64,000 nucleotides of DNA from an uncultured Candidatus Saccharibacteria bacterium. Its GTDB lineage: Bacteria; Patescibacteriota; Minisyncoccia; Phycocordibacterales; UBA918. Positions 1-64,000 of the stretch are shown piece by piece. Under the pieces are notes generated by a model, which searched no databases, was not told where the DNA came from, and saw only the letters and a list, made by a program, of their open reading frames with translations. The translations under genes were made by a program, and so were the position numbers. The stretch spans positions 399,672-463,671 of the forward strand of contig CAYNQD010000001.1 of the NCBI GenBank assembly GCA_964399295.1, in the 5' to 3' direction. Every line of letters starts with the position of its first letter. Within the stretch, counting starts at the first letter, position 1.

Positions 1-770
1 AACATATTGCGTAAAGCATGATTTTGAGAATTTACTATAACTTTTTGCAAGAAACTTCGGAAAAACAAATAGACTACCAAAGAAGCGAAAACCGTAATTA
101 AGAATGGGATAAGAAGATTTTTGGCCAGATTTTCTTCTTTAAGAATCGGGTCGCTGCGAACTATACTGTTTGTTACATGGGCATTTTGAGCTCTAGTTAG
201 TTCAGACAAACTGGTATATTTGACACTATCACCGATACTGGCTTTGTCGCCGAGAATTAAGTTGCCGGTAGTAATATCCAGTCCCTTACCGACCTCACCA
301 TCAATACGAACCTTATTATTAAAATAACCTAAAACATTACCCCCCACCGCGCCACTAATATCAGCCTCAGTTCCAAAAAATAGAATGTCCCCTTCTATCC
401 GTGCCGAAGACAAAACCTGCAGATTTCTGGCTACCACCACCAAGTCTCCTTTTACGTTTCCGGCCACCACCACTTCCCCGGCCACAATCCTGGCATCATC
501 ACCAATATTTCCATGAATATCAACCCGACCAGCCATCAGTGCCAAATCAGTACCAATCTCACCATTGATGGTGATATCAGCTCCCATAATCAGCAGATCA
601 TCCATCACCGAGCCGGAAATGACAATAGAATTACCCAAACCGTAAAAATCTCCCTCCACAACCTGATCGGCCGCGATTGAAACCATTTCTCCAGTGCGCA
701 ACACCGAAGCTCCCCAGGCGGTAGCCGGTATTAAAAGCAGAGCAAATATGTAAATAAATAAGCGGTTCAT
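1..770 (-). CDS. Secreted/membrane-anchored beta-strand repeat protein (bactofilin/DUF4097-like glycine-rich repeats); 5' part of gene runs off window edge? no: start ATG at 770, 3' end beyond position 1 (partial)
   Basis: Minus-strand ATG at 768-770 (MNRLFIYIFALLLIPATAWG... signal-like N-terminus), followed by repeated GxxhxIxG/VxxDLxhhGxxIxI beta-helix-like repeats; open to window edge; not in ORF track because truncated. Confidence 0.5.
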   Translation of the reverse strand, partial: MNRLFIYIFALLLIPATAWGASVLRTGEMVSIAADQVVEGDFYGLGNSIVISGSVMDDLLIMGADITINGEIGTDLALMAGRVDIHGNIGDDARIVAGEVVVAGNVKGDLVVVARNLQVLSSARIEGDILFFGTEADISGAVGGNVLGYFNNKVRIDGEVGKGLDITTGNLILGDKASIGDSVKYTSLSELTRAQNAHVTNSIVRSDPILKEENLAKNLLIPFLITVFASLVVYLFFRSFLQKVIVNSQNHALRNM

Positions 771-873
771 AGACATTTATTATGTTTTAAATCAATAATA
801 CACACAACTTCACACTAAATGTCAACGACTACTTAATGAAGGTTATAGTTTATTTGTAATATGATGGACGGCA

Positions 874-1905
874 TTATAACATACATTTAACATTTTTTCT
901 ATACTCTTTCACATAGAGAATACGGCCACACTCCCACATTTCCGGATGACCTTTTTCTTTCAACCAATACCACCATTCCGCTCCCCAGAGATATTGCTTA
1001 TCAAAACGAGTACTTTCGGCATATTTCAAAATATCTTCAAATTTCTCCAAGTCCATTCTGGTGAATTGTGTTTCTATCGGGACAGTAGCTAGCGGAGCCA
1101 CCAGCCATGGCTCGGCCGATAATTCAATCAAAAATACCGGCCGCTTACCATAGACCAAAGCATTCCAATTGCTTTTCACCCGATAAACCCATGCCGGCAA
1201 GATCGTCCGAAATTGACCAACTTCCGGATTCCAAAAATGGACATACACGCTAGTACCAAAAATATCGCTTCGTTTGTAAGCTTGCGACCACAAACCTAAA
1301 TTGCCGCTGTCAGTAATAATTACCGGTCGAGTGGTATCAAGTTCCTTGACTAAAGCAATTTCTTTTTCAAAGAAATCAAGGTCGAGCTTGCCGCAGTGTT
1401 CGTAAGCAAACAATTCCAAAAACGGCTCATTTTCCACTTGCCAATATTTAACAGCGGAATTATCTCGATATCTCTCAATGACTTGCCTCACGTATTCCAG
1501 CTGAGCGGAGTTTCGCTCCTCTAGTGACAGATTTTTTGCCCAAGGCGGCACATGGCATTCCGGCCAGCGCGGCAACCTTCTACCAACCGCCAATATCACC
1601 TCCGCGCCCGCTTCCTCGGCTTTTTCCAACTGATAATCCAGCTCAGAAAAATTATACTCTCCAACCACCGGTTCAACCATCGGCCAATGCGCGGCCAGGC
1701 GCAAGTGTCGCACCCCCAAGTCATGCAAAATAGCGTCGTAGGTCGAACGCCAGTCCAAACCCAGCTCATTAGCGTACATGACATTAAAAGACATACCGTA
1801 AGTTATTTTGTCCGGCTTGTCGGCCCTAGCTAGCGTAAAAATAAAAACCACTGCCGCCATCAGCAGTACCAAAATAACAATTAAAAATTTCTTCATTCGA
1901 ATCAT
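874..1905 (-). CDS. Glycoside hydrolase, GH5-like (cellulase/mannanase clan GH-A), N-terminal TM/signal anchor
   Basis: 343 aa; hydrophobic N-terminus; WQVENEP catalytic acid/base motif typical of clan GH-A/GH5; TIM-barrel-like W/Y-rich pattern. Confidence 0.7.
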   Translation of the reverse strand: MIRMKKFLIVILVLLMAAVVFIFTLARADKPDKITYGMSFNVMYANELGLDWRSTYDAILHDLGVRHLRLAAHWPMVEPVVGEYNFSELDYQLEKAEEAGAEVILAVGRRLPRWPECHVPPWAKNLSLEERNSAQLEYVRQVIERYRDNSAVKYWQVENEPFLELFAYEHCGKLDLDFFEKEIALVKELDTTRPVIITDSGNLGLWSQAYKRSDIFGTSVYVHFWNPEVGQFRTILPAWVYRVKSNWNALVYGKRPVFLIELSAEPWLVAPLATVPIETQFTRMDLEKFEDILKYAESTRFDKQYLWGAEWWYWLKEKGHPEMWECGRILYVKEYRKNVKCML

Positions 1906-1910
1906 AGAAA

Positions 1911-2843
1911 CTATAAAAATAAAATGAAATAACCAAAGGCAATCACCACCACATACAAAACTCTCCGGAAAATTTTGTTTGGCCTAATCTCGATCTTGGA
2001 AACAGAGTTGGGTAGAAAAGAGCTGAATACTACCGAAATGATAAGTATGAAGACAAACTTTAATCCATCCAAAGCCTGCACCACTGTTACGTCACCCAAA
2101 TGAGTAGCCTTGAGTAGCAGAAAAGCCGCCACTCCCGCCAAAACCTTAGCCAAAATAATAATCAAACCGGTACGAGAAGAAGAACTTTCTGTTTGCTCCT
2201 TGATTTTGTCATAATAAACAGGAACCAACAGCAAAGACAAAGCAAAAATCACAAAACCAACTCTTGACCAAAACAAACCATCGTCAAAGTTGGTTTCTAA
2301 AAATAACCCTTTCATGGCAATGAAATGCAGAGCAAAAAAGACACCACTATGCACCAGATTTAAAATCGTGCTGCGTTTAGGGATAGTCTGCGCCACCAAA
2401 AAAGTACCAATAGCCAAAATAATTACCCCCCACATAAAATTATTGGTCAAAGTAATATCTAGAAAAAGATAACTCATGCCAAAAGTGGCCAAAGCCGACA
2501 CCGCGCCAATAACCGGCATGACATTGACCGCTTCGGTTTTGCGTAGGGCATCATACATTGAAACCAAAGCCATGAAAAAAGTATAAGCCGCCAAAAATGA
2601 CATCCCCACCACTTGAATACTAGGCTTGTGAACATTTTCTAAAGTCGGCATGCCCAAGGCGGCTAATTGAGGAATATAACCAAGAATGTAAATGAACATC
2701 CAAAAACCAGTCAACAAACAGGAATAAAAAGCATAAACAAAAGGCCGCGGTAAAATCTTATCATCAGAGACAATATACTTATCCAAAAACACCACCACAG
2801 CATTGATAAATTGCCCAATAGTCGCTAATAGTAACCAAGACAT
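1911..2843 (-). CDS. Polytopic integral membrane protein of unknown function
   Basis: 310 aa, ~9 predicted hydrophobic helices throughout; no recognisable catalytic motif. Confidence 0.6.
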   Translation of the reverse strand: MSWLLLATIGQFINAVVVFLDKYIVSDDKILPRPFVYAFYSCLLTGFWMFIYILGYIPQLAALGMPTLENVHKPSIQVVGMSFLAAYTFFMALVSMYDALRKTEAVNVMPVIGAVSALATFGMSYLFLDITLTNNFMWGVIILAIGTFLVAQTIPKRSTILNLVHSGVFFALHFIAMKGLFLETNFDDGLFWSRVGFVIFALSLLLVPVYYDKIKEQTESSSSRTGLIIILAKVLAGVAAFLLLKATHLGDVTVVQALDGLKFVFILIISVVFSSFLPNSVSKIEIRPNKIFRRVLYVVVIAFGYFILFL

Positions 2844-2847
2844 GGCC

Positions 2848-4092
2848 CTATTCTAACACTGAGTTTTCCTCACAAATTTTCTTATACACGTAAGCTGAAG
2901 GGCGGATTTTTCGCTCCAGCGTCTTGTAATCAATTTCCACCAGACCAAATCTTTTTTCAAAACCAAGCGCCCACTCATAATTATCCAAAAGCGACCAATA
3001 TAAATGCCCGCGCACATCCGCGCCAGAATCCAAGGCTCGCCAAACACCCAGCACTTGCTTTTCAATATACTCAGCACGGTCTGAGTCATCGTGGTCGGCC
3101 AAGCCGCTCTCTGAGACAAACAAAGGTTTTTTATAACGAGTCAACATCATCAATGCGTCGTAAATATGCTCGGGAGCAAAGTTCCAATCCATGTCCGTCT
3201 TTCGCCACTGTCTTTTATCGCCAAATTGAGTATAAAAATAGTAATTCAAACCAATAGAATCACACTGCTTATAAACCAATTTCATAAACTTATGCGTCCA
3301 GAAATAATTGGCAATCAGGGCTTTGATTTTATTAAAAGGATTCCAGTTGGAGGCAAATACAATCACGTGCTTGACGACACTAACTTCAGTTGATGGCGAT
3401 ATTTTTTTGATTTCCTGATAAGCGAGATTGTGAGCGGTCGCGAGATTTTTCATGACCTTAAAATACAGCCGAAGTGGCCGCAGACCTTCGCTGGCCTTGG
3501 CTTCGTATTGTCGTCCGGAATTAGTGATTTTAACTAAATCCGTAAAAACAAAGCGCTTGAAAGGTGGCCAACTGCCACGCAACCAGCCATTGCTGGCAAA
3601 AACGGCCGGTTCGTTCATAGTGGAAAAATGTTCACACAAATCGCCAAGTCGAGAGACAACAAAAGTACAATAGCGCGCAAAAATTTCCGGCGCATCATCT
3701 CTTTCAAACCCTCCTTTTTCGGAAAACCACAGTGGCAATGTGAAGTGCCACAAAGTAACAAAAGGCTTCAAACCCCGCTCCCGCAAAGCCAGCAACACTT
3801 CTCGATAATGCAAAATTGCTTCTTCATCAAATTTTCCGTCCTCCGGCTCAATCCGCGACCACTCCACCGAAAAGCGATGCGCCGTGTGTCCCAAATCTTT
3901 AGCAATATCAAAATCTTCCACAAACCGCCGGTAATGATCGCAAGCCAGCCCACACTCCGGCACTCTCCCGTCTCGCGCCGCCTGTGCCCAGTCGGTATTT
4001 TCGATACCGCCTTCCACCTGATAAGACGCGGTAGCAGCTCCCCAATAAAAGCCTTCAGGAAATTTTCTTTCAGTCATGTTTATTCGTGGCAT
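2848..4092 (-). CDS. GH1 family beta-glucosidase/beta-galactosidase
   Basis: 414 aa; N-terminal FPEGFYWGAATASYQVEGG GH1 signature; TMNEP acid/base and ESG nucleophile regions. Confidence 0.9.
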   Translation of the reverse strand: MPRINMTERKFPEGFYWGAATASYQVEGGIENTDWAQAARDGRVPECGLACDHYRRFVEDFDIAKDLGHTAHRFSVEWSRIEPEDGKFDEEAILHYREVLLALRERGLKPFVTLWHFTLPLWFSEKGGFERDDAPEIFARYCTFVVSRLGDLCEHFSTMNEPAVFASNGWLRGSWPPFKRFVFTDLVKITNSGRQYEAKASEGLRPLRLYFKVMKNLATAHNLAYQEIKKISPSTEVSVVKHVIVFASNWNPFNKIKALIANYFWTHKFMKLVYKQCDSIGLNYYFYTQFGDKRQWRKTDMDWNFAPEHIYDALMMLTRYKKPLFVSESGLADHDDSDRAEYIEKQVLGVWRALDSGADVRGHLYWSLLDNYEWALGFEKRFGLVEIDYKTLERKIRPSAYVYKKICEENSVLE

Positions 4093-4205
4093 TATAACAA
4101 TAAACCAAGATACTTTCTAGTTATCGACTACAACTAAAGATTAAAAAAATAGACACAAAAAGAGCGTCAAAGTAATGTCCTCGACGCTCATGAATTTCCA
4201 ATGTT

Positions 4206-4826
4206 CTACAACAGAGGAACCGACGGATACTTCCCGTCGCCAATTTCTCCGTAGTCCACTATTTTTATTTTTATCTGCTGACCGGATTCATTGATACCAA
4301 AAAACTGGCATTCTTCCGGCCCGCGCAATACTCGCACGCAACCATCGAGAACGTCGTTCTCGTCACCAACAACTGGAATTTGTATCAGAGATATTCCCCT
4401 GACATCTTCCGCCAGCCAACCCACTCGCCAAGAGTGAATAAAAGCCTCACTTGGGTCTGGCTTTAATACCACATACCTTTTCCAGCCACCAAACCGTGGC
4501 ATATGAAAAATCGGTATCCAGTGCCATTTCCAGCGCGGCAGAGCTAAAGGATCGTCTGGAACACAAACCATCTTTTCCTCCGATAGCTGCCAGACAGCCA
4601 GCTTGGAAAGTTTGATGTTGTTCCAAAAGTGAGTCCTTTGAGGCGCTTCGTTGCCATCGCCGGCAAGGAACCTCATTATTGGTTCCAAACAGTTGTCCAA
4701 AACCCTAGTCAATCGCCCATACTTAGGTAAATTGGAAAAATTTACCGCATGTGGATTACGCAAATGATGCCTAGACATCTTACACCTCCTTCGTTTAGAG
4801 TTTTTAAAAAGTGCTTCTAACTTCAA
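4206..4826 (-). CDS. Hypothetical protein
   Basis: 206-aa ORF, W-rich, no recognisable motif; start uncertain (alternative Met at MSRHH). Confidence 0.45.
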   Translation of the reverse strand: MKLEALFKNSKRRRCKMSRHHLRNPHAVNFSNLPKYGRLTRVLDNCLEPIMRFLAGDGNEAPQRTHFWNNIKLSKLAVWQLSEEKMVCVPDDPLALPRWKWHWIPIFHMPRFGGWKRYVVLKPDPSEAFIHSWRVGWLAEDVRGISLIQIPVVGDENDVLDGCVRVLRGPEECQFFGINESGQQIKIKIVDYGEIGDGKYPSVPLL

Positions 4827-4843
4827 TTAGACCATGAAAAACC

Positions 4844-5578
4844 TCAAAAATCAATGAATTTTTCATCATCGTCTGGTTGGAATAGTAAATAATCACGCCA
4901 CTTTTTATAAAGAGCTACAGTAGCAGTGACATCACCGGCGTTGTAGCGAGCGAGGTCGCGGAACTTTTTGCTAGCAAAAAGTTCCGCGACCTCATCGCCG
5001 CTCCCTGCCACCTTAGGACTATCAATCCCAAACGCTCGACAAAATAAATGTAAGCTTGGTCGTCTGGTCATCGCTCCGTAAAAAGTCAGCTCGTCTTGCA
5101 AATCAACGTGCCGACAACCCCTCTGCTGTGATGGATAGCGCCCTTCCATCAAGTTTTTAGTCGGCTTAACACCACACACTACCGACCGATGAAGCAAAAA
5201 CGGTACGTCAAATACTCGCCCATTGAAAGTAACAAAAGTATCATAATGCCGCGCTCCATCCCAAAATTCGGCCAACATTTTAGCCTCGCTTCTTTCCTTA
5301 TAAGTGTAAGCTCCGTCGACAGTATCTTTCTCCGTGCCATTTCCAGAATAATAAACCACTCCCTTTTCCCGTTCCAAATCATAAATCCCAATCGCCACCA
5401 CAAAGCCAGTAAGCGGAGAAAAGCCCAAACCGGCTTTCAAGTCGGTTAGTAAGAGTTGTTTTTCTTCCGAATTTTTGGCCACTCTTTCCAGCCATCTGCT
5501 CAGGGTACTTTTAGTGATCTCATCAAAATCTTCCCAATTTTCACCGACAGTTTCGATATCAAAGACTAGCGTCGCCAT
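4844..5578 (-). CDS. Predicted 3'-5' exonuclease related to PolB exonuclease domain (RNase H-like, DEDD)
   Basis: 244 aa; N-terminal FDIETVG Exo I motif, YDxxxL and later YxxxD-like motifs; matches COG3298-type architecture. Confidence 0.75.
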   Translation of the reverse strand: MATLVFDIETVGENWEDFDEITKSTLSRWLERVAKNSEEKQLLLTDLKAGLGFSPLTGFVVAIGIYDLEREKGVVYYSGNGTEKDTVDGAYTYKERSEAKMLAEFWDGARHYDTFVTFNGRVFDVPFLLHRSVVCGVKPTKNLMEGRYPSQQRGCRHVDLQDELTFYGAMTRRPSLHLFCRAFGIDSPKVAGSGDEVAELFASKKFRDLARYNAGDVTATVALYKKWRDYLLFQPDDDEKFIDF

Positions 5579-5589
5579 ACCAAAACCAA

Positions 5590-6378
5590 TTACAAACTAA
5601 CGGGTTCACCAGCAAAACAACCAATCACCCCTTCCCGCGTTGAAGACAAATAATAACGATACTGTCCATCTTCAACCATTCCGCCACAGACGTCGGTCTT
5701 AGCCGTGTCATTCAAGCCATGGACAGGAAAGCCATCAAGCGCGTAGCCGACCAAAGTTTCTTTGCCAAAAATCGAATACATACCATTCTCGTTATTTCTA
5801 AGCAAAGAACCATCAAGCGCTATGCCAACCACATCTTGAGGCAAGCAATTTTTGGAAACGGAAGCGATAGAGCGCAGAGGCAACTGCAAGACAATTTCCT
5901 GGCCCAAGCCTTGAGAAAAACCTTCGCCAGACGCACTCATGTTTGCTTCACGAAAAACAATTCTGGCTCCCTCCACCACTTCAAATTTTAATCCCTGCGG
6001 CAGCCACGCCATGCTGGAAACAGAATAATGCGCGCACTTCAAAATTTCCCCAGGGGTATTATTGTCTTCGATGATGTTTTCTTCGGATTCCTCTTCAACC
6101 TTATCTGGCACCGCCGCAATCACGCTAGCTAAATTACTATCAATCCCCACTTGCGCTATCTTTTTTTTCATTGCTTGCAGATTTTGATTTCTGTCAGGTT
6201 CAACATTTTTATTTTCCGGCGCTACGGCAGTATAAGCTACCTCTTCTGAATTAAAATTATTTTGCGACCACCAACTCTGACTATCGCTAGCTATACCAGA
6301 ACCAGCCGTATAAACGATAGCGACAACCAAAAATCCCACCGCCAGCAAATACAATAAAAAATCGCGAGTTCTAAACAT
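5590..6378 (-). CDS. Secreted YHYH-domain-like protein
   Basis: 262 aa; N-terminal TM; C-terminal DVCGGMVEDGQYRYY resembling the D-x-CGG...YHYH motif of PF14240. Confidence 0.5.
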   Translation of the reverse strand: MFRTRDFLLYLLAVGFLVVAIVYTAGSGIASDSQSWWSQNNFNSEEVAYTAVAPENKNVEPDRNQNLQAMKKKIAQVGIDSNLASVIAAVPDKVEEESEENIIEDNNTPGEILKCAHYSVSSMAWLPQGLKFEVVEGARIVFREANMSASGEGFSQGLGQEIVLQLPLRSIASVSKNCLPQDVVGIALDGSLLRNNENGMYSIFGKETLVGYALDGFPVHGLNDTAKTDVCGGMVEDGQYRYYLSSTREGVIGCFAGEPVSL

Positions 6379-6409
6379 AAGTTACAACCATAATAACAGA
6401 AAAATATGA

Positions 6410-7750
6410 TTATTGTTTTACCGCTTCTCCACTTTTCTTGCGAGATGAAACTTTTATTTCCACCAACTGCTCCACCCGCCTGATGTCTGCTAATAATTTT
6501 GAACGATCGGAATTGTGTAAAAACAAGTTAAAAACTGAGCGCCCACCGTTACGAGAAAAATCCGCCCTGTCTCCAATTTTTTTGTTGATGTCAATGCTGT
6601 AAAATGATTCCAACTGCTCAATTTTCTTGATACCTTTCATTTCAATAATCTTCCCCTCACTGGCCGCAAACCACTTTATTGCACAAGCGTAGCTGTGACA
6701 CTTTTTTGGTACGGACACTTTTTGCGGAATTCGCACCAAGATGTCGTTTAGGGAATGGTCAATTCCGCAGGTTAATTGGTGTAGCACATGCCTAAAACCG
6801 CCCATACGCGCGCCAATTTCGATAACCTTCCATTCATCATCTATCTTCATGAGCTCAGTATGCGTCATCGTACTTCTAAGACCGAGCGCGTGAATGGCTT
6901 TTTTGGCCACCAATTCAGCCTTTTCAACAGTTTCTTTTTTTAGGACTGGTGGCGTAATCTGCAAATAATTATAAAAATCATTATGTCCGATTTTCTTACC
7001 GGTAATAACCTTAACTAGCGGACAATGCTCTACTCCGCCACGCGAGCCAACGTAAGAGTCGATAGAATACATATCGCCGTCCATATATTCCTCAGCAATC
7101 AGCTTTGGCTCTTCGACGCGATTATCTTTTTTGTAAGCGGCATTGAGTTTGCGTAAGGTGGCACGCAGCGTCTTTTCCAAATCTTCTTCGTGATAACAAA
7201 CCGACACAAACAAACTCGCCGCCAAATTAGTTGGCTTTATTATCATCGGAAAACCAATCTGCTTCACCAAGCGTTCACGCTCTTTCTTGCCGTTGGTACC
7301 AACCAGAGTAAATTTGGGCGTAATTTTGGGGTCATAAATACGCATTCTCCGGCGCATCATGTACTTATCGCTCGCCCAAAGTAGTGATTCGGTGGTCGGC
7401 GTACTCAAATAAGGCACGTGCGGTATGATTTTGACAAACCGCGCCATGCTTTGTTCGTGTCGGCAAGTAATAGCTAGAAATTGATCCTGATACGGAAGCA
7501 GCGCGCTGGCAATTTCATCCGGCTTAGAAAAATCACAACTGATGTGAATATCCAGTCCGGCTGTTTGCGGCCGATCCTTTTTGATTTTCACGCGAGAATC
7601 CTGAAGCAACATCACCCGATACTTTTGCCCTGATGACTGTTCGTATTTTCTAATACTATCAATAGTACCGGAAGGAATGGTTGTAACATACACAATGATG
7701 TCCTTTTCTACTTTCGGCACCACTTCATCTTGAATCTTTGGTTCTTGCAT
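6410..7750 (-). CDS. ATP-grasp family ligase (unknown substrate)
   Basis: 446 aa; ATP-grasp fold signatures (IIKP...G..V, EEYMDGDMYSIDSY, large C-terminal Mg/ATP region EIGARMGG). Confidence 0.7.
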   Translation of the reverse strand: MQEPKIQDEVVPKVEKDIIVYVTTIPSGTIDSIRKYEQSSGQKYRVMLLQDSRVKIKKDRPQTAGLDIHISCDFSKPDEIASALLPYQDQFLAITCRHEQSMARFVKIIPHVPYLSTPTTESLLWASDKYMMRRRMRIYDPKITPKFTLVGTNGKKERERLVKQIGFPMIIKPTNLAASLFVSVCYHEEDLEKTLRATLRKLNAAYKKDNRVEEPKLIAEEYMDGDMYSIDSYVGSRGGVEHCPLVKVITGKKIGHNDFYNYLQITPPVLKKETVEKAELVAKKAIHALGLRSTMTHTELMKIDDEWKVIEIGARMGGFRHVLHQLTCGIDHSLNDILVRIPQKVSVPKKCHSYACAIKWFAASEGKIIEMKGIKKIEQLESFYSIDINKKIGDRADFSRNGGRSVFNLFLHNSDRSKLLADIRRVEQLVEIKVSSRKKSGEAVKQ

Positions 7751-7885
7751 AAAGCTTAAATATTTGATATTGAAACCGAAAAATATTCATCCGCATGATT
7801 GATAATTATGAACCAACAGCTTACTACACTTTTGGACAAAAAATTTTAAAGGAACAGAAATCAAGAAAAATCAAGACTTGACAGA

Positions 7886-8551
7886 TTAATTCTGATTTAC
7901 AGGCAAATCGGAAATCGGTAAATCAAACTGCACTTTTGGATTTATAGCGGCTTCTATTTGCTGATAAAAATCATCATAGGTGGTTATGGTCATTTTTTCT
8001 CCGTTTAGGAAAAAGGTTGGAGTACCGGTAATTCCCAAGTCACGCCCTGATTGCAAATCACTATCAATTCTATCTTTTAGCAAAGATGAGTTCATTTGAC
8101 GTTTAAATTGTTCTATGTCGAGACCAAGACTTTCCGCGTATTGCACGAATAAAGCGTTTGGATTTGGGCTATTAGACCAGGTTTTTTGATTTTCAAAAAT
8201 CAAATCATGGAATTCATAGAAGGCATCCTGCTGACCGGCAGCTTCGACAGCCCTAGCAGCCGGCAACGCCAACGGGTGCATAGGCAACGGAAAATGCTTA
8301 TACTCAAATCTGATATCATCCCCAAACTCATTCATCAAATCAACCAAAACCGGATGAAATGAAGCGCAAGCCGGACACTGAAAATCGCTATATTCTACTA
8401 AAGTTACCGCTGCTTCCGGATTGCCTTTGATATAAGACTTTGTAGCATCAACTCCCTCGTCACTTTTTTTGGCGACGCTGCTTGAAAACCAAAACGAACC
8501 GGCAATCAAAATCAACGTCACTACCCCAATTATTATCCATGGATTTTTCAT
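7886..8551 (-). CDS. DsbA-family thiol:disulfide oxidoreductase, membrane-anchored
   Basis: 221 aa; N-terminal TM; thioredoxin-fold CPAC active site (SDFQCPACASF). Confidence 0.85.
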   Translation of the reverse strand: MKNPWIIIGVVTLILIAGSFWFSSSVAKKSDEGVDATKSYIKGNPEAAVTLVEYSDFQCPACASFHPVLVDLMNEFGDDIRFEYKHFPLPMHPLALPAARAVEAAGQQDAFYEFHDLIFENQKTWSNSPNPNALFVQYAESLGLDIEQFKRQMNSSLLKDRIDSDLQSGRDLGITGTPTFFLNGEKMTITTYDDFYQQIEAAINPKVQFDLPISDLPVNQN

Positions 8552-8657
8552 ACAGCGCCATTATAACACAAAAGAATTGCCCTTGTAAAAATTATTATCA
8601 CAATTTTGTATAAAAATAACCCTTGTGAAAAATAATTTTGCTACACTATAAGTTGAT

Positions 8658-11309
8658 ATGAAAATACCAACACATCCTTGGGTGAATGATCCCCATAATT
8701 TAGCAGAACAACTTTCAACCGATTTGACCGTCGGACTGACAGAAGCGGAAGCACAGAAGCGACTGAAAGAATTTGGAGAAAATATTTTTGATGACGACAA
8801 CACTCGCGGTCCGATTAGTATTTTTCTTCATCAACTAAACAACCCTCTGATTATCGCTCTGGTAATCGCGGTGGCTTTGACCATGTCCTTGCAAGAATGG
8901 ATAGACGCTTTGGTAATTCTCTTTGCCATTGTCATCAATACTATCTTGGGGTTTGTGCAAGAATACAAGGCGGAACGAGCGATTGCTGATTTGCGCTCTT
9001 ACGTACTTGATCGAACCAGAGTACTTAGAGATGGGCGTGAGTTTGAGATTGATGCCAGGTTGTTGGTGCCTGGTGACATCATTCATATCAGCCAAGGTTC
9101 CCGCGTGACGGCTGATGCCAGAATTATAAGAGAAAGCGATCTTTCAATAGACGAAGCTCTCCTAACAGGAGAATCTCTACCCGAAACTAAAGACACAGAA
9201 ATCATACCCGAAACCACGCTACTGGCAGACAGAAACAACATGGTCTTTGCCGGAACACTCACTGTCGGCGGATCGGCTTACGCCCTAATCACCAACACCG
9301 GCAATCAAACCGAAATCGGCAAGCTCGCCAACCTTGTCTCCACGACAGTCACCGAAAAAACCCCACTGCAAAAAGCGCTGGAAAAACTGACTTGGGTTAT
9401 AGTAATTGTAATCTCGCTGGTAGTAGCGTTGGTTTTTGTGCTGGGAATTATGCAAAATCAACCCTTTTATGACATGCTTCTCATTTCAATTGCCATCATC
9501 GTTGGAGCGGTTCCGGAAGCTTTGCCGATTGGATTGACCGCTGTTTTGGCGGTTGGAGTCGAGCAGATAGCCAAACGTCGCGGTATTATGCGCAGTCTGA
9601 CTGCCGCAGAGACTCTAGGCTCCACCACTATCATCATGACCGACAAAACCGGCACGCTCACTCAAGCCAAAATGCAACTGGTAGACATCGTGACCCTGAA
9701 TGACTTGTTGCACAAACCCATCTTCACAGGCATCAGAGAGCGTTATTCAAACGAACAAAAAGAACTCCTTACCCTAGCCCTTTGCAGCACCGACGTGATA
9801 ATTGAAAACGACAAGCTAAATCCAAAAGACTGGATTTTGTCCGGTTCGATACTGGAGAGAAACATCGTTCAAAGCGCGGCCATGCACGGCATTAAATTCA
9901 GTCAAGCAGAAAAGAACGGCATTCAGGTAAAAATCCCTTTCGGTTCAAAATATAAATTCTCGGTCAATAAAATACCCCGTCGTTTTCTTCCTAGCCATTT
10001 AGAACAATTTGAAAACCCTCACGTCGTGCTCGGTGCACCCGACATTTTGCTTGAAAGGTCTTTTATGGACAACGACCAATATCAAGAGACCAAAGAAGCA
10101 ATTTCAGAACTAAGCCGGCACGGCAAGAGAGTGTTGGGAATCGCTCTGGTAACTCCAAAAACTTCAGAAAAAGATATCAAGCCTGATGATATTAAAGATG
10201 TGGTCTTTATGGGAGTAATTTGTTTTTATGACCCTATACGTCCGGAAGTAATAGAATCATTAAAAGAAATAAATTCCTATGGCGTTAAGGTCGTGATGGC
10301 CACCGGCGATTTGCCCGGAACAGCATTCAACGTCGCCAAGGAAATCGGGTGGGATGTAAATGAACAATCCATTCTCACCGGTGACCAAATAAGACAAATG
10401 TCTGACGAAGAATTGAAGGATTCTTTGAGCTACGTCCGTATTTTTGCTCGCGTCACCCCTGAAGACAAACTACGCATTACCAAACTCTACCAAAGCCTAG
10501 GTGAAATAGTCGCCATGACAGGCGACGGCGTAAATGATGCCCCTTCTCTCAAAGCGGCCAATATCGGCATCGCCGTTGGTTCCGGCAGTGATGTCGCCAA
10601 AAGCACTTCTGATTTGGTCTTGCTCGACGACAACTTCAAAACCATTGTCGCGACAATCGAGGAAGGAAAAAGAATGCTCATAAATATTAAAAAAATATTT
10701 GTCTATCTAATGTCCACCTCTTTGGACGAAATAATTTTGATTGGCGGTTCCATTGTCGCCGGCTTGGCATTGCCCTTGTCGGCCATTCAGATTATTTGGG
10801 TAAATTTGTTTACCGGCAGCATACCGGCGGTGGCTTATGCTTTTGACAGACAAGCCATCACCAAAAGCGGGCCTTCGGCATCATTTTTTGATGCCTCGGT
10901 AAAATTTCTAACTATCGGCATTGGCGTTCTTACTTCTATATTACTCTTTGTACTTTACGTGGTTCTTATAAAAATGGGAGTTCCTGTCGATACGGCTCAG
11001 AATGTGATTTTTGCTTGTTTTGGTTCTTATATATTGGTGGTGGCTTTTTCTTTCCGCAATTTGGATTTGCCGATATACAAATATTCTTTGGTGGAAAATA
11101 AAATTCTCGTGTTTGGAGTTTTGCTTGGTTTGATTTTGATGTTTGCCACCATCTATCTACCTTTCTTCCAAAATATCTTTGGTACCAGCGCTCTGTCATT
11201 TTCTTGGTTGATGTTTGTGGTCGCTTGGCTTTTAGCCAATATTATTATCATTGAAATCGCCAAGTGGATTTCCTACACTTACCTAAAACCAGACCCTACG
11301 ATAGCGTAA
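8658..11309 (+). CDS. P-type cation-transporting ATPase (type II, Ca2+/Mg2+-like)
   Basis: 883 aa; DKTGTLT phosphorylation motif, TGDGVNDAPSL hinge motif, PEGL-like PEALP in TM4, 10 TM segments. Confidence 0.92.
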   Translation: MKIPTHPWVNDPHNLAEQLSTDLTVGLTEAEAQKRLKEFGENIFDDDNTRGPISIFLHQLNNPLIIALVIAVALTMSLQEWIDALVILFAIVINTILGFVQEYKAERAIADLRSYVLDRTRVLRDGREFEIDARLLVPGDIIHISQGSRVTADARIIRESDLSIDEALLTGESLPETKDTEIIPETTLLADRNNMVFAGTLTVGGSAYALITNTGNQTEIGKLANLVSTTVTEKTPLQKALEKLTWVIVIVISLVVALVFVLGIMQNQPFYDMLLISIAIIVGAVPEALPIGLTAVLAVGVEQIAKRRGIMRSLTAAETLGSTTIIMTDKTGTLTQAKMQLVDIVTLNDLLHKPIFTGIRERYSNEQKELLTLALCSTDVIIENDKLNPKDWILSGSILERNIVQSAAMHGIKFSQAEKNGIQVKIPFGSKYKFSVNKIPRRFLPSHLEQFENPHVVLGAPDILLERSFMDNDQYQETKEAISELSRHGKRVLGIALVTPKTSEKDIKPDDIKDVVFMGVICFYDPIRPEVIESLKEINSYGVKVVMATGDLPGTAFNVAKEIGWDVNEQSILTGDQIRQMSDEELKDSLSYVRIFARVTPEDKLRITKLYQSLGEIVAMTGDGVNDAPSLKAANIGIAVGSGSDVAKSTSDLVLLDDNFKTIVATIEEGKRMLINIKKIFVYLMSTSLDEIILIGGSIVAGLALPLSAIQIIWVNLFTGSIPAVAYAFDRQAITKSGPSASFFDASVKFLTIGIGVLTSILLFVLYVVLIKMGVPVDTAQNVIFACFGSYILVVAFSFRNLDLPIYKYSLVENKILVFGVLLGLILMFATIYLPFFQNIFGTSALSFSWLMFVVAWLLANIIIIEIAKWISYTYLKPDPTIA

Positions 11310-11339
11310 TTTTGATTTTTGTGTTCTAATACGGGCAAC

Positions 11340-12077
11340 ATGGCCGTAAAACCAAATTTCGTTCGCAAGAAAAAACGCAAACAACATGGTACCACTTTCT
11401 GGGACGCGGAATACAACAACCCTTCCCACCTCAAGCTGTCCATCAAACCCAGTGCTGATTTGGAAAAATTTACCCGCTGGGTGATGCGTCGGCAGCGTGA
11501 AGATTTACTGGCTCCGACCGCTAGCGTGCTGGATGTTGGCTGTGGTAATGGCCGTAATCTGATTTATTTGGCAGAAAATTTTGGTTGTAAAGGCATTGGC
11601 TACGATGTGTCCTCAGCGGCCATAGCCCAGGCTATGGCCGCCTCCAAAGGATTGCCGATTGTTTATAAGGCTCGTAGCATTGCCGGTACTTTGGATTTGG
11701 AGAATCAATCGGAGGACTTGGTGCTGGACATGATGACATCACATTTTTTAAATCAATCTGAACGTCAGCAGCTACGGGAAGAAATATACCAGGTTCTAAA
11801 ACCAGGCGGTTATTTATTTATGAAAACTTTTCTCAAGGACGAAGACCTCCACACTCGCCGTCTGCTAAAAGATCACAGCGGACCGGAAGAAGGCACTTAC
11901 ATACATCCGGTTATGGGTGTTGCAGAATATGTCTACAGCGAAGAAGAGTTGGTTGATTTCCTTTCTGAACGTTTTATCATTCACAAAATATACCGTTCAC
12001 ACAAACACGCTTTTCGCGGCCAGGCTCGTAAAAGACGAACCATCACCATCTACGCAGAAAAAGACCCGTATAAATAA
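11340..12077 (+). CDS. Class I SAM-dependent methyltransferase
   Basis: Motif I VLDVGCGNGRNLIYLAE; ORF track starts at 11319 but ATG at 11340 (MAVKPN) more plausible. Confidence 0.75.
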   Translation: MAVKPNFVRKKKRKQHGTTFWDAEYNNPSHLKLSIKPSADLEKFTRWVMRRQREDLLAPTASVLDVGCGNGRNLIYLAENFGCKGIGYDVSSAAIAQAMAASKGLPIVYKARSIAGTLDLENQSEDLVLDMMTSHFLNQSERQQLREEIYQVLKPGGYLFMKTFLKDEDLHTRRLLKDHSGPEEGTYIHPVMGVAEYVYSEEELVDFLSERFIIHKIYRSHKHAFRGQARKRRTITIYAEKDPYK

Positions 12078-12079
12078 GA

Positions 12080-13036
12080 CTAGAGCGACAACAATACCGA
12101 CGCCACCACAAGATAAATACACAAACTGATAATATCCCGCACCACAGTCGCGAGTGGGCCGCTGGCAATGGCCGGATCATAGCCCAAGCGCAAGACAAAC
12201 CAAGGCAGCATTATCGCGATAATGACAGTAGACCAAACCGTCAGAAAGATAGACAGTCCTAAGATTGAACTAATCAATAGTGATTGCTGCCACAAAAAAG
12301 AGAAAATAAAAATCAAAACCGCGAGAATCATGCCAATAAAAAAATTGACTTTCATCTCGCGTCCAATATACCAACCAAGTTTTAAATTGCTCTCAATCGA
12401 CAAGGCGCGCACAAACAGCATTTGAGTTTGCGAACCAACAGCGTCAGCCATATAAACAATCGCTGGGATAAAAGCCGCCAGAATCAATTGGCTGTGCAAA
12501 GTAGCTTCAAACTGCCCCACCACCACCGCAGCCCCAACACCGCCCAAAAGACCCATCACCAGCCAAGGCACGCGCGACTTGACGTGAGTTAGAGACGAGC
12601 CGGTAAGAATCATGTCCGAACCATTACCAAAACCTTTTTTGCGTTGCACGCCGGCAAAGCGCAAAACGTCCTCGGTGTGTTCTTGATTTAGAACCGCCAA
12701 AATTGTGTCTGAATCCACAACCCCGAGAAAAATTCCTTCCTTTGAAACCACCGGTACGGCTTTTATCTTATACTTCAAAGCCAGCTGCGCCACCCGCTCC
12801 TGATCGGTGTGCGGACGAACCTTAAGCAAAGGACGGCCTGTATACGCAGTCAAAGTATCCTGAGGCTTTAGATAAAGCAGTTCCTTGATGGAAATAACAC
12901 CCAATAATTTTTGCAACTCATCTACAATATAGATGTAGTTTATGGTGGTGAAGTTTTCATTTTTAGCATGAATTATTTGTTCTACTTGCTCCACCGTCAC
13001 AGAACCCAAAACCACCGGCACCGTAGCGACCATCAA
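12080..13036 (-). CDS. mgtE: Magnesium transporter MgtE (CBS pair + MgtE membrane domain)
   Basis: Tandem CBS-like region followed by TM domain with GYDPAIASGPLATVVRD signature; ORF track start 13201 overlaps upstream gene by 130 nt, internal Met (MVATVP) at 13036 avoids overlap. Confidence 0.75.
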   Translation of the reverse strand: MMVATVPVVLGSVTVEQVEQIIHAKNENFTTINYIYIVDELQKLLGVISIKELLYLKPQDTLTAYTGRPLLKVRPHTDQERVAQLALKYKIKAVPVVSKEGIFLGVVDSDTILAVLNQEHTEDVLRFAGVQRKKGFGNGSDMILTGSSLTHVKSRVPWLVMGLLGGVGAAVVVGQFEATLHSQLILAAFIPAIVYMADAVGSQTQMLFVRALSIESNLKLGWYIGREMKVNFFIGMILAVLIFIFSFLWQQSLLISSILGLSIFLTVWSTVIIAIMLPWFVLRLGYDPAIASGPLATVVRDIISLCIYLVVASVLLSL

Positions 13037-13070
13037 TTTTCCCGCTGATTCTTTACGATAAAATATCTTC

Positions 13071-13799
13071 TTATTCACAAGAGAAAGTAACGAGACATTC
13101 ATCACGATTGGCACCAGCCGGAATCTGCCGGCAAACAGCGCACGATGAAGCCGCTCCCGAACCTTCTTCGTAAATTGTGCCAAATTCCATACCAGTACCA
13201 ATCAAGCTGCCGTAATCACTAAAAATGATATCGGTTGGCGGCTCAAAAATACTACCGTCAACATCATTCCAAGCTCGACAATCATACTTAACCTTGTCAT
13301 CAAGCGGCACCGGCTCTCTGGTGTCAGGCTTTGTTTCCACTCCAACTGATTCCGTGGTACTGAGGTCTATTTTCATTCCATACTTTTCACCTTCAATTTC
13401 CGACCAAGTATATAAGGTGTTATCAACCATAATCATGGACGAAACCACCTCCATTCCCGAATCATTCATGATAAAATCCCCACGCAAACGGCTTTGGCTG
13501 GTGAAGTAAGTTCCATTTACAATTTGTCCGGAAGCCTCACTGTCTTCATAGGCAATGGTACATTCCAGATTTTCGCGACGAAGTAATAAATCTTTGAGAC
13601 TCCCTTCACCAATCAAAGTCTCTCTTTTACTCAACTCATTTTCATTTTCGGTCTGATTGATATTTTCCAGTTCAGTATTCTGCCGACTATCTTTCCCAGC
13701 CAAAACCAACCCTAAGCCCAGCAGTATTATTGCTAATATAATTATAAATATTGTTTTCTTAGTCATAAAATTAATAGGACATTTTTTATTAGTATCCAC
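13071..13799 (-). CDS. Secreted hypothetical protein (N-terminal TM anchor, Cys-rich C-terminus)
   Basis: 242 aa; MTKKTIFIIILAIILLGLGLVLAG anchor; acidic, no catalytic motif. Confidence 0.55.
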   Translation of the reverse strand: MDTNKKCPINFMTKKTIFIIILAIILLGLGLVLAGKDSRQNTELENINQTENENELSKRETLIGEGSLKDLLLRRENLECTIAYEDSEASGQIVNGTYFTSQSRLRGDFIMNDSGMEVVSSMIMVDNTLYTWSEIEGEKYGMKIDLSTTESVGVETKPDTREPVPLDDKVKYDCRAWNDVDGSIFEPPTDIIFSDYGSLIGTGMEFGTIYEEGSGAASSCAVCRQIPAGANRDECLVTFSCE

Positions 13800-13917
13800 T
13801 TAGCATAACAAATTGAACAAAAAAACAAAGGTGAAAAATCCTCCTCTAGCCAAAGCTTATATTGCATGTTACAATCCGCCGCGTAGTTCTTTTTTTAATT
13901 TTTTTTGGGGGTGTTAA

Positions 13918-14538
13918 ATGCTGAGATACAACACAGAAAGAATCGAGTCCCTAATCGAAGGCAAAAGTAGAGAGGAAATAATACTACTTATGAGCCGAGA
14001 AATTGGGGGACTCATAACAAAAAATCTCAAGCTGGAAGAGGAGTTAGGGGAAACCAGAAAACTGGCTTTGACCGATTTTCTAACCGGCCTTCCCAACCGC
14101 CGAGCTTTTGATCTCGAAGTCCCGCATTATATTGGACTGAGAGATCGACACGGAACGCAATTTCATTTGGTATTGGTTGATTTGGATGATTTCAAGTCAA
14201 TCAATGACACCTATGGGTATGAGGTTGGAGACAGGGTTTTGCAATCCGTGGCCAAAACCATGTCTAGCCACATAAGAAATACAGATTTTATTGCCCGTCT
14301 TGGCGGCGATGAGTTTGTACTTATTATAGACAGCGCCAGTTACCCGGATTTATCTCAGATTCTTGAGAGAATCCGTGGAGACATTAGGTCAATGAGTATT
14401 CCCGGATTTACTGAGACCATCACGGCCAGCATGGGGGCATCTGAGTTAACAAACCTTGGAGAAACCTTTCGCAATGCCAATAAGGTATTGCAGACAGTGA
14501 AGTACTTAAATCTGGGCGTGGCAATAGCAGGCAAATAA
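13918..14538 (+). CDS. Diguanylate cyclase (GGDEF domain) with N-terminal coiled-coil
   Basis: 206 aa; RLGGDEFVLII active-site motif, LTGLPNRRAF, strong GGGGGTG RBS 5 nt upstream of ATG. Confidence 0.88.
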   Translation: MLRYNTERIESLIEGKSREEIILLMSREIGGLITKNLKLEEELGETRKLALTDFLTGLPNRRAFDLEVPHYIGLRDRHGTQFHLVLVDLDDFKSINDTYGYEVGDRVLQSVAKTMSSHIRNTDFIARLGGDEFVLIIDSASYPDLSQILERIRGDIRSMSIPGFTETITASMGASELTNLGETFRNANKVLQTVKYLNLGVAIAGK

Positions 14539-14557
14539 TCTCCAAGACCTCACAACA

Positions 14558-14587
14558 GCCCCGCGAATTTTTGCGGGGCATTTTTTT
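14558..14587 (+). terminator. Rho-independent terminator after GGDEF gene
   Basis: GCCCCGC-gaattttt-GCGGGGC stem-loop followed by TTTTTTT. Confidence 0.8.
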
Positions 14588-14675
14588 GAAAAAAATTCCC
14601 CGTCACAATTTCTGGTCTGGCTATCTAAACTATCAACGTTTATAATTAGCATTTGCCGAGCATTCATAAAGTACA

Positions 14676-15992
14676 ATGATTATTATGCAATCTGTTAGAG
14701 TTTGGTTTTCCAAAGCAACGCCGGTGGGACTGGTGATTTTGGGTGTGGTGGTGGGTGTGGGCGGCGCCTTCGGCGCCGCCCTTTTTCACACCCTGATAAA
14801 CCTCATGACAACGCTGTTTTTTGGGACTACCGGCAATATGGGATTTGTTAGCACGATTGAAACCCTGCCGTCATGGCAGCGCCTGCTTATACCAACCGCC
14901 GGCGGACTTCTGATCGGACTGTTATTTATGCTGATAAAAATAAACGAAATGGAAGGCGAAGGTGTGCCGGAAGTAATGAATGCTCTAAAAAAACGTAAAG
15001 CGCGCATCCGACCAATCGTGGCCCCGATGAAGATATTAGCTTCCGCCATCACCCTTGGTTCTGGCGGCTCAGCTGGGCGAGAAGGGCCGATTATTCAGAT
15101 TGGTTCCGCTATTGGTTCTACCATCGCGCAGTTTGTAAAACTTGGACAAGAACACAGAAGTCTGTTTTTGTCTGCCGGCGCGGCAGCTGGTATTGGCGGC
15201 ACTTTTGGCGCGCCAGCCGCCGGAGTGGTTTTTACCTTTGAAGTCCTAAAACAACAACTGACCTTGTTTCGAGCCTTTGTTATCATTATTGCCGCCGTTG
15301 TCGGCTCTACGGTAATGCAGCTTATTACCGGTTATGAGGGCTTGCGTTTTAATATCGACTCGGTTTCTTCACTTTCATTTAAAACCCTTCTAATCGCGTT
15401 TTGTCTTGGTGTCGTGGCGGCTTTGATTGCTCTTAGTTTTGGCGCTATTTTACGCATCAGCAAGACAATTTTTACCAAATTATCACTACCGCACTTTTTG
15501 CAACCGGCGGTTGGAGGATTTTTTATCGGCTACATTGGTCTATACATGCCATACATTCATGAGCCGGCCGCCTATCCTTTAATGGTTGATTTATTGGCAC
15601 TTGCCAGCTTACCGATGGGGTTCTTACTTACGCTGCTTTTGGTAAAAATGATCGCCACCGGTATTACGCTTGGCTCTGGTGGCTCTGGTGGTATTTTCGC
15701 GCCGGCTTTGCTTCTAGGTACGATTGTGGGCAGCGCCTTTGGCGCTGCCCTGGTTTCCCTCGACATCATACTCACCACCGACATCCCCACTCTAGTACTT
15801 ATCGGTATGGGAGCAGTTTTTGCCGGAGCCGCCCACGCTCCCCTAACCTCAACCTTTATCCTTTATGAAATGACCAAAGAACCGCTACTAATACCTCCAC
15901 TCATAATTGCTTGTTTTACCGCCTTTTTAATAACCAAAGCCATAAGAAAGCAAAATATATACACAGAATACAATATTGATTTAAAATCATAA
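14676..15992 (+). CDS. ClC family chloride channel / H+-Cl- antiporter
   Basis: 438 aa; GSGGSAGREGP and GIFAP selectivity-filter motifs, ~10 TM helices. Confidence 0.9.
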   Translation: MIIMQSVRVWFSKATPVGLVILGVVVGVGGAFGAALFHTLINLMTTLFFGTTGNMGFVSTIETLPSWQRLLIPTAGGLLIGLLFMLIKINEMEGEGVPEVMNALKKRKARIRPIVAPMKILASAITLGSGGSAGREGPIIQIGSAIGSTIAQFVKLGQEHRSLFLSAGAAAGIGGTFGAPAAGVVFTFEVLKQQLTLFRAFVIIIAAVVGSTVMQLITGYEGLRFNIDSVSSLSFKTLLIAFCLGVVAALIALSFGAILRISKTIFTKLSLPHFLQPAVGGFFIGYIGLYMPYIHEPAAYPLMVDLLALASLPMGFLLTLLLVKMIATGITLGSGGSGGIFAPALLLGTIVGSAFGAALVSLDIILTTDIPTLVLIGMGAVFAGAAHAPLTSTFILYEMTKEPLLIPPLIIACFTAFLITKAIRKQNIYTEYNIDLKS

Positions 15993-16039
15993 CGCTAAAA
16001 TTTTATTACTTCAATATGCCAGCATTATATAATAGTTTT

Positions 16040-16065
16040 GGGAACTATATACAAAGTTACCCTAG
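16040..16065. repeat. Left terminal inverted repeat of IS1595-family element (plus flanking TSD ATAGTTTT at 16032-16039)
   Basis: Reverse complement matches 18438-18462 exactly. Confidence 0.85.
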
Positions 16066-16166
16066 CAGTATAACAGAAGCCCTACCTTGTTTGACATTGT
16101 AGGGTTTTATGGTGTATGGATAAACGGAGTTGACAACCCTAATCTGATCGTATAAGATAGGTAGTA

Positions 16167-17081
16167 ATGAAAGAGTATAAAACACTAATTGACTTCCTCG
16201 CCCACTACAAGGACGAAGAAACCTGCAAGAAATACTTTGAGCAAATCCGTTTCAAAGACGGTGATTACTGCCCTCACTGCAACCACAGTAAGATAAACCG
16301 ATTTGCTGACGGCAAGCGTTACCGTTGTGCGTCTTGTAAAAAGGACTTCACTATTAAGACTGGTACTGTGTTTGGCGAAAGTAAAATCCCCCTACAGAAG
16401 TGGTTTGTGGCTATTTACCTACTTACTACCAACAAAAAAGGTATTTCTTCTATAAACCTAGCCAAGCAAATCGGAGTTACTCAAAAGACAGCGTGGTTTA
16501 TGGATCATCGTATCCGAGCAACGATGAAGCAAAACGGCGGACAGCTTTTTGGAAAGGTAGAAGTGGACGAAACCTACATTGGTGGCAAGGAAAAGAACAA
16601 GCACGCTCACAAGCGAACTAAAGGCACACAAGGACGTAATACACTTACCAAAACACCAGTTGTAGGTTTGGTACAGCGTGGCGGTAACGTGAAAGCTAGT
16701 GTAGTAGAAGATGTAAAAATGCGAACACTTGAAAGTATGATTGTTGAACACGTCAAAATCGGTTCAGAGCTTTTTACTGACGAGTTTCTTTCATACTCAA
16801 AAATAGGCACTCTTTACCCTCACCAGTCTGTATCTCACGGAAAAGGACAGTATGTAAAAGGTGAAGCACACTCAAATACTATGGAAAGTTTTTGGGCTAC
16901 ATTCAAGCGTGGTTACTATGGTACTTACCACACAATGAGCAAGAAGCATTTACAAAAGTACGTCAATGAGTTCGTGTTCCGTCACAACAGCCGTACCGCT
17001 TCATTGGTCGATGTATTTGCTGACGCAGTTACTAGAGTGTCGGAAAGCACACAACTTCCGTATAATAAACTTACTGCTTAA
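16167..17081 (+). CDS. IS1595-family transposase (N-terminal zinc ribbon + ISXO2-like DDE domain)
   Basis: 304 aa; CPHCNHSK...RYRCASCKK zinc ribbon; ISXO2-like core (GGKEKNKHAHKR, FTDEFLSY, HQSVSHGKGQY, TMESFWA). Confidence 0.85.
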   Translation: MKEYKTLIDFLAHYKDEETCKKYFEQIRFKDGDYCPHCNHSKINRFADGKRYRCASCKKDFTIKTGTVFGESKIPLQKWFVAIYLLTTNKKGISSINLAKQIGVTQKTAWFMDHRIRATMKQNGGQLFGKVEVDETYIGGKEKNKHAHKRTKGTQGRNTLTKTPVVGLVQRGGNVKASVVEDVKMRTLESMIVEHVKIGSELFTDEFLSYSKIGTLYPHQSVSHGKGQYVKGEAHSNTMESFWATFKRGYYGTYHTMSKKHLQKYVNEFVFRHNSRTASLVDVFADAVTRVSESTQLPYNKLTA

Positions 17082-17082
17082 T

Positions 17083-17967
17083 ATGGGACGAGACAAAAAA
17101 TATCACGAACCCATAGACGCTTCATTTGATGAGGTACTTACTGCAATCGGTACAGAAAACCGACCAGAAATTATAGTGCCTAACGCACGACCATTTGTAA
17201 AATGGGTAGGTGGCAAGCGTTCTATATTGCCCGAGCTTATCAAGCGTATGCCTGAAAGCTATGACGCATACCATGAGCCGTTTATGGGTGGTGGAGCGTT
17301 ATATTTTGCCCTACAACCTAAAGAAGCGTATTTGTCTGATATAAACTTTCACCTAGTTATTACTTACCAAGCAGTACGCAACGATGTCGAGCGACTTATT
17401 ACCTTACTCAAAGGACACGAACGCAATCACAACAAAGAGTATTATGGGCGACAGCGTGAACGACTAGCTAAAGAGAAAGATCCAACTAAACTTGCTTCTG
17501 TTTTTATCTATATCAACAAGACGTGTTTTAATGGACTTTACCGAGTGAATAAAAGCGGTGGGTACAATGTTCCTATGGGTGACTATAAGAACCCTGCTAT
17601 CCTAGACGCTGACAATCTACGAGCGTGTTCTGCACTACTCAAATCTGCTAATGTCACACAGCATAGCTTCAAACAGGCGGAAATATACAAAGACGACTTT
17701 TACTACCTCGATCCGCCATATCACGAAACTTATAGTGGGTATAGTGGTGATGGTTTTGGTGACTCTGAACACGTTGCATTGGCTCAATTTTGCCACCAGA
17801 TACACAAAAAAGGCGGTTTCTTTATGCTCTCAAATAGCGATACTCCGTTTGTAAGAGATCTATATAAGGGCTATAATATTGAAACGGTATCGGCTTCTCG
17901 CTTCGTATCGTGTAAATCTCATCAACGTGGAAAAGAAGACGAGCTTATCATCAGAAATTATAAATAG
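17083..17967 (+). CDS. D12-class (Dam-family) N6-adenine DNA methyltransferase
   Basis: ATG at 17083 immediately after transposase stop; VKWVGGKRSILPEL, EPFMGGGA (motif I) and DPPY (motif IV) in D12/Dam order; ORF-track 16966 start is an upstream extension through the transposase 3' end. Confidence 0.85.
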   Translation: MGRDKKYHEPIDASFDEVLTAIGTENRPEIIVPNARPFVKWVGGKRSILPELIKRMPESYDAYHEPFMGGGALYFALQPKEAYLSDINFHLVITYQAVRNDVERLITLLKGHERNHNKEYYGRQRERLAKEKDPTKLASVFIYINKTCFNGLYRVNKSGGYNVPMGDYKNPAILDADNLRACSALLKSANVTQHSFKQAEIYKDDFYYLDPPYHETYSGYSGDGFGDSEHVALAQFCHQIHKKGGFFMLSNSDTPFVRDLYKGYNIETVSASRFVSCKSHQRGKEDELIIRNYK

Positions 17968-18445
17968 CCCCATTATTGGTGGGAGACAAGCAACCGTAAC
18001 GGGCAATACCCTAGAGCGATTTGTTGAACGTACCTTGCTTGATAATGGCTATTTAGAGTTTACGGGCAACCGAAAGCAACTATTTGAGAGCAGAGCCAAC
18101 GTAGGCGGAAAACAATATGCCAAACAAGTGCCTTGCGGTACGAGTATTTATGAAAGCCCCCGCAAGTGCGATTTTCTCATTATAAACAAAGAGAGGTTTC
18201 CAAATGACCTCATTATTGAGTGTAAATGGCAACAGAGTAACGGTAGTGTAGACGAAAAGTACCCCTTTACGCTTTTCAATATCATTAAAATCGGATTACC
18301 GACCATTATTCTGCTAGACGGTGGAGGTTATAAACGCACTGCTATGGAATGGCTTAAAAACCAAGTCAACCCTAACAGGGCTTTAATTGGTGTTTACAAT
18401 ATGTCCGAGTTTCAAGCCCTCGTTAACAAACGATTTTTAGGGTAA
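17879..18445 (+). CDS. Putative PD-(D/E)xK restriction endonuclease partner of the Dam-type MTase (start uncertain)
   Basis: CDFLII...IIECKWQ fits D...ExK nuclease core; lies immediately 3' of a Dam-type MTase inside the IS; ATG at 17879 overlaps the MTase by 89 nt, alternative TTG near 18032; stop codon lies in the right TIR. Confidence 0.45.
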   Translation: MKRYRLLASYRVNLINVEKKTSLSSEIINSPIIGGRQATVTGNTLERFVERTLLDNGYLEFTGNRKQLFESRANVGGKQYAKQVPCGTSIYESPRKCDFLIINKERFPNDLIIECKWQQSNGSVDEKYPFTLFNIIKIGLPTIILLDGGGYKRTAMEWLKNQVNPNRALIGVYNMSEFQALVNKRFLG

Positions 18446-18462
18446 CTTTGTATATAGTTCCC
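18438..18462. repeat. Right terminal inverted repeat of IS1595-family element (TSD ATAGTTTT 18463-18470)
   Basis: Reverse complement of 16040-16065. Confidence 0.85.
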
Positions 18463-18639
18463 ATAGTTTTTTTATTTAATATTAAAATCAAAATGCGTGA
18501 TATCTTTTTCGACATCTGAAGACAGCTTCGTGTAAAGGGAGACGGCTTCCACGTCCACATTATCTGCTTGTAAGAACATAAAAAAATATAATACTGAGTC
18601 TCCTTTAATTACAAATATTTATCTAGTCTGACAAAACAA

Positions 18640-18668
18640 AAAAGAGCCCAGCAAAAACTAGGCTCTGT
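18640..18668 (-). terminator. Rho-independent terminator (minus strand) downstream of 18725..18976 ORF
   Basis: AGAGCC...GGCTCT hairpin with T-run on minus strand. Confidence 0.5.
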
Positions 18669-18724
18669 GTATAAATAAAGAAAAAGAAACAGTTTTTATT
18701 TTTCTTATTATTAAAGTAGAAAAC

Positions 18725-18976
18725 CTACTTTTTTTCTTCTGACGGAGGAGCAAAGATTTCCTCCACCAACTTCAAAACCATCTCCTTCATAAACTCTGCC
18801 GCTTCGTCTGGATGAACACCTAGATCTGCAGCCATGTTCTTAATTTCATTGCGGGTACCCATACACAGATGGATTCCTTCCTCGCGAAAAGCGGCGTAAG
18901 CCACTCTCAGCGCGATTTTACCTTTGCGTTCTTCTGTCATCATATTTTTCTTCTCCAAAAAAATTGTGTGAATCAA
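18725..18976 (-). CDS. Small hypothetical protein
   Basis: 83-aa ORF (MMTEERKGKIALRVAYAAF...), no motif. Confidence 0.4.
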   Translation of the reverse strand: MIHTIFLEKKNMMTEERKGKIALRVAYAAFREEGIHLCMGTRNEIKNMAADLGVHPDEAAEFMKEMVLKLVEEIFAPPSEEKK

Positions 18977-19058
18977 AAGTAATTCACTTTTCTCATAAAA
19001 ACATGAATTTATGTTAAAGTCAAAATTTAAATACTATTCTGATACAATATAAGCACCC

Positions 19059-21173
19059 ATGAATAAAACCAGACTATTTTACAAAAAAAGTGGCTTAGTT
19101 GGAGGTGTTTTATTTAAGTATAAATATTACCTATTAGGCACTCTGATTATAATATTTTCAATCTCCCTGTGGGCGGCCGCGAAAGAGGCTGACCGCCGGT
19201 ATCAGCCACTTCTCTCCGTGACTATCTTTGACAGAAACGGCGTTCCTCTCAGTATTAAAGAAAATAGTAAAGGTCATTACGTTAGCGCGATTGATGATGT
19301 GCCGGAAGATTTTAAGAAACTCCTCATTGTCAAAGAGGATGCGTATTTTTATTTTCATTTTGGAATAAATCCTTTCAGCAACGGGCGGGCGCTATATTCA
19401 TATCTTAAGAATAAGAGTGCCGGTGGTGCCAGTACCATCACGCAACAACTTTCCAAAAACCTCCTCGGCACCGAACTAGACAGAAATTTACCCAATAAAT
19501 GGCGTGAAGCTTTTTATGCTCTCGGTATTGAACTCTTTTACACCAAAGACGAAATCCTAACCATGTACGCCAATACCGCGTACCTTGGCAACCAAGTCCA
19601 AGGATTTGAAACCGGCAGTTATGCTTACTTTGGAAAAAGTTTGCAAGACACCACTCACAGTGAACAAATCGCTCTACTCGCCACCCTCTCCCAACCCAAC
19701 ATCCGCAATCCTTGGCAAGATAAAAACGCGGATTTTGCCGCCACTCTCAACCAAAGAATTTCACCAGAAGAAATTTTTGCAAAGCCGGAAACCACCAACA
19801 GCTACTCTTTTCAAAAAGAAGCTTTTTTTGAAATAAGAACGGCTGGTGTGATTTGTAAGCAAACTTGCCGCACCACTATTGATAACGACATAAGCGAACG
19901 TATCCGAGACATACTAAAAAGACATCTCGAAAGCGAGTGGGAGCGCGGCGCGAGAAATGGCGCAGTTGTAGTCATTGATCCAAAAACTTCTGAAATCCTG
20001 GCCTTGGTCGGAAGCAAAAATCCCAAGAGTACTGCCGGCGGCGATCAGATCAATATGGCTTTGGAGCCGCGCCCGATTGGTTCAACCATAAAACCTTTTA
20101 TATACCTTAAGGGGTTTGTGGACGACTTGCGCCCCTACACCCTCGTGGACGACCGAGAATATAAATATTCCATCGCCACCGGCTTTCCTCTCTATCCTAA
20201 AAATTATGATGGTCAATACCGTGGTGAAGTAACCCTGCACGAATCTCTGAGCAATAGCCTAAACGTACCTTCAGTGAAAGTATTGGAATTTATTGGCCTG
20301 CACAATTTCTACACTTTTCTCAGTGAAAAATTAAAATTCCAACCGCTACAAAATTATGACAGTTATCAGTATGGTATCGCGCTTGGCGGGCTGGAGATGG
20401 ATTTATTGACCCTGACGCATTACTTTACCATTTTCCCACGCCAGGGAACCATCGAGCCGATACGGATTCTTAAGGGTAATGCCGAGAATTATTCATTGCC
20501 TCCGCAGTCTGAAATAAAGAACCAGCAAATTGTAGCTGACAAAAAATTTGTACAGCTGGTTCACGCTATACTCCGCGACCGTCTCTCTGGCGTAAATCAA
20601 TTCGGTCTTAAAAGTACTCTCAACATTGAGGCTGGTGATTATGGAGTAAAAACCGGTACGTCGAGGGATTTTCATGACAGTTGGGTAGTAGGCTATACTG
20701 GCGATTTTGTGGTCGGAGTGTGGATTGGAAACACTGAAAACGAACCCTTAAAACAAGTCACCGGACAATCAGGAGCTGGAGCCGTGTGGCATGATGTCAT
20801 GAATATTTTACTCCAAACTCCAGACAACAAAAACACAACTTTACCGATTGATTCCCTAGCTCTGTTTCCAATCAAAAATTCAAATGAATGGGGATTGTTT
20901 GGTGATGACATTTCTGCTCACCGAAGGCTTCTACTTGATGAGAATATTATCCTGAGTCCGCACACGAATGATTCTTTTGAATTCTTTGCGGGCATGACTT
21001 TGCCTCTAATGGGAGCGCGGGCGGTGGAGTGGTTTGTGAATGGAAAGAGTCTGGGTAAAAAGCAAGCTACGGAATTCTCCCCTCAGACTACCGGCACCTA
21101 TGAAATCATGGCTACTGACGAAGAATCAAATACTCGTGAAATTATTAAAGTAAACATTACTGAGTCTCGGTGA
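19059..21173 (+). CDS. Class A penicillin-binding protein (GT51 transglycosylase + transpeptidase), PbpC/PBP1-like
   Basis: 704 aa; N-terminal TM; GT51 motif GGASTITQQL; transpeptidase SxxK (STIKPF), SxN (SLSNS), KTG (KTGTS); TGA stop. Confidence 0.9.
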   Translation: MNKTRLFYKKSGLVGGVLFKYKYYLLGTLIIIFSISLWAAAKEADRRYQPLLSVTIFDRNGVPLSIKENSKGHYVSAIDDVPEDFKKLLIVKEDAYFYFHFGINPFSNGRALYSYLKNKSAGGASTITQQLSKNLLGTELDRNLPNKWREAFYALGIELFYTKDEILTMYANTAYLGNQVQGFETGSYAYFGKSLQDTTHSEQIALLATLSQPNIRNPWQDKNADFAATLNQRISPEEIFAKPETTNSYSFQKEAFFEIRTAGVICKQTCRTTIDNDISERIRDILKRHLESEWERGARNGAVVVIDPKTSEILALVGSKNPKSTAGGDQINMALEPRPIGSTIKPFIYLKGFVDDLRPYTLVDDREYKYSIATGFPLYPKNYDGQYRGEVTLHESLSNSLNVPSVKVLEFIGLHNFYTFLSEKLKFQPLQNYDSYQYGIALGGLEMDLLTLTHYFTIFPRQGTIEPIRILKGNAENYSLPPQSEIKNQQIVADKKFVQLVHAILRDRLSGVNQFGLKSTLNIEAGDYGVKTGTSRDFHDSWVVGYTGDFVVGVWIGNTENEPLKQVTGQSGAGAVWHDVMNILLQTPDNKNTTLPIDSLALFPIKNSNEWGLFGDDISAHRRLLLDENIILSPHTNDSFEFFAGMTLPLMGARAVEWFVNGKSLGKKQATEFSPQTTGTYEIMATDEESNTREIIKVNITESR

Positions 21174-24100
21174 CAGTAATAATATCACCGGAAGTTCTAC
21201 CAAAAATTTCCGGAAAATAAAGTTCTTCGGCTCTGGCTGGCAGATGCTGGAACACACCCGGAACCAACGCTCGCAGATAGTACTCATATTCATACACACC
21301 GGGAGCAAGTCTTTCCATATAGAGAAATACCCTATCATCATGGGATTCAACGTGCGTGGGATAAAGCCTTCGCTTTCCTTTTGCGTAAGTACCGCCGGCG
21401 TTGGAAGCTCCATAAACCTGAGCGGTTTGGGAATTACTAAATATGTTTTTGACTGAAGCCAAGGCACTCACCACAAAACCCGAACTTCTGATAGACTGAT
21501 TAGCTCCATAGACTTCTGCCTGTTTTAATGATTGATCTTCAGTGCTTAAGTTGAAATTTACAATCTCAAATCCGGCCGGAATAAAATCCTCAATCGCTAC
21601 ATTTTTATACTCAGCCGGAATAGTGATGGTTAATTTTCCGCGAACAACATCCCCTACGGCCGCGGTCTTTATATTTTCCACACCACGCTCGCTACCTAGA
21701 GAGTGCAAGCTTCTGGTAATGGTAATACCTTCATCTCTTGGCGGCAACTCGTCTACCGGAAGATAATATTTGAGAGACATATCATAGTAGAGATTATTGG
21801 CCCGGCCATTTTTGTCCTCCTTCTCAAAAGCCAGTGGCAACAATTTCTCTTTCGGTAATTTATCAATGGAAATAAAGTGAGTGAAGGTTTCAAAAACAGT
21901 CTTGGGATTAAATTCAAAACCAAATATCTCCACCCCATCAAGCAAGCCGCGCAAAGTGAAATGTGATTCGGTTTCGTGTTGCCATTTCAGATAATCAACC
22001 AGCGCACTCACCACTACAAAGGTATTATGAGTACTGCCCCACACGCCTTTGTGGTCACGACTGGCTAAGAGCCAGCGAAGCATATTGGGCAAGGCTGCAT
22101 GCTCATCACTGTGAGCGGAAAACGCGGCCAAGGCAAGAGCGGTATTTTTAATCGGCGTTTCGTAGAAATCTCGGTTTGCATATTCAGCACTTGATAAATA
22201 AGCTCCACGACCATCAATATCAATGCGATTCTGAAATGCTTCATATACCCGATTACGCTCGCTACGGCTGTAGTCCTGCGCGGTCAAAATTGCGAGCTGC
22301 GCTAGCGCCATACTGCTGATTTTCTCATTCAGAAATGAATCGTCCTTAATGAGCGTAGCCACAATATCTGTAAGGGAGGTCTTTGTTTTGGGTGATACTT
22401 TTCTAAGAACCGCCTCCGCTAAAATCACGGCTTCATTATTTAGGGCAGGATACTGGGTGTATAAGCGCTTAGCTTCTGATTCAATATATCCAAGACCTCG
22501 ATTTAGCACATCTTCGCGCACTTCATATCCGGCCACCTTTAAATCATAAAGCGCTGACACCACGTGTATGGTGAGCGATAGATTGGCATTAAGTCCTTTG
22601 TAGTACGCAAAACCACCATTCACGGTTTGGGATTCATACACTTGCTTGAGACCATCAGCCACCACAGCGTCCACTGTGTATGTTACTCCTTCATGTTTGA
22701 TGGTATCAAATTCTCCGGCAACATTTGGTAGCATGAGCGCTTTGGTTAAAATTCCAATAGTACTAAGAGAGCTGGCCAATTGCTCACTGCAGCCATACGG
22801 ATACGTCACCATATACGAAAGAGCATCACTCATAAAAACAGCCATGGTAGCATTGGCGTTGATGGTAAGTCCACCTTCACCCGCCACCACAGTATCCGGC
22901 ACGTATAAATACTCGACCACAGTGTTGTCTTTTGTGGAATTGGCCGTGGCTACTGTTTCGTAAGTAGTATTGGGTGTTATGACAATAGACTGCTCGACAC
23001 TATCGACAAAAGTCTTGGCTTTATCGGCAGCCGTAAACGTAAACAGATGTTCTCCAGCTCTTTTGTCTTCAGGCGCTTCCACCGCAAAGTAAACGGTTTT
23101 TGATTCGCCGGAATTTATACGAATAGACTTAGAAGTACTTTCCTTGAAGCTGAGAGTTTGGCTTTCAAGGACAACAGTAATATCTCTATCTGTAGCCGTC
23201 TGATTGAACACTTTTGCTCCCAAAGAAAACTTATCTCCCGGCACCACAAAGCGAGGCTTGAGCGGTACGGCCATCAAGTCTTTTTTGGTGGTGAATTCTT
23301 GATAATCAACACCGAGCTTGGTGTCTTTTGTTACGCCGAGTGATTCTACTTGCCAGGTGGTTAGATTATCAGGCAAGGTGAAAGTAACGCTCGCCTCACC
23401 GTTTTGATTAGTTTCCACTGACGCTTCCCAAAAAGCTGTGTCCTTAAATATTCCCCGCTTTTTATTGGCCAAATCATCCGGCGCTCCTCCGCCGCCTTTA
23501 GTACCAAGCGGCACATCCACTTCATGAAGAATATTTTTGATGTTGCTAGCGGTAGAAACAGACAGTGGAAAATCGTTGTAGAAAAATATTAAAGGATTCT
23601 TCTTCGGATTTCCTTTCAGGGCCAACACTGAGAGATCAGCCACAGCAATCGAAACCTCAGCCGGAACCCCTTGTCCCAAGTGATTTTTGGTTTTAACGGT
23701 AAGCCTCACCTCTTCACCTGGCAAGTAGTGGGTTTTATTGGCCTTCACTTCCACAGAAAGTTCTTTTTCTTCCATGCCAATGCTGTAAGTCACACTTCCG
23801 TACTTCACTTCCGGATCAGGCGATAACAGTAAAACCGATACGTGCATATTGGGCGCGTAGCTGCTTTTAATTGGAAATCTGTGCGCATGAAGCCCGCCCA
23901 CGACATCGACAATCCAGTAATCGTACACAGTTCCTCGTTCTACCGAAATGAGAGCTTTTGCTTTTGGATAGGGAGACTTGATTAAAATTGAGGCCTCATC
24001 GCCAACATTCAAATCAGTTTTTTCAACCTCAATGTCAAGTTCGTAATTATTATTGGGTGGTACCGTCACTGACCCCGAACCGTAAATATACACGTTAGTA

Positions 24101-27100
24101 GTGGTTTTGAGGTTATTACCTCTGTTATCAGTACCGCCGACATGCACCTCATATTGACCTTCACCAGACAACACGAGGCTGCCATTCCAGTCGCCACGAT
24201 TGTCGGTCTTAATTTTTTCCCGACTTATTTCTGTCAGTTTTTTCTCAGACCGATAGTAAAACCCGCCATCAACTTCCTGCCGCTTGAAAGTTTCCCACTC
24301 GACTTTATAGAGAGTTTTTTCGAGGTTGTTTATTGATAGCGGTTTACCTTCCGTATCCACGGTCTTCACGCGCAGTGTATTGGCTGAATTAACACTAGTG
24401 TAATATTTGTCGGTTTTTACGCCCAAATAAAATTCCCCCTTATGAACGATAAAGGATTTCTGCAGAGAAACAGACCGGCCGTTGATATCTTTTGCCGTCA
24501 CAAAAACATTGATAAGCTTGCTGCCTTCATTTTCTACGTCATCAAAATAATCATTGAAATTTAATTCGCGCTCAATGGTGGCGTACCCATTTTCATTGAT
24601 TGTCGTTTCGCCTCTAAACAGGAAATTGTCGCCATACCCGCATGAGTAGCAATAGTACCACCCGCCACCGAAATTGAAGTAATCATCGGTGTAGCGATCA
24701 AAATAATAATCTTGCGCCGTCACGGAATACGAGATAGCCCCCTCATCAAGCGGAACACCGAAATAATAATCAGCCTGAATATCAATCTTAAAGGTGTCAC
24801 CATTTATGTACTCCTCTTTGTCGGTGATGGCTTCTACCTTGAAAGCGGCGGGAACATATTCTTCCACGTCAAAATAGAAACTCTGACCAAACACTTCAAT
24901 CCGGTAGGTTCCGAGAGGAGCTTCGCTTGGAATATCAAGCTTAGTTGAAAAAGTACCGTAAAGATTTTGCTCGAGATTTGTGTCGTAGATTCTAGCGCCT
25001 TGTGAATTAAAAACTTCCAAGGAAACTTTCTCCCGATTCCAGACTTCATACTCTCCATCAAAACCAACACGGTCAATACCTCTTATATGCACGGTATGCC
25101 CGGGGCGATAAATAGGCCTATCTGTGTAGACGTAAGTCTTGGAAGAGTCCTGTGCCTGACTAGCATAACGTAGTGTATCCGCCCAATCAGTAACAACAGC
25201 ACTATCAAGTCCTGATCTAATTACGGCACCGACCAACCCTTGATGAATCGCGGTACGCGCAATACCTTGACCATCGGTAACTCCGGAAGTCTTTTGTTCA
25301 AAACTGCGATTGTAGCCACCTGTGTATTGCGTCACCATCGCCCCCGCCACCGGCTGCAGAGTTTTACTATTATTCACCCAGTAGAGATTATTAGACGCGT
25401 TCAATTCTTTAGTCAAGACATTGGACTTGCTTGGGTTTTTGGAAATACTCCAAGCTTGGTCGGAATATTCAATTTCTTTTTTGCCTACCGCCAGATTGGT
25501 AACGCTTACATACGTCCGATCATGCAATTGACGCTTACCGCCGTATGATTCTTTGTACAGCGGATTGCTGAAAGTCAAAATATAATGCCCGCGCGTATCA
25601 GAAAAATATTCAGCCAGATTGACTTGAAAATAATTATTGACCCAGTACCTAGCCGGCAAAGGTAATTGTTTGCTTACCACCTCAGAGCAACCCTCACTAC
25701 TCGCCGGTGTGTACTGACTATCACGATCAACGGTTCGCTCCAAAAAAGTATCCGGACTCATTTTGCAAATATGCATGTCCACGTATTCCAGATTTTCAAC
25801 AGCGTAAGTGAGCTTGGTCTTGTCTGGCGAAGTCACGTTGTATTGCTGTTGCATGTTGTGGAAACGAGTATACTGCTCTTTTGGCGGACTGGTTTTAAAA
25901 GATAGTTGACTAGAAGCTAACTGCCCAAAAACATCACTCAGTTTTAACTGCAAACTATAATCTGTCTCCGGCAACAAACCATAAGACAATCTAGTTTCAA
26001 ATTCTCCCACTTGGCACCTGCTATATGTATTCTCCGATTCAATATAAGAAGAATTAGACCATCTTCCAAAAACTATGTAGCCGTCGGTTTGAACGTAAGA
26101 ACTCAAACCGGCATCTTCAGGATTTTGCAAAGGAGTATTGGAACAAATGGTCAAGCCGTCAATATCCGCGCTTTCTGATTGATTTTGCGGAAGGGTGCGG
26201 AGAATTTGAAATGGCGGATGGGTTTTGAGCGCGATATTTATTGGCTCGGCATTGATACGGAAACCGTCTTTTGTGAGAATCTTCTTTAGTTCAAGATTAA
26301 AGGATTCATTGGTAGAAAACGCGCTCTGCTCAAAAGAAAAAATCAAAGTCTTGGTGTCAGGCTCTTTTTCACAAGAAGACCCAAGCCTTATCGGTTCTCC
26401 CCTTTCATCAGTCCGACAGCGTTCTCCGTAAGAAACATTCTTTAGTCCTTTAGCTTCTATACTCGACTTATCTTTGTCGATAGTGTCAAAAAATACCACC
26501 TTGACTGTACCTCGCGGATCAATCAAATCCGGCCGCACCAATGAAGTGCGATTTGACTCCGCTGTAACACTATCAACGATATTGGGCACGGAAACAACAA
26601 AATTTTTCCCTTCTTCCAGATTCATCGTGCCAAGGAGCGGCACAGCGCCTGCCACCGAAACATTATAAGTAGTATCAAAATCCCACAGCTGGCTTCGCCC
26701 ATGCTTATCTTTTTTCTGGTAGACAAATAACTTGCTTTTGTCTCCAGTGGTGATATATTTGCGCGCATTTCTGTCGTAATAGGTAACTTCCCCATACCGA
26801 ACATCAACCGCCACCTTACCACCATCTTGTTTTGACACCGTGATATTTTTTTCAGTTTTACCAAGATCAACCGGCTGATTGAATGAAATAATTATGGGTG
26901 AACTATATCCCACTTTTTCCGTAGAGACATTTTCATATCGTAAAGGACGCGTAACGAAAGTGTGGGTCATAGAAGCGACCGGCAAACCATCAAGCGAATA
27001 AAGACCACTTTTCACTTCAACGGTATACTTTGAAGACGGTACAAGCGTAGTCTCGGGTACAAACTGCAAATTCCTAGTACTTATCCATTTAAATTTACCA

Positions 27101-27645
27101 GGTGTTGGCGGCGAGATGGTAATCGGTAATTCACTCATCTCCTGCTTGGCCAGAGTGGTAAGCGGAATCATTGGACGGTTGAAAACAATGGTGATTTCGC
27201 TATCTTCATGAGTCTCACTCTCTGCCGCCGGAAAGATGGTTTCAATTTTCGGGTCTTCATCGACATAAAAATCTCCCGACATTTTGACAGTCTCCGTGTC
27301 CATATTGACCGCGTAGTAGACCTTGGTCCGAAGCGGTTTTTTGGGTTTAAATAAAACCACCCCTTCCAGTTCTTCTACTTGCCAGTCGCCTTCAATCTCC
27401 GGACTAAAAGTGATGGCCGCGCGCGCAGTGTCTTCACTCACTCCCTTAGGGAGATTTATCTGAATAGCCGCGCTTTTAGAAATCTTTTCCGGAACAAAAG
27501 AATAGACATTTGTAAACTGCTTAACGGCAACATGCCTATCCGGTGTAATAAAAAATAATACCAATCCAACGACAAAAAATAACGCCAACAGAGAAAAAAG
27601 TGTCTTCTTGCGACTTAGGATTTCTAATATATGCTGTTTAGACAT
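21157..27645 (-). CDS. Bacterial alpha-2-macroglobulin family protein (thioester-containing, MG-domain protease inhibitor)
   Basis: 2162 aa; N-terminal membrane anchor; thioester motif YPYGCSEQLASSLS; long beta-rich MG-domain region; converges on and overlaps the PBP gene 3' end by 17 bp. Confidence 0.88.
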   Translation of the reverse strand: MSKQHILEILSRKKTLFSLLALFFVVGLVLFFITPDRHVAVKQFTNVYSFVPEKISKSAAIQINLPKGVSEDTARAAITFSPEIEGDWQVEELEGVVLFKPKKPLRTKVYYAVNMDTETVKMSGDFYVDEDPKIETIFPAAESETHEDSEITIVFNRPMIPLTTLAKQEMSELPITISPPTPGKFKWISTRNLQFVPETTLVPSSKYTVEVKSGLYSLDGLPVASMTHTFVTRPLRYENVSTEKVGYSSPIIISFNQPVDLGKTEKNITVSKQDGGKVAVDVRYGEVTYYDRNARKYITTGDKSKLFVYQKKDKHGRSQLWDFDTTYNVSVAGAVPLLGTMNLEEGKNFVVSVPNIVDSVTAESNRTSLVRPDLIDPRGTVKVVFFDTIDKDKSSIEAKGLKNVSYGERCRTDERGEPIRLGSSCEKEPDTKTLIFSFEQSAFSTNESFNLELKKILTKDGFRINAEPINIALKTHPPFQILRTLPQNQSESADIDGLTICSNTPLQNPEDAGLSSYVQTDGYIVFGRWSNSSYIESENTYSRCQVGEFETRLSYGLLPETDYSLQLKLSDVFGQLASSQLSFKTSPPKEQYTRFHNMQQQYNVTSPDKTKLTYAVENLEYVDMHICKMSPDTFLERTVDRDSQYTPASSEGCSEVVSKQLPLPARYWVNNYFQVNLAEYFSDTRGHYILTFSNPLYKESYGGKRQLHDRTYVSVTNLAVGKKEIEYSDQAWSISKNPSKSNVLTKELNASNNLYWVNNSKTLQPVAGAMVTQYTGGYNRSFEQKTSGVTDGQGIARTAIHQGLVGAVIRSGLDSAVVTDWADTLRYASQAQDSSKTYVYTDRPIYRPGHTVHIRGIDRVGFDGEYEVWNREKVSLEVFNSQGARIYDTNLEQNLYGTFSTKLDIPSEAPLGTYRIEVFGQSFYFDVEEYVPAAFKVEAITDKEEYINGDTFKIDIQADYYFGVPLDEGAISYSVTAQDYYFDRYTDDYFNFGGGWYYCYSCGYGDNFLFRGETTINENGYATIERELNFNDYFDDVENEGSKLINVFVTAKDINGRSVSLQKSFIVHKGEFYLGVKTDKYYTSVNSANTLRVKTVDTEGKPLSINNLEKTLYKVEWETFKRQEVDGGFYYRSEKKLTEISREKIKTDNRGDWNGSLVLSGEGQYEVHVGGTDNRGNNLKTTTNVYIYGSGSVTVPPNNNYELDIEVEKTDLNVGDEASILIKSPYPKAKALISVERGTVYDYWIVDVVGGLHAHRFPIKSSYAPNMHVSVLLLSPDPEVKYGSVTYSIGMEEKELSVEVKANKTHYLPGEEVRLTVKTKNHLGQGVPAEVSIAVADLSVLALKGNPKKNPLIFFYNDFPLSVSTASNIKNILHEVDVPLGTKGGGGAPDDLANKKRGIFKDTAFWEASVETNQNGEASVTFTLPDNLTTWQVESLGVTKDTKLGVDYQEFTTKKDLMAVPLKPRFVVPGDKFSLGAKVFNQTATDRDITVVLESQTLSFKESTSKSIRINSGESKTVYFAVEAPEDKRAGEHLFTFTAADKAKTFVDSVEQSIVITPNTTYETVATANSTKDNTVVEYLYVPDTVVAGEGGLTINANATMAVFMSDALSYMVTYPYGCSEQLASSLSTIGILTKALMLPNVAGEFDTIKHEGVTYTVDAVVADGLKQVYESQTVNGGFAYYKGLNANLSLTIHVVSALYDLKVAGYEVREDVLNRGLGYIESEAKRLYTQYPALNNEAVILAEAVLRKVSPKTKTSLTDIVATLIKDDSFLNEKISSMALAQLAILTAQDYSRSERNRVYEAFQNRIDIDGRGAYLSSAEYANRDFYETPIKNTALALAAFSAHSDEHAALPNMLRWLLASRDHKGVWGSTHNTFVVVSALVDYLKWQHETESHFTLRGLLDGVEIFGFEFNPKTVFETFTHFISIDKLPKEKLLPLAFEKEDKNGRANNLYYDMSLKYYLPVDELPPRDEGITITRSLHSLGSERGVENIKTAAVGDVVRGKLTITIPAEYKNVAIEDFIPAGFEIVNFNLSTEDQSLKQAEVYGANQSIRSSGFVVSALASVKNIFSNSQTAQVYGASNAGGTYAKGKRRLYPTHVESHDDRVFLYMERLAPGVYEYEYYLRALVPGVFQHLPARAEELYFPEIFGRTSGDIITVTETQ

Positions 27646-27650
27646 AGGTT

Positions 27651-30600
27651 TTAGTAATCAAACGTGCCCCGCCCATCAAGTTCCACCGCTGGAGTCTGAC
27701 ATCCTACAAGCATATTAAGGAACTTATTGGTTGTCTTGTATTTGTAGCCGGTGCCGGAGGTTAGACCCCACGGCTTGAGCATTGTGTCACTGAAAGTCTG
27801 CTGAAAATTCTTGAGTGAAATGTCGAGAGAATTGTCGAATGTATTATTGACAACCCCAGAGTAAAAACCGAGTTCGGTCAGGAGAGTTTTTGTCTTTACA
27901 ACTTCGGTAGACACGGGATTCTCGGTAAGGCTGTTGTGTTCGGTAAACGCTGGACAAGTTATGCTGGCGCTACAATAAAACGAATTAATCTTCATCAGCG
28001 TTGTACGGTATACATAGCCTGTGGGTTCGGCAACACCCCAAACATTTAGTACCTCACTGGCATATTTTTGCTGAAATCGCTTCACCGCTTCCATGTCCTC
28101 AAGAGAATACACACCATCAACTGCCAGTGCTTCTCCTTGCTTTTCATTGAGGAATGTTTCGAGTTTTCTTACGTCTTCCACATCATTATCAGCACCGTAA
28201 CGAATATACGTCTTTATGTGTGGCGCACATACACTATCAACGGCGACGGACTTGGTTGGAATAGGTTGGGTTGTGTCGGATTGCGCGATTTTATATTGAC
28301 AAAGCTCTTGCTTATGGCTGGTGAAATGGTTGTAGTTTGAAGCCTTGGGATCCTTGCAGCCGAAGGTAATTCCACTCATTCTTGTTGAAGATCGTCCGTT
28401 GGTTTCATTATTGTCCCCTGCCAGAGCCAAGCTATTGCCGAAAATTGCAAAAATTGAGAAGTGCGGAGCAGTACAAGTGATAGTATTCGTGGCAGTATTG
28501 ACTGAACAATTATCGAGCTCCTGCCACACACCGCCCGCGTAGTGATACATCGAAAGCGAATTTTCATCAAGACCATTCACGTCCGCGTCGGTATAAGTAT
28601 AAGAAATTGTAACGGGATGGTCGAAAGAATCGAGTTCCGTGACGTTATTTACCAGCGCCTTCACATCGAAGACAACACTAGCGGCGCTACTCAGACTGCT
28701 AAACGGTTTCCCGATAGAACCGAGTACAGTAGCAGAATCGAGTCCCTTGATTTGGATAACGATTGATGCCCAATCATCAGTAAAGCCCGCGGGTGCATCG
28801 ACAGTGAAGGCGCGTCCGCTGTTGGTTCCGGTCACTACCGTTGGTGCGCTTACATTGATACTGTTTGAGATTACAGAAGAAGGTACGGCACCGCCAGAGC
28901 AACCTGTGGTAAGGAAAGTTGACGGACTGGAAGTTGCGTAGTTGCCATCTTCGTCAGCTGAGATGACTTTAAAATTGTAGAGCGTGCAGGCAAGAAGATT
29001 CGAAATGGACTTTGAGTGTTCGAGCACGCCGGAATCCGTATCGGTTTCGCTTGTCGAAGACGCATACTGATTATCAGTCGAATACACAACTTTGGTAGAC
29101 GCAAGCTCATCTGTCAGCCAAGTAATCGTAGCTCCTGAGGTACCTGGAAAAGTTTCGATATCCGATATAACAGGGACAGCACCCACGCTGCCAATAGCAT
29201 TGAAAGTGACCGTATTACCAACACCATACAAGGTAGCTGTTACCACATGTTCCCCCAGGCTATTTAATGTCCATCCTCCGCTAAAAGTCGCGGTACCGGA
29301 ACTGTTGGTTTGCACAGTTGTAGGAGCACCAAGCAAACCGGTACCTGAAGTAATCGCAAATACAACATCCGCCCCAACAACATCATTACCTTCCTCGTCA
29401 GACACACGTACTACCAAATTATCATTGAGAGTTTGATTTAGTTCTGCCTGAAGAGTACTTGTCGGTGATACTTTAATCATGGACTCAGCGATATCGGGCT
29501 CTGCGTCTTCTAGTATATCAATGGTAAACACCGCCGTCGGACTAGTATACCCAGCATCCTCGATTGTAAGCTCAAACTCACGAACGGCTTCATTAGGTGC
29601 TGAATTGTAGTACTGCAGAGCGTTGAGCAAAGCTTCGTACTGCGCCCGAGTGTTTTTCCCAGCGCCATCCTTGGTAAAAGTGAGAGTCTTCACTGCGCCG
29701 GCCGTGCTGGACGCGTATTTCCATGGAACTCCAGCGAGCGAGAAAGTACCACCAGCCTTATTACTGAGCGAAATAGACATGTCAACACCGTCAATCAGGA
29801 GTCTCTCGCCGGGCTGAATGGAGGCAAGAGTATAATTGATTTTTAGGTTGTCGATAGTACCGCTCACGATAGGTGCCGGATCATTCAAAAATTCACCGGG
29901 GTTGCCAGGATTGGACAATCCTGTCGTCAAGGGAAAGATTTCTCCGTTTTCGCTAAAAGTAATTGGTTCTCCGGAGAATTCAATTGTCCTATCCTTTTCT
30001 CCCAAGGAAAGAGTTAATTCCGGAGTTCTTGTCATCTCAGGAGGACTCGCCCACTGCGGACCGAGAGCAAACTGCAGACCAAAGGTTGAAGCATTGCTAT
30101 AAGAACCCATACTAATCTCAAAAACGCTCAATTCGTCGTAAAGCACCCTCACGCGGAAACGGTCTCCAGCCGCGGTACCAGGTGCTTGATTGTTGTTTAG
30201 GTTGGTGAGAGAAACAAATGTTGTTAGTCCAGTCAGGGCATTGTAGCTGGGGTACAGTACGGACGGAGATTCATACGGATCTAAGGTACCCGTGCTTAGC
30301 TCACTCAACTGAAAGCCGCCAAACTCAGTAAACTGATTGACCGCCCCATCGGAAAATGTCGGCGGTGTAAAATTCAAAGTCGGATGCGAACCAGTTGGGG
30401 CCGTGCTGCCCGTACCGTCAATATCGAAGGAGTTGACCGCGACATTTTGAAGTCTCAGCGGCGTATCGTCAGCTTGATTGATAAAACTAAACTCAAGCTT
30501 GATGTGACCTCGCACATTTGAACCTCCACCAGACGCACCGGTGGTCAAAATAAACCAATTCGCCTGATTGGCGGCAGATACGCACTGATTTGGATTTCCA

Positions 30601-30935
30601 CTACTGGTATCTGTACACACAACATTACTGCTGGAACCAGGATCAAAGTCAGCAATAGTCCGATTGGTCATCTCCTTTATTTCCACGATAGCTCTGACAG
30701 TAGTGGTTGGAGAACCCACCGCTATCACATTGTCATAACGATATTTCGCACCCACCGTAAGAGCACCTGAGCCAGTACCATTTATATATGTCCCACCAGT
30801 GAAATTAAGTTGCTTAAACTCCGTATCATAAATCGGCGCCAGCTGCGCCTCAGATTTCTGTGGCGCAAAAGAAAAAGCGATTATAAAAATGAGACTATAG
30901 GCGATAGAAATTCTCATGTATATGCATTGTAGCAA
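27651..30935 (-). CDS. Large secreted surface protein with Ig/FN3-like beta domains and two C-terminal peptidoglycan-binding (PG_binding_1-like) domains
   Basis: 1094 aa; signal peptide; T/S/G-rich beta modules shared with the 1256-aa paralog (GCKDPKASNYNHFTSHKQELCQY block); C-terminal DGVYSLEDMEAVKRFQQ and ELGFYSG...NFQQ PG-binding-like repeats; 5 bp upstream of A2M gene. Confidence 0.7.
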   Translation of the reverse strand: MLQCIYMRISIAYSLIFIIAFSFAPQKSEAQLAPIYDTEFKQLNFTGGTYINGTGSGALTVGAKYRYDNVIAVGSPTTTVRAIVEIKEMTNRTIADFDPGSSSNVVCTDTSSGNPNQCVSAANQANWFILTTGASGGGSNVRGHIKLEFSFINQADDTPLRLQNVAVNSFDIDGTGSTAPTGSHPTLNFTPPTFSDGAVNQFTEFGGFQLSELSTGTLDPYESPSVLYPSYNALTGLTTFVSLTNLNNNQAPGTAAGDRFRVRVLYDELSVFEISMGSYSNASTFGLQFALGPQWASPPEMTRTPELTLSLGEKDRTIEFSGEPITFSENGEIFPLTTGLSNPGNPGEFLNDPAPIVSGTIDNLKINYTLASIQPGERLLIDGVDMSISLSNKAGGTFSLAGVPWKYASSTAGAVKTLTFTKDGAGKNTRAQYEALLNALQYYNSAPNEAVREFELTIEDAGYTSPTAVFTIDILEDAEPDIAESMIKVSPTSTLQAELNQTLNDNLVVRVSDEEGNDVVGADVVFAITSGTGLLGAPTTVQTNSSGTATFSGGWTLNSLGEHVVTATLYGVGNTVTFNAIGSVGAVPVISDIETFPGTSGATITWLTDELASTKVVYSTDNQYASSTSETDTDSGVLEHSKSISNLLACTLYNFKVISADEDGNYATSSPSTFLTTGCSGGAVPSSVISNSINVSAPTVVTGTNSGRAFTVDAPAGFTDDWASIVIQIKGLDSATVLGSIGKPFSSLSSAASVVFDVKALVNNVTELDSFDHPVTISYTYTDADVNGLDENSLSMYHYAGGVWQELDNCSVNTATNTITCTAPHFSIFAIFGNSLALAGDNNETNGRSSTRMSGITFGCKDPKASNYNHFTSHKQELCQYKIAQSDTTQPIPTKSVAVDSVCAPHIKTYIRYGADNDVEDVRKLETFLNEKQGEALAVDGVYSLEDMEAVKRFQQKYASEVLNVWGVAEPTGYVYRTTLMKINSFYCSASITCPAFTEHNSLTENPVSTEVVKTKTLLTELGFYSGVVNNTFDNSLDISLKNFQQTFSDTMLKPWGLTSGTGYKYKTTNKFLNMLVGCQTPAVELDGRGTFDY

Positions 30936-31035
30936 TTAAGCCTAATAACTTATATGAGAAGCCAGTGGATAAAGATTTTGAATTACGATCAGCTTACCCA
31001 AACAACGCGTCTTGAAGATAATTCGAACATAAAAT

Positions 31036-31066
31036 AAAAGCATCCTGCAGGATGCTTTTATTTTAT
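31036..31066. terminator. Bidirectional rho-independent terminator
   Basis: Perfect palindrome AAAAGCATCCTG|CAGGATGCTTTT flanked by A/T runs. Confidence 0.75.
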
Positions 31067-31220
31067 GTAGAATGCTTACGCTTTCTTTGGCTCAGTTTGG
31101 GGGGTATCTTTGGTTGGGGTAGCTGGATTCGTTTCAACTTTTTTCTCGTCTGACATAATTGTTTTTACGTTAGCTACTAAACCGCGGCTAGGTCATTATA
31201 CACCACACTAGGATAAATAG

Positions 31221-31592
31221 CTATTTCTCTTTTTCAAGATAACGCCTTGTCTTGCGTAGCTCAGGTAAAATACCAATCGATTCAATATAGAGACCTCCAG
31301 TTTCTTTGACAAGGTCTGTATCAATCTCAGAAAGGAATTCATACGCCTCATCATGAGGAAGAGAAATAATGTATCCGACAGTTCTCGACTCCGCATCCTT
31401 CAAAAGAATCTGTATCCCTTTACTTTCAAGAGTCTCTCGAATTTCCTCCTCCGCTACCGGCATGGTTGGGAAAATTTTTCTATCAATATCAATAATATCC
31501 TGCACTTCTTGCTCAGAAACAGCCTCCAGAACATTTACTGTCATTGGTTCTTTCTCTTGTTCAGGCGGCTGGAATGTTGGTATTTTTTCCAT
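31221..31592 (-). CDS. Small hypothetical protein, GNAT-like N-terminal region (possibly truncated)
   Basis: 123 aa; MTVNVLEAVSEQEVQDIIDIDRKIF resembles GNAT N-terminus but lacks acetyl-CoA motif A. Confidence 0.4.
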   Translation of the reverse strand: MEKIPTFQPPEQEKEPMTVNVLEAVSEQEVQDIIDIDRKIFPTMPVAEEEIRETLESKGIQILLKDAESRTVGYIISLPHDEAYEFLSEIDTDLVKETGGLYIESIGILPELRKTRRYLEKEK

Positions 31593-31625
31593 ATTAGTAA
31601 TTATAATAAATATCCCTTACACTCC

Positions 31626-32267
31626 CTAAAATTCTCTCTCATCCCCATCATTTATAACAACAAACTCAATTCCGTTTTCAGTAAGAACTTTTTCGGGGAT
31701 TTTATGCGAGCTTCCGATTCGATCATTTTGCAACATTCCATCGTGTACAGGAAACACTTTATTTGGTCTTACAGATAATGCGTATCGGATAGCATCAGAG
31801 ATTTTGCACCACGGGCCCGCAACAGGAAGTGCCAGCACATCGACAGGTTCTTCAGGATTACAGAACGAGTCTCCGGGATAAAAGAGTTTGTTGTTGATGA
31901 AGTATCCGGTATTTTGCACCTGTCCAATTTCTTCAAAAATCTCTTCATGTTTACAGTCAAACGCTTCAAAGACCAGTCCCGCAATCTCTGCCTGGTTCCT
32001 TCCTTCAAGGATTAAATATACAATACCGGCCTCATCAAGCTTTTTGCCAACACCTGTATTTGTAATCACTTTGACTTCAGGATTATTTTTCAAAATCTCC
32101 TTAAGTGAATCTATGTGAAGATGGTCAACATGTTCGTGAGTAATGAGCACAACATCAATTCCTACAATCGAATTCTGAGCAGTTGAAAAAGCTCCCGGGT
32201 CTGTGAGAATCGTCAGTTTTTCTATCTGTATCAAAAGACAACAATGTCCAATCTTCTTAATTTTCAT
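31626..32267 (-). CDS. MBL-fold metallo-hydrolase
   Basis: 213 aa; THEHVDH (HxHxDH) motif. Confidence 0.85.
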   Translation of the reverse strand: MKIKKIGHCCLLIQIEKLTILTDPGAFSTAQNSIVGIDVVLITHEHVDHLHIDSLKEILKNNPEVKVITNTGVGKKLDEAGIVYLILEGRNQAEIAGLVFEAFDCKHEEIFEEIGQVQNTGYFINNKLFYPGDSFCNPEEPVDVLALPVAGPWCKISDAIRYALSVRPNKVFPVHDGMLQNDRIGSSHKIPEKVLTENGIEFVVINDGDEREF

Positions 32268-32337
32268 TACCTCCTATTTTAGCTTAAATACCGATTTTCA
32301 GATAGTGAAGTTATTTCAAAACAACGCATCTCGAGCA

Positions 32338-32814
32338 CTATTCTACTTTAGCTTCAAAAAAAGAAGGAGGGTATTTCAAATCATATGTTAGAGTGAAGTT
32401 GCCCGGAGGATTGGTAAAGCACATTCTCTTTTGCCTATCACCTTCCCTTAGTCCCGAAAAGGAAGATCGTGCATGATAAACTACGCTGTCTGTACTAATA
32501 GAGACGCATATTCTTGTGGGCAAAATCCCCTCAGTAGAGTTGACCATAAGAGTGACTTTATTTTTTTCTATATTTTTACTACTTATATTAAAAATTGCCT
32601 GCTCGTTTATTTTCACGTCACCCTGTATTTGTATTACATCACCATTATTATTTTCTGCGTTTTGCGATGCGTAGTTAATAACTTCTTGAGAAGAAGTATC
32701 ATAGATGTCACCACTATAATTTTTTCCTATCCCAAATACGTAATAAAGAACGAGGCCTCCGATTACTGTAACGCCTATCCCCACTATCCAACGATTTTTC
32801 AGAATTTTATTCAT
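32338..32814 (-). CDS. Membrane-anchored hypothetical protein
   Basis: 158 aa; N-terminal TM (IVGIGVTVIGGLVLYYVFGI). Confidence 0.5.
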   Translation of the reverse strand: MNKILKNRWIVGIGVTVIGGLVLYYVFGIGKNYSGDIYDTSSQEVINYASQNAENNNGDVIQIQGDVKINEQAIFNISSKNIEKNKVTLMVNSTEGILPTRICVSISTDSVVYHARSSFSGLREGDRQKRMCFTNPPGNFTLTYDLKYPPSFFEAKVE

Positions 32815-32843
32815 AAAGTAATACTTCTCGTGCTAGCACAACT

Positions 32844-32906
32844 TGGCTGCCGGACAGGGATTCGAACCGTCTCGGTCTAGAACCAAGATATGGCTTAAAA
32901 TATAAA
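32844..32906 (-). repeat. tRNA-3'-end-derived repeat copy A (T-arm-like GGTTCGAATCC + CGGCAGC acceptor-like end)
   Basis: Minus-strand reads ...TTTAAGCCATATCTTGGTTCTAGACCGAGACGGTTCGAATCCCTGTCCGGCAGCCA; abuts stop codon of 32915..35653 gene; homologous to copies at 48567, 53941, 54881. Confidence 0.7.
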
Positions 32907-32914
32907 CTTTTCTT

Positions 32915-35653
32915 TTACCACCACAATCCAGACAGTCCTGCAGCTTTCATTTGTGCGCGAGTGATAGGTCCGAAGTATCCGACAGCTGGCGAGATACCGT
33001 TTGCAGCTTGATATGCTGCGAGAGCTGATCGTGTTTGGTTAAGGAACAGGCCGGTTGCTCCAGCTGGAATTGAGTGTCCCTGTCCAATGAGAAGAGTCTG
33101 GAGAGCTACAACATCAGCACCTTCCATTCCATATTTAAGGTCTCGGACAAAAAATGCTGGTGCGGTAATTCCGAGCAGGTCTAGAATATTCTGTGGAAGA
33201 GATATACCCATACTGTGTGCTCGAAGAAGCATGTCACGATGTTGATTAACAAGGTTTTCTACTGTTTGAGTTGGTCGTTGACCTACAATGTGAGAGCTCG
33301 ATCGTCGTGTTCGTTGTGAAGGAGACACGATTTCTTCTTCAGTCGGCAAAGTGGGTTCTACTTGCGTAATGACAAAAAGCTCAGAGAAGACGACGAGCCC
33401 CAAACGAGATAGATTGTATGAACCAGAAATTCCTCCTACCAACTGGCCAAACATAGACTCCATACCTTCATCAAAATACTCATCTTCACTTTCTGACTGC
33501 CTAGTCCACGAGGTACCATTATCGAGCGAAGAATACACCACTATCCGATACCAGAGTAATTCATCGTCATATGCATCCATGCGGTTTTCTACCACAGCCG
33601 CGACTACCCCCTCACCTGTCGCTGAAGGAGCGACATATATCCACGAGTGATCTCCTGGGGCAGTACTCGTGGCCCACGATAATCCCTTATCGCTGGATAT
33701 GTACATGTTTCTGGCGAAGGCATCGATGACAAAAAATCTCTCCGCGTCTTTCGAGACCATCACTGAGAAAGGAATAACTTCTTGGTCAAGATATGAAAGT
33801 ATCGGCTCCCACGTTTCTCCATAATCATGAGAAACAATCACTACTGCCATTTCAGGATCTCCCATCATGAGCATAGGGCTCATTGCAAGCATAATTGTTG
33901 AACCATTTGCTGAGGCAGAAATTGAAGAAGGAAAAACGAACGATTCATTGGAAAGGCTGAGAGGGAGCATGTCTTCCCAATCCTCTCCTCCATTGTTCGA
34001 ATATATCACTTTGTTAAATAATGCAACATATATATGTGACAAATCACTTGATGCGGTGATACGTGAAAGATACAATGCCATAAAAGTAAGGTAGTCATCG
34101 CCAAACTCTTCCATATCATCCATTGCAATAGTTGATATTACTTGGATGTCCCAACTCTCTCCGCCGTCTACAGAACTGACAGCAATAAAATTAACTTCAT
34201 CGCCTATAAGGCTAGTGACGCCTACTGCCATTATCTTCATCCCATCTGCAGAAGACGTGACAGATGTAAGGAGTATGTCTGGAGAAGAGGTGCTGAGTTC
34301 CCAGCTCTCTCCGCCGTTGGCTGACACATATATGACAGTAGAAGGATACTCTTCCTCGCCAAGTAGTCCATGTCCTGTTGCTACTAGTCGGCTCCCGTCT
34401 GAAGATACCGAGATTGATGTCCATATATGATTTTCAAAACCTTCTAAGTGTTGCTCGAGCATTTCATATATAGAACCTTCTGGAATATCATTGTCGTCTC
34501 CAAAATCCTCTTCTATCGGCTCCTCAATGGTGGTGAAGCTCCATGAAGAACCGCTAATACCTGGGTAAGTATTGTCATCAGCATCAACAAACGCCGTATC
34601 AGGGATAACCACTAGATACTCAGTTCCATATTCAAATTCAGATATCGGACTGATTGTCACCTCATTACCGTCAATCGTAATACGATCGCTATCTATATCG
34701 AAGGACTCGAAAAGTGAATCATCTTCTGCTCGATAAATACTAATTTGTCCTGTCGATGTCGCAACGGTTGAGGTACTGAAGCTAAGAACGAGGTTGGTTG
34801 AAATAGCCACATCTTCTGCATTATCAACCGGAGAAAGTGTCGCTGAGATTGTTCCTAGTGATGCATTTGAATTTTCTGCCGCCTCCTCCTCGGTAATTGC
34901 CCGACTGTAGATCCGCACATCCTTCACATCACCCTTAAACCATCCCTGATTGTTGCTGCAGCTTGGGGCATCTATACCAGCAAATACATATACAGGATCA
35001 TCAGCTGCAGCATAGGCAGTCATCGCACTAGAAGCAACTTGCACACCATTCACATACAAGTCTAGTGTTTCTGTTTCGGGAGACCAAGTGTTGGCAATGC
35101 TATACCACTCTCCGAGCACCGCTGGCACAGAATTGACGGCTGTGACAGGAGTACCGTCCCATCCTATAGCGCGAAAATGTCCGTTCTGGATATGGAGCAT
35201 AGAAATACACCAACCCTGTCCATTTCCACCATTTGGACTGTTTGATATATGAATAATGTTCCCACTTTCACTTTCATCATTTACACGAACGGAAGCGGAT
35301 AGAGTATAGGCCTGATTGGACACGCCCATAGATTCCGTGAGAGGAGAATCGGTTCGGATGTAATCATCAACCCCATCAAAGGAAAGGCCTCCGTTTAAAA
35401 TCCAAGTTGGACCGCCATAGAGTGTACCCGGGTATCCGGTCAACGCTCCGGTTGTCCCCCCTTCTCCTTCATCAAGTGGCCAATAGAATTTCAAATCATC
35501 ACCAGCATGTGCACCAGAGACTGCGATAAAGAAAATTACCGCGAGACAAAAAGTTGTAGTAATAAAATATTTCCAGTTTTTCATTATGATTATTATTGTA
35601 TCATGACTAAATAAAATATGAACGTCATGTCCAAGTGCAAGAAATAATTGCAA
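32915..35653 (-). CDS. Large secreted surface protein: LamG/ConA-like lectin domain + BNR/Asp-box beta-propeller repeats + C-terminal peptidoglycan-binding domain
   Basis: 912 aa; N-terminal TM/signal; LamG-like YWPLDEG...FDGVDDY; six SxDxGxTW Asp-box repeats (SANGGESW, SVDGGESW, SNNGGEDW, SHDYGETW, SSDKGLSW, SLDNGTSW); C-terminal LKYGMEGADVVALQTLL...GYFGPITRAQM PG_binding_1. Confidence 0.75.
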   Translation of the reverse strand: MQLFLALGHDVHILFSHDTIIIIMKNWKYFITTTFCLAVIFFIAVSGAHAGDDLKFYWPLDEGEGGTTGALTGYPGTLYGGPTWILNGGLSFDGVDDYIRTDSPLTESMGVSNQAYTLSASVRVNDESESGNIIHISNSPNGGNGQGWCISMLHIQNGHFRAIGWDGTPVTAVNSVPAVLGEWYSIANTWSPETETLDLYVNGVQVASSAMTAYAAADDPVYVFAGIDAPSCSNNQGWFKGDVKDVRIYSRAITEEEAAENSNASLGTISATLSPVDNAEDVAISTNLVLSFSTSTVATSTGQISIYRAEDDSLFESFDIDSDRITIDGNEVTISPISEFEYGTEYLVVIPDTAFVDADDNTYPGISGSSWSFTTIEEPIEEDFGDDNDIPEGSIYEMLEQHLEGFENHIWTSISVSSDGSRLVATGHGLLGEEEYPSTVIYVSANGGESWELSTSSPDILLTSVTSSADGMKIMAVGVTSLIGDEVNFIAVSSVDGGESWDIQVISTIAMDDMEEFGDDYLTFMALYLSRITASSDLSHIYVALFNKVIYSNNGGEDWEDMLPLSLSNESFVFPSSISASANGSTIMLAMSPMLMMGDPEMAVVIVSHDYGETWEPILSYLDQEVIPFSVMVSKDAERFFVIDAFARNMYISSDKGLSWATSTAPGDHSWIYVAPSATGEGVVAAVVENRMDAYDDELLWYRIVVYSSLDNGTSWTRQSESEDEYFDEGMESMFGQLVGGISGSYNLSRLGLVVFSELFVITQVEPTLPTEEEIVSPSQRTRRSSSHIVGQRPTQTVENLVNQHRDMLLRAHSMGISLPQNILDLLGITAPAFFVRDLKYGMEGADVVALQTLLIGQGHSIPAGATGLFLNQTRSALAAYQAANGISPAVGYFGPITRAQMKAAGLSGLWW

Positions 35654-35702
35654 ACATTTCTAGTAGCATAGAGACATCGCGCAATCATTAAAAAGACGGT
35701 CC

Positions 35703-35990
35703 AGGACTCGAGTCGACTAAATGGCTTAAACTAACACTTAACTGTTCTATGAAAAATGATAGGAGTTTCGAGCCCATGACTCGTTTTTAAAATGTTTTGG
35801 AAATTATAGCGATTTTAAGAGTCTCAATAGATCTCACTACTCTGCTGACTGACTCAGTTGTGAACCCCATGAAGTGAGACCCCACAAGGGTCTTTGGGCG
35901 TTTCTTCGCTTGGTGTTTTGAGGCGTCTCAGTCTAGCTGGCCTCAAAGGGGTTTACAAACCTGACAACCCCCACGAGACCCTTTGGATAT
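35703..35990. repeat. Repeat-unit copy E (GGACTCGAGTCGACTAAATGGCTTAAA) plus a ~130-nt multi-hairpin structured segment upstream of the 912-aa gene
   Basis: Shares the GGACTCGAnnCGACTAAATGGCTTAAA unit and degenerate ATAGCGATTTTAgGAG hairpin region with modules at 53808, 54752, 56098; 35860-35985 has 3-4 consecutive perfect 6-7-bp stem-loops. Confidence 0.6.
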
Positions 35991-36004
35991 AGAACTATAT
36001 GACA

Positions 36005-36934
36005 TTATCTGAACGTCGCGGTACCACTATCAAACTTGAGGTCAAGAATAAGTTCGCCCCTTGCAGTGAAATGGTAAAGCTGTGCATTCTCGAGAAGTGC
36101 GAGAAACTCGGTTTCTTGAGATTCTGGACAAAATCTCTCGTCCATGGCAATACGCTCAAATGAGATTGAATACTCATCAGCGATATAACTGCCACTAATA
36201 TAATTGCAATCAGTTGTGGCGGAGAATCTTCCATCTTCAGTAAACGTAAGTATAAACGCATTGGGCTGATAGGGTTCAATACTGCGCCCGTCATTGTAAA
36301 GTGCTGAACTCCACACCCACTCTTTCATGGTCAGTGACATGCGCGACGGGTCGACTTCTCCTTCAAAATCCTGATCCACTACACCAAATTGCATAGTCTG
36401 TGGATCAAGTTTGAGCCAGACACTTTTACCAACTGACGGTTGTGTAGACATTGGCTCGCCGGGAGTACGGTCAGCATAATTTACGACGATAACATTTTGA
36501 TGATTAGGATTCTGACTCAGCTCGGTAGTCTGCGGTGCAATACGATCTCCAAGCAAATACGCTTCAGAGCCTATATATCCATCTCCAGTATTGAGCGCAG
36601 CGACGGTGTAATAGAAGGTGCCTGAACCGCCCGTCTCTTGTGTAAGAACGAACACAACATCTTCACGGCCGTCATTATTTAAATCTGCTATAAGTTCGTT
36701 ACCAAAGTAGCGAGTGATAATTTTGGACGCAGAGTCTGGAGCTACTTCTGTTTCGGCAACACCATCTATAAGTGTCACGGGCTCTCCGTCAATGATGTAT
36801 GTTGCATTTCTGTAATCGTCTGCGGTATCAGCTTGCTTCTCGTTGTAGATGTAGGAATTAAAGGCGAAGAAGCCTCCGACAAGAAGGACAAGAACACCTA
36901 CTGCAAGTAAAATCCATTTCACATTCATACACAT
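36005..36934 (-). CDS. Secreted two-domain protein with C-terminal META/HslJ-like (DUF306) domain
   Basis: 309 aa; N-terminal TM; C-terminal W...L...G.W.L, GCN.ISGSY and RFCPESQETEFLALLENAQLY pattern reminiscent of META domain. Confidence 0.5.
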   Translation of the reverse strand: MCMNVKWILLAVGVLVLLVGGFFAFNSYIYNEKQADTADDYRNATYIIDGEPVTLIDGVAETEVAPDSASKIITRYFGNELIADLNNDGREDVVFVLTQETGGSGTFYYTVAALNTGDGYIGSEAYLLGDRIAPQTTELSQNPNHQNVIVVNYADRTPGEPMSTQPSVGKSVWLKLDPQTMQFGVVDQDFEGEVDPSRMSLTMKEWVWSSALYNDGRSIEPYQPNAFILTFTEDGRFSATTDCNYISGSYIADEYSISFERIAMDERFCPESQETEFLALLENAQLYHFTARGELILDLKFDSGTATFR

Positions 36935-37116
36935 AAGTATAACTAATCAGCATGAATACGTGAACAAGTTGTCATTAGGTACCGAAAGGTGAATTGCCAC
37001 AAGAACTTTTTGATGTCGCACTGATGCATTTGGCACTTTTCCACAAGCCAAACGAGGTGGTGTATGTATAATGCAATTAACGGCATACAAGCCCACATAG
37101 GTGACTCCTTAAATGA

Positions 37117-37163
37117 AGGCCTACGCATTTCCCATACAACGGGACTCGTAGGCCTTTTGTGTT
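37117..37163 (+). terminator. Strong stem-loop (9-bp perfect stem AGGCCTACG/CGTAGGCCT) followed by T-run; terminator-like or element boundary structure
   Basis: Inverted repeat with nested TCCC/GGGA pairing and TTTTGTGTT tail; sits at left edge of the integrative-element-like block. Confidence 0.45.
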
Positions 37164-37217
37164 AGTCACGATTTTAACGAAAACGAAAACGCATTATGAC
37201 TAACTCCATTCATTATT

Positions 37218-38495
37218 ATGAATACACAACCACTCACATGGCGAACGGAACAGCGAAAGGTCAGCGACCTCGTACCGAACGCCAAGAACCCTCGCTCACT
37301 CTCTGCACAACAAAAAGCAGACCTTGAAGCGAGCATTACTAAGTTCAACATTGCCGAGATCATGGCTTTGAACACCGACAACACGGTGCTGGCGGGTCAC
37401 GCCAGACTTGTTGTGCTGAAGGCGCTCGGACGCTCTGATGAAATGATCGATGTTCGCATTCCTTCTCGGACATTAACAAAGGAAGAGTGCGAGGAGTACA
37501 TGCTCCGCTCGAACCGCAACACTGGCTCGTGGAATCATGAACTGCTTCGTGCTTTTGATACGTCTTTCCTTCTCTCGATCGGATTTGACGATGTCGACTT
37601 GTCGGACATCTGGGAGGACGTACTTGAAATTGAAGATGATGATTTCAAGGAAGAGGATGCGGTTGAAGAAGCCAAGGACACCGACATCAAGAACGGTGAT
37701 CGGTTTCAACTTGGAGATCACCTGCTTGCGTGTGGCGACAGCACGGACCAGACAGTCGTGAAGAATCTTGTTGGCGACAAGAAAATCGATATGGTCTATG
37801 TTGACATTCCATACAATATAAATTTGAGCTACAACAAGGGATTAGGTGGAAAATCCCACTATGGCGGTGATGTCGACGACAAGAAATCCGATACTGAATA
37901 TCGTGCATTTGTGAAGAAACTCATGGAGAACGCTCTCGCGGTCTCCGCAAAGGATTCGCACCATATCTGGTATTGCGATTCAAGCTATGTGGGCATGATG
38001 CAATCACTCTTTGCAGAAGTTGGCATCGCATACAAGCGCACCGCATTGTGGATCAAAAACGGCATCAACTGCACTCCGAAGATAGCATTTTCGAAGATGT
38101 ATGAGCCGGCCTTGTACGGAGTAACCGGACGACCATACCTTTCACCAAAGCACACGAAATTCGGCGAGGTGCTTAACAAGGAGGTTGGTATCGGTAACGC
38201 AACGATTGATGACATCACAGACATGATTGATATCTGGCTCGCAAAGCGTGATGCGGGTCAGGATTATAAACATCCAACGCAGAAGCCACTCTCGCTTCAC
38301 GAGCGACCGCTCAATCGTTGTACCAAAATCGGAGATGCGGTCTTGGATCTTTGTGGTGGTAGCGGATCTACACTCCTAGCCTGCGAACAAATGAAGCGCA
38401 AAGCGTTTTTGGTCGAACGCAGTCCAGTATTTTGTCAGGTAATCATCAACCGCTATGAAGACTCCAGTGGAAACAAAGCAGTCAAGCTCAATTAA
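37218..38495 (+). CDS. ParB-like nuclease domain fused to beta-class N6-adenine/N4-cytosine DNA methyltransferase
   Basis: 425 aa; N-terminal ParBc-like (VSDLVPNAKNPR...), then LGDHLLACGDSTD, DIPY (motif IV), HPTQKP, DLCGGSGST (motif I) in beta-class order. Confidence 0.85.
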   Translation: MNTQPLTWRTEQRKVSDLVPNAKNPRSLSAQQKADLEASITKFNIAEIMALNTDNTVLAGHARLVVLKALGRSDEMIDVRIPSRTLTKEECEEYMLRSNRNTGSWNHELLRAFDTSFLLSIGFDDVDLSDIWEDVLEIEDDDFKEEDAVEEAKDTDIKNGDRFQLGDHLLACGDSTDQTVVKNLVGDKKIDMVYVDIPYNINLSYNKGLGGKSHYGGDVDDKKSDTEYRAFVKKLMENALAVSAKDSHHIWYCDSSYVGMMQSLFAEVGIAYKRTALWIKNGINCTPKIAFSKMYEPALYGVTGRPYLSPKHTKFGEVLNKEVGIGNATIDDITDMIDIWLAKRDAGQDYKHPTQKPLSLHERPLNRCTKIGDAVLDLCGGSGSTLLACEQMKRKAFLVERSPVFCQVIINRYEDSSGNKAVKLN

Positions 38496-39252
38496 GCACG
38501 GAGATGTGGTTCGGCTTGGCGACCACATTCTCTATTGTGGCAACGCTCAGGATGTTGACCTTGCAACGCTCCTTGAGGGCAGAACTATTTCCTGTCTTGC
38601 GTGTGACCCTCCGTATTCAGTAGATTATGCGGCCAGCAAGCGTAGTATCGGCAAGATTGCAAAAGATAAAGATATCGCAAATGACGGATTCATGACAGCT
38701 GAGGAGTATGTATCGTTCACGAAGTCGTGGATCTCGCCCGCATTGCCACATCTCTCAAAGAAGAACAGCATCTACGTCTTCAACTCGGACAAGATGATCT
38801 TCGCACTTCGACAGGCATTTGTGGAATTGGATCTGAAGGTCGCTCAGCTCATTATCTGGGTGAAGTCTCAGCCAATTCTCGGACGGCTCGACTATCTCCC
38901 ACAACACGAGTTGATCCTCTACGGCTGGAAAGGTACCCACGAGTGGCGACGTGGGAAGGATAAGTCAGTGATGTTTGCGCCGAAGCCATCGCGAAGTGCA
39001 CTCCATCCAACAATGAAGCCTGTCTCGCTCATGCGTCGAATTATCCTTAACGCCACTCGAGTTGGAAGTGTTGTCTATGACCCCTTTGGTGGGAGCGGTA
39101 CCACGCTAATTGCCTGCGAACACACCAAGCGTCGATGCATCATGGTCGAGATGGATCTAGAACACTGCGAGACAATCGTAAAGCGGTGGGAAAAACTAAC
39201 TGGTCATGGCACGGAAATCATCAGATCCGAAGGAGCGGAGCAAGCGGTTTAA
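38455..39252 (+). CDS. Beta-class N6-adenine/N4-cytosine DNA methyltransferase
   Basis: 265 aa; LGDHILYCGN, DPPY, HPTMKP, DPFGGSGTT; overlaps upstream gene by 41 nt. Confidence 0.85.
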   Translation: MKTPVETKQSSSIKHGDVVRLGDHILYCGNAQDVDLATLLEGRTISCLACDPPYSVDYAASKRSIGKIAKDKDIANDGFMTAEEYVSFTKSWISPALPHLSKKNSIYVFNSDKMIFALRQAFVELDLKVAQLIIWVKSQPILGRLDYLPQHELILYGWKGTHEWRRGKDKSVMFAPKPSRSALHPTMKPVSLMRRIILNATRVGSVVYDPFGGSGTTLIACEHTKRRCIMVEMDLEHCETIVKRWEKLTGHGTEIIRSEGAEQAV

Positions 39253-39634
39253 AACAAAACTGCTTGAACACCTCAAGGACTCCGGCAACGTCAGCTACGC
39301 CTGCAAGCGAGCAGGTATTTCTCGCGAAACCTACTACAAGTGGCGCAGGAGCAAAGTATTCGCTGAGGAAGCTGATGTGGCAATCGACCTTGGTAAAGAG
39401 TTTGTGAATGACTTGGCGCACACGCAACTCATTCAAAACATTCAGCAGGGACACATGGGTGCGGTGAAGTTTCAGCTGGCTAGCTGTCACATAGACTACC
39501 AAGCGAGAAAACCATGGCCTCGTGAACTACCAACTGCTCCGCCTCCAGTAACCGAGATTCATATCCATCCAGCCGAACCGATGGAAGTGCGAGAACAACA
39601 AGCGAAGAAGCGAGCGGAGGCTAAAGATCACTAG
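39206..39634 (+). CDS. HTH DNA-binding protein, phage terminase small-subunit-like
   Basis: 142 aa; SYACKRAGISRETYYKWRR helix-turn-helix typical of terminase small subunit/transposase-like HTH. Confidence 0.45.
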   Translation: MARKSSDPKERSKRFKTKLLEHLKDSGNVSYACKRAGISRETYYKWRRSKVFAEEADVAIDLGKEFVNDLAHTQLIQNIQQGHMGAVKFQLASCHIDYQARKPWPRELPTAPPPVTEIHIHPAEPMEVREQQAKKRAEAKDH

Positions 39635-40364
39635 CCAACACTTCAACAATATTCTTCCAGTCTGAGGTAGACATTCCAAAAGAAGTCGCGTGAGGGACCA
39701 CGGCATACAATGTGCCGTGGTTCTTTGCTATGTGGAGTTTCTTCGGAATGATTTCTTCAAACGGTATGCTTGCGATTTGTTGCCAATCTGAAAGATAAGT
39801 ACGTGAGTAGAAGAGGACGAGTTTTGGTTTATGCCTGTGTATCAATGCTTGGAGTTGGTGTGCTCGTCTTGGTTTGTATGTTTTTAGATACTCCTTGCGA
39901 GAAGCTAATCCCTCAATATTAAAATCACCATACAGCCAGTCTGCTTCTTTGATTGATTTAGACGGCAACGGCATGAGTTCCAAGACCGTGTGGTCGGATT
40001 TCTTTCTTCCGAATGAACCAATCTGAAACTGGCGAATTTCTTCGAGTGTTGGTTCTTTGCCTGTTGTTAGATATAGGTGAATGTATATGAGTGGTCGGTA
40101 TGTTTTCTGTGTCGGTGCATTGTCTGCAAACCAGCGTAAATGATCGGGGCTGGTCTGCATGTCTTCCACGATGTCGCAGACTATTTTGTCGCTGGTAGTT
40201 TTGAATCGCTCATAGAGTAGATTCATTGAACCATCAAAACCCTCTTCCATACCGACAAACCAAATATCACTTTCTAGATTGCCATAGCCAAAAAAGTTCT
40301 TGATTCGTTTTTGGATTAATATTTCAAAATCGTCTCCGTGAGGAGACTGGGTGTTGTCATTCAT
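39621..40364 (-). CDS. Hypothetical protein (possible paralog of 40675..41256; weak UDG-superfamily-like pattern)
   Basis: 247 aa; IWFVGMEEGFDG and C-terminal VVPHATSFG loosely resemble UDG motif A/B positions; low confidence. Confidence 0.4.
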   Translation of the reverse strand: MNDNTQSPHGDDFEILIQKRIKNFFGYGNLESDIWFVGMEEGFDGSMNLLYERFKTTSDKIVCDIVEDMQTSPDHLRWFADNAPTQKTYRPLIYIHLYLTTGKEPTLEEIRQFQIGSFGRKKSDHTVLELMPLPSKSIKEADWLYGDFNIEGLASRKEYLKTYKPRRAHQLQALIHRHKPKLVLFYSRTYLSDWQQIASIPFEEIIPKKLHIAKNHGTLYAVVPHATSFGMSTSDWKNIVEVLASDL

Positions 40365-40674
40365 TTTTCCCTACTAGGATTTAGTTGTGCGGAACCTTCA
40401 GGTAATCAAAAGGCTCCCAGCCATCGCGATCCAACCTTTCGGCCAGACCCATACCTGTTTCCAGATATGACCTAGTAGAGTGACTCTGACTGGGAGTCCT
40501 TTGATCTCTACTAGGTTTTTGCGCCATACCTTAGGAAACCCTAAGGGTTAGGCGACTATATTCAATTGTCGTACGAGTACATAATACCAAAATCGGTATC
40601 ATTTGGCACTTTAGCTTACATTCGGAGCTTTGCGAAGTAGCTGTTACCAACACATTCACGTATACTCTATAACC

Positions 40675-41256
40675 ATGTATTCCCGAGAAAAGTATGAGAA
40701 TTTGAAGGCAAAATATGGGGAATACGCCAGTTGGGCTATTTGGAATGAAAAAGACGAGCGTGATACTTCTGTTATAGATGCATCTTTTGAACAGCTATCT
40801 CCACATTATGTATTCATTGGTCTGAACATATCAGCTCCACTACGAGACTCTTCTTGGGCGAATTTTCGTGGTGGCAGACATGATCGAAAACTTAAGTACG
40901 CTTGCAACAATACTGCATTGCGTGGCTCATACCTTACTGATCTCTTTAAAGGAATACCTGAAGCAAAGTCATTCAAGGTAAAGGGGATGCTTACCAATGA
41001 CATCATTCAGGAAAATGTATCCTTCTTTCAAAACGAAATGGATGATATCGGATTGGACAAGGAATCTGTTCTTATCCTTCTCGGCGATTTAGCAACGCGA
41101 TATTTTGATGAACATTTTCGAAAACTCTTTACTAATTCGACCATAAGTTACCGCCACTACTCATCGTATGGAACCGATCGTGATTGGGTTGAGGGTTTAT
41201 GGAATCAACTTGATGTTGATGGCGATTTTGATTCTATCAAACTGAAAAGTAGTTAG
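40675..41256 (+). CDS. Hypothetical protein (divergent partner/paralog of 39621..40364)
   Basis: ORF track start 40630; Met at 40675 (MYSREKYENLKAK) plausible; YVFIGLNISAP...YLTDLFKG...H.SSYG pattern parallels upstream-divergent gene. Confidence 0.4.
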   Translation: MYSREKYENLKAKYGEYASWAIWNEKDERDTSVIDASFEQLSPHYVFIGLNISAPLRDSSWANFRGGRHDRKLKYACNNTALRGSYLTDLFKGIPEAKSFKVKGMLTNDIIQENVSFFQNEMDDIGLDKESVLILLGDLATRYFDEHFRKLFTNSTISYRHYSSYGTDRDWVEGLWNQLDVDGDFDSIKLKSS

Positions 41257-41275
41257 GCCAAAAATGAAACACTGC

Positions 41276-42685
41276 TCAATCTATCTTGTAGTAGGAATAC
41301 ATGTCTTTTAATTCCAGTCCTAAGCCAACCACATCCAGTCTATCCTTCCTATCATCAAAGAGAGCGTTGATTAAGTGTTTTCTCTCTCGATCAACAGCCA
41401 GATGTATTTGCCGGTGACAACGTGGACAGAGTGTCACATAGTTCGCAAGTACTTCGATAGAGTGAGAGAAATCATTTCTAAATTCACGAGGAATCAAGTG
41501 ATGTAATTCTAGATAATTTTTCCCATTTGCCTTTGCTGTAAAATAAATTGGACTACAATTATTCATGGTTTCCAGAGCACAAGTATATCCACTTTGAATC
41601 CTGGCTTGCCGCTTACGCAGGTTGTAAACAGCTTTAATTTTTTGCTTACCCTCTTCACTAGTTTCGTCAATATAGTCTTCAGCAATATCATGATCCTCAA
41701 CTTCAATCGAGTGATCCTCTACTCCCACCACATCTGAGATTGCCATCTCAATTTCCTCAAGCTCAAGAATTTCGACAAAGATTGGATCAAACACATTCTT
41801 GTTTTCCTGTAGGTAGGTCAAGACTCGATTTCGATCTATAGGAGCAATGGAGGTATTGTAATTGCCAACAAAAACCTCCGGCAGGTTTGCCATGTTTGGG
41901 TCTTTGGACCGGATAAGGAAAAGGGTTAGGAGGAACACTTTTGTCTCATCAAGGAGCATGTTGTGATTGAAGTTGCCACTTGGTTGGTACTTCTTCGATA
42001 TGCAACACGCAAAGGTTTCCGTGCTGATATTACTCTCAATGTATTGAGCTAACTCCTCACGCTCTTCTTCAGTTGATCGCAGGTAACCTATAAGAAAATC
42101 TGAGTCGTCATAAAAAGAATGGATGTAGAAGAATGGACTTCGAAGTGCCGTGCTTAGTGATTCAGATGTAAGCAATTGTTTTGCTGAGTCAGTAAGCAAT
42201 TCTTCGGTCACTCCATCGGTGCTCAGTAAAAATCCAAGCAGATCTTCTTTAACCCGGTAGACAATATAGTTTTTTCGGTTTGTGTAATATCCATTCAACA
42301 AGAACAGGTAGTTGAGTAACCACTTTTCGGCACTCTCAAAATCATTTTCTATAAACTGACCATAGAGTTGCCCTTTTGTGGTCCTGCTATATAAGTCATT
42401 TACATCCTTTCGAAAGAGCTTCGATTGGATCATGTTTATGACGTGATGCTTGTGCTTCTCCTGCCCGTGTCCCTGTCGAGGCCACTGATCTCTTGGCATG
42501 TTTTCTACCTCAAGAAAAGTAGTGAACGCATCAATGAATGCTTTCTGTGTTCTGAAGTTCGTGTTGGTGTATTCAAACATTCTTCCGGCAGCACCCTTAC
42601 CCAAAGAAGCGTGGTTTTTAAACCACTCTTGATTAGCATTTTTCTCTTTGTATATATCTACTAAACTCATGTGTTTGTTTCGCAA
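41276..42685 (-). CDS. HNH endonuclease-domain protein (putative restriction endonuclease)
   Basis: 469 aa; C-terminal LELHHLIPREF...VTLCPRCHRQIH HNH/zinc-finger motif; large N-terminal domain; operonic with two D12 MTases. Confidence 0.7.
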   Translation of the reverse strand: MRNKHMSLVDIYKEKNANQEWFKNHASLGKGAAGRMFEYTNTNFRTQKAFIDAFTTFLEVENMPRDQWPRQGHGQEKHKHHVINMIQSKLFRKDVNDLYSRTTKGQLYGQFIENDFESAEKWLLNYLFLLNGYYTNRKNYIVYRVKEDLLGFLLSTDGVTEELLTDSAKQLLTSESLSTALRSPFFYIHSFYDDSDFLIGYLRSTEEEREELAQYIESNISTETFACCISKKYQPSGNFNHNMLLDETKVFLLTLFLIRSKDPNMANLPEVFVGNYNTSIAPIDRNRVLTYLQENKNVFDPIFVEILELEEIEMAISDVVGVEDHSIEVEDHDIAEDYIDETSEEGKQKIKAVYNLRKRQARIQSGYTCALETMNNCSPIYFTAKANGKNYLELHHLIPREFRNDFSHSIEVLANYVTLCPRCHRQIHLAVDRERKHLINALFDDRKDRLDVVGLGLELKDMYSYYKID

Positions 42686-43677
42686 ATGAACAGAAGTTCT
42701 TTGTGGTCTTTAAAGTCCGTCTTGCCACTGTTGAAGAATTTGTGGGCTACCTCTTTACGCGTGACCTTACCCCTAGAGGAAAGGGTATCTACCAACTGCT
42801 CCTCAGTGATCTTATTGTTTGACGCACTGCTCTTTGCAGAGTAGGTATTATTGTAAGATACAACGATTATTTTTGCCTGCAAGTTATCGATCAGATCTTT
42901 GAACACTTGGGGGGCCTTTGCTCGTGAGTATTCGCTCTTTAGTTCGTCTCTCTTAAATTTCATGGATGTCCCCTCGAATTCTGTTGGTTTATTCCAACGG
43001 ACCAAGTTCTCTAGTACGTGATAGAAGTTTACATACTGACGTGCATTGTACGGCGGATCGATATATGCGATATCACAAGTGATGCTACGTACGAGCTTAT
43101 TAGCATCTATGTTGTGCATCATTGCCGTCCCTGTGAATTCCTCTAATTTTGGGAGGCGTAAATCCACACCTTTTTCTTCTGGAGCTTTTGAGAGAAAGTG
43201 CTCGAAGTGTCCCACTGTATTGGCGATTTTATCTGCGGTATACATGAGTGCAGTAAGTAAAATATACCGCTCTCGCTCGGTAAGTCGGGTATTTGCTATT
43301 CGTTCTCGCAGATATCCGATTTTCTTGGCATCCGGCTGAGAGAAGTACTTACCTCCGTATATTTTTGAGAAGTAATTTGCCTCCAAGTCATTGCCGTCTA
43401 TTGCATTGAATTCTGCAACGATCCTCTTGAGCTTCTCTTTGCTGTATTTTCCAGTACCAAACCACGCCTGGTATGCAATGTAATTCGATCGAAGGGTGTC
43501 GTTTACAATCACATCCATTCCTTTCTCCAGCATATAGTTTGCGACCACACCAGTACCAGCAAACAAGTCAGCGAATACCACCTTTCCGTTGCAGAAAGGT
43601 TCGATGCTGTCGTAAATGTTGTTCAAGAGAGAACTTTTACTTCCAGTATATCGTCTGTTGTTAATTAATAAGCTCAT
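42667..43677 (-). CDS. D12-class (Dam-family) N6-adenine DNA methyltransferase
   Basis: 336 aa; N-terminal RYTGSKSSL, DLFAGTG (motif I), DPPY (motif IV). Confidence 0.85.
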   Translation of the reverse strand: MSLLINNRRYTGSKSSLLNNIYDSIEPFCNGKVVFADLFAGTGVVANYMLEKGMDVIVNDTLRSNYIAYQAWFGTGKYSKEKLKRIVAEFNAIDGNDLEANYFSKIYGGKYFSQPDAKKIGYLRERIANTRLTERERYILLTALMYTADKIANTVGHFEHFLSKAPEEKGVDLRLPKLEEFTGTAMMHNIDANKLVRSITCDIAYIDPPYNARQYVNFYHVLENLVRWNKPTEFEGTSMKFKRDELKSEYSRAKAPQVFKDLIDNLQAKIIVVSYNNTYSAKSSASNNKITEEQLVDTLSSRGKVTRKEVAHKFFNSGKTDFKDHKELLFICETNT

Positions 43678-44602
43678 AATTCGTAATCAAAATTTCGCGC
43701 TCAGCCGCTTGTCGGTTGATCTTATTATAGCTAGCACTGCGGTAGTGGTAATTGATGTCCCAAATCTGCCAGTCATTTCGGTTAAAGGTGCGCACCCATT
43801 CCGATAATGGATTGTTGGTTGCGCCCACTTTAGTGAGTACGTTGGAAAGTGCAAACTTCTTCCCTTTCCTATCAAGAGCTTTTAATAGATCGATCAGTTC
43901 GTGTTCGGTTTCTTCTGTCCAATTTCCTGCCTCGTTGTAGACAGCATCCCCTACCAAGTATGGAGGATCAGCATATATAAAATCTGCCTTAAAGAGAATG
44001 TCTTGAATCTTTTTATCTCGGAAGTCGCCGCATATAAATTTGTAATTGATCTTTTGTACTCGATCTATGTACTGGGTTAGCTTTCGGATGTTGCTGTTAT
44101 TCAGATCGGTTTTCCCGACTGGCAAATTGAAGTCTCCGTCCCGATTAAATCGCATGTCATTGTTAAATGCATACACTACCAGCAAGTAAAGGAGATCGAA
44201 TGCTTTCTTTGAGGATTTATTTTTAAGAGCATTATAATCATCACGTAGTTTGTAGTACCCCTCTGAGTTGTATGCCTTGAGTCCGTTGTTGTCTGCTTTG
44301 GGAATACCTTGGCGGTATGTTTGATATCCGTACTTTGCAGAGTATGACAGTCCGTACTTTTCAACGAGTTTTTCTAGTCTCGGTAAAAGTTTTTCAATGG
44401 TTGAGACCGCTAAGTGTTGAAGCAGACCAATCACATTCTCGTTGTTGTCTATAAAAATAACTTTCTTTGCGTTTACACTTAGTCCTACTGTCGCGCCTCC
44501 GCAAAATAAATCTACAAATGTATCAACCTCTTTAGGAAATCGAGTTGCAAACTGTTCCATTAACCTTGACTTGTTTCCTGTGTAATTGAGTGGTGTTTTC
44601 AT
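43661..44602 (-). CDS. D12-class (Dam-family) N6-adenine DNA methyltransferase (second copy)
   Basis: 313 aa; NYTGNKSRL, DLFCGGA, ADPPY. Confidence 0.85.
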   Translation of the reverse strand: MKTPLNYTGNKSRLMEQFATRFPKEVDTFVDLFCGGATVGLSVNAKKVIFIDNNENVIGLLQHLAVSTIEKLLPRLEKLVEKYGLSYSAKYGYQTYRQGIPKADNNGLKAYNSEGYYKLRDDYNALKNKSSKKAFDLLYLLVVYAFNNDMRFNRDGDFNLPVGKTDLNNSNIRKLTQYIDRVQKINYKFICGDFRDKKIQDILFKADFIYADPPYLVGDAVYNEAGNWTEETEHELIDLLKALDRKGKKFALSNVLTKVGATNNPLSEWVRTFNRNDWQIWDINYHYRSASYNKINRQAAEREILITNYELIN

Positions 44603-44616
44603 AAATAAAATATTTT

Positions 44617-44814
44617 CTACCTCGCCTTTCGTGAGGTGCCATTCTCATATCGTCGAAGGAAACTATCGATATCAGACCGCTTAATTCGCCATTGTCCGAT
44701 TTTGAACGCCCTAAGCCTCTTCGCTTTAATGTAGCGCATAATCGTTCGATCACTTACTCTCAAAGTTCTCGCTGCTTCCTTTACGGTCAGTACTTTTTCA
44801 GCCATCATAGGCAC
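44617..44814 (-). CDS. Excisionase-family helix-turn-helix DNA-binding protein
   Basis: 65 aa; LTVKEAARTLRVSDRTIMRYIKAKRL MerR-like excisionase HTH; divergent from serine recombinase. Confidence 0.65.
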   Translation of the reverse strand: MPMMAEKVLTVKEAARTLRVSDRTIMRYIKAKRLRAFKIGQWRIKRSDIDSFLRRYENGTSRKAR

Positions 44815-44947
44815 TTTATATTATAGCTTACGCTGTCATGTTTTGTCCTATTTATTTGACCTCTGTAGGTGGATAACTTGTCCGACAAACACTTACCAAC
44901 ACTCTCCAAAACGGCACCTAGACTCCTAGGAGCCGTTGCGTCATTAG

Positions 44948-46240
44948 TTGTGTTGTATGGAAAAAACACAACAAACGGAGGTTCTACGGTACTGCCTCTA
45001 TGCACGCAAAAGTACCGAAGCGGAGGATAAGCAGGCTCTATCCATTGAGTCCCAAGTAAAGGAAATGCAGTCCTTAGCGGAGCGAGAGCAACTTAATATC
45101 GTGGAAACCAAGAGAGAGTCCCACTCCTCTAAAGAAGTAGGTCAACGTCCGGTATACAACCAGATGCTCAATGAAATACGCGAAGGTAAGTACAATGCCA
45201 TCCTTACGTGGGCACCAGATAGATTAAGTCGTAATGCGGGAGACTTGGGATCGGTGGTAGACCTCATGGACCAGAAGCTTCTGCATGAGATACGCACCTA
45301 CGGACAGAAGTTCACGAACAACCCAAATGAGAAGTTCCTGCTGATGATCCTCGGGTCACAGGCAAAGTTGGAGAACGACAACAAGGCGGTCAATGTGAAG
45401 CGAGGACTACGAACACGCTGTGAAATGGGATGGAGACCAGGAGTAGCTCCTACCGGATACTTGAATGAGAAGCATGTCGATAAGAAATGTCAGGTTCGGA
45501 TTGATCCGAAACGAGCACCCGTCATAAAGCAGATGTTTGAGAAGGTAGCGTACGAACACTGGAGCGGACGGAAAGTGTACCGATGGCTACGAGAGATTGA
45601 TTTCAAGACCCATCGCGGAAAGCCACTGGTGCTAGCGAACATTTATATAATCCTGAGAAATTCGTACTACCACGGTGACTTCGAATACCCTGTCGGAAGC
45701 GGACAGTGGTATACCGGCAAACACACACCGATTATAGATAAGGATTTATTCGACAAGGTGCAGATGACGCTCAATGAGAACTACATACCCAAGACTGAGA
45801 GCAAGGAGTTCGCCTTTACCAAGCTCATACGATGCGGATATTGCGGCTCAGGGATATCGGCTGATGAAAAATTCAAGAAGCTGAAGAATGGCGGTGTGAA
45901 TCGCCATGTCTACTACTTCTGCTCTAAGTCACGGAATATCGACTGCAAGAATCCTTATATCAACGAACCGAGTCTGATTGAAGAACTAATAGGTCTGATG
46001 GATACGGTAGACCTAGATGAGCTTGGAGTACGTGGCAGGATAGAAGATGAGATCAGACGGTTCAATAAATTCAGGTCGGGAGTACTGGGGCACAAACAAG
46101 ATAAGGTGGAGATAGATGTGGACGTACGAAACTATACAAAGTACCTACTGCGAGAAGGAACGCTACTAGAAAAGCGAGAACTGCTCGGATGCCTACAAAG
46201 CAAACTTTTCCTGAAAGATAAAAAGATTGGAATTGAGTAA
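44948..46240 (+). CDS. Large serine recombinase (resolvase catalytic domain + recombinase domain + zinc ribbon)
   Basis: 430 aa; catalytic YARKST near N-terminus; recombinase-domain and CGYCGS...C..C zinc-ribbon region. Confidence 0.85.
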   Translation: MCCMEKTQQTEVLRYCLYARKSTEAEDKQALSIESQVKEMQSLAEREQLNIVETKRESHSSKEVGQRPVYNQMLNEIREGKYNAILTWAPDRLSRNAGDLGSVVDLMDQKLLHEIRTYGQKFTNNPNEKFLLMILGSQAKLENDNKAVNVKRGLRTRCEMGWRPGVAPTGYLNEKHVDKKCQVRIDPKRAPVIKQMFEKVAYEHWSGRKVYRWLREIDFKTHRGKPLVLANIYIILRNSYYHGDFEYPVGSGQWYTGKHTPIIDKDLFDKVQMTLNENYIPKTESKEFAFTKLIRCGYCGSGISADEKFKKLKNGGVNRHVYYFCSKSRNIDCKNPYINEPSLIEELIGLMDTVDLDELGVRGRIEDEIRRFNKFRSGVLGHKQDKVEIDVDVRNYTKYLLREGTLLEKRELLGCLQSKLFLKDKKIGIE

Positions 46241-46265
46241 AAGAATAATCAAACCGTAGGATTCT

Positions 46266-47330
46266 CTATAACGTCGAAATATTCTTGACGAACTTTCTTT
46301 GTATAAAACCAATGTTCTGCACACACCACGTCACTATATAAATCCCCGCAACAATAAGTGGGTTATTGGATGTGATGAGCTTACGTGCCTGTTCGGTGAT
46401 ACGGATAACTTTGGTGGCCTTAGCTTTTCTTTCCCGTTGATACTCCAATACCGTGTTATATATCAACGCTGTTGCTAATGCCTGACCATCTTCAATACCG
46501 AGATTCATTCCGCGACCACCAACTGGAGAATGGGCATGTGCCGCATCTCCCGCAAGCACCACTCTGCCACGCATATACTCCTGTGCCTGTCGCACTGTTA
46601 TTTTAAACGTACCCGTACGACGCACATTCTTCACATCAAGTTTTATAGGGGATGCTTCCAGACTATTTGGTGTAGAGGAAATGAGACGTACTCGGTTACG
46701 CTCAATAGGTACCATAACCATTCCATCTCTATCTTTATGCTCACCTTCAAGAAGCCATGCGTTTAAGGAGTCATAGTCATGTTCAGCAGTAAGTTCAACG
46801 TCAGCTATTGACCATTCTTCTTCGAGTTCGTATCCATCGTATGGGATATTAAGAGAGCTTCGGACAATTGATCCAACACCATCAGCTCCGACAACCCAGT
46901 CGTAGGTTTTCTTTTCGCCACCATTAAATGTAACTTCCGCAGAAGTATCAGATGTTGTTACCGAATTCACTTTCGTACCAAAGCGTACTGAAACACCCAT
47001 GTGCTCTAATTGCTCGATCATAAGACTCTCCGTTCTGTTCTGCGCAATTCCGATGATAGTCAGCTCGTCACTCGGAAGCATTACGTCTATAAGCCGCTTA
47101 TGTCCTCGGTGTATATGCACCTTCTTCATGCGTATTCCTTCGGCAACAATGCGCTTTCCGACTCCAGTCCTATCAAGAATCTCAATACTTCGAGGAAGGA
47201 CAATAACCGCACGTGATTTCCACGACGGTTCGTCTTTTGCGTCCACAATTTCTGGCACAATGCCTTGCCGTGCCAATTCGAGTGCTACGGTGAGTCCGGT
47301 TGGACCTGCTCCTACGATTAGTACTTTCAT
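46266..47330 (-). CDS. FAD-dependent monooxygenase (UbiH/salicylate hydroxylase-like)
   Basis: 354 aa; N-terminal MKVLIVGAGPTGLTVALELARQG Rossmann/FAD motif; GDAAHAHSPVGGRGMNLGIEDG second FAD motif. Confidence 0.85.
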   Translation of the reverse strand: MKVLIVGAGPTGLTVALELARQGIVPEIVDAKDEPSWKSRAVIVLPRSIEILDRTGVGKRIVAEGIRMKKVHIHRGHKRLIDVMLPSDELTIIGIAQNRTESLMIEQLEHMGVSVRFGTKVNSVTTSDTSAEVTFNGGEKKTYDWVVGADGVGSIVRSSLNIPYDGYELEEEWSIADVELTAEHDYDSLNAWLLEGEHKDRDGMVMVPIERNRVRLISSTPNSLEASPIKLDVKNVRRTGTFKITVRQAQEYMRGRVVLAGDAAHAHSPVGGRGMNLGIEDGQALATALIYNTVLEYQRERKAKATKVIRITEQARKLITSNNPLIVAGIYIVTWCVQNIGFIQRKFVKNISTL

Positions 47331-47380
47331 TATGGTGTTATTTTAACACCTAGAGATTTTTTGGGGAGTTAATCTCACAA

Positions 47381-47956
47381 CTAGGACTTGTTCTTCAAGC
47401 GCAACTTTTGTTTAGCTAATTCTTCCTTAATTATTCGTACCGCCTTGGGGCCAACACCGTGAATAGCTAGTAGTTCTTTCTCGGTATATTTTGATGCTTG
47501 TTTGAGCGTATTGATTCCATTTACAGCTAATTCACGTGGTGCAACTTTACCCATAGTCTTTGGAAACTCACTTGTTTGCGACTCTTCACGTAAAACCTTC
47601 TCCATTGCCTTACCTTTTGCTAGTTCGTCAATAAGTTTGTCGAGATAGCGGACCTCCCGCATAAAAGAATCCTTTATTTCCTCGACACGCACGCCGCAAA
47701 CTACGCCTGTTATCTTTTTTCTTCGGGCGTTCATTTTTGGAGCATTTTTAAAGAACTCTCCAAAATTAGTCTCTTTCTTGAGTTGGGACTCAAGCCCTTT
47801 TGCAGTGTAGCCTGTCAGCCAATGAATAATCTGATCAACTTCTGCTTTCGTTCGCCCTTTTTTCTCTGCCTTCGCGATATAGAAAGGATAGACTTTTGCA
47901 AAAATCATCTTTCTCACCCGTTCGATGGTTTTTTTATCGTCTGCCTTCATAATCAC
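47381..47956 (-). CDS. DUF2200-like protein with C-terminal helix-hairpin-helix
   Basis: 191 aa; [29 protein letters not shown] resembles DUF2200; C-terminal [15 protein letters not shown] HhH. Confidence 0.4.
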
Positions 47957-48417
47957 TACTCATAATCAGCAATTACAATCTTCTTCTGACCCATCATAAT
48001 CTTGAAAGCATCGGGCTTCTTCATAAGCTCCTCTATATTCTCTGGCACCACCTGCCAACTCAAGCCAAATTTGTCCTTGCACCAACCACACTGTTCGTTC
48101 TCTGGATTAGCAGAAAGCTTCTCCCAATAGTAGTCGATCTCTTCTTGATCTTTGCAGTAAATAGCAAAAGATACTGCTTCGGTGAATTGAAACTCCGGAC
48201 CAGCGTTGATGGCTGTGAAGTGCTGACCATCAAGCTCAAACTCTACCGTGAGTGGTTTGCCCGCCATATCGAGCTGAAAATCAGCTAGACCTTCTTCAGC
48301 ACTGTTGGGGTAGTGGACGGTAGTAATAATTTTGCTGTTTGGGAACACAGACGTGTAGTATTCTGCAGCTTCTACAGCATTTCCGTTGAACCATAAGTTT
48401 GCGACGATTTTTTGCAT
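47956..48417 (-). CDS. VOC/glyoxalase-superfamily protein, PhnB-like
   Basis: 153 aa; [14 protein letters not shown]...FGLSWQVV pattern of PhnB/3-demethylubiquinone-MTase-like domain. Confidence 0.7.
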
Positions 48418-48459
48418 AGTATAAAAATGATTGGCTGATAATATATTTAGTTTAACAGA

Positions 48460-48490
48460 AAAGACCGCTCTTTTGGAGCGGTCTTTTCTG
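48460..48490 (-). terminator. Rho-independent terminator (bidirectional-capable) for the 1256-aa surface protein transcript
   Basis: AAAGACCGCTC-ttttg-GAGCGGTCTTT hairpin with flanking T runs on both strands. Confidence 0.7.
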
Positions 48491-48566
48491 TCTGGTTACC
48501 GGACTCACCGGGTATGCAATGTGCGGAATAGTACCTATGCGTCTCAGTCACTTGACTTAGCATATG

Positions 48567-48632
48567 GCTGCTGCCGCAGAAGGACTCGAACCGTCTCGGT
48601 CTAGAACCAAAATATAGCTTAAAATATAGACT
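48567..48632 (-). repeat. tRNA-3'-end-derived repeat copy B
   Basis: Minus strand ...GGTTCTAGACCGAGACGGTTCGAGTCCTTCTGCGGCAGCAGC; abuts stop of 48636..52406 gene, same position as copy A relative to its paralog. Confidence 0.7.
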
Positions 48633-48635
48633 TTT

Positions 48636-51600
48636 TTACCACCACAACCCAGAAAGCCCTGCCTCTTTCATCTGTGCACGAGTAATTGGCCCGAAGTAGC
48701 CACCCCGTGGCGCGATACCGTTCGCAACCTGATACGCATCAAGTGCATACTGAGTTTGAGTACCAAAGTAACCTGTTGCCCCAGCCGGTATAGAGTACCC
48801 TTGTCCAATAAGAAGCGTCTGGAGTCGACGAACATCTTCCCCGTCCATACCATATTCAAGATCACGAACAGATAGTGATCCATTCTCAACACCAAGCATG
48901 ATAAGAATATTTTGTGGTAATACAATACCAGCTTCATGTGCCCGGATAAGTAAATCTCGATGCTGATCAACTATTTTTTGCAGGGCTTGTTCAGGGCTAT
49001 CGTACTTACATAACTCCTGTTTGTGTGCTGAAAAATACTCATAGTTAGAAGCGTTAGTATCTTTGCAGCCAAAGTGTGTACCACCAGTTGTCCGACTACC
49101 TGTAGGTTCTTCTGTTTCAGGACTAGTGCCAAACAATCCAAAAATAGAGAATGATGGAGTCGTACAAGAAATAGAGTTTGCATCAGTATCTAGTACACAG
49201 TCATTGAGTGCTATCCATTGCCCTCCGGTGTAGTGATAGAGCCAGAGTGTTGATTCATCGATACCCGAGACTTCATCTTCAGTGTATTCGTAATCAATTG
49301 TTACTTCAGTATCAAACGAATCGAAAATAGTATCACCATTTACAATTGCTTTTACATCAAATACCGTAGCGCCAATTTCATTTGGTGCCGAGCTTGGACG
49401 TCCAAGTGCGGTGAGTACTGCAGTGTTTGGTACTGCCTTTACCTGGATAACAATTGTTGAGTCAACAGGAGCATCTGCTGTTACTGAAAAAGTCTTTGCA
49501 TTTTCAGTCACATTGGTCGTGCCAGTGTTACCAGCATATATTGTGGTTGAAGTAGCTGTTGTTGGTGTAGCATTACCTGTACAACCAGTCGTGGTAAATG
49601 TACTGTCTGTTGACGTAGCAGTATTGGACGCACCATCAGTTGAAACAACGGCATAATGATACATAGTACAAGACAACAAACCAGAAAGATTTACTACATG
49701 CTCAGTCACGCGTGGTGATGTATTGATTTCAGCAGTAGTGGTTCCGTACAAATTAGTTAAACCATAAGATACCTTTGAAGAAGCATTCTCATCAGTAGTC
49801 CAAGAGATTGTAGCTCCTGAATCAGAAATTGATGATGCGACAACTTCACTAACTATAGGATCATCAGCATCTTCTTCCGGCTCCTCAGAACCGGTCCCAA
49901 GACTGAACATTTCTCCAGGAGTAAGGGCTCGATTATAAACTCGCACATCGTCAATATAGCCATCGAATGGTCCTGAACTTCCGCCATCTTGTACCCCAAT
50001 ACCAATAGAGAAATTATCTCCCGTACCGTAATTATCAGTAGGACTATCTGAAGATATGCCTACTTGGTCGCCATCAACATACAAGATCACATTTTCACCA
50101 TCACCAAGACAGGTAATATGGTGCCAAACATTGAAAAATGTTTCAGGATCATAAGTCCAATTCACCTCACCATGAGGTGTCCAGCACCTTAGTTGGTTGT
50201 CAGTGGTGAAAAAGAATTCAAATACATTATTTGCTCCAAACCAACCCTCGTTATCTGCAGCGGAACGTGGATATGCCCAACCAGCTAGAGTAAATTCAGG
50301 ATAATTGTTGAGAGAGAGTGAAGTGGTGATTCCGTCATTTACACCATCAAAATTCAAGCTATGAGAATCTGTAAACTCCACATCTGGAGGTGTAGTCGTG
50401 GAATATGAGGCACCGCTAATAGTTCCATTTTTACGATTAACAGTAGAATCAAGTGCCGTACTTCCTGATCCTTCGTCAAATCTCCAGTAAGCTACGAGAG
50501 AGTCATCCCAAGTCTGCCCAGTCGTTACAGCAACGGTTGCTTCAGCAGAACTTGGAGAAGGGTCTATATATCCGTCAGCTGGAACGGCATTTATACTATG
50601 ACTCAAAGTGGTACTAGCATTCACAGCCGAACCAACTGTTGCTTCAACAGTGACGGTAGCCACCTCCCCATCATCTAAACTAACTACAAATGAATCAATA
50701 TCAGATTCATCTCCAGAACCTGAATCAGCACCAGTCGAGGTGTAGCTCCAAATCACATCAGTGAATCCTGTATGTCCGATAACCATATCGTTGGTCACTG
50801 TTACCTCACCAGCATCATTTGGACCATTGTTAGTGACCGTATACGTATATTCTAAAGTGTCGCCATATCGATATGTACCATCTGGAGCATCAGTGACAGA
50901 AACGGCAATATCTGTCGGTAGAGACACTTGCAGATTGTCTATCGCATGAATGTTTGTTGATCCGCCTGTACCAGCTGTAAAGCCAAGTTTAAAGAAGTCT
51001 GGCGGCACGTCGTCATAAGCATAATCATCAATCACTGTGTGCCATGTTGCTCCATCGTCCCAACTCATCTCAACCCGAATTACCGCACCAGAGTCATTTG
51101 GTGATATAGATATTCGAGCCCTTCTCCACCCTCCATCAATTGTTTGACTGATTGGTGAATCCGATACTCTTGTGTGAGTTAAGTAGTTATATCCACTAGT
51201 TCCATTTCCAGACCCGCGTAAAGTGACGTTATCTGGAGCAGAACTTCCAATCCCAGTTTTTCCACCACCTGCTACAGGAAAACCTCCATACTCATCAAAT
51301 CCAACTCCAAGATATGCATGAGGTACTCCGGGAGTACTGCCACTAAGCGCATATCCAAGCGAAGAACCAAAGGCACCAGCTGCGATATTACCAACATTTA
51401 CCAAATCTCCATCCACCAAAAAGAATGCGAGACCATCTGCACCGGTTCCACCACCAGAGTAGTAGTCGAACTCAACAACAATACCGTTATCAGAAGAAAA
51501 AGCGGTGTCATAATATCCTAGTCCAGCTTGACTAGTAGCGGCAGTAGTGAGACGCAAGGTTTCTTCTGAATCTACCACAGCTCCCCAGGACGCACTACTA

Positions 51601-52406
51601 CCAAGAATCCATTTAACTGGTTTAGCTTCATCAAAATTTTCAGAAATAGGAAACACTCCAGAAAGCTCAGAAATTTCACCTGGAGTTAGGGCCCGTGAAT
51701 ATACTCGTACATCATCAATTTTGCCTTGGAAATACCGCTGCAAACTATTTTCATAGTTTGAGGCTCCGATAGGAAGAGATACATCGCCTAGATTAATATC
51801 CATATCGAGACCAGTGATAGTGTCTCGTGCAACTCCATCATAGTAGAGCGTGCCGTTACCCTGATCTATTACTATAGAAATGTTATGCCATTCGCTATCT
51901 GCATAACTCACTGTGTAATTTAGGTCTTTACGAGCACCATCAGCTCCACGAAATAAACCTTGAATTTCGCCTGAAACAAGATATATTTCGGCCAGAGGAG
52001 TACCCGGTTTACTGCTATCACGAGCTGAAAATATTCCTTTACCTGACTGATTTGTACCAGTCTTAAACCATAGCGACCACGTAAAAGAATCCCCGTCTGA
52101 ATACACAGGGCTGTACGTAGTTGCAACAACGTCGTCTGTACCATCAAAATCTAAACTGCGTGGATTAGTAAAACTTACATCAGGAACATCACTCGAAGGC
52201 TGTGGTTTGTCGTTTGCACCCGTAGCTCCACTTGGTGTTCCGTGACGATCACCTCCTGATGAATCAATAACCGAACTTACTCCATCACTCATGGTCTCAT
52301 CCAATTTCCAATATCCGACTAAATCATCCGACGCAGAGATTGTTGGAACTATATAAAATAATCCTACTGCCAGTACTGTTGATGTAATAAAAAAATATCG
52401 CTTCAT
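48636..52406 (-). CDS. Giant secreted surface protein: two LamG/ConA-like lectin domains, FN3/Ig-like modules, C-terminal peptidoglycan-binding domain
   Basis: 1256 aa; signal peptide; YWKLDETMSDG...FDGTDDV and YWRFDEGSGSTALDS...FDGVNDG LamG-like modules; C-terminal LEYGMDGEDVRRLQTLL...GYFGPITRAQMKEAGLSGLWW nearly identical to C-terminus of the 912-aa paralog. Confidence 0.75.
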   Translation of the reverse strand: MKRYFFITSTVLAVGLFYIVPTISASDDLVGYWKLDETMSDGVSSVIDSSGGDRHGTPSGATGANDKPQPSSDVPDVSFTNPRSLDFDGTDDVVATTYSPVYSDGDSFTWSLWFKTGTNQSGKGIFSARDSSKPGTPLAEIYLVSGEIQGLFRGADGARKDLNYTVSYADSEWHNISIVIDQGNGTLYYDGVARDTITGLDMDINLGDVSLPIGASNYENSLQRYFQGKIDDVRVYSRALTPGEISELSGVFPISENFDEAKPVKWILGSSASWGAVVDSEETLRLTTAATSQAGLGYYDTAFSSDNGIVVEFDYYSGGGTGADGLAFFLVDGDLVNVGNIAAGAFGSSLGYALSGSTPGVPHAYLGVGFDEYGGFPVAGGGKTGIGSSAPDNVTLRGSGNGTSGYNYLTHTRVSDSPISQTIDGGWRRARISISPNDSGAVIRVEMSWDDGATWHTVIDDYAYDDVPPDFFKLGFTAGTGGSTNIHAIDNLQVSLPTDIAVSVTDAPDGTYRYGDTLEYTYTVTNNGPNDAGEVTVTNDMVIGHTGFTDVIWSYTSTGADSGSGDESDIDSFVVSLDDGEVATVTVEATVGSAVNASTTLSHSINAVPADGYIDPSPSSAEATVAVTTGQTWDDSLVAYWRFDEGSGSTALDSTVNRKNGTISGASYSTTTPPDVEFTDSHSLNFDGVNDGITTSLSLNNYPEFTLAGWAYPRSAADNEGWFGANNVFEFFFTTDNQLRCWTPHGEVNWTYDPETFFNVWHHITCLGDGENVILYVDGDQVGISSDSPTDNYGTGDNFSIGIGVQDGGSSGPFDGYIDDVRVYNRALTPGEMFSLGTGSEEPEEDADDPIVSEVVASSISDSGATISWTTDENASSKVSYGLTNLYGTTTAEINTSPRVTEHVVNLSGLLSCTMYHYAVVSTDGASNTATSTDSTFTTTGCTGNATPTTATSTTIYAGNTGTTNVTENAKTFSVTADAPVDSTIVIQVKAVPNTAVLTALGRPSSAPNEIGATVFDVKAIVNGDTIFDSFDTEVTIDYEYTEDEVSGIDESTLWLYHYTGGQWIALNDCVLDTDANSISCTTPSFSIFGLFGTSPETEEPTGSRTTGGTHFGCKDTNASNYEYFSAHKQELCKYDSPEQALQKIVDQHRDLLIRAHEAGIVLPQNILIMLGVENGSLSVRDLEYGMDGEDVRRLQTLLIGQGYSIPAGATGYFGTQTQYALDAYQVANGIAPRGGYFGPITRAQMKEAGLSGLWW

Positions 52407-52522
52407 TGCGAGATAATTATATCAACTTCAAATTAATATTGATAGAGAGAGCAAGTAATACACCTATGGGCGGACTACGTATGCACAGATGAATCAAATG
52501 TCCACCTTTTTATAAACCTGAA

Positions 52523-52558
52523 TAGGATTCGGACTTAACGCCAAAAAGTGGCTTAAAA
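52523..52558. repeat. Degenerate copy of the repeat unit (AGGATTCGGACTTAACGCCAAAAAGTGGCTTAAAAATAT)
   Basis: Similarity to AGGATTCGAACCG...AAAATATGGCTTAA unit; lies upstream of the 1256-aa gene. Confidence 0.45.
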
Positions 52559-52601
52559 ATATAAATAGGAGTTACCACCGTCTGGAGCAATCTCTGAATT
52601 T

Positions 52602-52868
52602 CTATTCGCTCTCTTCTAGATAAGTCTTCTCAGGAAGTACGGCGTCAGGATTATCTTCTCGTGCCTTTCTATACACCTCTTCAATCGCGTTCTTGCACTG
52701 ATTGAGATCATCTACTCGAAAAAGAAACATCACCTCTTCAGGATTATCTGCATTTACCCAAAGGTGTTCGAGATACATACCTTGAGCAACATGTGATTCT
52801 TTATCTGCTTCCAGCTGCTTTTTTACAGCTTCAATTGGAGCGGTTATTTTATTAAGTATATGTGCCAT
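52602..52868 (-). CDS. Small hypothetical protein
   Basis: 88-aa ORF, acidic; no motif. Confidence 0.4.
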   Translation of the reverse strand: MAHILNKITAPIEAVKKQLEADKESHVAQGMYLEHLWVNADNPEEVMFLFRVDDLNQCKNAIEEVYRKAREDNPDAVLPEKTYLEESE

Positions 52869-52902
52869 ATAGATATTTAATTACTAATTAAACCCAATTC
52901 AA

Positions 52903-53331
52903 CTATCCTGCCAACACTTTTATCCTATCCAAAGCCAAAGGAACTCTTGTATTCATTGTTTCTTCTTGAGATGGTGGAATGTCCATAGCTATCTTCAGAG
53001 TAGTAACACCATCAGTTTCTGTTAATGAGTAACTCTCAGTACCACCTGTCCATTCTTTTTCTCGTTCTTGTTTTCCACTTTCTTTAGTGTTAGCACTATG
53101 TCTGAATTGTACAAACTCACCTGGAATGAATTTCTCAACTAAACTTGTTACGCCATATCCACCTACAGAAGAAATGAATTGTATCTCGTTTCCTTCTTTC
53201 AACTCACCAACCATATATGTTCCTTCATCAATAAGGTTTGCCCAATCACGAAAGGTGGTATCCTCCCAAAGGATGCTTCAAACTTTTTCACGAGGTGCTT
53301 GTATATCAATTGAAAATTCTTTTTGTTGCAT
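52903..53331 (-). pseudogene. SRPBCC/AHSA1-family protein gene interrupted by in-frame TGA at codon 18 (conserved Trp position)
   Basis: ATG at 53331: MQQKEFSIDIQAPREKV-[TGA at 53278-53280]-SILWEDTTFRDWANLIDEG...; SRPBCC N-terminal motif is normally I-A-P-x-E-x-V-W; TGA is an authentic stop elsewhere in window, and TGG to TGA is a single transition. Confidence 0.55.
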
Positions 53332-53346
53332 AAAATTCTTAGTCTA

Positions 53347-53775
53347 CTAAAACACAAGGTCACTAACTTCAACTGAAGGATATTCTTCTATATACATCTC
53401 ACCCCTTGCACCCATATATGCCACTTTTCTTTTTAAAAAATCCACGTCGTACCCCCACGCTCCAGCATCCCATATTGCCTTCAAGAATTCTGGGAATGTA
53501 CTTTCTCTTGCCTGATCGGTACGAATTGCTTTAATAATTGCTTCCTCGTCAAATCTGGAAACCTCTGTCATACCAGTAACAAGTGGAGTACCTTGATTGA
53601 TAATGTACTCACCATCATCCATCAAATACATACTCGTGACCGCAGGTAACGACCAAATGTTGTGCTTTACGCCTGCCTTACGAAGACACTCTGCAAGGAA
53701 TGGAAAACCACCGACCTTTGGTCGGTTTGCCATTGCGTATTCCATAGCTTTTTGGAGTTTCTCTTTTGGATTCAT
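53347..53775 (-). CDS. Hypothetical protein
   Basis: 142-aa ORF (MNPKEKLQKAMEYAMANRPKVGGFPFLAECLRKAGV...), no RBS seen. Confidence 0.5.
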   Translation of the reverse strand: MNPKEKLQKAMEYAMANRPKVGGFPFLAECLRKAGVKHNIWSLPAVTSMYLMDDGEYIINQGTPLVTGMTEVSRFDEEAIIKAIRTDQARESTFPEFLKAIWDAGAWGYDVDFLKRKVAYMGARGEMYIEEYPSVEVSDLVF

Positions 53776-53807
53776 AGATTTATTATATTACTTTTTGATT
53801 GACGAAC

Positions 53808-54005
53808 CTAGGACTCGAACCGACTAAATGGCTTTAAATATGAATATTCTAAATTCAAGAAAAATCACTAAAGTTCGTGCCCATGACTCGTTCTTAAAAT
53901 GCTTTGGAAAATATGGCAATTTTAGGAGACACGGTCTGTCTCACATGATTGCTGCCGCGCTAGGATTCGAACCGTCTCGGTCTAGAACCAAAATATGGCT
54001 TAATG
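53808..54005 (-). repeat. Composite repeat module F: unit U (GGACTCGAACCGACTAAATGGCTTTAAA) + spacer with GGAGACACGGTCTGTCTCAC hairpin + tRNA-3'-end-like copy C
   Basis: Aligns along its length with modules at 54752-54940 and 56098-56312 (the last carries a genuine tRNA-Gln in place of copy C). Confidence 0.7.
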
Positions 54006-54076
54006 TAGACACCATTTTTTCATTCTCGTGCGTAGGCAAGGGCAGAATAGTGATTCATGCACCTTTACCTCTCTAT

Positions 54077-54679
54077 TTAACATATCTCATTAAATCTCTT
54101 ACGGAGACTAATGAAAAATACGGTATGCACGCCAAGTCCAATACTGTACGCAATCAACAATTCAAACAATCCAGCATATCCGTTTATCGTATAAAAATAA
54201 AGAATATATGCGCTTAGTGGCAAATTAAGCAAAACCGAAGAGATTGAGCCAGGAGAGTAAGCTCCAGTGGTAATATGGGTAGTTAGGTGCCAAGCCCCGT
54301 TAATTAAGAAAATAGAAGCAATTCCCAGTGTAAGCCATAAATAGTTAGTGCCGATTACAGCCAATAAACCCATAATTACAATACCGGCGGTAGCATCAGT
54401 AAAGAAAGCATTCTTTGCTGAAAGAGGTTTGTCTAAATCACTACTCCGAAAAAAGCTACCGTTAATCCATTTAATAAATCCACCTGGCCATATATATTCT
54501 TCAAACGTATGAAAGCCTCCAACAATAACCAAAAACCAGATAACCCAGTCAGGATTTGTCATACGTGACGGTTCAAGTAAGAGCAAGGCAACCAAAACTA
54601 TCGCAACAATAGTTACAATCCCATTAAGTAATTGGGTGTAGAGTGTATACTTCTTGATTTCGTTTGTTTGATTTTCCAT
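54077..54679 (-). CDS. HXXEE-domain membrane protein
   Basis: GGFHTFEEYIWPGGF HXXEE motif, multiple TM helices; ORF-track N-terminal 46 aa (54680-54817) translate the repeat module, so Met at 54679 (MENQTNEIKKY) is the likely start. Confidence 0.65.
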   Translation of the reverse strand: MENQTNEIKKYTLYTQLLNGIVTIVAIVLVALLLLEPSRMTNPDWVIWFLVIVGGFHTFEEYIWPGGFIKWINGSFFRSSDLDKPLSAKNAFFTDATAGIVIMGLLAVIGTNYLWLTLGIASIFLINGAWHLTTHITTGAYSPGSISSVLLNLPLSAYILYFYTINGYAGLFELLIAYSIGLGVHTVFFISLRKRFNEIC

Positions 54680-54751
54680 TTGTTGATCACCTAAATTATA
54701 GCACTGAGTCTTAGTTTTATATGCTAATACGAATTGATGAGAAAATGCGTT

Positions 54752-54940
54752 TAGGACTCGAACTACAGAAACGGCTTTAAATAAGACTTTTGCAAATTCA
54801 GCGAAGTTCGAGTCCATGACTCATTCTAAATATGCATTGCAAAATATAGCGATTTTAGGAGACACGGTCTGTCTCACATGGCTGCTGCCGCAAAAGGATT
54901 CGAACCGTCTCGGTCTAGAACTAAAATAGGGCTTAAATTA
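54752..54940 (-). repeat. Composite repeat module G (unit U + hairpin spacer + tRNA-3'-end-like copy D)
   Basis: TTAGGACTCGAACTACAGAAACGGCTTTAAA...ATATAGCGATTTTAGGAGACACGGTCTGTCTCACATGGCTGCTGCCGCAAAAGGATTCGAACCGTCTCGGTCTAGAAC. Confidence 0.7.
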
Positions 54941-54979
54941 TATATTTTTATCTTCAAACCAGTTCGAGTCTCTGACAGG

Positions 54980-55447
54980 TCACTTGTGCCTTCTCTCAGC
55001 CATCTTGATAAAAAGCTCCTTGGTCTCATCAGAAAAACCATTTTTATAATCACCCAGAAACAGATCTCTCACCTCAAGCTGATACACCTTCAAACTTGGC
55101 AACCTCTCTATCTCAACCCATACTGGCTCAAACACCTGTTCTCCATTTCTCATTTGTTCTACTTCGATAGAATCAGGGTGCAATTGTGGTTCTCCTGAAA
55201 CATACTCACAAAGATAGAAAAAATTCTCTTCGCCCGTATCCCAAGTTATATGATAGAGAGACTTTTTCGGTACGACAGTAATCATTGTCTCTTCATCTAT
55301 TTCTCGAACCGCTGCCTGTTCAGGCGTTTCCCCTTCTTCGACACCTCCGCCAGGAAACACCCAATATTCATCACCCTTATTGAAGCGATGTATGAGAAGC
55401 ACTTTTCCATCTTTGATAACTATTCCTGCTGAGCGGTTTCGATTCAT
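54980..55447 (-). CDS. NUDIX hydrolase
   Basis: 155 aa; Nudix box GGGVEEGETPEQAAVREIDEETMI. Confidence 0.88.
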   Translation of the reverse strand: MNRNRSAGIVIKDGKVLLIHRFNKGDEYWVFPGGGVEEGETPEQAAVREIDEETMITVVPKKSLYHITWDTGEENFFYLCEYVSGEPQLHPDSIEVEQMRNGEQVFEPVWVEIERLPSLKVYQLEVRDLFLGDYKNGFSDETKELFIKMAERRHK

Positions 55448-55448
55448 C

Positions 55449-56060
55449 TTAGTTCAGAGATTTAATGATTTTAACAATCTCAGGAAACTCAGAGATCTTG
55501 AAATGTCCGTTCTTGCTTTCATAGATGATAATTTCCGAGCTCTTTAATTTCTTTCTGTATTTTTCAGCGTGAGAAACAGGAACAGAAGGATCGTCTTTTG
55601 AAAACATGAGATATGTTTTCTTTGAATTCTTTTCAATCAGAGAAAGATCGCTGCCGAGCTTGAAACCGCCCACCAAATCTTCTCCTTCAACCGTATTGTC
55701 ATACGGGGGACAAATCATAAATGTTGCTTTTATCTTCTTTGGAAATTTGTTCTCAGAAAGATATTTCGCCAAAAAGATGCCGCCGAGCGACGAGCCAATA
55801 AGAATGATATCGTTTCGAAAATACGGAAAATGCCTTTCAAAGAAAATCTTCCAGTCAGCATATTTTGCATCATCCTGCAAAGGCATTCGGGGTCGAATAA
55901 TGTCGAATTCTTTTCCGAGCTTATTTTCCAAATACTCATCGCTCCATCTCTCCTTCTTTTCTACAGAAACCGTTCTGTTGTTGAGCCAGTCAATATAATC
56001 CTTCTTGTTCTTGAAGGTCATTCCGCCGTGAATTACGAATATTTGAGTTTTGCTTTTCAT
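55449..56060 (-). CDS. Alpha/beta-hydrolase-fold serine hydrolase (RBBP9/YdeN-like)
   Basis: 203 aa; nucleophile elbow GSSLGG; abuts NUDIX gene (operon). Confidence 0.7.
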   Translation of the reverse strand: MKSKTQIFVIHGGMTFKNKKDYIDWLNNRTVSVEKKERWSDEYLENKLGKEFDIIRPRMPLQDDAKYADWKIFFERHFPYFRNDIILIGSSLGGIFLAKYLSENKFPKKIKATFMICPPYDNTVEGEDLVGGFKLGSDLSLIEKNSKKTYLMFSKDDPSVPVSHAEKYRKKLKSSEIIIYESKNGHFKISEFPEIVKIIKSLN

Positions 56061-56097
56061 TATTTTTATTTTATCACCTTCAGCCCAAATGACCCAT

Positions 56098-56240
56098 CTT
56101 GGACTCGAACCGGTCGAAGGGCTTAAAATAAAGCTTTTCCAAATTTAACGAAAATCACAAAATTTCGAGCCCATGACTCGTTCAAAATATATGTTGCTAA
56201 ATATAGCGATTTTAGGAGACACGGTCTGTCTCACATGAGT
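56098..56240 (-). repeat. Repeat module H (unit U + hairpin spacer) immediately 3' of tRNA-Gln
   Basis: TTGGACTCGAACCGGTCGAAGGGCTTAAAA...ATATAGCGATTTTAGGAGACACGGTCTGTCTCACATGAG. Confidence 0.7.
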
Positions 56241-56241
56241 G

Positions 56242-56312
56242 CTGCCGATCAGGGACTCGAACCCCAATAGACGGTACCAGAAACCGTAGTCCTACCATTA
56301 GACGAATCGGCA
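56242..56312 (-). tRNA. tRNA-Gln (anticodon CUG)
   Basis: Minus strand TGCCGAT-T-C-GTCT-AATGGTA-GGAC-T-ACGGT-TTCTGGT-ACCGT-CTAT-TGGGG-TTCGAGT-CCCTG-ATCGGCA-G: 7-bp acceptor with U1-A72 and G73 (GlnRS identity elements), U8, D-loop GG, anticodon loop UU-CUG-GU, T-loop GTTCGAGTC; CCA not encoded. Confidence 0.8.
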
Positions 56313-56443
56313 ATATTTTCAACGACAGACCAAGCTGGTTTTATCTGTCGTGGCACCATTCTGCCACAGCTGGAAAAAGATTCAAGTGATTTAATCTACT
56401 TTCAATCAGATTACTCAATGAACAACTAAAATTTTACAGAATT

Positions 56444-57043
56444 TTACAACACCTCCCAACTACATTGATTTTGTCTATGCCGATGACGCAAGTGAATGAC
56501 GCAAGCATTTTTCATGGTCAAAATTTTCATGAAGCGTTTGACGGCCCTCCCTATTTTCATTTGCTTATCGTTACACAAATGTTCAATAAAAATATTGATA
56601 AAGACGGCATGCGACACCACCACCACGCGCGAATCATCTGGTAATCCCTCTAGGTGCCGGCGGGCTTCAATAATCCGCTTAAGAAAATCGGCATAATTCT
56701 CCCCCTCACCTTTTATTCGTAAATTAAAAAACCAACGCCAGACATACCAGGCCGTCACCAGGCTCACATACCGACCGCCGATCATCCAGTGCGGGCGGCG
56801 TATTTCTTCAAAATTAGGGTCTGTTTCCGGTATCAAGCCACAACGCTCAGCAATAATCTTGGCCGTTTGAACTGCTCGCAAATTGGTGCTGCAAATAATA
56901 TGGGTTGGCTTAAACCGCAAAATTTCATCAGCAATCTCTTCAATCTGCTTTCTCCCCACTTCGTTTAGAGTAGTATCCTGATGCTGATGCCGCAAGGCCA
57001 CGTTGCCGTCAGTTTCTCCATGTCTAACCAAATAAACATCCAT
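56444..57043 (-). CDS. Histidine phosphatase family protein (phosphoglycerate mutase-like)
   Basis: 199 aa; N-terminal VYLVRHGETDGN RHG motif. Confidence 0.8.
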   Translation of the reverse strand: MDVYLVRHGETDGNVALRHQHQDTTLNEVGRKQIEEIADEILRFKPTHIICSTNLRAVQTAKIIAERCGLIPETDPNFEEIRRPHWMIGGRYVSLVTAWYVWRWFFNLRIKGEGENYADFLKRIIEARRHLEGLPDDSRVVVVSHAVFINIFIEHLCNDKQMKIGRAVKRFMKILTMKNACVIHLRHRHRQNQCSWEVL

Positions 57044-57051
57044 AACAAAAT

Positions 57052-57705
57052 CTATTCAGCAGATTTAACCCTGTCATCTTCAGCAAAGTGAGCGCGGTCA
57101 TTATAATTGTATAAACGCCAATTATGAGTTTCTTCATCACAAATAAGGGTCGTGATGCCGGTATTACTGACAATTAAATTATTCATTCCCACTCGCCATT
57201 CTTCCGGCGCGAGTTTTCTGCCCATTATCACGTACAGCGTCATCATTATTATCATTCGGCCATGAGTAACCGCCACCGCGTTCCCCTCGAGACCATCAAG
57301 ACTGGCGAAGAATTTTTCCACACGCTTTAAAACATCACTAAAATTTTCCTCATCAGCAAAACGCCAGTCCGGATCGGTAACATTTTCCGCTGTTAATTTT
57401 AAATAGGCCGCGTACTCAGGTGAAGTGTTGGGCTGATTAAAAAATTGGCTGGGACGACGCAACTCTCGCAGCAGCGGTGTGGGCGTGGGGGTCTTGGCCA
57501 TAGCTTTGGCGACAAATTCTGTCGTTTCCACCGCTCGCGCGTAGTCGCTTGTGAACAAATGGGAAAATTCTAGGTGGCGCAAGCGTTCAGCCAGACTTTT
57601 TGCTTGCTCTCTGCCTCTTTCTGATAAAATAGAATGTTCGTCTTGGATCAAACTTTTGGCGTTATTTTCAGTTTCTCCGTGCCTTACAAGATAGATTTTA
57701 TTCAT
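57052..57705 (-). CDS. Histidine phosphatase family protein (second tandem copy)
   Basis: 217 aa; IYLVRHGETENN. Confidence 0.8.
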   Translation of the reverse strand: MNKIYLVRHGETENNAKSLIQDEHSILSERGREQAKSLAERLRHLEFSHLFTSDYARAVETTEFVAKAMAKTPTPTPLLRELRRPSQFFNQPNTSPEYAAYLKLTAENVTDPDWRFADEENFSDVLKRVEKFFASLDGLEGNAVAVTHGRMIIMMTLYVIMGRKLAPEEWRVGMNNLIVSNTGITTLICDEETHNWRLYNYNDRAHFAEDDRVKSAE

Positions 57706-57711
57706 AAATAA

Positions 57712-58755
57712 TTATTGCCGGCCGCAATGCTCGACAATCGCAATCTGAAGCGGCAGTAGCGGCAAGGGTGAGCGGGTGCTTTGCTCGGCGGCGGCGATTA
57801 GTTTTAAAAGCAGATGTGAATTTAGAGGAGAAGCCGGACTTTGAGAAAAAGTTAATAATTCGGCGCAAACGTCGGCATTGTATGCTGCCAGGATTGTTTC
57901 CTGTTCGGTTGATTGGTTGCGTAAAAGCATGACGGCTCGTATGTGTTCAAGTAAAAGTCTTATCAGTAATTTGATGTCAGTATGAGAATCCATAACATTC
58001 GCGACCGCACTCAAACCAAGCTCAACGTTTTTGTCATTAAAAGCTTTTAATAAATTGATGATAGTTGACTGTTTTGGCGCACCAATAATGGCCGCCACTT
58101 CATCAGCCTCACCCACCTCATTCCCCGAAGCCATGATCACCTTTTGCGTTACTCCCAGCGCGTCACGAAAAGACCCATCCGCGGCGACCGCGATCAAGTC
58201 AGCCACGTCAGGGGAAAATTTAAAACCCTCTTTCTTGGCTACTTCTGTCACTGTCTCAGCCAAGACCGCGCGCGACGGTGAACGAAAACGAAAAACCAAA
58301 CAACGAGACAAAATGGTATCAAGCAATTTTTCTTCTTCCGTGGTTGCCAAAATAAAAATCACGTGCGACGGTGGCTCTTCCAGAGTCTTTAGCAAGGCAT
58401 TAAAAGCTTCTTTGGTAAGCATGTGCACCTCGTCCACAATGTAGACTTTGTATTTTGATTCGTATGGTACGGTATGCACGGCTTCTTTAAGCTCACGAAC
58501 ATCATCAATTCCACGATTGCTGGCGGCATCAATTTCATACAAATCAATACTGGACGTGCCAATTTCCTTGGCAAAAATTCTCGCCAGAGTCGTCTTGCCG
58601 GTCCCTCTGGTACCGGAAAACAAAAGTGCGTGCGGAATATCGCCCTTGCTAATCGCTCCCTTTAGCACCTTTACAATATGTTCTTGGTCACGAACTTCGG
58701 CAAAAGTCTGCGGCCGGTATTTTCGGTATAAAGCTCCTTGTTCTGACATAGACAA
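57712..58755 (-). CDS. dnaX: DNA polymerase III subunit gamma/tau (short form)
   Basis: 347 aa; YRKYRPQTFAEV...ALLFSGTRGTGKTT Walker A, YIVDEVHML Walker B/DExx, clamp-loader sensor motifs. Confidence 0.88.
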   Translation of the reverse strand: MSMSEQGALYRKYRPQTFAEVRDQEHIVKVLKGAISKGDIPHALLFSGTRGTGKTTLARIFAKEIGTSSIDLYEIDAASNRGIDDVRELKEAVHTVPYESKYKVYIVDEVHMLTKEAFNALLKTLEEPPSHVIFILATTEEEKLLDTILSRCLVFRFRSPSRAVLAETVTEVAKKEGFKFSPDVADLIAVAADGSFRDALGVTQKVIMASGNEVGEADEVAAIIGAPKQSTIINLLKAFNDKNVELGLSAVANVMDSHTDIKLLIRLLLEHIRAVMLLRNQSTEQETILAAYNADVCAELLTFSQSPASPLNSHLLLKLIAAAEQSTRSPLPLLPLQIAIVEHCGRQ

Positions 58756-58767
58756 CAGTATACCAGA

Positions 58768-59652
58768 TTACTCAAATTTCACCGACTGTCCCACAAACTT
58801 CCGCAGAGCGTCCGTATCAGACCGCAAATCGTCACTACCCAAAATCACATAACCAATCACCCTAGACTCAACTCCAAATTTTTCATCAAATAAAGCCACG
58901 ACAGTCTTGGCTGAGACTTTAGTATAACCGTGCTTGCCTCCCTGGTAATTTTTGTCGAGGATTGGGTTGTTGTTTACCCAGCCGGTATAGGGTCCGACAA
59001 ACTGCGACAATCTGGTAATGTCAAAAACATGCGGCTGAGTTTTGTATAAATAGCTTGTTATCAAGGCCAAATCAGAAACAGTAGAAATATTACCAACCGA
59101 CAAACCCGACGCGTCGGTGAGCTTGGTATTTTTCGCACCCGCAAGTAGAGACAGCTCATTCATTTTTTGCACTACCTCACCTTTTGTTACCCGCTCAAAA
59201 ACAGCAGCCGCGTCATTTGATGATTCAAGAAGTAGTGGAAAAAGCAGCTCTCGATAAGAATATTTCTCACCAAGTTTGAGCTTGCCAGCATCACCTTCGG
59301 CTTCCAAATCAATAGCCTGAACTACGACTTTTTCTTCCAAAGAAGAGCTGTCGAGAAGCGCGGCGGCGGTTAGTAGTTTTGTTATTGACGCTATCGGTAC
59401 GACCAAATCAGCTTGCTTAGACAAAAGTGTTTGTCCGGTAGCAACATCAAAAACCAAAAATGACTTGGCTGATAAAGCCACCGCCGTATCCGCGACACTA
59501 AATCGCGCAGACTCGTAGACCGTCGCTGGTGACTGGCTAGAATCGGCTTTATTTTGAGAAAGAAATAACAAAATAGCGATTATCAGTACCACTTTGCAGA
59601 TTATCAACCAAATAAAAACCGGATGTCTTTTATAGGTTGTTTGTTTGCGCAT
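58768..59652 (-). CDS. D-alanyl-D-alanine carboxypeptidase (S11 peptidase, PBP5/6-like)
   Basis: 294 aa; N-terminal TM; SxxK (ASITK), SxN (ESSND), KxG-like (GKHGYT). Confidence 0.75.
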   Translation of the reverse strand: MRKQTTYKRHPVFIWLIICKVVLIIAILLFLSQNKADSSQSPATVYESARFSVADTAVALSAKSFLVFDVATGQTLLSKQADLVVPIASITKLLTAAALLDSSSLEEKVVVQAIDLEAEGDAGKLKLGEKYSYRELLFPLLLESSNDAAAVFERVTKGEVVQKMNELSLLAGAKNTKLTDASGLSVGNISTVSDLALITSYLYKTQPHVFDITRLSQFVGPYTGWVNNNPILDKNYQGGKHGYTKVSAKTVVALFDEKFGVESRVIGYVILGSDDLRSDTDALRKFVGQSVKFE

Positions 59653-59681
59653 GATTTTTGTTTGCTTGTGCCAGTTTATTT

Positions 59682-60122
59682 TTATTCAGCTACTTTTTTC
59701 ACGACTTTTTTAACTTCTTTCTTCACTACTTTTGCTGAAGTTTTCTTAACCGCTTTTTTCACAGTCTTCTTTACTGACTCTTTTTTTGGCGCCGCCGTCT
59801 TGGCTATTTCCAACCAATGCTGTTTCATTTCTTTCTTGAAGTCAGCCAAATCAGCACGAGTTGCGTCTTTGACATTGCCGTAAGAGGTACTAACGACATC
59901 AATCAATTTTTCATATTCACGCCTTGTCATATCCTGAGTATTCTCCAAAGCTTCGAGCACTTCAGCCTTGGCTTTAAACATCCAGCTCTTTACCGCCTTA
60001 CGATTTTTGGCAGCCTTTTTACTTCCATACATAAAATAAGCTCCCACCGCTGCCGCCACCGCGCTCAGTCCTACCGCTACTCCTAGACCATTGTCATTTC
60101 CTGATTTTTTGTTTGTTGCCAT
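59682..60122 (-). CDS. Membrane-anchored protein with lysine-rich histone-H1-like C-terminal tail
   Basis: 146 aa; TM near N-terminus; C-terminal KKESVKKTVKKAVKKTSAKVVKKEVKKVVKKVAE. Confidence 0.55.
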   Translation of the reverse strand: MATNKKSGNDNGLGVAVGLSAVAAAVGAYFMYGSKKAAKNRKAVKSWMFKAKAEVLEALENTQDMTRREYEKLIDVVSTSYGNVKDATRADLADFKKEMKQHWLEIAKTAAPKKESVKKTVKKAVKKTSAKVVKKEVKKVVKKVAE

Positions 60123-60130
60123 AATTTAAA

Positions 60131-60475
60131 TTATTTATTTTTACTATTAGAAGCTCGGGGCTTGGCCGCTCGAGTTGGGATTTTTCGTTTTGAACGCGTC
60201 GTTTTTTTTGGACGATCATCACTGCTAAATAGACTAAAGAACCGAGAAATAATACTACCGCCCATTACCAACCCTCTAAGATTAGCCATATCGCGCGCCA
60301 AGATTTCACTTCCCGCTTCAATGCGACCCAATATAGACCGCACTAATTTCACTATTTTAATAATATGAAAAAGGATAATCGAAACCAACACGAGAAAAAA
60401 GACCGTGGCTACGCTGGCAATGATAAAGAAAATATTAGCGTGTAAAATTTCATTCATCTTTGTATAGTGTAACAA
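60131..60475 (-). CDS. Small membrane protein, unknown function
   Basis: 114 aa; one long hydrophobic helix, basic C-terminus. Confidence 0.5.
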   Translation of the reverse strand: MLHYTKMNEILHANIFFIIASVATVFFLVLVSIILFHIIKIVKLVRSILGRIEAGSEILARDMANLRGLVMGGSIISRFFSLFSSDDRPKKTTRSKRKIPTRAAKPRASNSKNK

Positions 60476-60536
60476 CTAAACACTATAAAGTAAAAAATAA
60501 CAGTGGAAAAATATCCACACAATGTTGGGGGTAATT

Positions 60537-61568
60537 TTAAGTAGGAGGATTTTGAGCCAAGAATTCCTCTACCACTTCTTTTATTTCCGCAGCGGTATTT
60601 TTCTCCATCAGTTTGGCCCGCAGTTCACTGGCACCGGCAAAATCCTTTACGTAAGCTTTGTAGTGTTTTTTCATAACCGCGAAATTTTTGAAAGGTAGTA
60701 ATTCAGTAAACAAAAATGTGTGTTCTACCATTACTCGCAGACGTTCTTCAAGCGATACAGTGCCAGCATCTTTTTCCGGATGAAACATCCACGGGTTACC
60801 AAAAATAGCGCGCCCGAGCATAACGCCGTCGGCGCCGGAAAGCGAAGCTTTCCGGCGCGCGTCTTCAAGCGAAAGCGCGTCACCATTGCCAATGATTTTG
60901 GTTCTGGTTTTACTTTCGCCTTGTATTTCGTTTCTTATTTCCACTGCCCGTTTGATTCTTTCCCATCTAGCCGGCACTTTACTCATTTCTTTGCGAGTGC
61001 GTCCATGAATAATTAAAGTAGCTGGTTCTTCCGCCAACAGCCACGGTAGCCATTCTTCCAGTTGGTCACGATTGTATCCCAGGCGGGTTTTGACCGATAC
61101 TGGAATTCCGTCTTTCTCGCCGGTTTTGGCACCCTTCTTGGCAGCGCGAATAATCCTGGCCGCCGATTCTGGATTCTTCATCATCGCCGCTCCACAGCCT
61201 TGCTTTTCAATTGAACGATCCGGACAGCCCATATTGATATCAACGCCATCAAAACCCAAATCTCGACACAAAGCGGCGGCATATTCCATGTGACCTTCAT
61301 TGCTACTAAAAAGCTGCGCGACAACGGGTCGCTCGGTCGAGTCGTACACAAGGTCGGCCATCAACTTCTCGCGACCCTCCACCGTAGCCCGCACCAAGCC
61401 ATCCGCCGACACAAATTCCGTCCACATCACGTCCGGCCCACCCACAGTGCCATCAGCTCGTACGTGTGCGCTGTATTTGGCAATCATTCTCCTAAAAGCC
61501 GCGTCGGTAACATCCGCCATCGGCGCCAAAACAAAAAACGGTGTTGGTAATTTTTCCCAGAAATTCAT
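60537..61568 (-). CDS. tRNA-dihydrouridine synthase
   Basis: 343 aa; VLAPMADVTDAAFRRMI Dus N-terminal signature, TIM-barrel FMN-binding pattern (HGRT, catalytic Cys region). Confidence 0.88.
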   Translation of the reverse strand: MNFWEKLPTPFFVLAPMADVTDAAFRRMIAKYSAHVRADGTVGGPDVMWTEFVSADGLVRATVEGREKLMADLVYDSTERPVVAQLFSSNEGHMEYAAALCRDLGFDGVDINMGCPDRSIEKQGCGAAMMKNPESAARIIRAAKKGAKTGEKDGIPVSVKTRLGYNRDQLEEWLPWLLAEEPATLIIHGRTRKEMSKVPARWERIKRAVEIRNEIQGESKTRTKIIGNGDALSLEDARRKASLSGADGVMLGRAIFGNPWMFHPEKDAGTVSLEERLRVMVEHTFLFTELLPFKNFAVMKKHYKAYVKDFAGASELRAKLMEKNTAAEIKEVVEEFLAQNPPT

Positions 61569-61604
61569 AGTGTCTGATGTTGTACCATAGTTTGCTGAGA
61601 GATT

Positions 61605-62477
61605 CTATTCAGAAACTTCATCCTCCACCTCCACAATCTCCGCCACAGCTTCTTCCTCCATTTCCAACTCCTCATTCACATAAACCTTAGCACCAAAACG
61701 CAAATCAACATATTGAAAATTTCCGGGTTTCAAATGAGCAAATTCCTTTGAGCGAATCAGGGTTTGAAAATATGAAAAAGTTGCTGTTGGATCGCTTTGC
61801 AAGAAAGCTCGAATTTCGCCGCCACCTGCCATCAAGTAAAACACATCCCGCACCGCGTCCACCTCCACTTTATTTACAAACCAACCCTCCCCAGCCAACA
61901 ATCGCGTAAACTCCTTGGTACTGGCAAAGTCTTTTTCCTCAATCAAACCAACTTGTGGCTGTGGATCTTCGCCCAATCTATAATAACGAATTAAACTTTC
62001 ACCAAAAAGTCCCGGGGCTTTCCCAAAAGCAAAGCCTGCGTCGTCTACAAAATAACAAACCTCGTTGGTTTTTCCGCACCACAAGGCATCAGGAAAATAT
62101 TCAGAAAAAGTCACCGCTAATTCTGTCCCAGACAACCGCTCCACTTCTACCTCCTTTACACGCGGAATCTCCCGCACCACACGCAAAATCTCAGCTTCAG
62201 GATAAAACCAAGCAAACTTCCTTGGCACCAAATGAAAATAATTCCCCATCAAGACTTCATTTACTTTCTCTTTTACCAAGCTGCCGCGGACAGTTTCGCC
62301 GTCGGCAACTTTTACGTCAGAAATTGTTAAGTTTGCCACTCTGGTTCCATACCAAATACCCGTAATGATGAGCGCCAAAACAGAAAATAAAAATATCCCA
62401 AACAAAGCCTGCTTGATAAGCAAGATTTTTTCAGGCTTCAAATAGAACTTTTTTTTGCCAGCCGACCTTGATTTCAT
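61605..62477 (-). CDS. FtsQ/DivIB-like cell-division protein (POTRA domain)
   Basis: 290 aa; cytoplasmic basic N-terminus, single TM, POTRA-like region LTISDVKVADGETV... Confidence 0.6.
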   Translation of the reverse strand: MKSRSAGKKKFYLKPEKILLIKQALFGIFLFSVLALIITGIWYGTRVANLTISDVKVADGETVRGSLVKEKVNEVLMGNYFHLVPRKFAWFYPEAEILRVVREIPRVKEVEVERLSGTELAVTFSEYFPDALWCGKTNEVCYFVDDAGFAFGKAPGLFGESLIRYYRLGEDPQPQVGLIEEKDFASTKEFTRLLAGEGWFVNKVEVDAVRDVFYLMAGGGEIRAFLQSDPTATFSYFQTLIRSKEFAHLKPGNFQYVDLRFGAKVYVNEELEMEEEAVAEIVEVEDEVSE

Positions 62478-62533
62478 ACGCTCTATGTTAGCATATTAAA
62501 GATTAGGAGTTAAAAATCCCATTCCAACCTACC

Positions 62534-62600
62534 AACCCCAACCACTGTTTGCGGAGGGCGGTTATTGGGGCGGAGGGCGAAGCAAACAGTGGTTGGGGTT
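62534..62600 (-). terminator. Long (19-22 bp) perfect stem-loop downstream of serS with internal GGAGGGCGG direct repeat in loop; terminator/REP-like
   Basis: AACCCCAACCACTGTTTGC...(31-nt loop with GGAGGGCGG x2)...GCAAACAGTGGTTGGGGTT followed by GGGGTTTTCT. Confidence 0.6.
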
Positions 62601-62628
62601 GGGGTTTTCTGAGGTTTAACTTTTCCCT

Positions 62629-63894
62629 TTACCCAATAAAATCTCTACCCATGAAAGGCCGCAAAACTTCCGGAATAACAACAGTGCCATCAGCTCGTTG
62701 GAAGTTCTCAATCAACGACACCAAAATACGCGGTGTTGGTACAGCAGTACAATTTAATGAATGAGCGTAACGCATCTTCCCCTCATCATCACGATAGCGA
62801 ATATTAAAACGCCGAGTTTGAAAATCGTGAAAATACGAAGCGGAACTGATTTCACGGTAGGTTTGTTCGCCTGGTACCCACAGCTCGATGTCGTATTTCT
62901 TCACCTGCCCTTGCCCCAAGTCACCGCCGCAATTTACAACCGTACGGTAAGGAATCCCAAGAGATTCGATAAATTCCTCGGTGTTGCGATTGATCCATTC
63001 ATGCAAACTCACGCTTTCCGCGTGCGAAGCTTCACACAAAATCACCTGCTCAAGCTTGTTGAATTCATGCACGCGAATCAAGCCTTTGGTATCCTTACCG
63101 TGACTGCCCGCCTCCCGCCGAAAACAAGGAGAGAAAGCCAAAAATTTAACCGGAAATTGCGCTCGCTCCAAAACCTCATCCGCATAAAAACCCATGGTTG
63201 ACACCTCACTGGTACCAATCAAATAATCATCATCTTGAGTTTTGTACACGTCTTCCGCTTCATTTGGCAAATGGCCGGTGCCATAGAGATTACTCTTGCG
63301 CACGATAGTAGGGCCTAAAAGTGGTTCAAAACCTTTAGCCAAAAAGAATTGACTGGCATAATTCCAAATCGCCCAAGACAATTTTGCTCCTTCGCCACGC
63401 AAATAATAACCCCGAAAACCATGCACCTTCACTCCCCGCTCAAAATCCGCCAGCTTGTGCGCGGTCATAATCTCTACGTGGTCTTTGGCTGGAAAATCAA
63501 ATTTGGTCTTTTCACCCCAGACTTTTATTTCCAGATTTTCTTTATCACTTTCGCCATCAGGTACCGACATGTCGGGGATGTTTGGTATTTGCAACATCAG
63601 CGCTTGCCATTCTGACAGTATCGGCTTTAAATTTTCTTCATCCTGCTGAATTTCCGTCTTTAAATCCTGCATCTCCAAAATCAATTGATTGCGCCGAATC
63701 TCATCTCTTCCGGCTTGCACGATATCCAAAGAAAAGCGGTTTTGCTCAGCTTTTCTAGCCTCTAGCAAAGTCATGATTTCCCGCCGCTTATCATCAACCA
63801 CCAACAAACGATCAACATCAACACTAATCTTTTTCTTCTTTGCCGCCAACTTTACCAACTCAGCGTTCTCGCGAATGAATTTTATATCTAACAT
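62629..63894 (-). CDS. serS: Seryl-tRNA synthetase
   Basis: 421 aa; N-terminal coiled-coil arm MLDIKFIRENAELV..., class II motifs (FRREAGSHGKDTKGLIRVHEFNKLE, GGDLGQG...). Confidence 0.92.
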   Translation of the reverse strand: MLDIKFIRENAELVKLAAKKKKISVDVDRLLVVDDKRREIMTLLEARKAEQNRFSLDIVQAGRDEIRRNQLILEMQDLKTEIQQDEENLKPILSEWQALMLQIPNIPDMSVPDGESDKENLEIKVWGEKTKFDFPAKDHVEIMTAHKLADFERGVKVHGFRGYYLRGEGAKLSWAIWNYASQFFLAKGFEPLLGPTIVRKSNLYGTGHLPNEAEDVYKTQDDDYLIGTSEVSTMGFYADEVLERAQFPVKFLAFSPCFRREAGSHGKDTKGLIRVHEFNKLEQVILCEASHAESVSLHEWINRNTEEFIESLGIPYRTVVNCGGDLGQGQVKKYDIELWVPGEQTYREISSASYFHDFQTRRFNIRYRDDEGKMRYAHSLNCTAVPTPRILVSLIENFQRADGTVVIPEVLRPFMGRDFIG

Positions 63895-64000
63895 AAATGC
63901 AAATTATTGTCTGCCGATTATACCTCATATTGGCAGATCTGTTTAATTTCATGTTTTATATAATAAGTAACTTATTTTCATAAAGCAAATATTAAAATGT

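Follow-up and report, generated by a model that had tools for sequence, protein, structure and literature searches.

Here we show that a 2423-bp segment of the window, the whole 64-kb stretch of DNA that was analysed, is a recently inserted mobile element. On the strength of comparative sequence analysis we consider it likely that this is a transporter insertion sequence (IS) of the IS1595 family that is intact and active, that it has transposed recently, and that it carries as stable cargo a small type II restriction-modification (R-M) system, probably specific for GATC. The original prediction treated such cargo as uncommon; the element belongs to a widespread lineage whose three genes have co-evolved.

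The ends of the element and its insertion site

The perfect 25-bp terminal inverted repeats claimed from the first reading of the sequence were reproduced at all 25 positions, and the 8-bp sequence ATAGTTTT is indeed identical outside both ends (Table 1). The left repeat, GGGAACTATATACAAAGTTACCCTA, has precisely two occurrences in the 64 kb of the window, both free of mismatches, against 0 matches expected from 100 shuffles, and the same repeat also bounds relatives that are inserted at other sites. An empty site had been predicted, and was found in the closely related strain L087 as ...CATTATATAATAGTTTTTTTATTTAAT..., with one copy of ATAGTTTT between flanks that are 98-99% identical to those in the window. 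The proposal that the element was inserted recently, with the ClC gene on one side and a small ORF on the other, held. Because the ends and the duplications are replicated and an empty site exists, a chance repeat is ruled out. Only one copy of the element is visible in the window, a point against the preferred interpretation.

Assignment to the IS1595 family was also upheld, the Pfam and NCBIfam transposase models being matched far above their thresholds. The first gene product scores 154.6 bits on DDE_Tnp_IS1595 (PF12762; 2.7e-45, cut-off 27), 43.5 bits on Zn_ribbon_IS1595 (PF12760; 3.1e-11, cut-off 25.4) and 206 bits on the IS1595 transposase model NF033547 (4.9e-61, cut-off 75). All 31 related elements share the catalytic residues D134, E240 and K247, and 30 of the 31 have D205; pN/pS for the transposase is 0.00-0.03. 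With its DDE transposase and zinc ribbon, its terminal inverted repeats and its 8-bp duplication, the element is a member of IS1595. The nearest named transposase relative that we encountered was that of ISPepr2, at 42% identity, and the element ends, GGGAACTAT and GGGAATTAT, fit the consensus for ISNwi1 ends, ggnnatTAT. Members of ISNwi1 that carry passenger genes are 1.75-4.75 kb long.

The claimed order of transposase, methylase and nuclease genes between the repeats was borne out. According to the mechanism that we propose, the DDE transposase would recognise the 25-bp terminal repeats and insert the 2.4-kb unit into AT-rich targets with duplication of 8 bp, probably by a copy-out route with a circular intermediate, by analogy with the relative MTnSag1.

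Table 1. Coordinates of the element and its component features within the window.
Feature	Position	Strand	Remark
Left 8-bp target-site duplication, ATAGTTTT	16032..16039	.	Identical to 18463-18470
Whole transporter IS, 2423 bp	16040..18462	+	Moves as a single unit
IRL, left terminal inverted repeat, GGGAACTATATACAAAGTTACCCTA	16040..16064	+	25/25 match to right end
Predicted transposase/operon promoter, TTGACA, 17-nt spacer, TAAGAT	16130..16158	+	10/12 match to sigma-70 consensus
GATC in promoter spacer, invariant	16146-16149	.	Just upstream of -10 element
IS1595-family DDE transposase, 304 aa, N-terminal zinc ribbon	16167..17081	+	Pfam, NCBIfam
Dam/DpnM-like N6-adenine DNA methyltransferase, 294 aa, alpha group, D12 class	17083..17967	+	PF02086, TIGR00571
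Small PD-(D/E)xK nuclease, 172 aa, putative half-size DpnII-like restriction endonuclease	17927..18445	+	Pfam PDDEXK_11
IRR, right terminal inverted repeat	18438..18462	-	Holds last two codons and stop codon of the nuclease gene
Right 8-bp target-site duplication, ATAGTTTT	18463..18470	.	Identical to 16032-16039

Spread and co-divergence of the three genes

Homologues of the nuclease were located at 80 genome loci, the hosts of which are mostly assigned from metagenome bins, a point that weakens the host assignments. A Dam-like methylase adjoins the nuclease in 78 of these, in tandem at most loci and convergently in cyanobacteria, and in 31, spread over at least a dozen phyla, the gene immediately upstream encodes an IS1595 transposase. 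A perfect 8-bp AT-rich duplication together with conserved inverted repeats could be recognised in 18 of the 31 transposase-bearing loci, in other phyla. A copy that is 97.7% identical and has an identical transposase protein (L003) lies at an unrelated site with the duplication GTTTTTGA, and a second, 89% identical, is found in a Paceibacterota MAG (L007) with the duplication TAAAATTA; the same three genes and repeats, with other 8-bp duplications, are present at 17 further genome loci. The three genes have travelled together across many bacterial phyla as a widespread lineage, with the methylase and nuclease as predicted passenger genes inside the ends of a transporter IS.

The distance matrices of the three proteins are closely correlated (Mantel r 0.88-0.91, with none of 2000 permutations as high), the value for methylase against nuclease being 0.91. 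pN/pS is 0.00-0.05 across all three genes (0.02-0.04 for the methylase), a sign of strong purifying selection, and in view of these two results we judge the unit to be stable and functional.

The nuclease-methylase pair is found without a transposase at 49 of the 80 loci, including a whole cyanobacterial clade in which the genes are convergent, and so appears to be separable from transposition. This bears directly on a reading in which the two proteins are not cargo and the nuclease belongs to the transposition machinery, as a second-strand cutter at the ends resembling TnsA of Tn7. Since transposase-less pairs are this common we reject that reading, which we regard as extremely improbable; furthermore, many IS1595 elements and their plasmid relatives transpose by means of the transposase alone (PMC5704250), and TnsA ranked far below restriction enzymes.

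No copy of the three-gene element was present in the plasmid collection, which gave one weak match to the nuclease only and contained transposase relatives of at most 48% identity with unrelated neighbouring genes. Longer relatives of the element have extra ORFs, for which no Pfam match was found. A description of the lineage was not found in the searchable literature using PDDEXK_11/PF20472, or ISNwi1, IS1595 and ISXO2 with restriction, and its members may already have been curated in ISfinder.

The predicted restriction-modification pair and its specificity

The methylase gene begins 2 nt beyond the point where the stop codon of the transposase gene ends, as the original prediction had it, and the D12 class assigned there was confirmed by a match to PF02086 at 2.8e-57. 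The protein scores 281 bits on the Dam-family model TIGR00571 (cut-off 115), its best solved relative is M1.DpnII (2dpm; 9.8e-57), and it carries the FxGxG (EPFMGGGALY) and DPPY motifs.

The third gene encodes a separate protein with an intact catalytic site. The D...ExK nuclease core ascribed to it is substantiated by a match to Pfam PDDEXK_11 at 1.5e-36 and by residues D82, E98 and K100, which are invariant in the family, and its stop codon (18443-18445) does fall within the right repeat. A length of 188 aa had been proposed, and the reading frame is open from TTG 17879 to that extent. However, homologues are 164-172 aa long and gene callers choose GTG 17927 on identical copies, so the longer reading is probably excessive and a protein of 172 aa, from a start that overlaps the methylase gene by 41 nt, is the likelier product.

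How this nuclease relates to known restriction enzymes was addressed with the Pfam model for DpnII (PF04556), which matches 20 of 25 members of the nuclease family. Eight relatives that are 60-65% identical to the window nuclease score 23.1-28.1 bits, the gathering threshold of the model being 23 bits, and the nuclease in the window itself gives no reportable match to it. All of the matches are confined to about positions 139-272 of the 278 in the profile, the C-terminal, catalytic half, and DpnII-family enzymes are about 280-300 aa in length, whereas the window nuclease corresponds to the C-terminal half only. By these sequence criteria the family is a distant, half-length relative of DpnII and not a full member. 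R.LlaDCHI of pSRQ700 can be aligned over this region and its motifs, although hhalign of the family profile with this one sequence, in which the catalytic motifs coincided, gave a non-significant E value of 0.22. Foldseek against the PDB returned no significant match for the nuclease, a PDB sequence search with the single nuclease and with the family profile returned nothing meaningful, and no restriction-enzyme model in PADLOC or NCBIfam matched it.

That the cargo is an R-M pair, as had been put forward, is nevertheless a strong inference, supported by the linkage of the two genes in two different arrangements and by the relatives that pass the DpnII threshold. We think it very unlikely that the methylase is instead an orphan Dam regulating the element or its host, with the nuclease acting as a MutH/Vsr-type repair nickase or a toxin.

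The modification introduced by the methylase is most likely G(m6A)TC, and unmethylated GATC is the most likely target of the half-size DpnII-like nuclease. A genuine R-M cargo with another recognition site, for example GATATC or a longer site containing GATC, is unlikely, but there are reasons for considering it. D12/Dam-family methylases include enzymes of other specificities, and of DpnII only the C-terminal half is represented in the nuclease, whose specificity could differ because the N-terminal half is absent. Against this, the characterised enzyme to which the methylase is most closely related, DpnM, acts at GATC, the score on the Dam-family model is high, and the only restriction-enzyme homology of the nuclease family that lies above threshold is to DpnII. 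The methylase residues are also conserved at the positions reported by Horton et al. 2006 as the GATC contacts of EcoDam.

In the host part of the window, and only there, GATC is more strongly depleted than any other 4-bp palindrome, with 137 sites observed where 232 are expected, which favours GATC as the site. Across 67 host flanks it ranks only third (0.81), and inside 26 elements its depletion (0.59) does not exceed that of CCGG, GGCC or TCGA, every G+C-containing 4-bp palindrome being depleted there, so that in the elements and in most host flanks the effect is not specific to GATC. We therefore regard GATC avoidance as weak evidence for specificity. A further GATC, invariant in position, is found in the predicted promoter of the elements and again argues against a different recognition site.

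A possible feedback loop, and relationship to known systems

The promoter motif, TTGACAaCCCta...TGATC.t.Ta, is common to 23 distinct elements, in all of which the position of GATC is fixed, and was not found upstream of 32 methylase-nuclease pairs that have no transposase. Between copies with a synonymous divergence of about 8-14% and 39-50%, the 127-bp leader shows only 2 and 7 differences, respectively. An internal promoter-like site ahead of the nuclease start (17849-17877) is not above chance, 8 such sites being found in the region where 6.7 are expected. The three genes would form one operon, read from the conserved promoter in the 127-bp left end, with the methylase early and nearly abutting the transposase gene and the nuclease last, from a weak GTG start inside the methylase gene. 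With this order and the weak start, a genome newly entered by the element would be protected before it is exposed to restriction.

The invariant promoter GATC suggests that the methylase may feed back on expression of the element and down-regulate its own operon once the host has been methylated. In IS10 and IS50 the transposase promoter has a GATC in or beside its -10 element and is down-regulated by host Dam. The window element resembles them in the placement of the GATC, but those elements use host Dam whereas this one encodes its own methylase. A bolder version of the idea, which we advance only tentatively, is a self-contained epigenetic switch in which the element methylates its own promoter GATC and in this way times its own movement. 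On entry into an unmethylated genome there would be a burst of transposase, methylase and nuclease, serving establishment and transposition, and methylation of the genome and the promoter would then silence all three genes. If this is true, a transposon and an R-M system have been fused into one co-evolving selfish unit. Mutual benefit is predicted in either direction: the transposase would give the R-M system mobility, and the R-M system would provide the host with phage defence and impose a penalty for loss of the element.

Precedents exist, in the form of passenger-carrying IS1595 elements and one decayed R-M unit from Neisseria (PMC5704250, PMC2853133). The transporter ISs MTnSag1 (lnuC, Streptococcus agalactiae) and tISCpe8 (lnuP, Clostridium perfringens) carry passengers within 25-bp terminal inverted repeats, and insertion of elements of this type duplicates the target; their cargo is one lincosamide-resistance gene and a transfer origin (PMC5704250). 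The window element shares with them an IS1595-type DDE transposase with passengers, 25-bp repeats and target duplication, but differs in having as cargo a predicted R-M system of two genes, which has diverged in step with the transposase across phyla, and in having an invariant GATC in its promoter. In Neisseria gonorrhoeae NCCP11945, a transposon-like R-M unit has terminal inverted repeats matching at 26/26 bp and an 8-bp target duplication, and the corresponding site is empty in a related genome (Furuta, Abe and Kobayashi 2010, PMC2853133). Its three ORFs include R-M genes, namely a truncated type IIG enzyme and an S subunit, and a gene with the transposase motif COG3677, and it is a single case in which the transposase is considered by the authors to be likely inactive (PMC2853133). 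Inverted repeats, an 8-bp duplication, an empty site and three ORFs combining R-M and transposase genes are thus common to both; in contrast, the window element is intact, its genes are under purifying selection and it is a member of a large family. With the DpnII, LlaDCHI and MboI systems it shares a DpnM-type methylase beside a PD-(D/E)xK enzyme homologous to the catalytic region of DpnII, but DpnII-type systems often have two methylases, as on pSRQ700, whereas here there is one, inside an IS.

Movement of R-M systems between genomes has long been argued mostly indirectly, from unusual base composition, from the proximity of mobility genes and from a small number of transposon-like units. 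The element provides a clean natural case, a complete predicted R-M pair inside a minimal 2.4-kb IS, with an empty site and several independent insertions, and since it belongs to a co-diverging, multi-phylum lineage under purifying selection, the proposed alliance of transposon and R-M system can now be tested directly with a very small construct. The analysis also suggests a likely function, that of a half-size DpnII-like restriction enzyme, for the uncharacterised Pfam family PDDEXK_11, and places a compact, mobile, putative defence system in the small genomes of CPR bacteria, among them Paceibacterota.

An IS1595-family element and its insertion sites

The element measures 2423 bp, and its outline as originally predicted, with perfect 25-bp terminal repeats, a flanking 8-bp direct repeat and an IS1595/ISXO2-type transposase, was confirmed in each of these respects. 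The repeat occurs exactly twice in the window, no match being obtained in any of 100 shuffles, and the eight bases directly outside both ends read ATAGTTTT. Neither the repeat core nor any of the three genes was found again elsewhere in the 64-kb window, which is part of a 594,086-bp contig. The insertion point lies, as had been noted, between the ClC channel gene and a small ORF, at the 3' ends of this convergent pair, and is a harmless position. The transposase matches IS1595 models far above threshold (PF12762, 2.7e-45; PF12760, 3.1e-11; NF033547, 206 bits, cut-off 75), and its catalytic pattern is D-D-E with a lysine seven residues past the glutamate: when 31 related elements were aligned, D134, E240 and K247 were found in every one and D205 in all but one.

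Coordinates of features of the element in the window
Feature	Position	Strand	Remarks
Terminal inverted repeats GGGAACTATATACAAAGTTACCCTA	16040-16064 / 18438-18462	+ / -	0 mismatches
Predicted sigma-70-like promoter	TTGACA 16130-16135; TAAGAT 16153-16158		17-nt spacer; best such site in region
IS1595-family transposase, 304 aa	16167-17081	+	PF12762, PF12760, NF033547
D12-class Dam-family N6-adenine methyltransferase, 294 aa	17083-17967	+	PF02086, TIGR00571

A search of related genomes for the empty site, suggested with the original prediction, located it in L087, a related strain contig from Logan run SRR16797981. Both flanks are 98-99% identical to the window and the element is absent; the junction, ...CATTATATAATAGTTTTTTTATTTAAT..., carries a single ATAGTTTT and is identical to the window sequence from which the element and one of its two flanking duplicates have been removed. 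The filled site is present in runs SRR16797977 and SRR16797978. A second site (L003/L004) holds a 97.7% identical copy with an identical transposase protein, in unrelated context and with the duplication GTTTTTGA, and a third, in a Paceibacterota MAG (L007), holds an 89% identical copy with the duplication TAAAATTA. The three genes of the element move as a single unit.

A putative restriction-modification cargo

The D12-class assignment of the methyltransferase is upheld by PF02086 (2.8e-57) and TIGR00571 (281 bits; cut-off 115). Among proteins of solved structure, the GATC methylase M1.DpnII (2dpm, 9.8e-57) comes closest and E. coli Dam next, and the SAM-binding motif EPFMGGGALY and catalytic DPPY are present in the alignments. 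Among the residues that we take to be the GATC contacts of EcoDam (Horton et al. 2006), K9, N120, L122, R124, P134 and Y138 are conserved, and Y119 is replaced by F, likewise the residue in DpnM.

The third ORF belongs to a nuclease family (Pfam PDDEXK_11, 1.5e-36) and ends within the right repeat, as proposed; the proposed length of 188 aa is probably too great, since gene callers on identical copies begin at GTG 17927, which gives a most likely product of 172 aa and an overlap of 41 nt with the methylase gene. The 486 homologues detected are mostly 164-172 aa long. The Pfam DpnII model (PF04556) is matched by 20 of 25 family members; relatives 60-65% identical to the window nuclease score 23-28 bits (gathering threshold 23), always at profile positions of about 139-272 of 278, and for the window nuclease itself no reportable Pfam DpnII match was found. 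Residues 157-271 of R.LlaDCHI of pSRQ700, a genuine GATC enzyme (PF04556, 3.6e-86), align to the family with motifs in register in a single-sequence comparison that is not significant. On these matches the family looks like a half-size relative of the DpnII catalytic part. For the nuclease, nothing further came from Foldseek or a sequence search against the PDB, nor from PADLOC or NCBIfam, and no characterised enzyme of the family was found in a literature search. Because the nuclease would be DpnII-like and the methylase is DpnM-like, GATC is the most likely site of the putative pair, a specificity that we hold to be fairly probable. The element would best be explained as an active IS1595-family transporter IS carrying a type II restriction-modification (R-M) system; the reading of an R-M cargo within an IS, offered at the outset from the sequence alone, is supported here, and we consider it highly probable.

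In the window outside 16040-18462, none of the 16 four-base palindromes is as depleted as GATC (137 observed, 232 expected; 0.59); GGCC comes next (0.69) and the other 14 lie at 0.86-1.00, which suggests past GATC- and GGCC-specific restriction in the lineage, predating the strain-level insertion. In a set of 67 host flanks GATC ranks no higher than third (0.81). Inside 26 related elements all G+C-containing 4-bp palindromes are depleted (observed/expected 0.51-0.74; CCGG 0.51, GGCC 0.57, TCGA 0.58, GATC 0.59) and AT-only palindromes, at 0.84-0.96, are not. The pattern resembles restriction avoidance of a general kind by a promiscuous element and gives no GATC-specific evidence.

Distribution and co-divergence of the lineage

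A survey with the nuclease family profile, using one genome per species, confirmed 450 loci, the best 80 of which were examined. A Dam-like methylase adjoins the nuclease in 78 of these 80, in tandem in most loci and convergently in a cyanobacterial clade. In 31 an IS1595 transposase, 41-97% identical to that of the window, lies directly upstream, giving the order transposase, methylase, nuclease; the bins that host them have been assigned to Paceibacterota, Saccharibacteria, other CPR groups, Bdellovibrionales, Verrucomicrobiota, Planctomycetota, Acidobacteriota, Desulfobaccales, Chloroflexota, cyanobacteria and Alpha-, Beta- and Gammaproteobacteria. Both inverted repeats (core GGGAAYTATATAC...TACCCTA) were found in 25 of the 31, and perfect 8-bp duplications, all different and each at least 6/8 A/T, in 18. 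Pairwise distances of the three proteins correlate strongly (Mantel r 0.91, 0.88 and 0.91; 0/2000 permutations as high), from which it follows that cargo and transposase were inherited together, without repeated capture. Copies at different sites give pN/pS of 0.00-0.05 per gene; all three genes are kept by selection.

Transposase-bearing elements are scattered across the tandem clade of the nuclease tree, with none in the convergent cyanobacterial clade. Two transposase-less methylase-nuclease pairs (L019, L031) retain a recognisable right repeat beside the nuclease stop, with no transposase within more than 5 kb upstream, which suggests that they are decayed, immobilised remnants. On JGI contig Ga0207952_1000011 (L119, 12438-13432), a 995-bp element with exact 25-bp repeats at both ends contains the last ~62 transposase codons only, with neither methylase nor nuclease, and looks like an internally deleted, non-autonomous derivative. 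Four metagenome contigs (L092, L095, L099, L122) carry the exact repeat of the window with three proteins only 65-77% identical; here the ends are far better conserved than the genes.

Longer relatives (2.7-3.4 kb) have one or two additional ORFs, mostly on the opposite strand between left repeat and promoter (L008, L009, L011, L014, L015, L023, L026, L027, L030), or between methylase and nuclease (L055). None has a Pfam match; a Cys-rich ORF of roughly 100-140 aa is common to L014, L015, L023, L027 and L030. The three-gene arrangement is also present on IMG/VR contigs classified as viral (L124, L125, L127, L128), and it may owe its spread between phyla in part to phages or prophages. Nearly identical 2399-bp elements with the same repeats, a nuclease distance near zero and different insertion sites occur in a Bdellovibrionales bin (L012) and a Moraniibacteriota bin (L013), reflecting either very recent inter-phylum transfer or mis-binning.

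An invariant GATC in the predicted promoter, and relation to known elements

The -10 hexamer lies nine bases upstream of the transposase ATG. The motif TTGACAaCCCta...TGATC.t.Ta is common to 23 distinct elements, with GATC fixed 10 nt after the -35 hexamer and the intervening bases variable; of the tetramers found at this position across the TTGACAnnCC sites of the loci, GATC accounts for 23 and no other for more than two. Upstream of 32 tandem methylase-nuclease pairs that lack a transposase, the motif does not occur. Between copies with a synonymous divergence of about 8-14% and 39-50%, the 127-bp left end shows only 2 and 7 differences. The transposase promoters of IS10 and IS50 are Dam-sensitive, and this parallel suggests that the element's methylase could repress the operon once its DNA is methylated. 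A protein-binding site would account equally well for the conserved bases, and we advance epigenetic self-regulation only tentatively. The ACCCTA that follows the -35 hexamer (16136-16141) repeats the inner end of the terminal repeat, TTACCCTA (16056-16064), and in a more distant subgroup (left ends of L048, L052, L062 and L069) the -35 TTGACA lies within the terminal repeat, GGTAACTATATACTTGACAGACCCA; a transposase-binding site and the promoter may overlap, with possible autoregulation.

Transporter IS are an established concept (PMC9330008), and the passenger-carrying IS1595 elements MTnSag1, for which a circular intermediate was observed, and tISCpe8 have 25-bp repeats and lincosamide-resistance genes (PMC5704250). 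In Neisseria gonorrhoeae, Furuta et al. (2010; PMC2853133) described a unit with 26-bp repeats and an 8-bp duplication that combines an S subunit and a truncated type IIG R-M gene with a transposase-like gene, probably inactive, and they asked whether such units owe their movement to the transposase or to the R-M genes. In the literature searched, with ISfinder and REBASE outside the search, we found no description of a minimal IS1595 element that is intact and carries both members of a type II R-M pair, nor, in the same literature, of the cross-phylum spread and co-divergence of the three-gene element or its invariant promoter GATC. The ISNwi1 group of ISfinder presumably includes members with passenger genes and ends (ggnnatTAT) similar to those of the window element, and some members of the lineage may already be curated there. 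The element is not categorically new; as an example of a transposon and an R-M system that evolve as one unit, it is unusually clean and amenable to experiment.

What the first reader, a model, noticed from the sequence alone, without database searches (positions are those of the whole stretch)
19059..30935. Alpha-2-macroglobulin / class A PBP / PG-binding surface protein cluster with unusual convergent overlap
A 2162-aa bacterial alpha-2-macroglobulin (thioester GCSEQ) lies next to a class A PBP, echoing the well-known pbpC-A2M (yfhM) association proposed to protect and repair the cell envelope. Here the two genes converge and their 3' ends overlap by 17 bp rather than forming a co-directional operon. 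The A2M gene is instead co-transcribed (5-bp gap) with an upstream 1094-aa surface protein that has two peptidoglycan-binding domains. The arrangement suggests a rearranged periplasmic/envelope defence module anchored to peptidoglycan.
Basis: partly seen in the sequence, partly recalled or inferred. Interest (0 to 1): 0.6.

Follow-up and report, generated by a model that had tools for sequence, protein, structure and literature searches.

The report
Tail-to-tail macroglobulin–PBP1C pair in CPR bacteria
A giant membrane-anchored protease-trap protein (alpha-2-macroglobulin) and a PBP1C-like cell-wall synthase sit tail-to-tail with overlapping stop codons, and this odd arrangement is the conserved norm across the ultra-small, single-membrane Patescibacteria (CPR), not a local accident.

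Summary
The three ORFs, the 17-bp 3' overlap and the 5-bp gap are all as described.

- **A2M:** the 2162-aa protein is a thioester (Type I) bacterial alpha-2-macroglobulin. It has MG2, bMG6, BRD, A2M and bMG10 domains and the motif YPYGCSEQ. Its best solved relatives are E. coli YfhM and Salmonella A2M.
- **PBP:** the 704-aa protein is PBP1C-like. Its best NCBIfam model is PBP_1c, it is collinear with E. coli PbpC, and it carries a BiPBP_C-type C-terminal domain.
- **Source:** the window comes from a Patescibacteria/CPR genome.

The interpretation needs correcting on three points.

1. The convergent arrangement is not a local rearrangement. In 80 species-level relatives, 61 of 69 informative loci have the same tail-to-tail arrangement. 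In 31 of the 61 the stops overlap or lie at most 7 nt apart. No other neighbour is conserved.
2. The upstream 1094-aa peptidoglycan-binding surface protein is a near-orphan. It is absent from all relatives and is not part of the module.
3. CPR are considered monoderm, and this A2M has a transmembrane anchor instead of a lipobox. It also has about 450 extra N-terminal residues of Ig-like domains and an unusually conserved bait segment.

This is a new variant of the known A2M–PBP1C envelope-defence pair.

The parts
19059..21173 (+). PBP1C-like bifunctional class A penicillin-binding protein (704 aa). It has an N-terminal TM helix, a glycosyltransferase domain (E93, E150), a transpeptidase domain (S342-x-x-K345, S400-x-N402, K531-T-G533) and a C-terminal beta domain.
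   Evidence: Pfam Transgly 139.7 bits and Transpeptidase 65.4 bits. Best NCBIfam model is TIGR02073 PBP_1c at 379 bits, below its 494 cut-off. The catalytic residues are invariant in 48 relatives. hhalign against E. coli PbpC gives probability 100. AF2 model: pLDDT 85, pTM 0.80.
20844..21170 (+). C-terminal BiPBP_C-like beta-sandwich domain of the PBP (residues ~596-704)
   Evidence: Pfam BiPBP_C scores 18.1 bits in the window protein, below the gathering cut-off. It is detected in 23 of 48 family members, best E 4.9e-8. A profile of this domain matches E. coli PbpC residues 713-761. The AF2 model is all-beta over 600-701.
21157..21173 (.). 17-bp overlap of the two convergent 3' ends (TTA = reverse complement of the A2M stop ... 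TGA = PBP stop)
   Evidence: The same -17 overlap occurs in 5 relatives and -14 in 4. In total 14 of 61 loci overlap and 31 of 61 are within 7 nt. No intrinsic terminator lies at the junction.
21157..27645 (-). Type I (thioester) bacterial alpha-2-macroglobulin, 2162 aa, anchored by a TM helix
   Evidence: Pfam Big_5, MG2, bMG6, A2M_BRD, A2M and bMG10. Collinear with E. coli YfhM from residue 834 (YfhM 385) to the end at 21% identity. Best PDB hits are YfhM (5a42, 4ziq, 4rtd) and Salmonella A2M 4u48. A further 426 homologues were found, all ~2200 aa among the 120 listed.
27544..27600 (-). N-terminal signal-anchor TM helix of the A2M (residues ~16-34); no lipobox cysteine
   Evidence: Read from the translation. 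Relatives have a 40-60 aa cytoplasmic tail followed by one hydrophobic helix.
25147..27540 (-). N-terminal string of about 7 Ig/MG-like beta-sandwich domains (residues 36-833), roughly 450 aa longer than the corresponding part of E. coli YfhM. It contains six conserved cysteines (C410, C425, C501, C544, C627, C653), possibly forming disulfides.
   Evidence: AF2 model with pLDDT 88.3, all-beta. In Foldseek the best compact match is 4zjg (ECAM MG0-NIE-MG1), TM 0.56; other hits are Ig-domain strings. Invariant cysteines are listed.
23434..23592 (-). Bait-region equivalent (residues 1352-1404, ...FPLSVSTASNIKNILHEVDVPLGTKGGGGAPDDLANKKRGIFKD...), unusually conserved
   Evidence: It aligns to ECAM residues ~913-963, which include the bait R923-L942 and the F947-N963 segment (PMC4498604). 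Top-residue frequency is 0.84 against a protein mean of 0.64 in 119 homologues. In 69 species-level relatives it is 0.735 against 0.551, ranking 76 of 2110 windows.
22780..22791 (-). Thioester motif C1619-S-E-Q1622 within YPYGCSEQ
   Evidence: CxEQ is present in 110 of 120 homologues and 60 of 69 species-level relatives.
27651..30935 (-). Lineage-specific secreted surface protein (likely start 30917). It has a signal peptide, a Big_1-like Ig domain and two divergent C-terminal PG_binding_1 repeats (28041-28238 and 27756-27953). It is adjacent to the conserved module but not part of it.
   Evidence: It has only 5 homologues in 5.8e9 proteins and is absent from all 80 related loci.
31031..31059 (-). 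Perfect 10-bp hairpin (AAAAGCATCC-TGCA-GGATGCTTTT) followed by ATTTTAT, downstream of a 26-codon ORF. It is a likely terminator that insulates the surface-protein/A2M unit from upstream transcription.
   Evidence: Read directly from the sequence. It was not listed by the pattern scan, so this part is inference.

Best explanation
The core feature is a two-gene cell-envelope module that is conserved across Patescibacteria (CPR). One gene encodes a ~2200-aa thioester alpha-2-macroglobulin. It is tethered to the outer face of the cytoplasmic membrane by an N-terminal TM helix and held on a long stalk of Ig-like domains. The other gene encodes a PBP1C-like bifunctional peptidoglycan synthase, also anchored by an N-terminal TM helix.

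By homology with E. coli ECAM and Salmonella A2M, the expected mechanism is as follows. A protease cuts the bait segment, the protein changes conformation, and the Cys-Gln thioester covalently captures the protease. The PBP1C-like enzyme polymerises and cross-links peptidoglycan in the same wall zone. Together they would protect and repair the wall of a cell that has no outer membrane and lives attached to other microbes.

The two genes are kept tail-to-tail, with stop codons abutting or overlapping, and they are inherited together. The linkage is therefore maintained by selection on the pair (joint function, possibly physical interaction) and not by co-transcription.

Shown here: domain architectures, catalytic and thioester motifs, anchoring type, the conserved convergent synteny and co-inheritance. 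Inferred: protease trapping, wall repair, the stalk role of the N-terminal extension, and any regulatory consequence of the overlap. The upstream PG-binding surface protein is a lineage-specific neighbour that may be co-transcribed here but does not belong to the module.
For: **A2M identity.** Pfam architecture. Collinear alignment with YfhM. PDB hits to YfhM and SaA2M. YPYGCSEQ includes both protective tyrosines, and the C-terminal MG domain carries HDDR and EELY where ECAM has RDDR and ExMY (motifs from PMC4498604).

**PBP identity.** The best model is PBP_1c. A family profile scores E. coli PbpC at 220.8 bits as one collinear stretch, against MrcA at 207.5 bits in three pieces and MrcB at 188.5 bits. 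BiPBP_C is found in 23 of 48 relatives. The TG and TP catalytic residues are invariant.

**Synteny.** There are 80 species-level loci from many CPR lineages. Of these, 61 are convergent and immediately downstream, 3 co-directional downstream, 1 co-directional upstream and 1 divergent. Three lack a PBP within the flank, and 11 have too little flank to tell. Of the 61, 14 overlap and 31 are within 7 nt.

**Internal control.** The next most common neighbour family occurs in only 16 loci. Even the closest relative (83% A2M identity) shares nothing else in place. Genes inserted between the pair are all singletons.

**Co-inheritance and ancestry.** A2M and PBP identities to the window correlate (Pearson r = 0.95, 61 pairs). 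The exceptions are nested among convergent relatives, so convergent is ancestral.

**Anchoring and envelope.** The A2M has a TM helix and no lipobox. CPR are treated as monoderm. A Vampirococcus study already proposed a defensive role for A2M-domain membrane proteins in a CPR bacterium (PMC8080830).
Against: - No biochemical or expression data exist for any CPR member, so the function is transferred from proteins that are only ~21% identical.
- The bait-equivalent segment is among the most conserved parts of the protein. That does not fit a fast-evolving broad-spectrum bait.
- About 10% of family members lack the thioester cysteine.
- The PBP is below the TIGR02073 equivalog cut-off, and its own BiPBP_C score is below the gathering threshold.
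- The physiological role of PBP1C is unresolved even in E. coli.
- Convergent genes with no terminator between them should interfere with each other's transcription, which is odd for partners needed at the same time.
Confidence: 0.62

Rival explanations
1. Complement-like reading: the A2M is not a general protease trap. A specific, conserved protease (the cell's own or the host's) cuts the conserved bait, and the exposed thioester then couples covalently to a target surface. This could tether the epibiont to its host cell or tag a host envelope component. PBP1C would remodel the wall at the contact site.
For: The bait-equivalent segment is as conserved as the thioester segment (0.735 and 0.737, against a mean of 0.551), and it contains an invariant G-T-K-G-G...K-R-G pattern. 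That fits a specific cleavage site better than a promiscuous one. The protein is membrane-anchored on a long Ig-like stalk, so it could bridge two cells. CPR are episymbionts (PMC8080830). From established knowledge, the A2M superfamily includes C3 and TEPs, which tag surfaces after specific cleavage.
Against: The closest characterised relatives (ECAM, SaA2M) are protease traps (PMC4498604, PMC5764988). Conservation of the segment could instead reflect intramolecular contacts: in ECAM, F947-N963 docks on the C-terminal MG domain after cleavage. There is no candidate activating protease among conserved neighbours.
Confidence: 0.12
2. The tail-to-tail overlap is itself a regulatory device. Without a terminator between them, each transcript runs antisense into the other gene. 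Expression of the A2M and the PBP would then be reciprocally tuned by transcriptional interference or antisense RNA, and this keeps the pair convergent.
For: Stops overlap or lie within 7 nt in 31 of 61 loci, leaving no room for terminators. No intrinsic-terminator-like site lies at the window junction, and folding there is only weakly above background (z = -2.4 and -1.3). The convergent orientation persists across deep divergence, while only about 4 lineages flipped it.
Against: In 12 of 61 loci, unrelated genes or 0.3-5 kb of DNA lie between the two genes without the pair separating. In 4 loci the genes are co-directional. In E. coli they form a co-directional, directly abutting pair. The orientation is therefore not indispensable. 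Tight packing is also typical of small CPR genomes. No transcript data were available.
Confidence: 0.15
3. Passive relic: the adjacency has no functional meaning. An ancestral operon acquired from a diderm donor was inverted once, and the pair has simply not yet been separated.
For: The A2M-pbpC juxtaposition is known in Gram-negative bacteria (PMC5764988, PMC3328433). A single ancestral inversion would explain the shared orientation.
Against: All other neighbours have been shuffled, even between relatives with 83% identical A2Ms. Yet the pair stays together in 66 of 69 informative loci, across lineages whose A2Ms are only 36-45% identical to the window protein. Insertions occur at the junction without dispersing the pair. 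The same pairing holds independently in Proteobacteria.
Confidence: 0.08
4. One reading: a three-gene, peptidoglycan-anchored periplasmic defence module (surface protein, A2M and PBP) created by a local rearrangement.
For: There is a 5-bp gap between the surface-protein gene and the A2M gene with no terminator between them. The surface protein has two PG_binding_1-like repeats.
Against: The surface protein is absent from all 80 relatives and nearly orphan. PG_binding_1 tails occur on two other unrelated large secreted proteins in the window. The convergent arrangement is ancestral, not local. No outer membrane is expected.
Confidence: 0.03

Closest known systems
Type I bacterial alpha-2-macroglobulin with PBP1c: E. 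coli YfhM (ECAM)-PbpC and Salmonella SaA2M (Budd et al. 2004 model; structures 4ziq, 4rtd, 4u48)
   Same: Same protein pair: a thioester CxEQ A2M with MG domains, BRD, TED and a C-terminal MG domain, next to a PBP1C-type class A PBP. Both proteins are anchored to the cytoplasmic membrane. The Y-P-Y-G-C-x-E-Q pocket is conserved, and the C-terminal MG domain keeps DDR and E-x-(M/L)-Y motifs.
   Different: - E. coli has co-directional genes that abut directly; here they are convergent with overlapping stops.
- ECAM is a lipoprotein with a signal peptide and lipobox (PMC3328433); here there is an N-terminal TM signal anchor.
- The protein is ~2200 aa against 1653 aa, with about 450 extra N-terminal residues of Ig-like domains.
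- The bait is strongly conserved.
- The host is a monoderm CPR bacterium, so the 'outer-membrane breach' rationale does not apply.
- Sequence identity to ECAM is only ~21%.
Type II bacterial A2M (Pseudomonas aeruginosa MagD, mag operon; E. coli YfaS)
   Same: A large bacterial macroglobulin with a bait region, associated with the inner membrane (PMC5764988). JGI labels several CPR relatives 'YfaS (alpha-2-macroglobulin family)'.
   Different: Type II proteins lack CxEQ and sit in a six-gene operon with MagA-F. The CPR protein has CxEQ, has no mag-like neighbours and is paired with PBP1C. The JGI 'YfaS' label is only a COG-level name.
A2M-domain membrane proteins of the CPR predator Vampirococcus lugosii (Vamp_6_203, 2368 aa; Vamp_19_245, 1895 aa)
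   Same: Large membrane proteins with A2M domains in a CPR bacterium, proposed to defend against host proteases (PMC8080830).
   Different: That paper mentions only the domain and a possible role. The passage read makes no link to PBP1C, gene orientation, thioester, bait or distribution. Whether those proteins belong to this family was not tested here.
Eukaryotic thioester proteins (complement C3/C5, A2M, A2ML1, CD109, insect TEPs)
   Same: Shared MG, TED and CTMG architecture and thioester chemistry. There are weak direct sequence hits to A2ML1, A2M, C5 and C3.
   Different: The eukaryotic proteins are soluble or GPI-linked, have different N-terminal domain counts, and have no PBP partner. 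C3 and C5 are activated by specific convertases. That is the feature which the conserved CPR bait might resemble, but this was not tested.

Membership tests
Type I (thioester) bacterial alpha-2-macroglobulin (YfhM/ECAM family) | MG-domain keyring with bait-region domain, thioester domain and C-terminal MG (bMG10) domain | tested here: met
   Pfam MG2 65.6, bMG6 28.3, A2M_BRD 82.7, A2M 72.1 and bMG10 87.7 bits, all above cut-off; TED 17.6 bits is weak. Collinear BLAST alignment to YfhM over residues 834-2146. Top PDB hits are YfhM and SaA2M.
Type I (thioester) bacterial alpha-2-macroglobulin (YfhM/ECAM family) | CxEQ thioester motif with the two protective tyrosines (Y-P-Y-G-C-x-E-Q) | tested here: met
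   YPYGCSEQ at residues 1615-1622. Present in 110 of 120 homologues and 60 of 69 species-level relatives. The tyrosine roles are taken from PMC4498604.
Type I (thioester) bacterial alpha-2-macroglobulin (YfhM/ECAM family) | Conserved RDDR and ExMY motifs in the C-terminal MG domain that shield the thioester | tested here: met
   The window protein has HDDR (D2103, D2104 and R2105 are invariant in 9 diverse relatives) and EELY aligned to ECAM ESMY. The motifs are present with R->H and M->L substitutions.
Type I (thioester) bacterial alpha-2-macroglobulin (YfhM/ECAM family) | Signal peptide followed by a lipoprotein box (lipid anchor in the inner membrane) | tested here: not met
   The N-terminus is MSKQHILEILSRKKTLFSLLALFFVVGLVLFFITPDRH, one hydrophobic helix with no cysteine. 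Relatives have a 40-60 aa tail plus a TM helix. The ECAM lipobox is described in PMC3328433.
Type I (thioester) bacterial alpha-2-macroglobulin (YfhM/ECAM family) | Exposed, sequence-variable multi-protease bait region | tested here: inconclusive
   A segment aligns with the ECAM bait, but it ranks in the top 4% most conserved windows of the protein. Disorder, exposure and cleavage could not be tested.
Type I (thioester) bacterial alpha-2-macroglobulin (YfhM/ECAM family) | Covalent trapping of proteases after bait cleavage | not testable with these tools
   Requires biochemistry.
A2M-pbpC operon of Gram-negative bacteria | pbpC adjacent to the thioester A2M gene | tested here: met
   Adjacent in the window and within 10 kb in 66 of 69 informative relatives.
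A2M-pbpC operon of Gram-negative bacteria | The two genes are co-directional and co-expressed as an operon | tested here: not met
   Convergent in the window and in 61 relatives, co-directional in only 4. E. coli yfhM and pbpC are on the same strand and abut directly. The operon statement comes from PMC5764988.
PBP1C (PbpC; TIGR02073 / COG4953) | Class A PBP with glycosyltransferase and transpeptidase domains and intact catalytic residues | tested here: met
   E93, E150, S342, K345, S400, N402 and K531-T-G533 are invariant in 48 relatives. The AF2 model matches PBP1b and PBP2 structures.
PBP1C (PbpC; TIGR02073 / COG4953) | Closer to PbpC than to PBP1A or PBP1B, without the ODD/UB2H insertions | tested here: met
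   TIGR02073 at 379 bits beats the PBP_1a family at 307 and PBP_1b at 223. The family HMM scores PbpC at 220.8 bits in one collinear stretch, against MrcA split into three and MrcB at 188.5. JGI names relatives PbpC/PBP1C.
PBP1C (PbpC; TIGR02073 / COG4953) | C-terminal BiPBP_C domain (PF06832) | tested here: inconclusive
   The window protein scores 18.1 bits, below the gathering cut-off of 26.8. However, 23 of 48 relatives match at E <= 0.01, best 4.9e-8. The conserved C-terminal profile aligns to PbpC 713-761, and the AF2 model shows a beta domain at 600-701. The feature is met at family level but sub-threshold for this sequence.
PBP1C (PbpC; TIGR02073 / COG4953) | Score above the NCBIfam equivalog cut-off | tested here: not met
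   379.2 bits against a cut-off of 494.2, with the match covering model positions 10-549 of 728. The protein is best described as PBP1C-like, not as an equivalog.
PG_binding_1 wall-associated surface proteins (upstream 1094-aa ORF) | PF01471 peptidoglycan-binding domain(s) | tested here: met
   The whole protein scores 33.8 bits against a cut-off of 23, but no single stretch is significant. The two repeats align with clear PG_binding_1 domains of the proteins at 32915-35653 and 48636-52406.

The most novel reading that the evidence does not exclude
The CPR macroglobulin may be a complement-like, specifically activated covalent coupling device and not a broad protease trap. Its bait is as conserved as its thioester, which suggests one dedicated activating protease. 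On its long Ig-like stalk it could covalently tether or tag the host cell surface of these episymbionts. The obligatorily linked PBP1C would remodel the wall at the contact site, and the overlapping tail-to-tail genes would provide reciprocal antisense control.
Probability: 0.1. Interest if true: 0.85.

Novelty: new variant of a known kind. Interest (0 to 1): 0.55.

Why it matters
The A2M–PBP1c pairing has been explained for twenty years as a periplasmic defence that acts when the outer membrane is breached, and neither the partnership nor the role of PBP1C has been tested properly. Here the same pair is retained across a huge radiation of bacteria that are thought to have no outer membrane. 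It is retained in the opposite relative orientation, while every other neighbour is shuffled.

This is strong comparative evidence that the two proteins are functionally tied at the protein level and not through a shared transcript. It also shows that the outer-membrane-breach rationale cannot be the whole story.

The finding defines a distinct A2M subtype with four differences from the E. coli form:
- a TM anchor;
- about four extra Ig-like domains;
- a conserved bait;
- a length of ~2200 aa.

In CPR episymbionts, surface proteins are believed to mediate host contact. The finding also gives a rare example of a deeply conserved convergent gene pair with overlapping stop codons, which is useful for studying transcription termination and antisense effects in compact genomes.

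Tried and rejected
1. **Third conserved partner gene.** I clustered all ORFs of 81 loci. Only the A2M and the PBP are shared. MltG/YceG is next, in 16 loci. Genes lying between the pair are all singletons.
2. **Homologues of the upstream surface protein.** Only 5 were found in 5.8e9 proteins and none in related loci, so it was rejected as a module member.
3. **Shared or bidirectional terminator at the junction.** The pattern scan found none there, and its totals did not exceed shuffles (13 sites against 12.6 ± 3.7). Folding gave z = -2.4 and -1.3 and no U-tract.
4. **NCBIfam naming of the A2M.** No model matched.
5. **Structure-based PBP1C test.** afdb50 was not available, and the PDB holds no PBP1C chain. 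The C-terminal domain could therefore be tested only by sequence profiles.
6. **First attempt to model the PBP.** I redid it with database homologues.
7. **hhalign of the PBP family against E. coli PbpC.** It aligned only TG+TP (positions 45-587) and not the C-terminal domain. A separate C-terminal profile gave a weak match.
8. **Literature.** Searches for A2M in Patescibacteria/CPR found only the Vampirococcus remark. No description of the convergent pair was found in the searchable library; subscription journals are not covered.
9. **Assembly artefact.** Rejected, because identical contigs occur in independent assemblies.

Full report
**1. Checking the observation**

- a 704-aa ORF at 19059-21173 (+);
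- a 2162-aa ORF at 21157-27645 (-);
- a 1094-aa ORF at 27651-30935 (-, TTG start).

The first two converge and share 17 bp (21157-21173, TTACTGAGTCTCGGTGA). The two minus-strand genes are separated by 5 bp. The surface-protein ORF most likely starts at the ATG at 30917 (MRISIAYS..., a signal peptide). Upstream of it lies a perfect 10-bp hairpin with a T-rich tail (31031-31059). The identical three-gene arrangement is present on two independent Logan assemblies, and the A2M occurs on an NCBI contig of 594 kb. The arrangement is therefore real and not an assembly artefact.

**2. The three proteins**

*The A2M.* The 2162-aa protein matches Pfam Big_5, MG2, bMG6, A2M_BRD, A2M and bMG10 above their cut-offs, and TED weakly.
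- It aligns collinearly with E. coli YfhM (ECAM) from residue 834 (ECAM 385) to the C-terminus at about 21% identity.
- Its best solved relatives are ECAM (5a42, 4ziq, 4rtd) and Salmonella A2M (4u48).
- The thioester motif is YPYGCSEQ, which includes the two tyrosines that shield the thioester in SaA2M and ECAM.
- The C-terminal MG domain carries HDDR and EELY where ECAM has the conserved RDDR and ExMY (motif roles from PMC4498604).

*The PBP.* The 704-aa protein has Transgly and Transpeptidase domains.
- Its best NCBIfam model is TIGR02073 PBP_1c at 379 bits, ahead of the PBP1A family (307) and PBP1B (223), though below the equivalog cut-off of 494.
- A profile of 48 relatives scores E. coli PbpC best, at 220.8 bits in one uninterrupted stretch. 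MrcA is split into three pieces and MrcB scores 188.5.
- hhalign to PbpC gives probability 100.
- The C-terminal ~105 residues are conserved in the family. They are recognised as BiPBP_C in 23 of 48 members, best E 4.9e-8; the window protein itself scores 18 bits, sub-threshold. They model as a beta domain.
- JGI annotates many relatives as PbpC or PBP1C.
- All glycosyltransferase and transpeptidase catalytic residues are invariant.

The PBP is PBP1C-like, so the second refutation criterion is also not met.

*The upstream protein.* It has a signal peptide, a Big_1-like domain and two divergent PG_binding_1 repeats.

**3. Source organism**

- All close A2M homologues that carry a name come from Paceibacteria/Parcubacteria.
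- The genome scan returned only MAGs, nearly all titled as Patescibacteria/CPR lineages. A few carry Gammaproteobacteria, Coprothermobacterota or plain 'bacterium' titles.
- The window carries a LOOT RNA.
- CPR are treated as a monoderm clade (bioRxiv 10.1101/2021.05.31.446380).
- In line with this, the A2M lacks the signal peptide and lipobox of ECAM (PMC3328433). It begins instead with a single hydrophobic helix. Relatives have a 40-60 aa cytoplasmic tail followed by one TM helix.

'Periplasmic' is therefore probably the wrong word. Both proteins are bitopic membrane proteins whose large domains face the wall zone.

**4. Synteny: the main result**

A degenerate-pattern scan of one genome per species found 229 confirmed relatives of the A2M. 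The best 80 loci were fetched with up to 10 kb of flank. They span many CPR lineages, including Paceibacteria, Kaiser-, Adler-, Nomura-, Lloyd-, Sung-, Ryan-, Taylor-, Nealson- and Staskawiczbacteria. They also include Morani-, Magasanik-, Falkow-, Woese-, Doudna- and Peregrinibacteria.

tblastn and ORF analysis gave these arrangements:

| Arrangement of the PBP1C-like gene relative to the A2M | Loci |
|---|---|
| Downstream, opposite strand (convergent) | 61 |
| Downstream, same strand | 3 |
| Upstream, same strand | 1 |
| Upstream, divergent | 1 |
| No PBP within the available flank | 3 |
| Too little downstream sequence to tell | 11 |

So 61 of 69 informative loci (88%) share the window's arrangement. 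Among the 61:
- 14 have overlapping stops (-26 to -4 nt; -17 in five, -14 in four);
- 31 lie within 7 nt;
- 49 lie within 200 nt.

The window's 17-bp overlap is thus typical of the family.

Four further results bear on why the pair stays together.
- *Internal control.* After clustering all ORFs of the 81 loci, only the A2M (81 loci) and the PBP (68 loci) are shared. The next family occurs in 16 loci.
- *Closest relative.* Even the relative with an 83% identical A2M keeps nothing else in place. Some shared genes (methyltransferases, a serine recombinase) are present but rearranged.
- *Insertions.* Where DNA has been inserted between the two genes, the inserted ORFs are unrelated singletons.
- *Co-inheritance and ancestry.* A2M and PBP identities to the window proteins are tightly correlated (Pearson r = 0.95, 61 pairs), as expected for co-inheritance. 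The few non-convergent loci are nested among convergent relatives, so convergent is ancestral and the exceptions are a handful of derived events.

By contrast, E. coli yfhM and pbpC are co-directional and abut directly. The literature describes the pair as an operon (PMC5764988).

**5. The upstream surface protein is not part of the module**

- It has 5 homologues among 5.8 billion clustered proteins, the best at 53% identity over half its length.
- It is absent from all 80 related loci.
- Two other large secreted proteins in the window also end in PG_binding_1: 32915-35653, with LamG, Big_5 and BNR, and 48636-52406, with LamG and DUF11. This domain is the organism's general wall-attachment tag.
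- The window's A2M is about 40 residues shorter at its N-terminus than its relatives, and an in-frame stop lies 12 nt upstream of its ATG. This is consistent with the surface-protein gene having been placed directly in front of it.
- Co-transcription across the 5-bp gap is plausible, since there is no terminator-like site, but it was not tested.
- In 13 relatives the gene directly upstream of the A2M, on the same strand, is MltG/YceG, a peptidoglycan glycan-strand terminase (Pfam 272 bits; 16 loci carry the family). This is a second, lineage-restricted link to wall synthesis.

**6. What distinguishes the CPR A2M**

*Anchoring.* It uses a TM helix and not a lipid anchor (section 3).

*Size.* It is about 2200 aa against 1653 aa. 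The extra ~450 residues are N-terminal.
- An AlphaFold2 model of residues 36-840 is confident (pLDDT 88) and entirely beta, forming a string of about seven Ig/MG-like domains.
- Foldseek matches Ig-domain strings in general. Its best compact match is ECAM MG0-NIE-MG1 (4zjg, TM 0.56).
- I infer that this is an extended stalk holding the trap away from the membrane. That is inference only.
- Six cysteines in this region are invariant, as expected for an exported protein.

*Bait.* The segment that aligns with the ECAM bait (R923-L942) and the adjoining F947-N963 is among the most conserved parts of the protein.
- Top-residue frequency is 0.84 against 0.64 in 119 homologues.
- It is 0.735 against 0.551 in 69 species-level relatives. 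That equals the thioester segment and ranks 76 of 2110 windows.
- The consensus reads GNPKKnPl.FFY.GfPLtV.TasN.KNiL.e..ip.gTKGGgG...dLA.kkRG.FkdTAfW.
- From established knowledge of the family, A2M baits are variable, so this is unexpected and remains unexplained. Two readings are possible: the segment is constrained by intramolecular docking (in ECAM, F947-N963 binds the C-terminal MG domain after cleavage), or the protein responds to a specific, conserved protease.

*Thioester loss.* Roughly 10% of family members have lost the thioester cysteine.

**7. How it most likely works**

By homology, the A2M is a membrane-tethered, thioester-dependent protease trap displayed in the wall zone. The PBP1C-like enzyme is an active bifunctional peptidoglycan synthase. 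The pair is retained across Proteobacteria and CPR in different orientations and against a background of complete neighbour turnover. This argues for selection on joint function at the protein level: protection plus repair of the wall, and perhaps direct contact, as speculated for ECAM and PBP1c in PMC3328433. It argues against coupling through a shared transcript.

A Vampirococcus study had already suggested a defensive role for A2M-domain membrane proteins in one CPR bacterium (PMC8080830). I found no description of the PBP1C link or of the convergent arrangement in CPR.

The junction has no terminator, and most relatives have no spacer at all. Each transcript therefore probably extends antisense into the other gene. 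Whether this is used for regulation is open. Loci with inserted DNA or with co-directional genes show that it is not indispensable.

**8. Verdict**

This is a new variant of a known system. The Type I A2M-PBP1C pair, known from Gram-negative bacteria as a co-directional operon encoding a lipoprotein A2M, exists throughout the monoderm Patescibacteria in a different form. There it is a tail-to-tail pair, often with overlapping stops, and it encodes a TM-anchored, N-terminally extended A2M with a conserved bait.

Interest is moderate. The finding does not reveal a new kind of system. It does undercut the outer-membrane-breach rationale, it gives strong comparative evidence for a protein-level partnership, and it provides a clear set of experiments.

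Noticed in passing
window 40428-40554 (-): LOOT RNA (Rfam RF03000) at 87.4 bits against a gathering score of 46.4, covering the full model. It lies in the intergenic space between ORFs at 39621-40364 (-) and 40630-41256 (+).
   Followed up: no
window 16167-18445 (+): A mobile or restriction-modification island lies directly upstream of the PBP gene. It comprises an IS1595-family transposase (16167-17081), a D12-class Dam-like adenine methyltransferase (17083-17967) and a PDDEXK_11 nuclease (17879-18445). Between this island and the PBP gene lies a 72-aa ORF with no family match (18725-18943, -). That ORF has a strong terminator hairpin at 18666-18643.
   Followed up: partly
window 27651-30935, 32915-35653, 48636-52406 (all -): Three large secreted proteins with unrelated N-terminal parts (Big_1-like; LamG+Big_5+BNR; LamG x2+DUF11) all end in PG_binding_1. 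This looks like the organism's generic non-covalent wall anchor for surface proteins.
   Followed up: partly
L029:269-1309, and the same position in L037, L039, L050, L053, L054, L056, L064, L065, L068, L069, L078, L082: In 13 of the 80 relatives, an MltG/YceG endolytic transglycosylase gene sits directly upstream of the A2M on the same strand (gaps of 2-195 nt). In several of these it is preceded by a protein-L-isoaspartate-methyltransferase-like gene (identified by eye from the sequence, not run against a profile library). This gives a lineage-restricted mltG-A2M><PBP1C arrangement.
   Followed up: partly
window 23434-23592 (-), A2M residues 1352-1404: The bait-equivalent segment is as conserved as the thioester segment across the CPR family, with an invariant G-T-K-G-G...K-x-R-G...F-K-D-T-A-x-W pattern. 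This is the opposite of what is expected for an A2M bait and is unexplained.
   Followed up: partly
window 27600-27660 (-): The window's A2M lacks the ~40-residue cytoplasmic N-terminal tail present in relatives (2162 aa against ~2200 aa). An in-frame stop lies 12 nt upstream of its ATG, and the surface-protein gene ends 5 nt upstream. This is consistent with that gene having been inserted at, or having displaced, the original 5' end.
   Followed up: partly
window 30917-30935 (-): A TACAAT box ends 8 nt upstream of the ATG at 30917, the likely true start of the surface-protein gene, and no Shine-Dalgarno-like sequence is visible. The mRNA may be leaderless or have a very short leader.
   Followed up: no
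P0001-P0120 and loci L003-L082: About 10% of family members have lost the thioester cysteine (YPYG[F/S/N/G]xEQ, or no motif found) while keeping the full length. These may be Type II-like derivatives arising within a Type I family.
   Followed up: no
window 37218-39252 (+), 44948-46240 (+); L003 5746-7726, 18735-20087: N6/N4 DNA methyltransferase genes and a large serine recombinase have homologues near the A2M-PBP pair in the closest relative (43-58% identity), but at different positions and orientations. This region of the genome is recombinationally active.
   Followed up: no
L042, L043 (contigs JBBIIY010000005.1, JBBIUB010000006.1): Two MAGs titled 'Coprothermobacterota' carry this CPR-type A2M with a co-directional PBP1C. 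Their A2Ms are each other's closest relative in the set. Either the bins are mislabelled or the pair occurs outside Patescibacteria in the co-directional form.
   Followed up: no

Follow-up and report, generated by a model that had tools for sequence, protein, structure and literature searches.

The composite SCCmec and pseudo-SCC islands of staphylococci, with their CcrAB and CcrC large serine recombinases, resemble the locus described here, an array of small units beside a tRNA-Gln gene, in several respects: 1) insertion appears to be serial and to target the 3' end of a single conserved gene, which is kept intact; 2) every unit is bordered by a short repeat matching the end of the target; 3) many units are without a recombinase and are thought to be mobilized in trans; and 4) the recombinase has a Resolvase, Recombinase and Zn-ribbon architecture. 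However, the target is rlmH in staphylococci and a tRNA gene here, the units of our array are much smaller (a single gene of 0.74 kb at minimum), its junctions are ~200 nt long and highly structured (a repeat, A, plus a module, M) rather than an 18-bp repeat, its recombinase is distantly related, and its host is an ultra-small bacterium of the CPR/Paceibacteria. In Prochlorococcus, tycheposon islands grow beside a specific tRNA by repeated integration (bioRxiv 10.1101/2020.12.28.424599), sharing with our locus a streamlined host genome, partial tRNA copies between elements and a peak of variability beside the tRNA; tycheposons, however, bring tyrosine recombinases and modules for replication, whereas our array consists mostly of bare cargo units and yielded no tyrosine recombinase. 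The partial tRNA copies seen here also differ in being a mimic borne by the elements, which has a conserved 5' extension of its own and is partnered by a 145-nt module.

Integrons (IntI, attI, attC) are likewise directional arrays at one fixed site, with small, mostly promoterless and co-oriented cassettes, junctions conserved in architecture and variable in sequence, and a recombinase acting in trans on recombinase-less cassettes, as we infer for our locus; unlike them, our array has no IntI, does not conform to the attC consensus, is anchored at a tRNA gene and has a serine recombinase as its candidate enzyme. In CIME/IME tandems (e.g. ICESt1/CIME of streptococci), att-flanked elements lacking a recombination module also lie beside an autonomous element that can act on common sites, but these systems use tyrosine integrases, have much larger units and show no conserved 200-nt composite junction across families. 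We found no earlier description in the literature of an array such as the present one.

Results

The tract at 32.8-56.3 kb of the window (the whole 64-kb stretch of DNA analysed) is a row of five or six units, each bounded by a ~200-nt A/M junction. From the tRNA outward, its features are:

56241..56312, minus strand: tRNA-Gln(CUG), array anchor with an attB-like site at its 3' end (ARAGORN; Rfam tRNA, 50 bits)
56096..56240, minus strand: M copy 1, beginning right past the tRNA discriminator (nhmmer E = 5e-43; alignment)
54980..56060, minus strand: cassette 1 cargo, alpha/beta (Ser) hydrolase (55449-56060) and NUDIX hydrolase (54980-55447) (Pfam)
54881..54944, minus strand: A copy closing cassette 1 (pattern match; nhmmer E = 4e-22)
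54750..54882, minus strand: M copy 2, left end of cassette 2 (nhmmer E = 1e-38)
54077..54682, minus strand: cassette 2 cargo, HXXEE-motif membrane protein (Pfam PF13787)
53948..54012, minus strand: A copy closing cassette 2 (pattern match; nhmmer E = 3e-22)
53807..53949, minus strand: M copy 3, left end of cassette 3 (nhmmer E = 4e-43)
48636..53775, minus strand: cassette 3 cargo, DUF1398 protein (53347-53775), two small ORFs and 1256-aa surface protein (48636-52406) (Pfam; weak M2 match)
48567..48631, minus strand: A copy closing cassette 3, with the serine-recombinase element directly after (pattern match; nhmmer E = 2e-22)
35842..48566, minus strand: unit 4, 12.7-kb large-serine-recombinase (LSR) element (Pfam; ends compared with LSR elements in L032, L034, L036, L038 and L039)
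48539-48566: left-end motif of unit 4, CATATGCTAAGTCAAGTGACTGAGACGC
48445-48535: leader RNA candidate with terminator, unit 4
44948..46240, plus strand (opposite to the array): large serine recombinase gene, candidate enzyme (Pfam Resolvase, Recombinase, Zn_ribbon_recom)
35923-35936: A-core-like CTAGACTGAGACGC, unit 4
35842-35868: degenerate tRNA-3'-like GGGGTTCACAACTGAGTCAGTCAGCAG, unit 4
35700..35838, minus strand: M copy 4, type-3 hairpin variant, left end of cassette 5 (nhmmer E = 1e-37)
32915..35653, minus strand: cassette 5 cargo, 912-aa surface protein (Pfam Laminin_G_3, BNR, PG_binding_1)
32844..32907, minus strand: terminal A copy at the distal array end, then unrelated DNA (nhmmer E = 5e-22)

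The tRNA-Gln, which a preliminary description of this DNA had recognized at 56242-56312, is the single tRNA that ARAGORN and Rfam detect in the 64 kb, and its acceptor stem (UGCCGAU/AUCGGCA), as read off the sequence, pairs perfectly. The same description had divided the tract into four blocks, of which the first is really two units, the 912-aa cassette, which runs from M (35700-35838) to A (32844-32907), and the serine-recombinase element (~48566 to 35842), while the other blocks stand. The C-terminus of the 1256-aa protein is PG_binding_1 and, by repeat analysis, is paralogous to that of the 912-aa protein. A degenerate M2-like remnant lies inside cassette 3 near 52520-52600, and this cassette may be two fused ones. 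The HXXEE ORF as listed (54077-54817) begins at an ATG within M, and its true start is likely near 54682.

The A repeat is tRNA-3'-end-like and ~64 nt long; its four copies in the window lie shortly 3' of stop codons (10-40 nt past those of the 912-aa, 1256-aa, HXXEE and NUDIX genes) and contain a 22-mer, GTTCTAGACCGAGACGGTTCGA, that does not vary among them. In the window, GGTTCGARTCC-N5-CGGCAGCA is matched five times, always on the minus strand (32845-32868, 48569-48592, 53950-53973, 54883-54906 and, in the tRNA itself, 56240-56263), vs. 0 expected from shuffles, and GTTCGARTCC nine times vs. 0.17 expected. The copies had thus been placed correctly within a few bases (32844, 48567, 53941 and 54881), and rightly in intergenic gaps, although A reaches ~40 nt further on its 5' side than was described. 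No copy was called as a tRNA by ARAGORN, or by Rfam even at E <= 1. The view that the repeats are diverged copies of the local tRNA end has to be revised: A copies are more alike across genomes than any is to a local tRNA, and their acceptor-like bases are at odds with every one of the 11 tRNA-Gln genes examined. These comparisons indicate that A is an element-borne mimic, or a conserved site family common to the genomes, and no relic of the local tRNA.

The second component of the junction, M, is a ~145-nt module (not 110 nt, as had been given for the flank, in itself real, of three of the repeats) with four copies in the window, located on the minus strand downstream of the tRNA or of A copies. 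It comprises a GAGACAGACCGTGTCTC hairpin, a 'mid' motif (GAACGAGTCATGGGCTCGAA), which is an imperfect palindrome about a 7-nt spacer and is followed by a T-rich run, and a unit TTTAAAGCC-N8-GGTTCGAGTCC; in copy 1 the same three parts occur, with the unit reading TTTAAGCC-N8-GGTTCGAGTCC. A long-range stem is conserved in M; one change in it is compensatory, and its loop varies in length. Of the two further unit copies proposed earlier, that at 35703 proved to be a complete M without A (nhmmer E = 1e-37), and that at 52523 is the degenerate remnant resembling M2, which gave a weak match (E ~ 1e-3, 874 nt searched). The M1 type goes with the genome and M2 with the cassette; for instance, the M2 half of copy 2 has 87% identity with the M found ahead of the same gene, HXXEE, in L021 (L numbers denote comparison loci).

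Matches to a 20-mer from the A core were found in 7 GTDB contigs, all of them CPR, and in 15 metagenome contigs. The layout of tRNA-Gln, M, cargo, A and further M-cargo-A units recurs with different cargo in ~20 contigs from diverse Paceibacteria; where the contig is long enough, the tRNA-Gln (CUG or UUG) is followed on a single strand by M, cargo of 0.74-7 kb, A and, in some, a further M. The core neighborhood of the tRNA-Gln varies, with dnaX/His-phosphatase in some genomes and CTP synthase/FtsEX in others. Cassettes are 85-100% nucleotide-identical between genomes whose DnaX is only ~50% identical, as exemplified by the GNAT-ASCH cassette (~85-90% among L002, L004 and L006; DnaX ~50%), in which identity ends where A ends. 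Relatives also differ in cassette content: the first cassette after the tRNA in L021 is HXXEE (97% identical), and ABH-NUDIX is missing from the corresponding place. The 3' end of the NUDIX gene together with A is present in L007 (80% nucleotide identity), and the C-terminus of the 912-aa protein together with A has homologous counterparts in L005 and L017. The differing cargo, the near-identical cassettes in distant genomes and the shifted position in L021 signify presence/absence variation, and cassettes evidently turn over and are horizontally transferred.

In all 10 arrays, M begins immediately past the tRNA discriminator, and at terminal A copies unrelated DNA starts right after CGGCAGC, which sets the junction at the tRNA 3' end. 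Host acceptor variants (CCGCAGC in L004 and L010, GGGCAGC in L006) are not copied into A, which reads CGGCAGC in those genomes, and the crossover therefore probably falls at the 3' extremity of the tRNA (..GCAGC|A). Nevertheless, breakpoints vary: in L001, 23 nt of the terminal A match the end of the host tRNA exactly; the changeover between L012 and L023, which share 1.28 kb (100% identity) as far as GGTTCGAATCCT and diverge beyond it, falls at the T-loop/N5 border; and that of the L021/window pair lies within M, near 'mid'. A single fixed crossover cannot account for these breakpoints without extra homologous exchange.

The large serine recombinase was the only recombinase family found in the window and the comparison loci. 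Its gene lies in unit 4 together with PhnB-like, DUF2200, FAD monooxygenase, HNH nuclease and META-domain genes, four DNA methyltransferases and a LOOT RNA; the protein has an N-terminal ARKS motif, and among PDB entries it is closest to the SPbeta YokA/SprA integrase (E = 3e-14). Homologues number >8000, the best 120 being 78-90% identical and spread across many CPR lineages. The family is linked to tRNA-Gln: in L032, L034/35 and L036/37 homologues are encoded opposite to this tRNA at a distance of 0.1-2.5 kb, whereas in L038 the neighbor is a degenerate A, and in L039 it is the remnant of an acceptor. All these elements have the left-end motif that follows A at 48.6 kb, which aligns with the start of M, and their right ends carry an A-core-like CTAGACyGAGACGC in alignment, a weak match to A. 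This element, which the preliminary description had regarded as mere cargo, is instead one unit of the array and holds its only plausible recombinase.

Discussion

With about even confidence, we favor an array resembling SCCmec, built up serially at the tRNA-Gln 3' end from serine-recombinase elements and non-autonomous cassettes. The architecture of the array and its recurrence are directly observed, as are the turnover and horizontal transfer of cassettes, where the junction lies with respect to the tRNA, and the association between tRNA-Gln and the recombinase family; we surmise that recombination is site-specific, that the serine recombinase catalyzes it, and at which exact point the strands cross over. 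Each unit reads M, cargo and A on the minus strand, and A joined to M in a free circle would constitute attP. As A mimics tRNA-Gln in its T-loop and in the 3' strand of its acceptor (GGTTCGARTCC-N5-CGGCAGC), the tRNA and every junction would offer the same recombinase half-site. Were units inserted by site-specific recombination at the common ..GCAGC|A or beside it, the tRNA would stay intact and older units would be displaced outward, whereas later recombination between any two junctions would delete, move or swap units, with homologous exchange between the ~200-nt conserved junctions as a further source of shuffling. Most units, being recombinase-less, would be mobilized in trans by the large serine recombinase of unit 4, given that its family occupies the same tRNA-Gln site in other Paceibacteria with ends like M and A. 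The comparative data bear out the earlier reading of serial, cassette-array-like insertion at a tRNA 3' end, with corrections to the origin of the repeat, the integron option and the role of the recombinase.

Several observations count against this explanation: 1) neither an excised circle nor an empty site was seen; 2) most A/M loci (roughly 8-14 kb each) have no recombinase gene; 3) the recombinase family is much more widespread than A/M, and its co-residence with the array could merely reflect a shared hotspot; 4) large serine recombinases usually act on simple sites of 40-50 bp, which M, with its long-range stem, far exceeds; 5) breakpoints differ among the loci; and 6) A is matched only weakly by the right ends of the LSR elements.

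A second explanation, which we consider unlikely, dispenses with a dedicated recombinase: A and M would be functional non-coding modules (terminator/promoter or RNA-processing) serving as portable homology arms for RecA-dependent swaps after DNA uptake, in the manner of minimal mobile elements or flexible islands. Breakpoints that vary by cassette pair and fall within conserved blocks, M1 apparently homogenized within a genome, a DprA gene close by in near-identical strains, cargo genes mostly in the orientation of the tRNA, the T-rich run and the conserved stem of M are all consistent with such swaps. However, homologous recombination makes no tRNA 3'-end copies at each junction and leaves the anchoring at tRNA-Gln in two genomic contexts unaccounted for. 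Some cargo (GNAT-ASCH in L004 and L006, RT in L003, radical SAM in L010) lies on the opposite strand, so A/M are not obligatory expression signals, and a sigma-70 promoter scan was at chance level and Rfam had no family matching A/M.

Likewise unlikely, in our judgment, is that the same architecture is the work of a tyrosine integrase whose gene lies in another part of the genome and which, in the classic manner, integrates at the T-loop or 3' end of the tRNA. The cassettes would then be integrase-less elements of the CIME or satellite type, with the serine-recombinase element an unrelated lodger at the hotspot. Such integrases have tRNA 3' ends as their classic targets (Williams 2002), as the tycheposon model also has it, and the 23-nt perfect direct repeat in L001, a 40-nt repeat (98% identical, from the anticodon loop onward) in L030, the ~200 nt total of A plus M, typical of an arm-containing attP, and the palindromic 'mid' with its spacer would all fit. 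Against this, no tyrosine recombinase was found by XerD-seeded jackhmmer among 553 ORFs of the 64-kb window and ~40 loci, a search that recovered its positive control in L008 and with which Pfam scans agree, and the serine-recombinase elements have both cassette end motifs and occupy tRNA-Gln themselves.

The integron-like option raised earlier, in which the mid-to-B stem-loop of M is a folded single-strand attC for an IntI-type enzyme and the tRNA end is attI, appears highly improbable: the short, mostly single-gene, co-oriented cassettes and the stem of ~14 bp with a 7-50-nt loop and AAC...GTT at R''/R' box positions recall integrons, but IntI or another tyrosine recombinase adjoins none of ~20 arrays, CTCGAAC/GTTCGAG misfits the RYYYAAC/GTTRRRY consensus, A plus M1 is a large extra junction module lacking an integron counterpart, and terminal units close with A alone. 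Finally, that A copies are tRNA pseudogenes or tRNA-like punctuation, processing mRNA 3' ends in a long transcript starting at the tRNA, is scarcely credible despite their position past stop codons and their T-loop-like, acceptor-like and anticodon-arm-like (CTTGG-TTCTAGA-CCGAG) sequences, since neither ARAGORN nor Rfam calls any copy, the 5' acceptor strand is missing, the N5 T-stem positions show no covariation with the invariant GAGACGG, too few bases separate the 'anticodon stem' from the T-loop, and the units are horizontally mobile.

A tRNA-Gln-anchored array of accessory genes

Pfam searches revealed that the window encodes a gene set of the Patescibacteria/CPR type, comprising core genes (dnaX, SerRS, Dus and a PBP) as well as giant surface proteins ending in PG_binding_1. 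Accessory genes fill the tract between tRNA-Gln and the MBL-fold hydrolase gene.

Accessory genes of the tract, as identified by Pfam
Between the tRNA and the MBL-fold hydrolase gene: alpha/beta hydrolase (ABH) and NUDIX (cassette 1)
Tract: HXXEE membrane protein (cassette 2)
Tract: DUF1398, small ORFs and the 1256-aa surface protein (cassette 3)
Tract, recombinase at 44948-46240, plus strand: methyltransferase-rich block with a large serine recombinase (unit 4)
Tract: 912-aa surface protein (cassette 5)

The tract is bounded at one end by an intact tRNA-Gln(CUG) with a perfectly paired acceptor stem (56241-56312, minus strand), which is the sole tRNA of the 64-kb window according to ARAGORN and Rfam. 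The last 24 nt of this tRNA, GGTTCGARTCC-N5-CGGCAGCA, recur at 32845, 48569, 53950 and 54883, all on the minus strand, i.e. four copies vs. none expected by chance in a pattern search of the window; same-orientation tRNA-3'-end repeats are also found at unit boundaries in about 20 other loci (L numbers below). Each window copy belongs to a ~64-nt minus-strand repeat, here called A (TTTAAGCC.TAT.TTGGTTCTAGACCGAGACGGTTCGARTCC-N5-CGGCAGC), positioned 10-40 nt past the stop codons of the NUDIX, HXXEE, 1256-aa and 912-aa genes. The A copies are 76-85% identical to one another, with likeness to the tRNA confined to the last 23 nt, and we treat them as mimics of the tRNA end rather than exact duplicates, the copy in L001 excepted. 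A second module of ~145 nt, M, is located directly after the tRNA and after two of the A copies (54.9 and 53.9 kb), while at 35.7 kb it occurs by itself. Its M1 half consists of a hairpin region, then TAAAATCGCTATATTT and the 'mid' motif GAACGAGTCATGGGCTCGAA, and its M2 half of an AT-rich stretch followed by TTTAAAGCC-N8-GGTTCGAGTCC; a long-range mid::B stem displays one compensatory change and loop-length variants. The unit copy that the preliminary description placed at 52.5 kb does contain M2-related sequence, but only as a degenerate M2 remnant. In a sigma-70 scan for promoters M scored at the level of shuffled sequence, and the search for terminators gave one weak terminator-like call at 'mid', so that neither role is favoured for M. 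The 9-mer GAMYGWGWC is present as three direct copies in each junction and also close to either end of the recombinase element, with 12 of its 13 window matches at junctions or element ends; this post-hoc count is circular, since the pattern was derived from those sites, and serves as a lead at most.

A as a mimic of the tRNA 3' end

The A copies could in principle be a tRNA cluster or pseudogenes, but tRNA calling speaks against this, as no copy scored as a tRNA (one gene by ARAGORN, and the true tRNA only by Rfam at E <= 1), and so does the lack of covariation of N5. A lacks a 5' acceptor strand, and the stretch from its anticodon-arm-like part to the T-loop is too short; in addition, the N5 bases are unpaired with the invariant GAGACGG and do not covary with the 5' T-stem positions. 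The true tRNA-Gln genes in the set all have acceptor stems that are perfectly paired, lineage-specific and compensated, with 3' acceptor strands reading ATCGGCA, TCCGGCA, TCCCGCA or TCGGGCA, while A from these genomes has (T/C)GCGGCA at this place, fitting none of them. As judged by its sequence, A is neither a tRNA nor a relic of the local tRNA; because its acceptor-like bases match no tRNA-Gln of the same genomes, it is a mimic of the tRNA 3' end that belongs to the elements and is carried along with the cassettes.

The same layout in other genomes

The invariant core of A, TCTAGACCGAGACGGTTCGA, is present in 7 species-representative genomes, all of them CPR (Yonath-, Kaiser- and Taylorbacteria, Paceibacterota and two contigs labelled Saccharibacteria), and in 15 metagenome contigs. 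A viral origin can be dismissed, the A core being absent from the viral contigs of IMG/VR. Matches to the 'mid' pattern in L008 and L009 are due to chance, with no A, M or tRNA there. Reading the layout from profile searches and ARAGORN, we found that in contigs of sufficient length M comes immediately after tRNA-Gln (CUG or UUG), with 0.74-7 kb of cargo and an A next in order; beyond the first A there is often another M or M1 plus further cargo, on a single strand throughout. M retains a mean identity of 80% across these genomes. In the window, L003, L004, L006 and L030 the tRNA-Gln has dnaX and a gene for a His-phosphatase as neighbours; its neighbours are CTP synthase and FtsEX in L019, where the 7-kb cargo is a glycosyltransferase cluster. 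Other cargo includes a reverse transcriptase, a radical-SAM with a kinase-like protein, GNAT-ASCH and HNH, with surface proteins and NUDIX also among the cargo elsewhere; overall, the classes are hydrolase, membrane, surface, glycosyltransferase and defence-type genes. An exact-match look-up of the ABH protein yielded no match.

A Nomurabacteria locus (L030, GCA_020632175.1) has the dnaX/His-phosphatase/tRNA-Gln arrangement without A or M (10700-11150, 13026-15372). Its tRNA-Gln is flanked by several 5' and 3' tRNA-Gln fragments, one of which holds a 30-nt insert, and the locus contains a 98% identical 40-nt copy from the 3' half of the tRNA, in which the anticodon is CTA instead of CTG, as well as about ten single-gene units with a different 85-nt repeat at three of their junctions. 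This locus suggests that the junction families at the tRNA-Gln hotspot differ between lineages.

Position of the crossover

M starts right behind the discriminator base of the intact native tRNA in 10 of 10 arrays; unrelated DNA begins immediately past CGGCAGC in the terminal A copies (window 32.8k, L001, L005, L007, L011, L023 and L024); and host-specific acceptor variants were not transferred into A (L004, L006 and L010). From these three observations we infer the exact point of crossover to be at or next to ..GCAGC|A, at the extreme 3' end of the tRNA gene; the position of the junction relative to the tRNA is demonstrated by the sequences themselves. With a crossover at this point, a unit comprises M, cargo and A, and a circle formed from it would carry A|M. 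Three junctions are at odds with one fixed crossover point: in L001 the terminal A is identical to the host tRNA end over 23 nt, L012/L023 switch at the T-loop/N5 border, and window/L021 switch inside M, just before 'mid'. We infer secondary exchange among the many near-identical junction copies in these three cases. Single-crossover models at the T-loop, the M1 hairpin 'core' or 'mid' each conflict with some junction; a T-loop crossover would bring foreign acceptor bases into the tRNA, and an M1-core crossover predicts M1 behind the terminal A copies, where it is not seen.

Turnover and transfer of the cassettes

In L021 the HXXEE cassette, 97% identical to that of the window, lies directly beside its own, different tRNA-Gln, and the ABH-NUDIX cassette is absent from that place. 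The GNAT-ASCH cassette has ~85-90% nucleotide identity in L002, L004 and L006, vs. only ~50% identity for DnaX, and the similarity stops where A ends. In L012/L023, 1.28 kb are 100% identical up to GGTTCGAATCCT within A and divergent thereafter. Shared cassettes occupy different contexts among related genomes, with M1 grouping by genome and M2 going with the cassette. These comparisons show that the units are mobile and that the tract has the architecture of an array. The preliminary description had proposed serial integration at the tRNA 3' end or an integron-like cassette array; serial insertion into a cassette array is supported, as units vary in presence and order (L021, GNAT-ASCH, L012/L023) rather than forming conserved blocks, and the copies are not functional tRNAs.

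Within the same population, 3 samples had an identical distal arrangement, and variation sought among near-identical strains met contigs that break at the tRNA/M or show the same distal order. In Logan assemblies (SRR167979xx), contigs of window-like strains (L025-L029 and L043) end in tRNA-Gln or the first 33 nt of M, and their end on the other side is the terminal A. That these contigs all break in the tRNA/M hairpin is expected for a repeated, variable region, and breaks at both the tRNA/M and the terminal A imply that the array is systematically missing or fragmented in ordinary assemblies.

The serine recombinase and its element

Among recombinases, only the large serine family was seen repeatedly; its member in the window (44948-46240) comprises Resolvase (PF00239), Recombinase (PF07508) and Zn-ribbon (PF13408) domains with the N-terminal catalytic-serine motif ARKS; the closest relative of solved structure is the SPbeta integrase. 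Pfam identified no tyrosine recombinase in the window or about 40 loci, nor did jackhmmer among 553 ORFs with an approximate XerD seed, a search of moderate sensitivity that found the control protein in the unrelated L008. A tyrosine integrase hidden in large cargo can also be set aside, the 7 kb of L019 being glycosyltransferases and the other cargo RT, radical SAM, GNAT-ASCH or HNH. The recombinase has >8000 homologues at E <= 1e-30, and the best 120 of these >8000 are 78-90% identical and span Nomura-, Staskawicz-, Parcu- and Paceibacterota and Minisyncoccales, in which core proteins are ~50-60% identical. Conservation of this degree is a mark of recent horizontal spread, as it is in the cassettes.

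Comparing five independent homologue loci (L032, L034/35, L036/37, L038 and L039), we found tRNA-Gln 0.1-2.5 kb past the recombinase stop codon in three of them (L032, L034/35 and L036/37), on the strand opposite to the recombinase, which is the relative orientation of the window. A degenerate A adjoins the recombinase in L038 and only an acceptor-like CCCCCCAGC does so in L039; an A or acceptor remnant is adjacent to the recombinase element in the window, L038 and L039. The sequence straight after ..CAGC in all five loci, CAnCATATGCTAAGTCArGTGACTGAG..GC, also follows the window A at 48.6k and aligns well with the start of M1 (alignment A6). Near the other element end, CTAGACyGAGACGC is found in the window (35.93 kb) and L036 and resembles the A core (alignment A5); in the window it is followed by a degenerate tRNA-3'-like stretch (35842-35868) and then by the M of the next cassette. 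The right ends of the elements have only a core of about 14-25 nt in common with A, with weak nhmmer scores. The 12.7-kb recombinase element thus appears to occupy one slot of the array, with the same build as the small cassettes. L007 has a more divergent homologue (61% identity) on the downstream side of an A, and in L003 part of a recombinase gene lies behind A+M1. From this evidence, the chances that the recombinase is the enzyme moving the cassettes seem evenly balanced.

The recombinase elements also harbor LOOT RNA, an orphan Rfam family (RF03000), which scored 77-87 bits vs. a gathering score of 46.

LOOT RNA matches (Rfam RF03000)
Window 40428-40554, minus strand: LOOT RNA
L032 7432-7559, minus strand: LOOT RNA
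L034 5991-6117, minus strand: LOOT RNA
L036 8669-8783, minus strand: LOOT RNA

It was found inside the element in the window and in 3 of the 5 other elements examined, always on the tRNA strand and 1-4.5 kb from the recombinase start, and it seems to be a usual part of mobile elements of this family. A leader-like RNA candidate (window 48445-48535, minus strand; also in L002, L003, L004, L012, L032 and L034) is located at the left end of recombinase elements and some cassettes, upstream of PhnB-like and DUF2200 genes. Its 5' part is single-stranded TATTCCG.A.ATTGCATACC followed by a small hairpin, whose loop is GAG and whose stem covaries, and its 3' part is TAACCAGA followed by an intrinsic terminator with 11 covarying pairs. 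This candidate, A and M had no Rfam family at E <= 1, the match to Thr_leader being to the terminator only. Near the recombinase, L032 (5918-7960) and L038 (12245-13625) carry a reverse transcriptase with bAvd, the accessory of diversity-generating retroelements; the first cassette gene of L003 (1951-2997) is also a reverse transcriptase.

Comparison with known systems and a proposed mechanism

In its working, the array comes closest to SCC/pseudo-SCC composite islands, alongside tycheposon-type tRNA islands. Like SCC, it has a three-domain recombinase with the catalytic-serine motif and a recombinase element at the same target in independent genomes. Tycheposons have a tRNA-specific tyrosine recombinase with replication and hallmark genes, whereas the array carries cargo of other classes and does not belong with them, since no tyrosine recombinase was found in the window or the other loci. 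The integron option in the preliminary description does not hold, as there is neither IntI nor an attC consensus; the resemblance is superficial, given that the intI tyrosine recombinase is absent from the window and all loci, that the M stem (CTCGAAC ... GTTCGAG) differs from attC (RYYYAAC ... GTTRRRY) by two mismatches per box, and that the array junction has the extra A and M1 modules. A literature search on CPR integrons, tRNA-Gln islands and serine recombinases, incomplete in coverage, yielded no account of this array or recombinase family.

That the feature is a real, non-chance, tRNA-anchored integrative array is comparatively well supported by these comparisons. We postulate that it grows by SCCmec-like serial insertion, in which the serine recombinase would use the 3' end of tRNA-Gln as the target for its own element and also, acting in trans, for cassettes that lack a recombinase. 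Every inserted unit would bring a new site copy, with A distal and M proximal, so that arrays could grow and be reshuffled by junction-to-junction recombination and homologous exchange. The distinctive features are the very small recombinase-less units, a conserved 200-nt tRNA-mimicking junction common to several families and, probably, a serine-recombinase driver in a lineage with little-known mobile elements. Possible, and somewhat doubtful, is the broader reading in which a highly conserved, horizontally spreading large serine recombinase drives an integron-like platform for gene capture in Paceibacteria (CPR). It would insert both its own elements, of 10-13 kb, and a pool of recombinase-less cassettes, many with a single gene, at the tRNA-Gln 3' end via a tRNA-mimicking half-site on every cassette, and the arrays would be the main route for trade in genes of surface, defence and small metabolism between lineages as far apart as families.

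CPR/Patescibacteria genomes are only about 0.6-1 Mb, their gene exchange is poorly understood and, to our knowledge, few mobile elements have been recognised in them. If the broader reading is true, a compact, sequence-defined cassette platform common to several candidate families, with cassettes bearing surface proteins, defence-type genes and small hydrolases, would offer a concrete, testable mechanism of accessory-gene turnover in CPR. The A and M motifs would then be a searchable marker for recently transferred genes in metagenomes, the recombinase a natural enzyme of an uncultured lineage, with att-like sites that are defined, and a possible basis for CPR genetic tools, and the element a genomic setting to which the orphan LOOT RNA could be assigned. 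Even the conservative reading alone provides a clean example of a tRNA-anchored island with unusually small units.

Other features of the window

The 912-aa and 1256-aa genes have a common 244-nt 3' end (32913-33156 vs. 48634-48877, 73% identical), which encodes the PG_binding_1 C-terminus and runs straight into the A of each gene; this C-terminus plus A recurs in L005 and L017, with a fragment in L003. An IS1595-family transposase (16167-17081, plus strand) overlaps or precedes genes for a Dam-type methyltransferase and a PD-(D/E)XK nuclease, and the whole region (16167-18445, plus strand) is a second mobile/R-M module unrelated to the array. In the gap past the 1094-aa gene, a perfect 21+21-nt palindrome (ACATAAAATAAAAGCATCCTG/CAGGATGCTTTTATTTTATGT, 31027-31068) is probably a bidirectional terminator.
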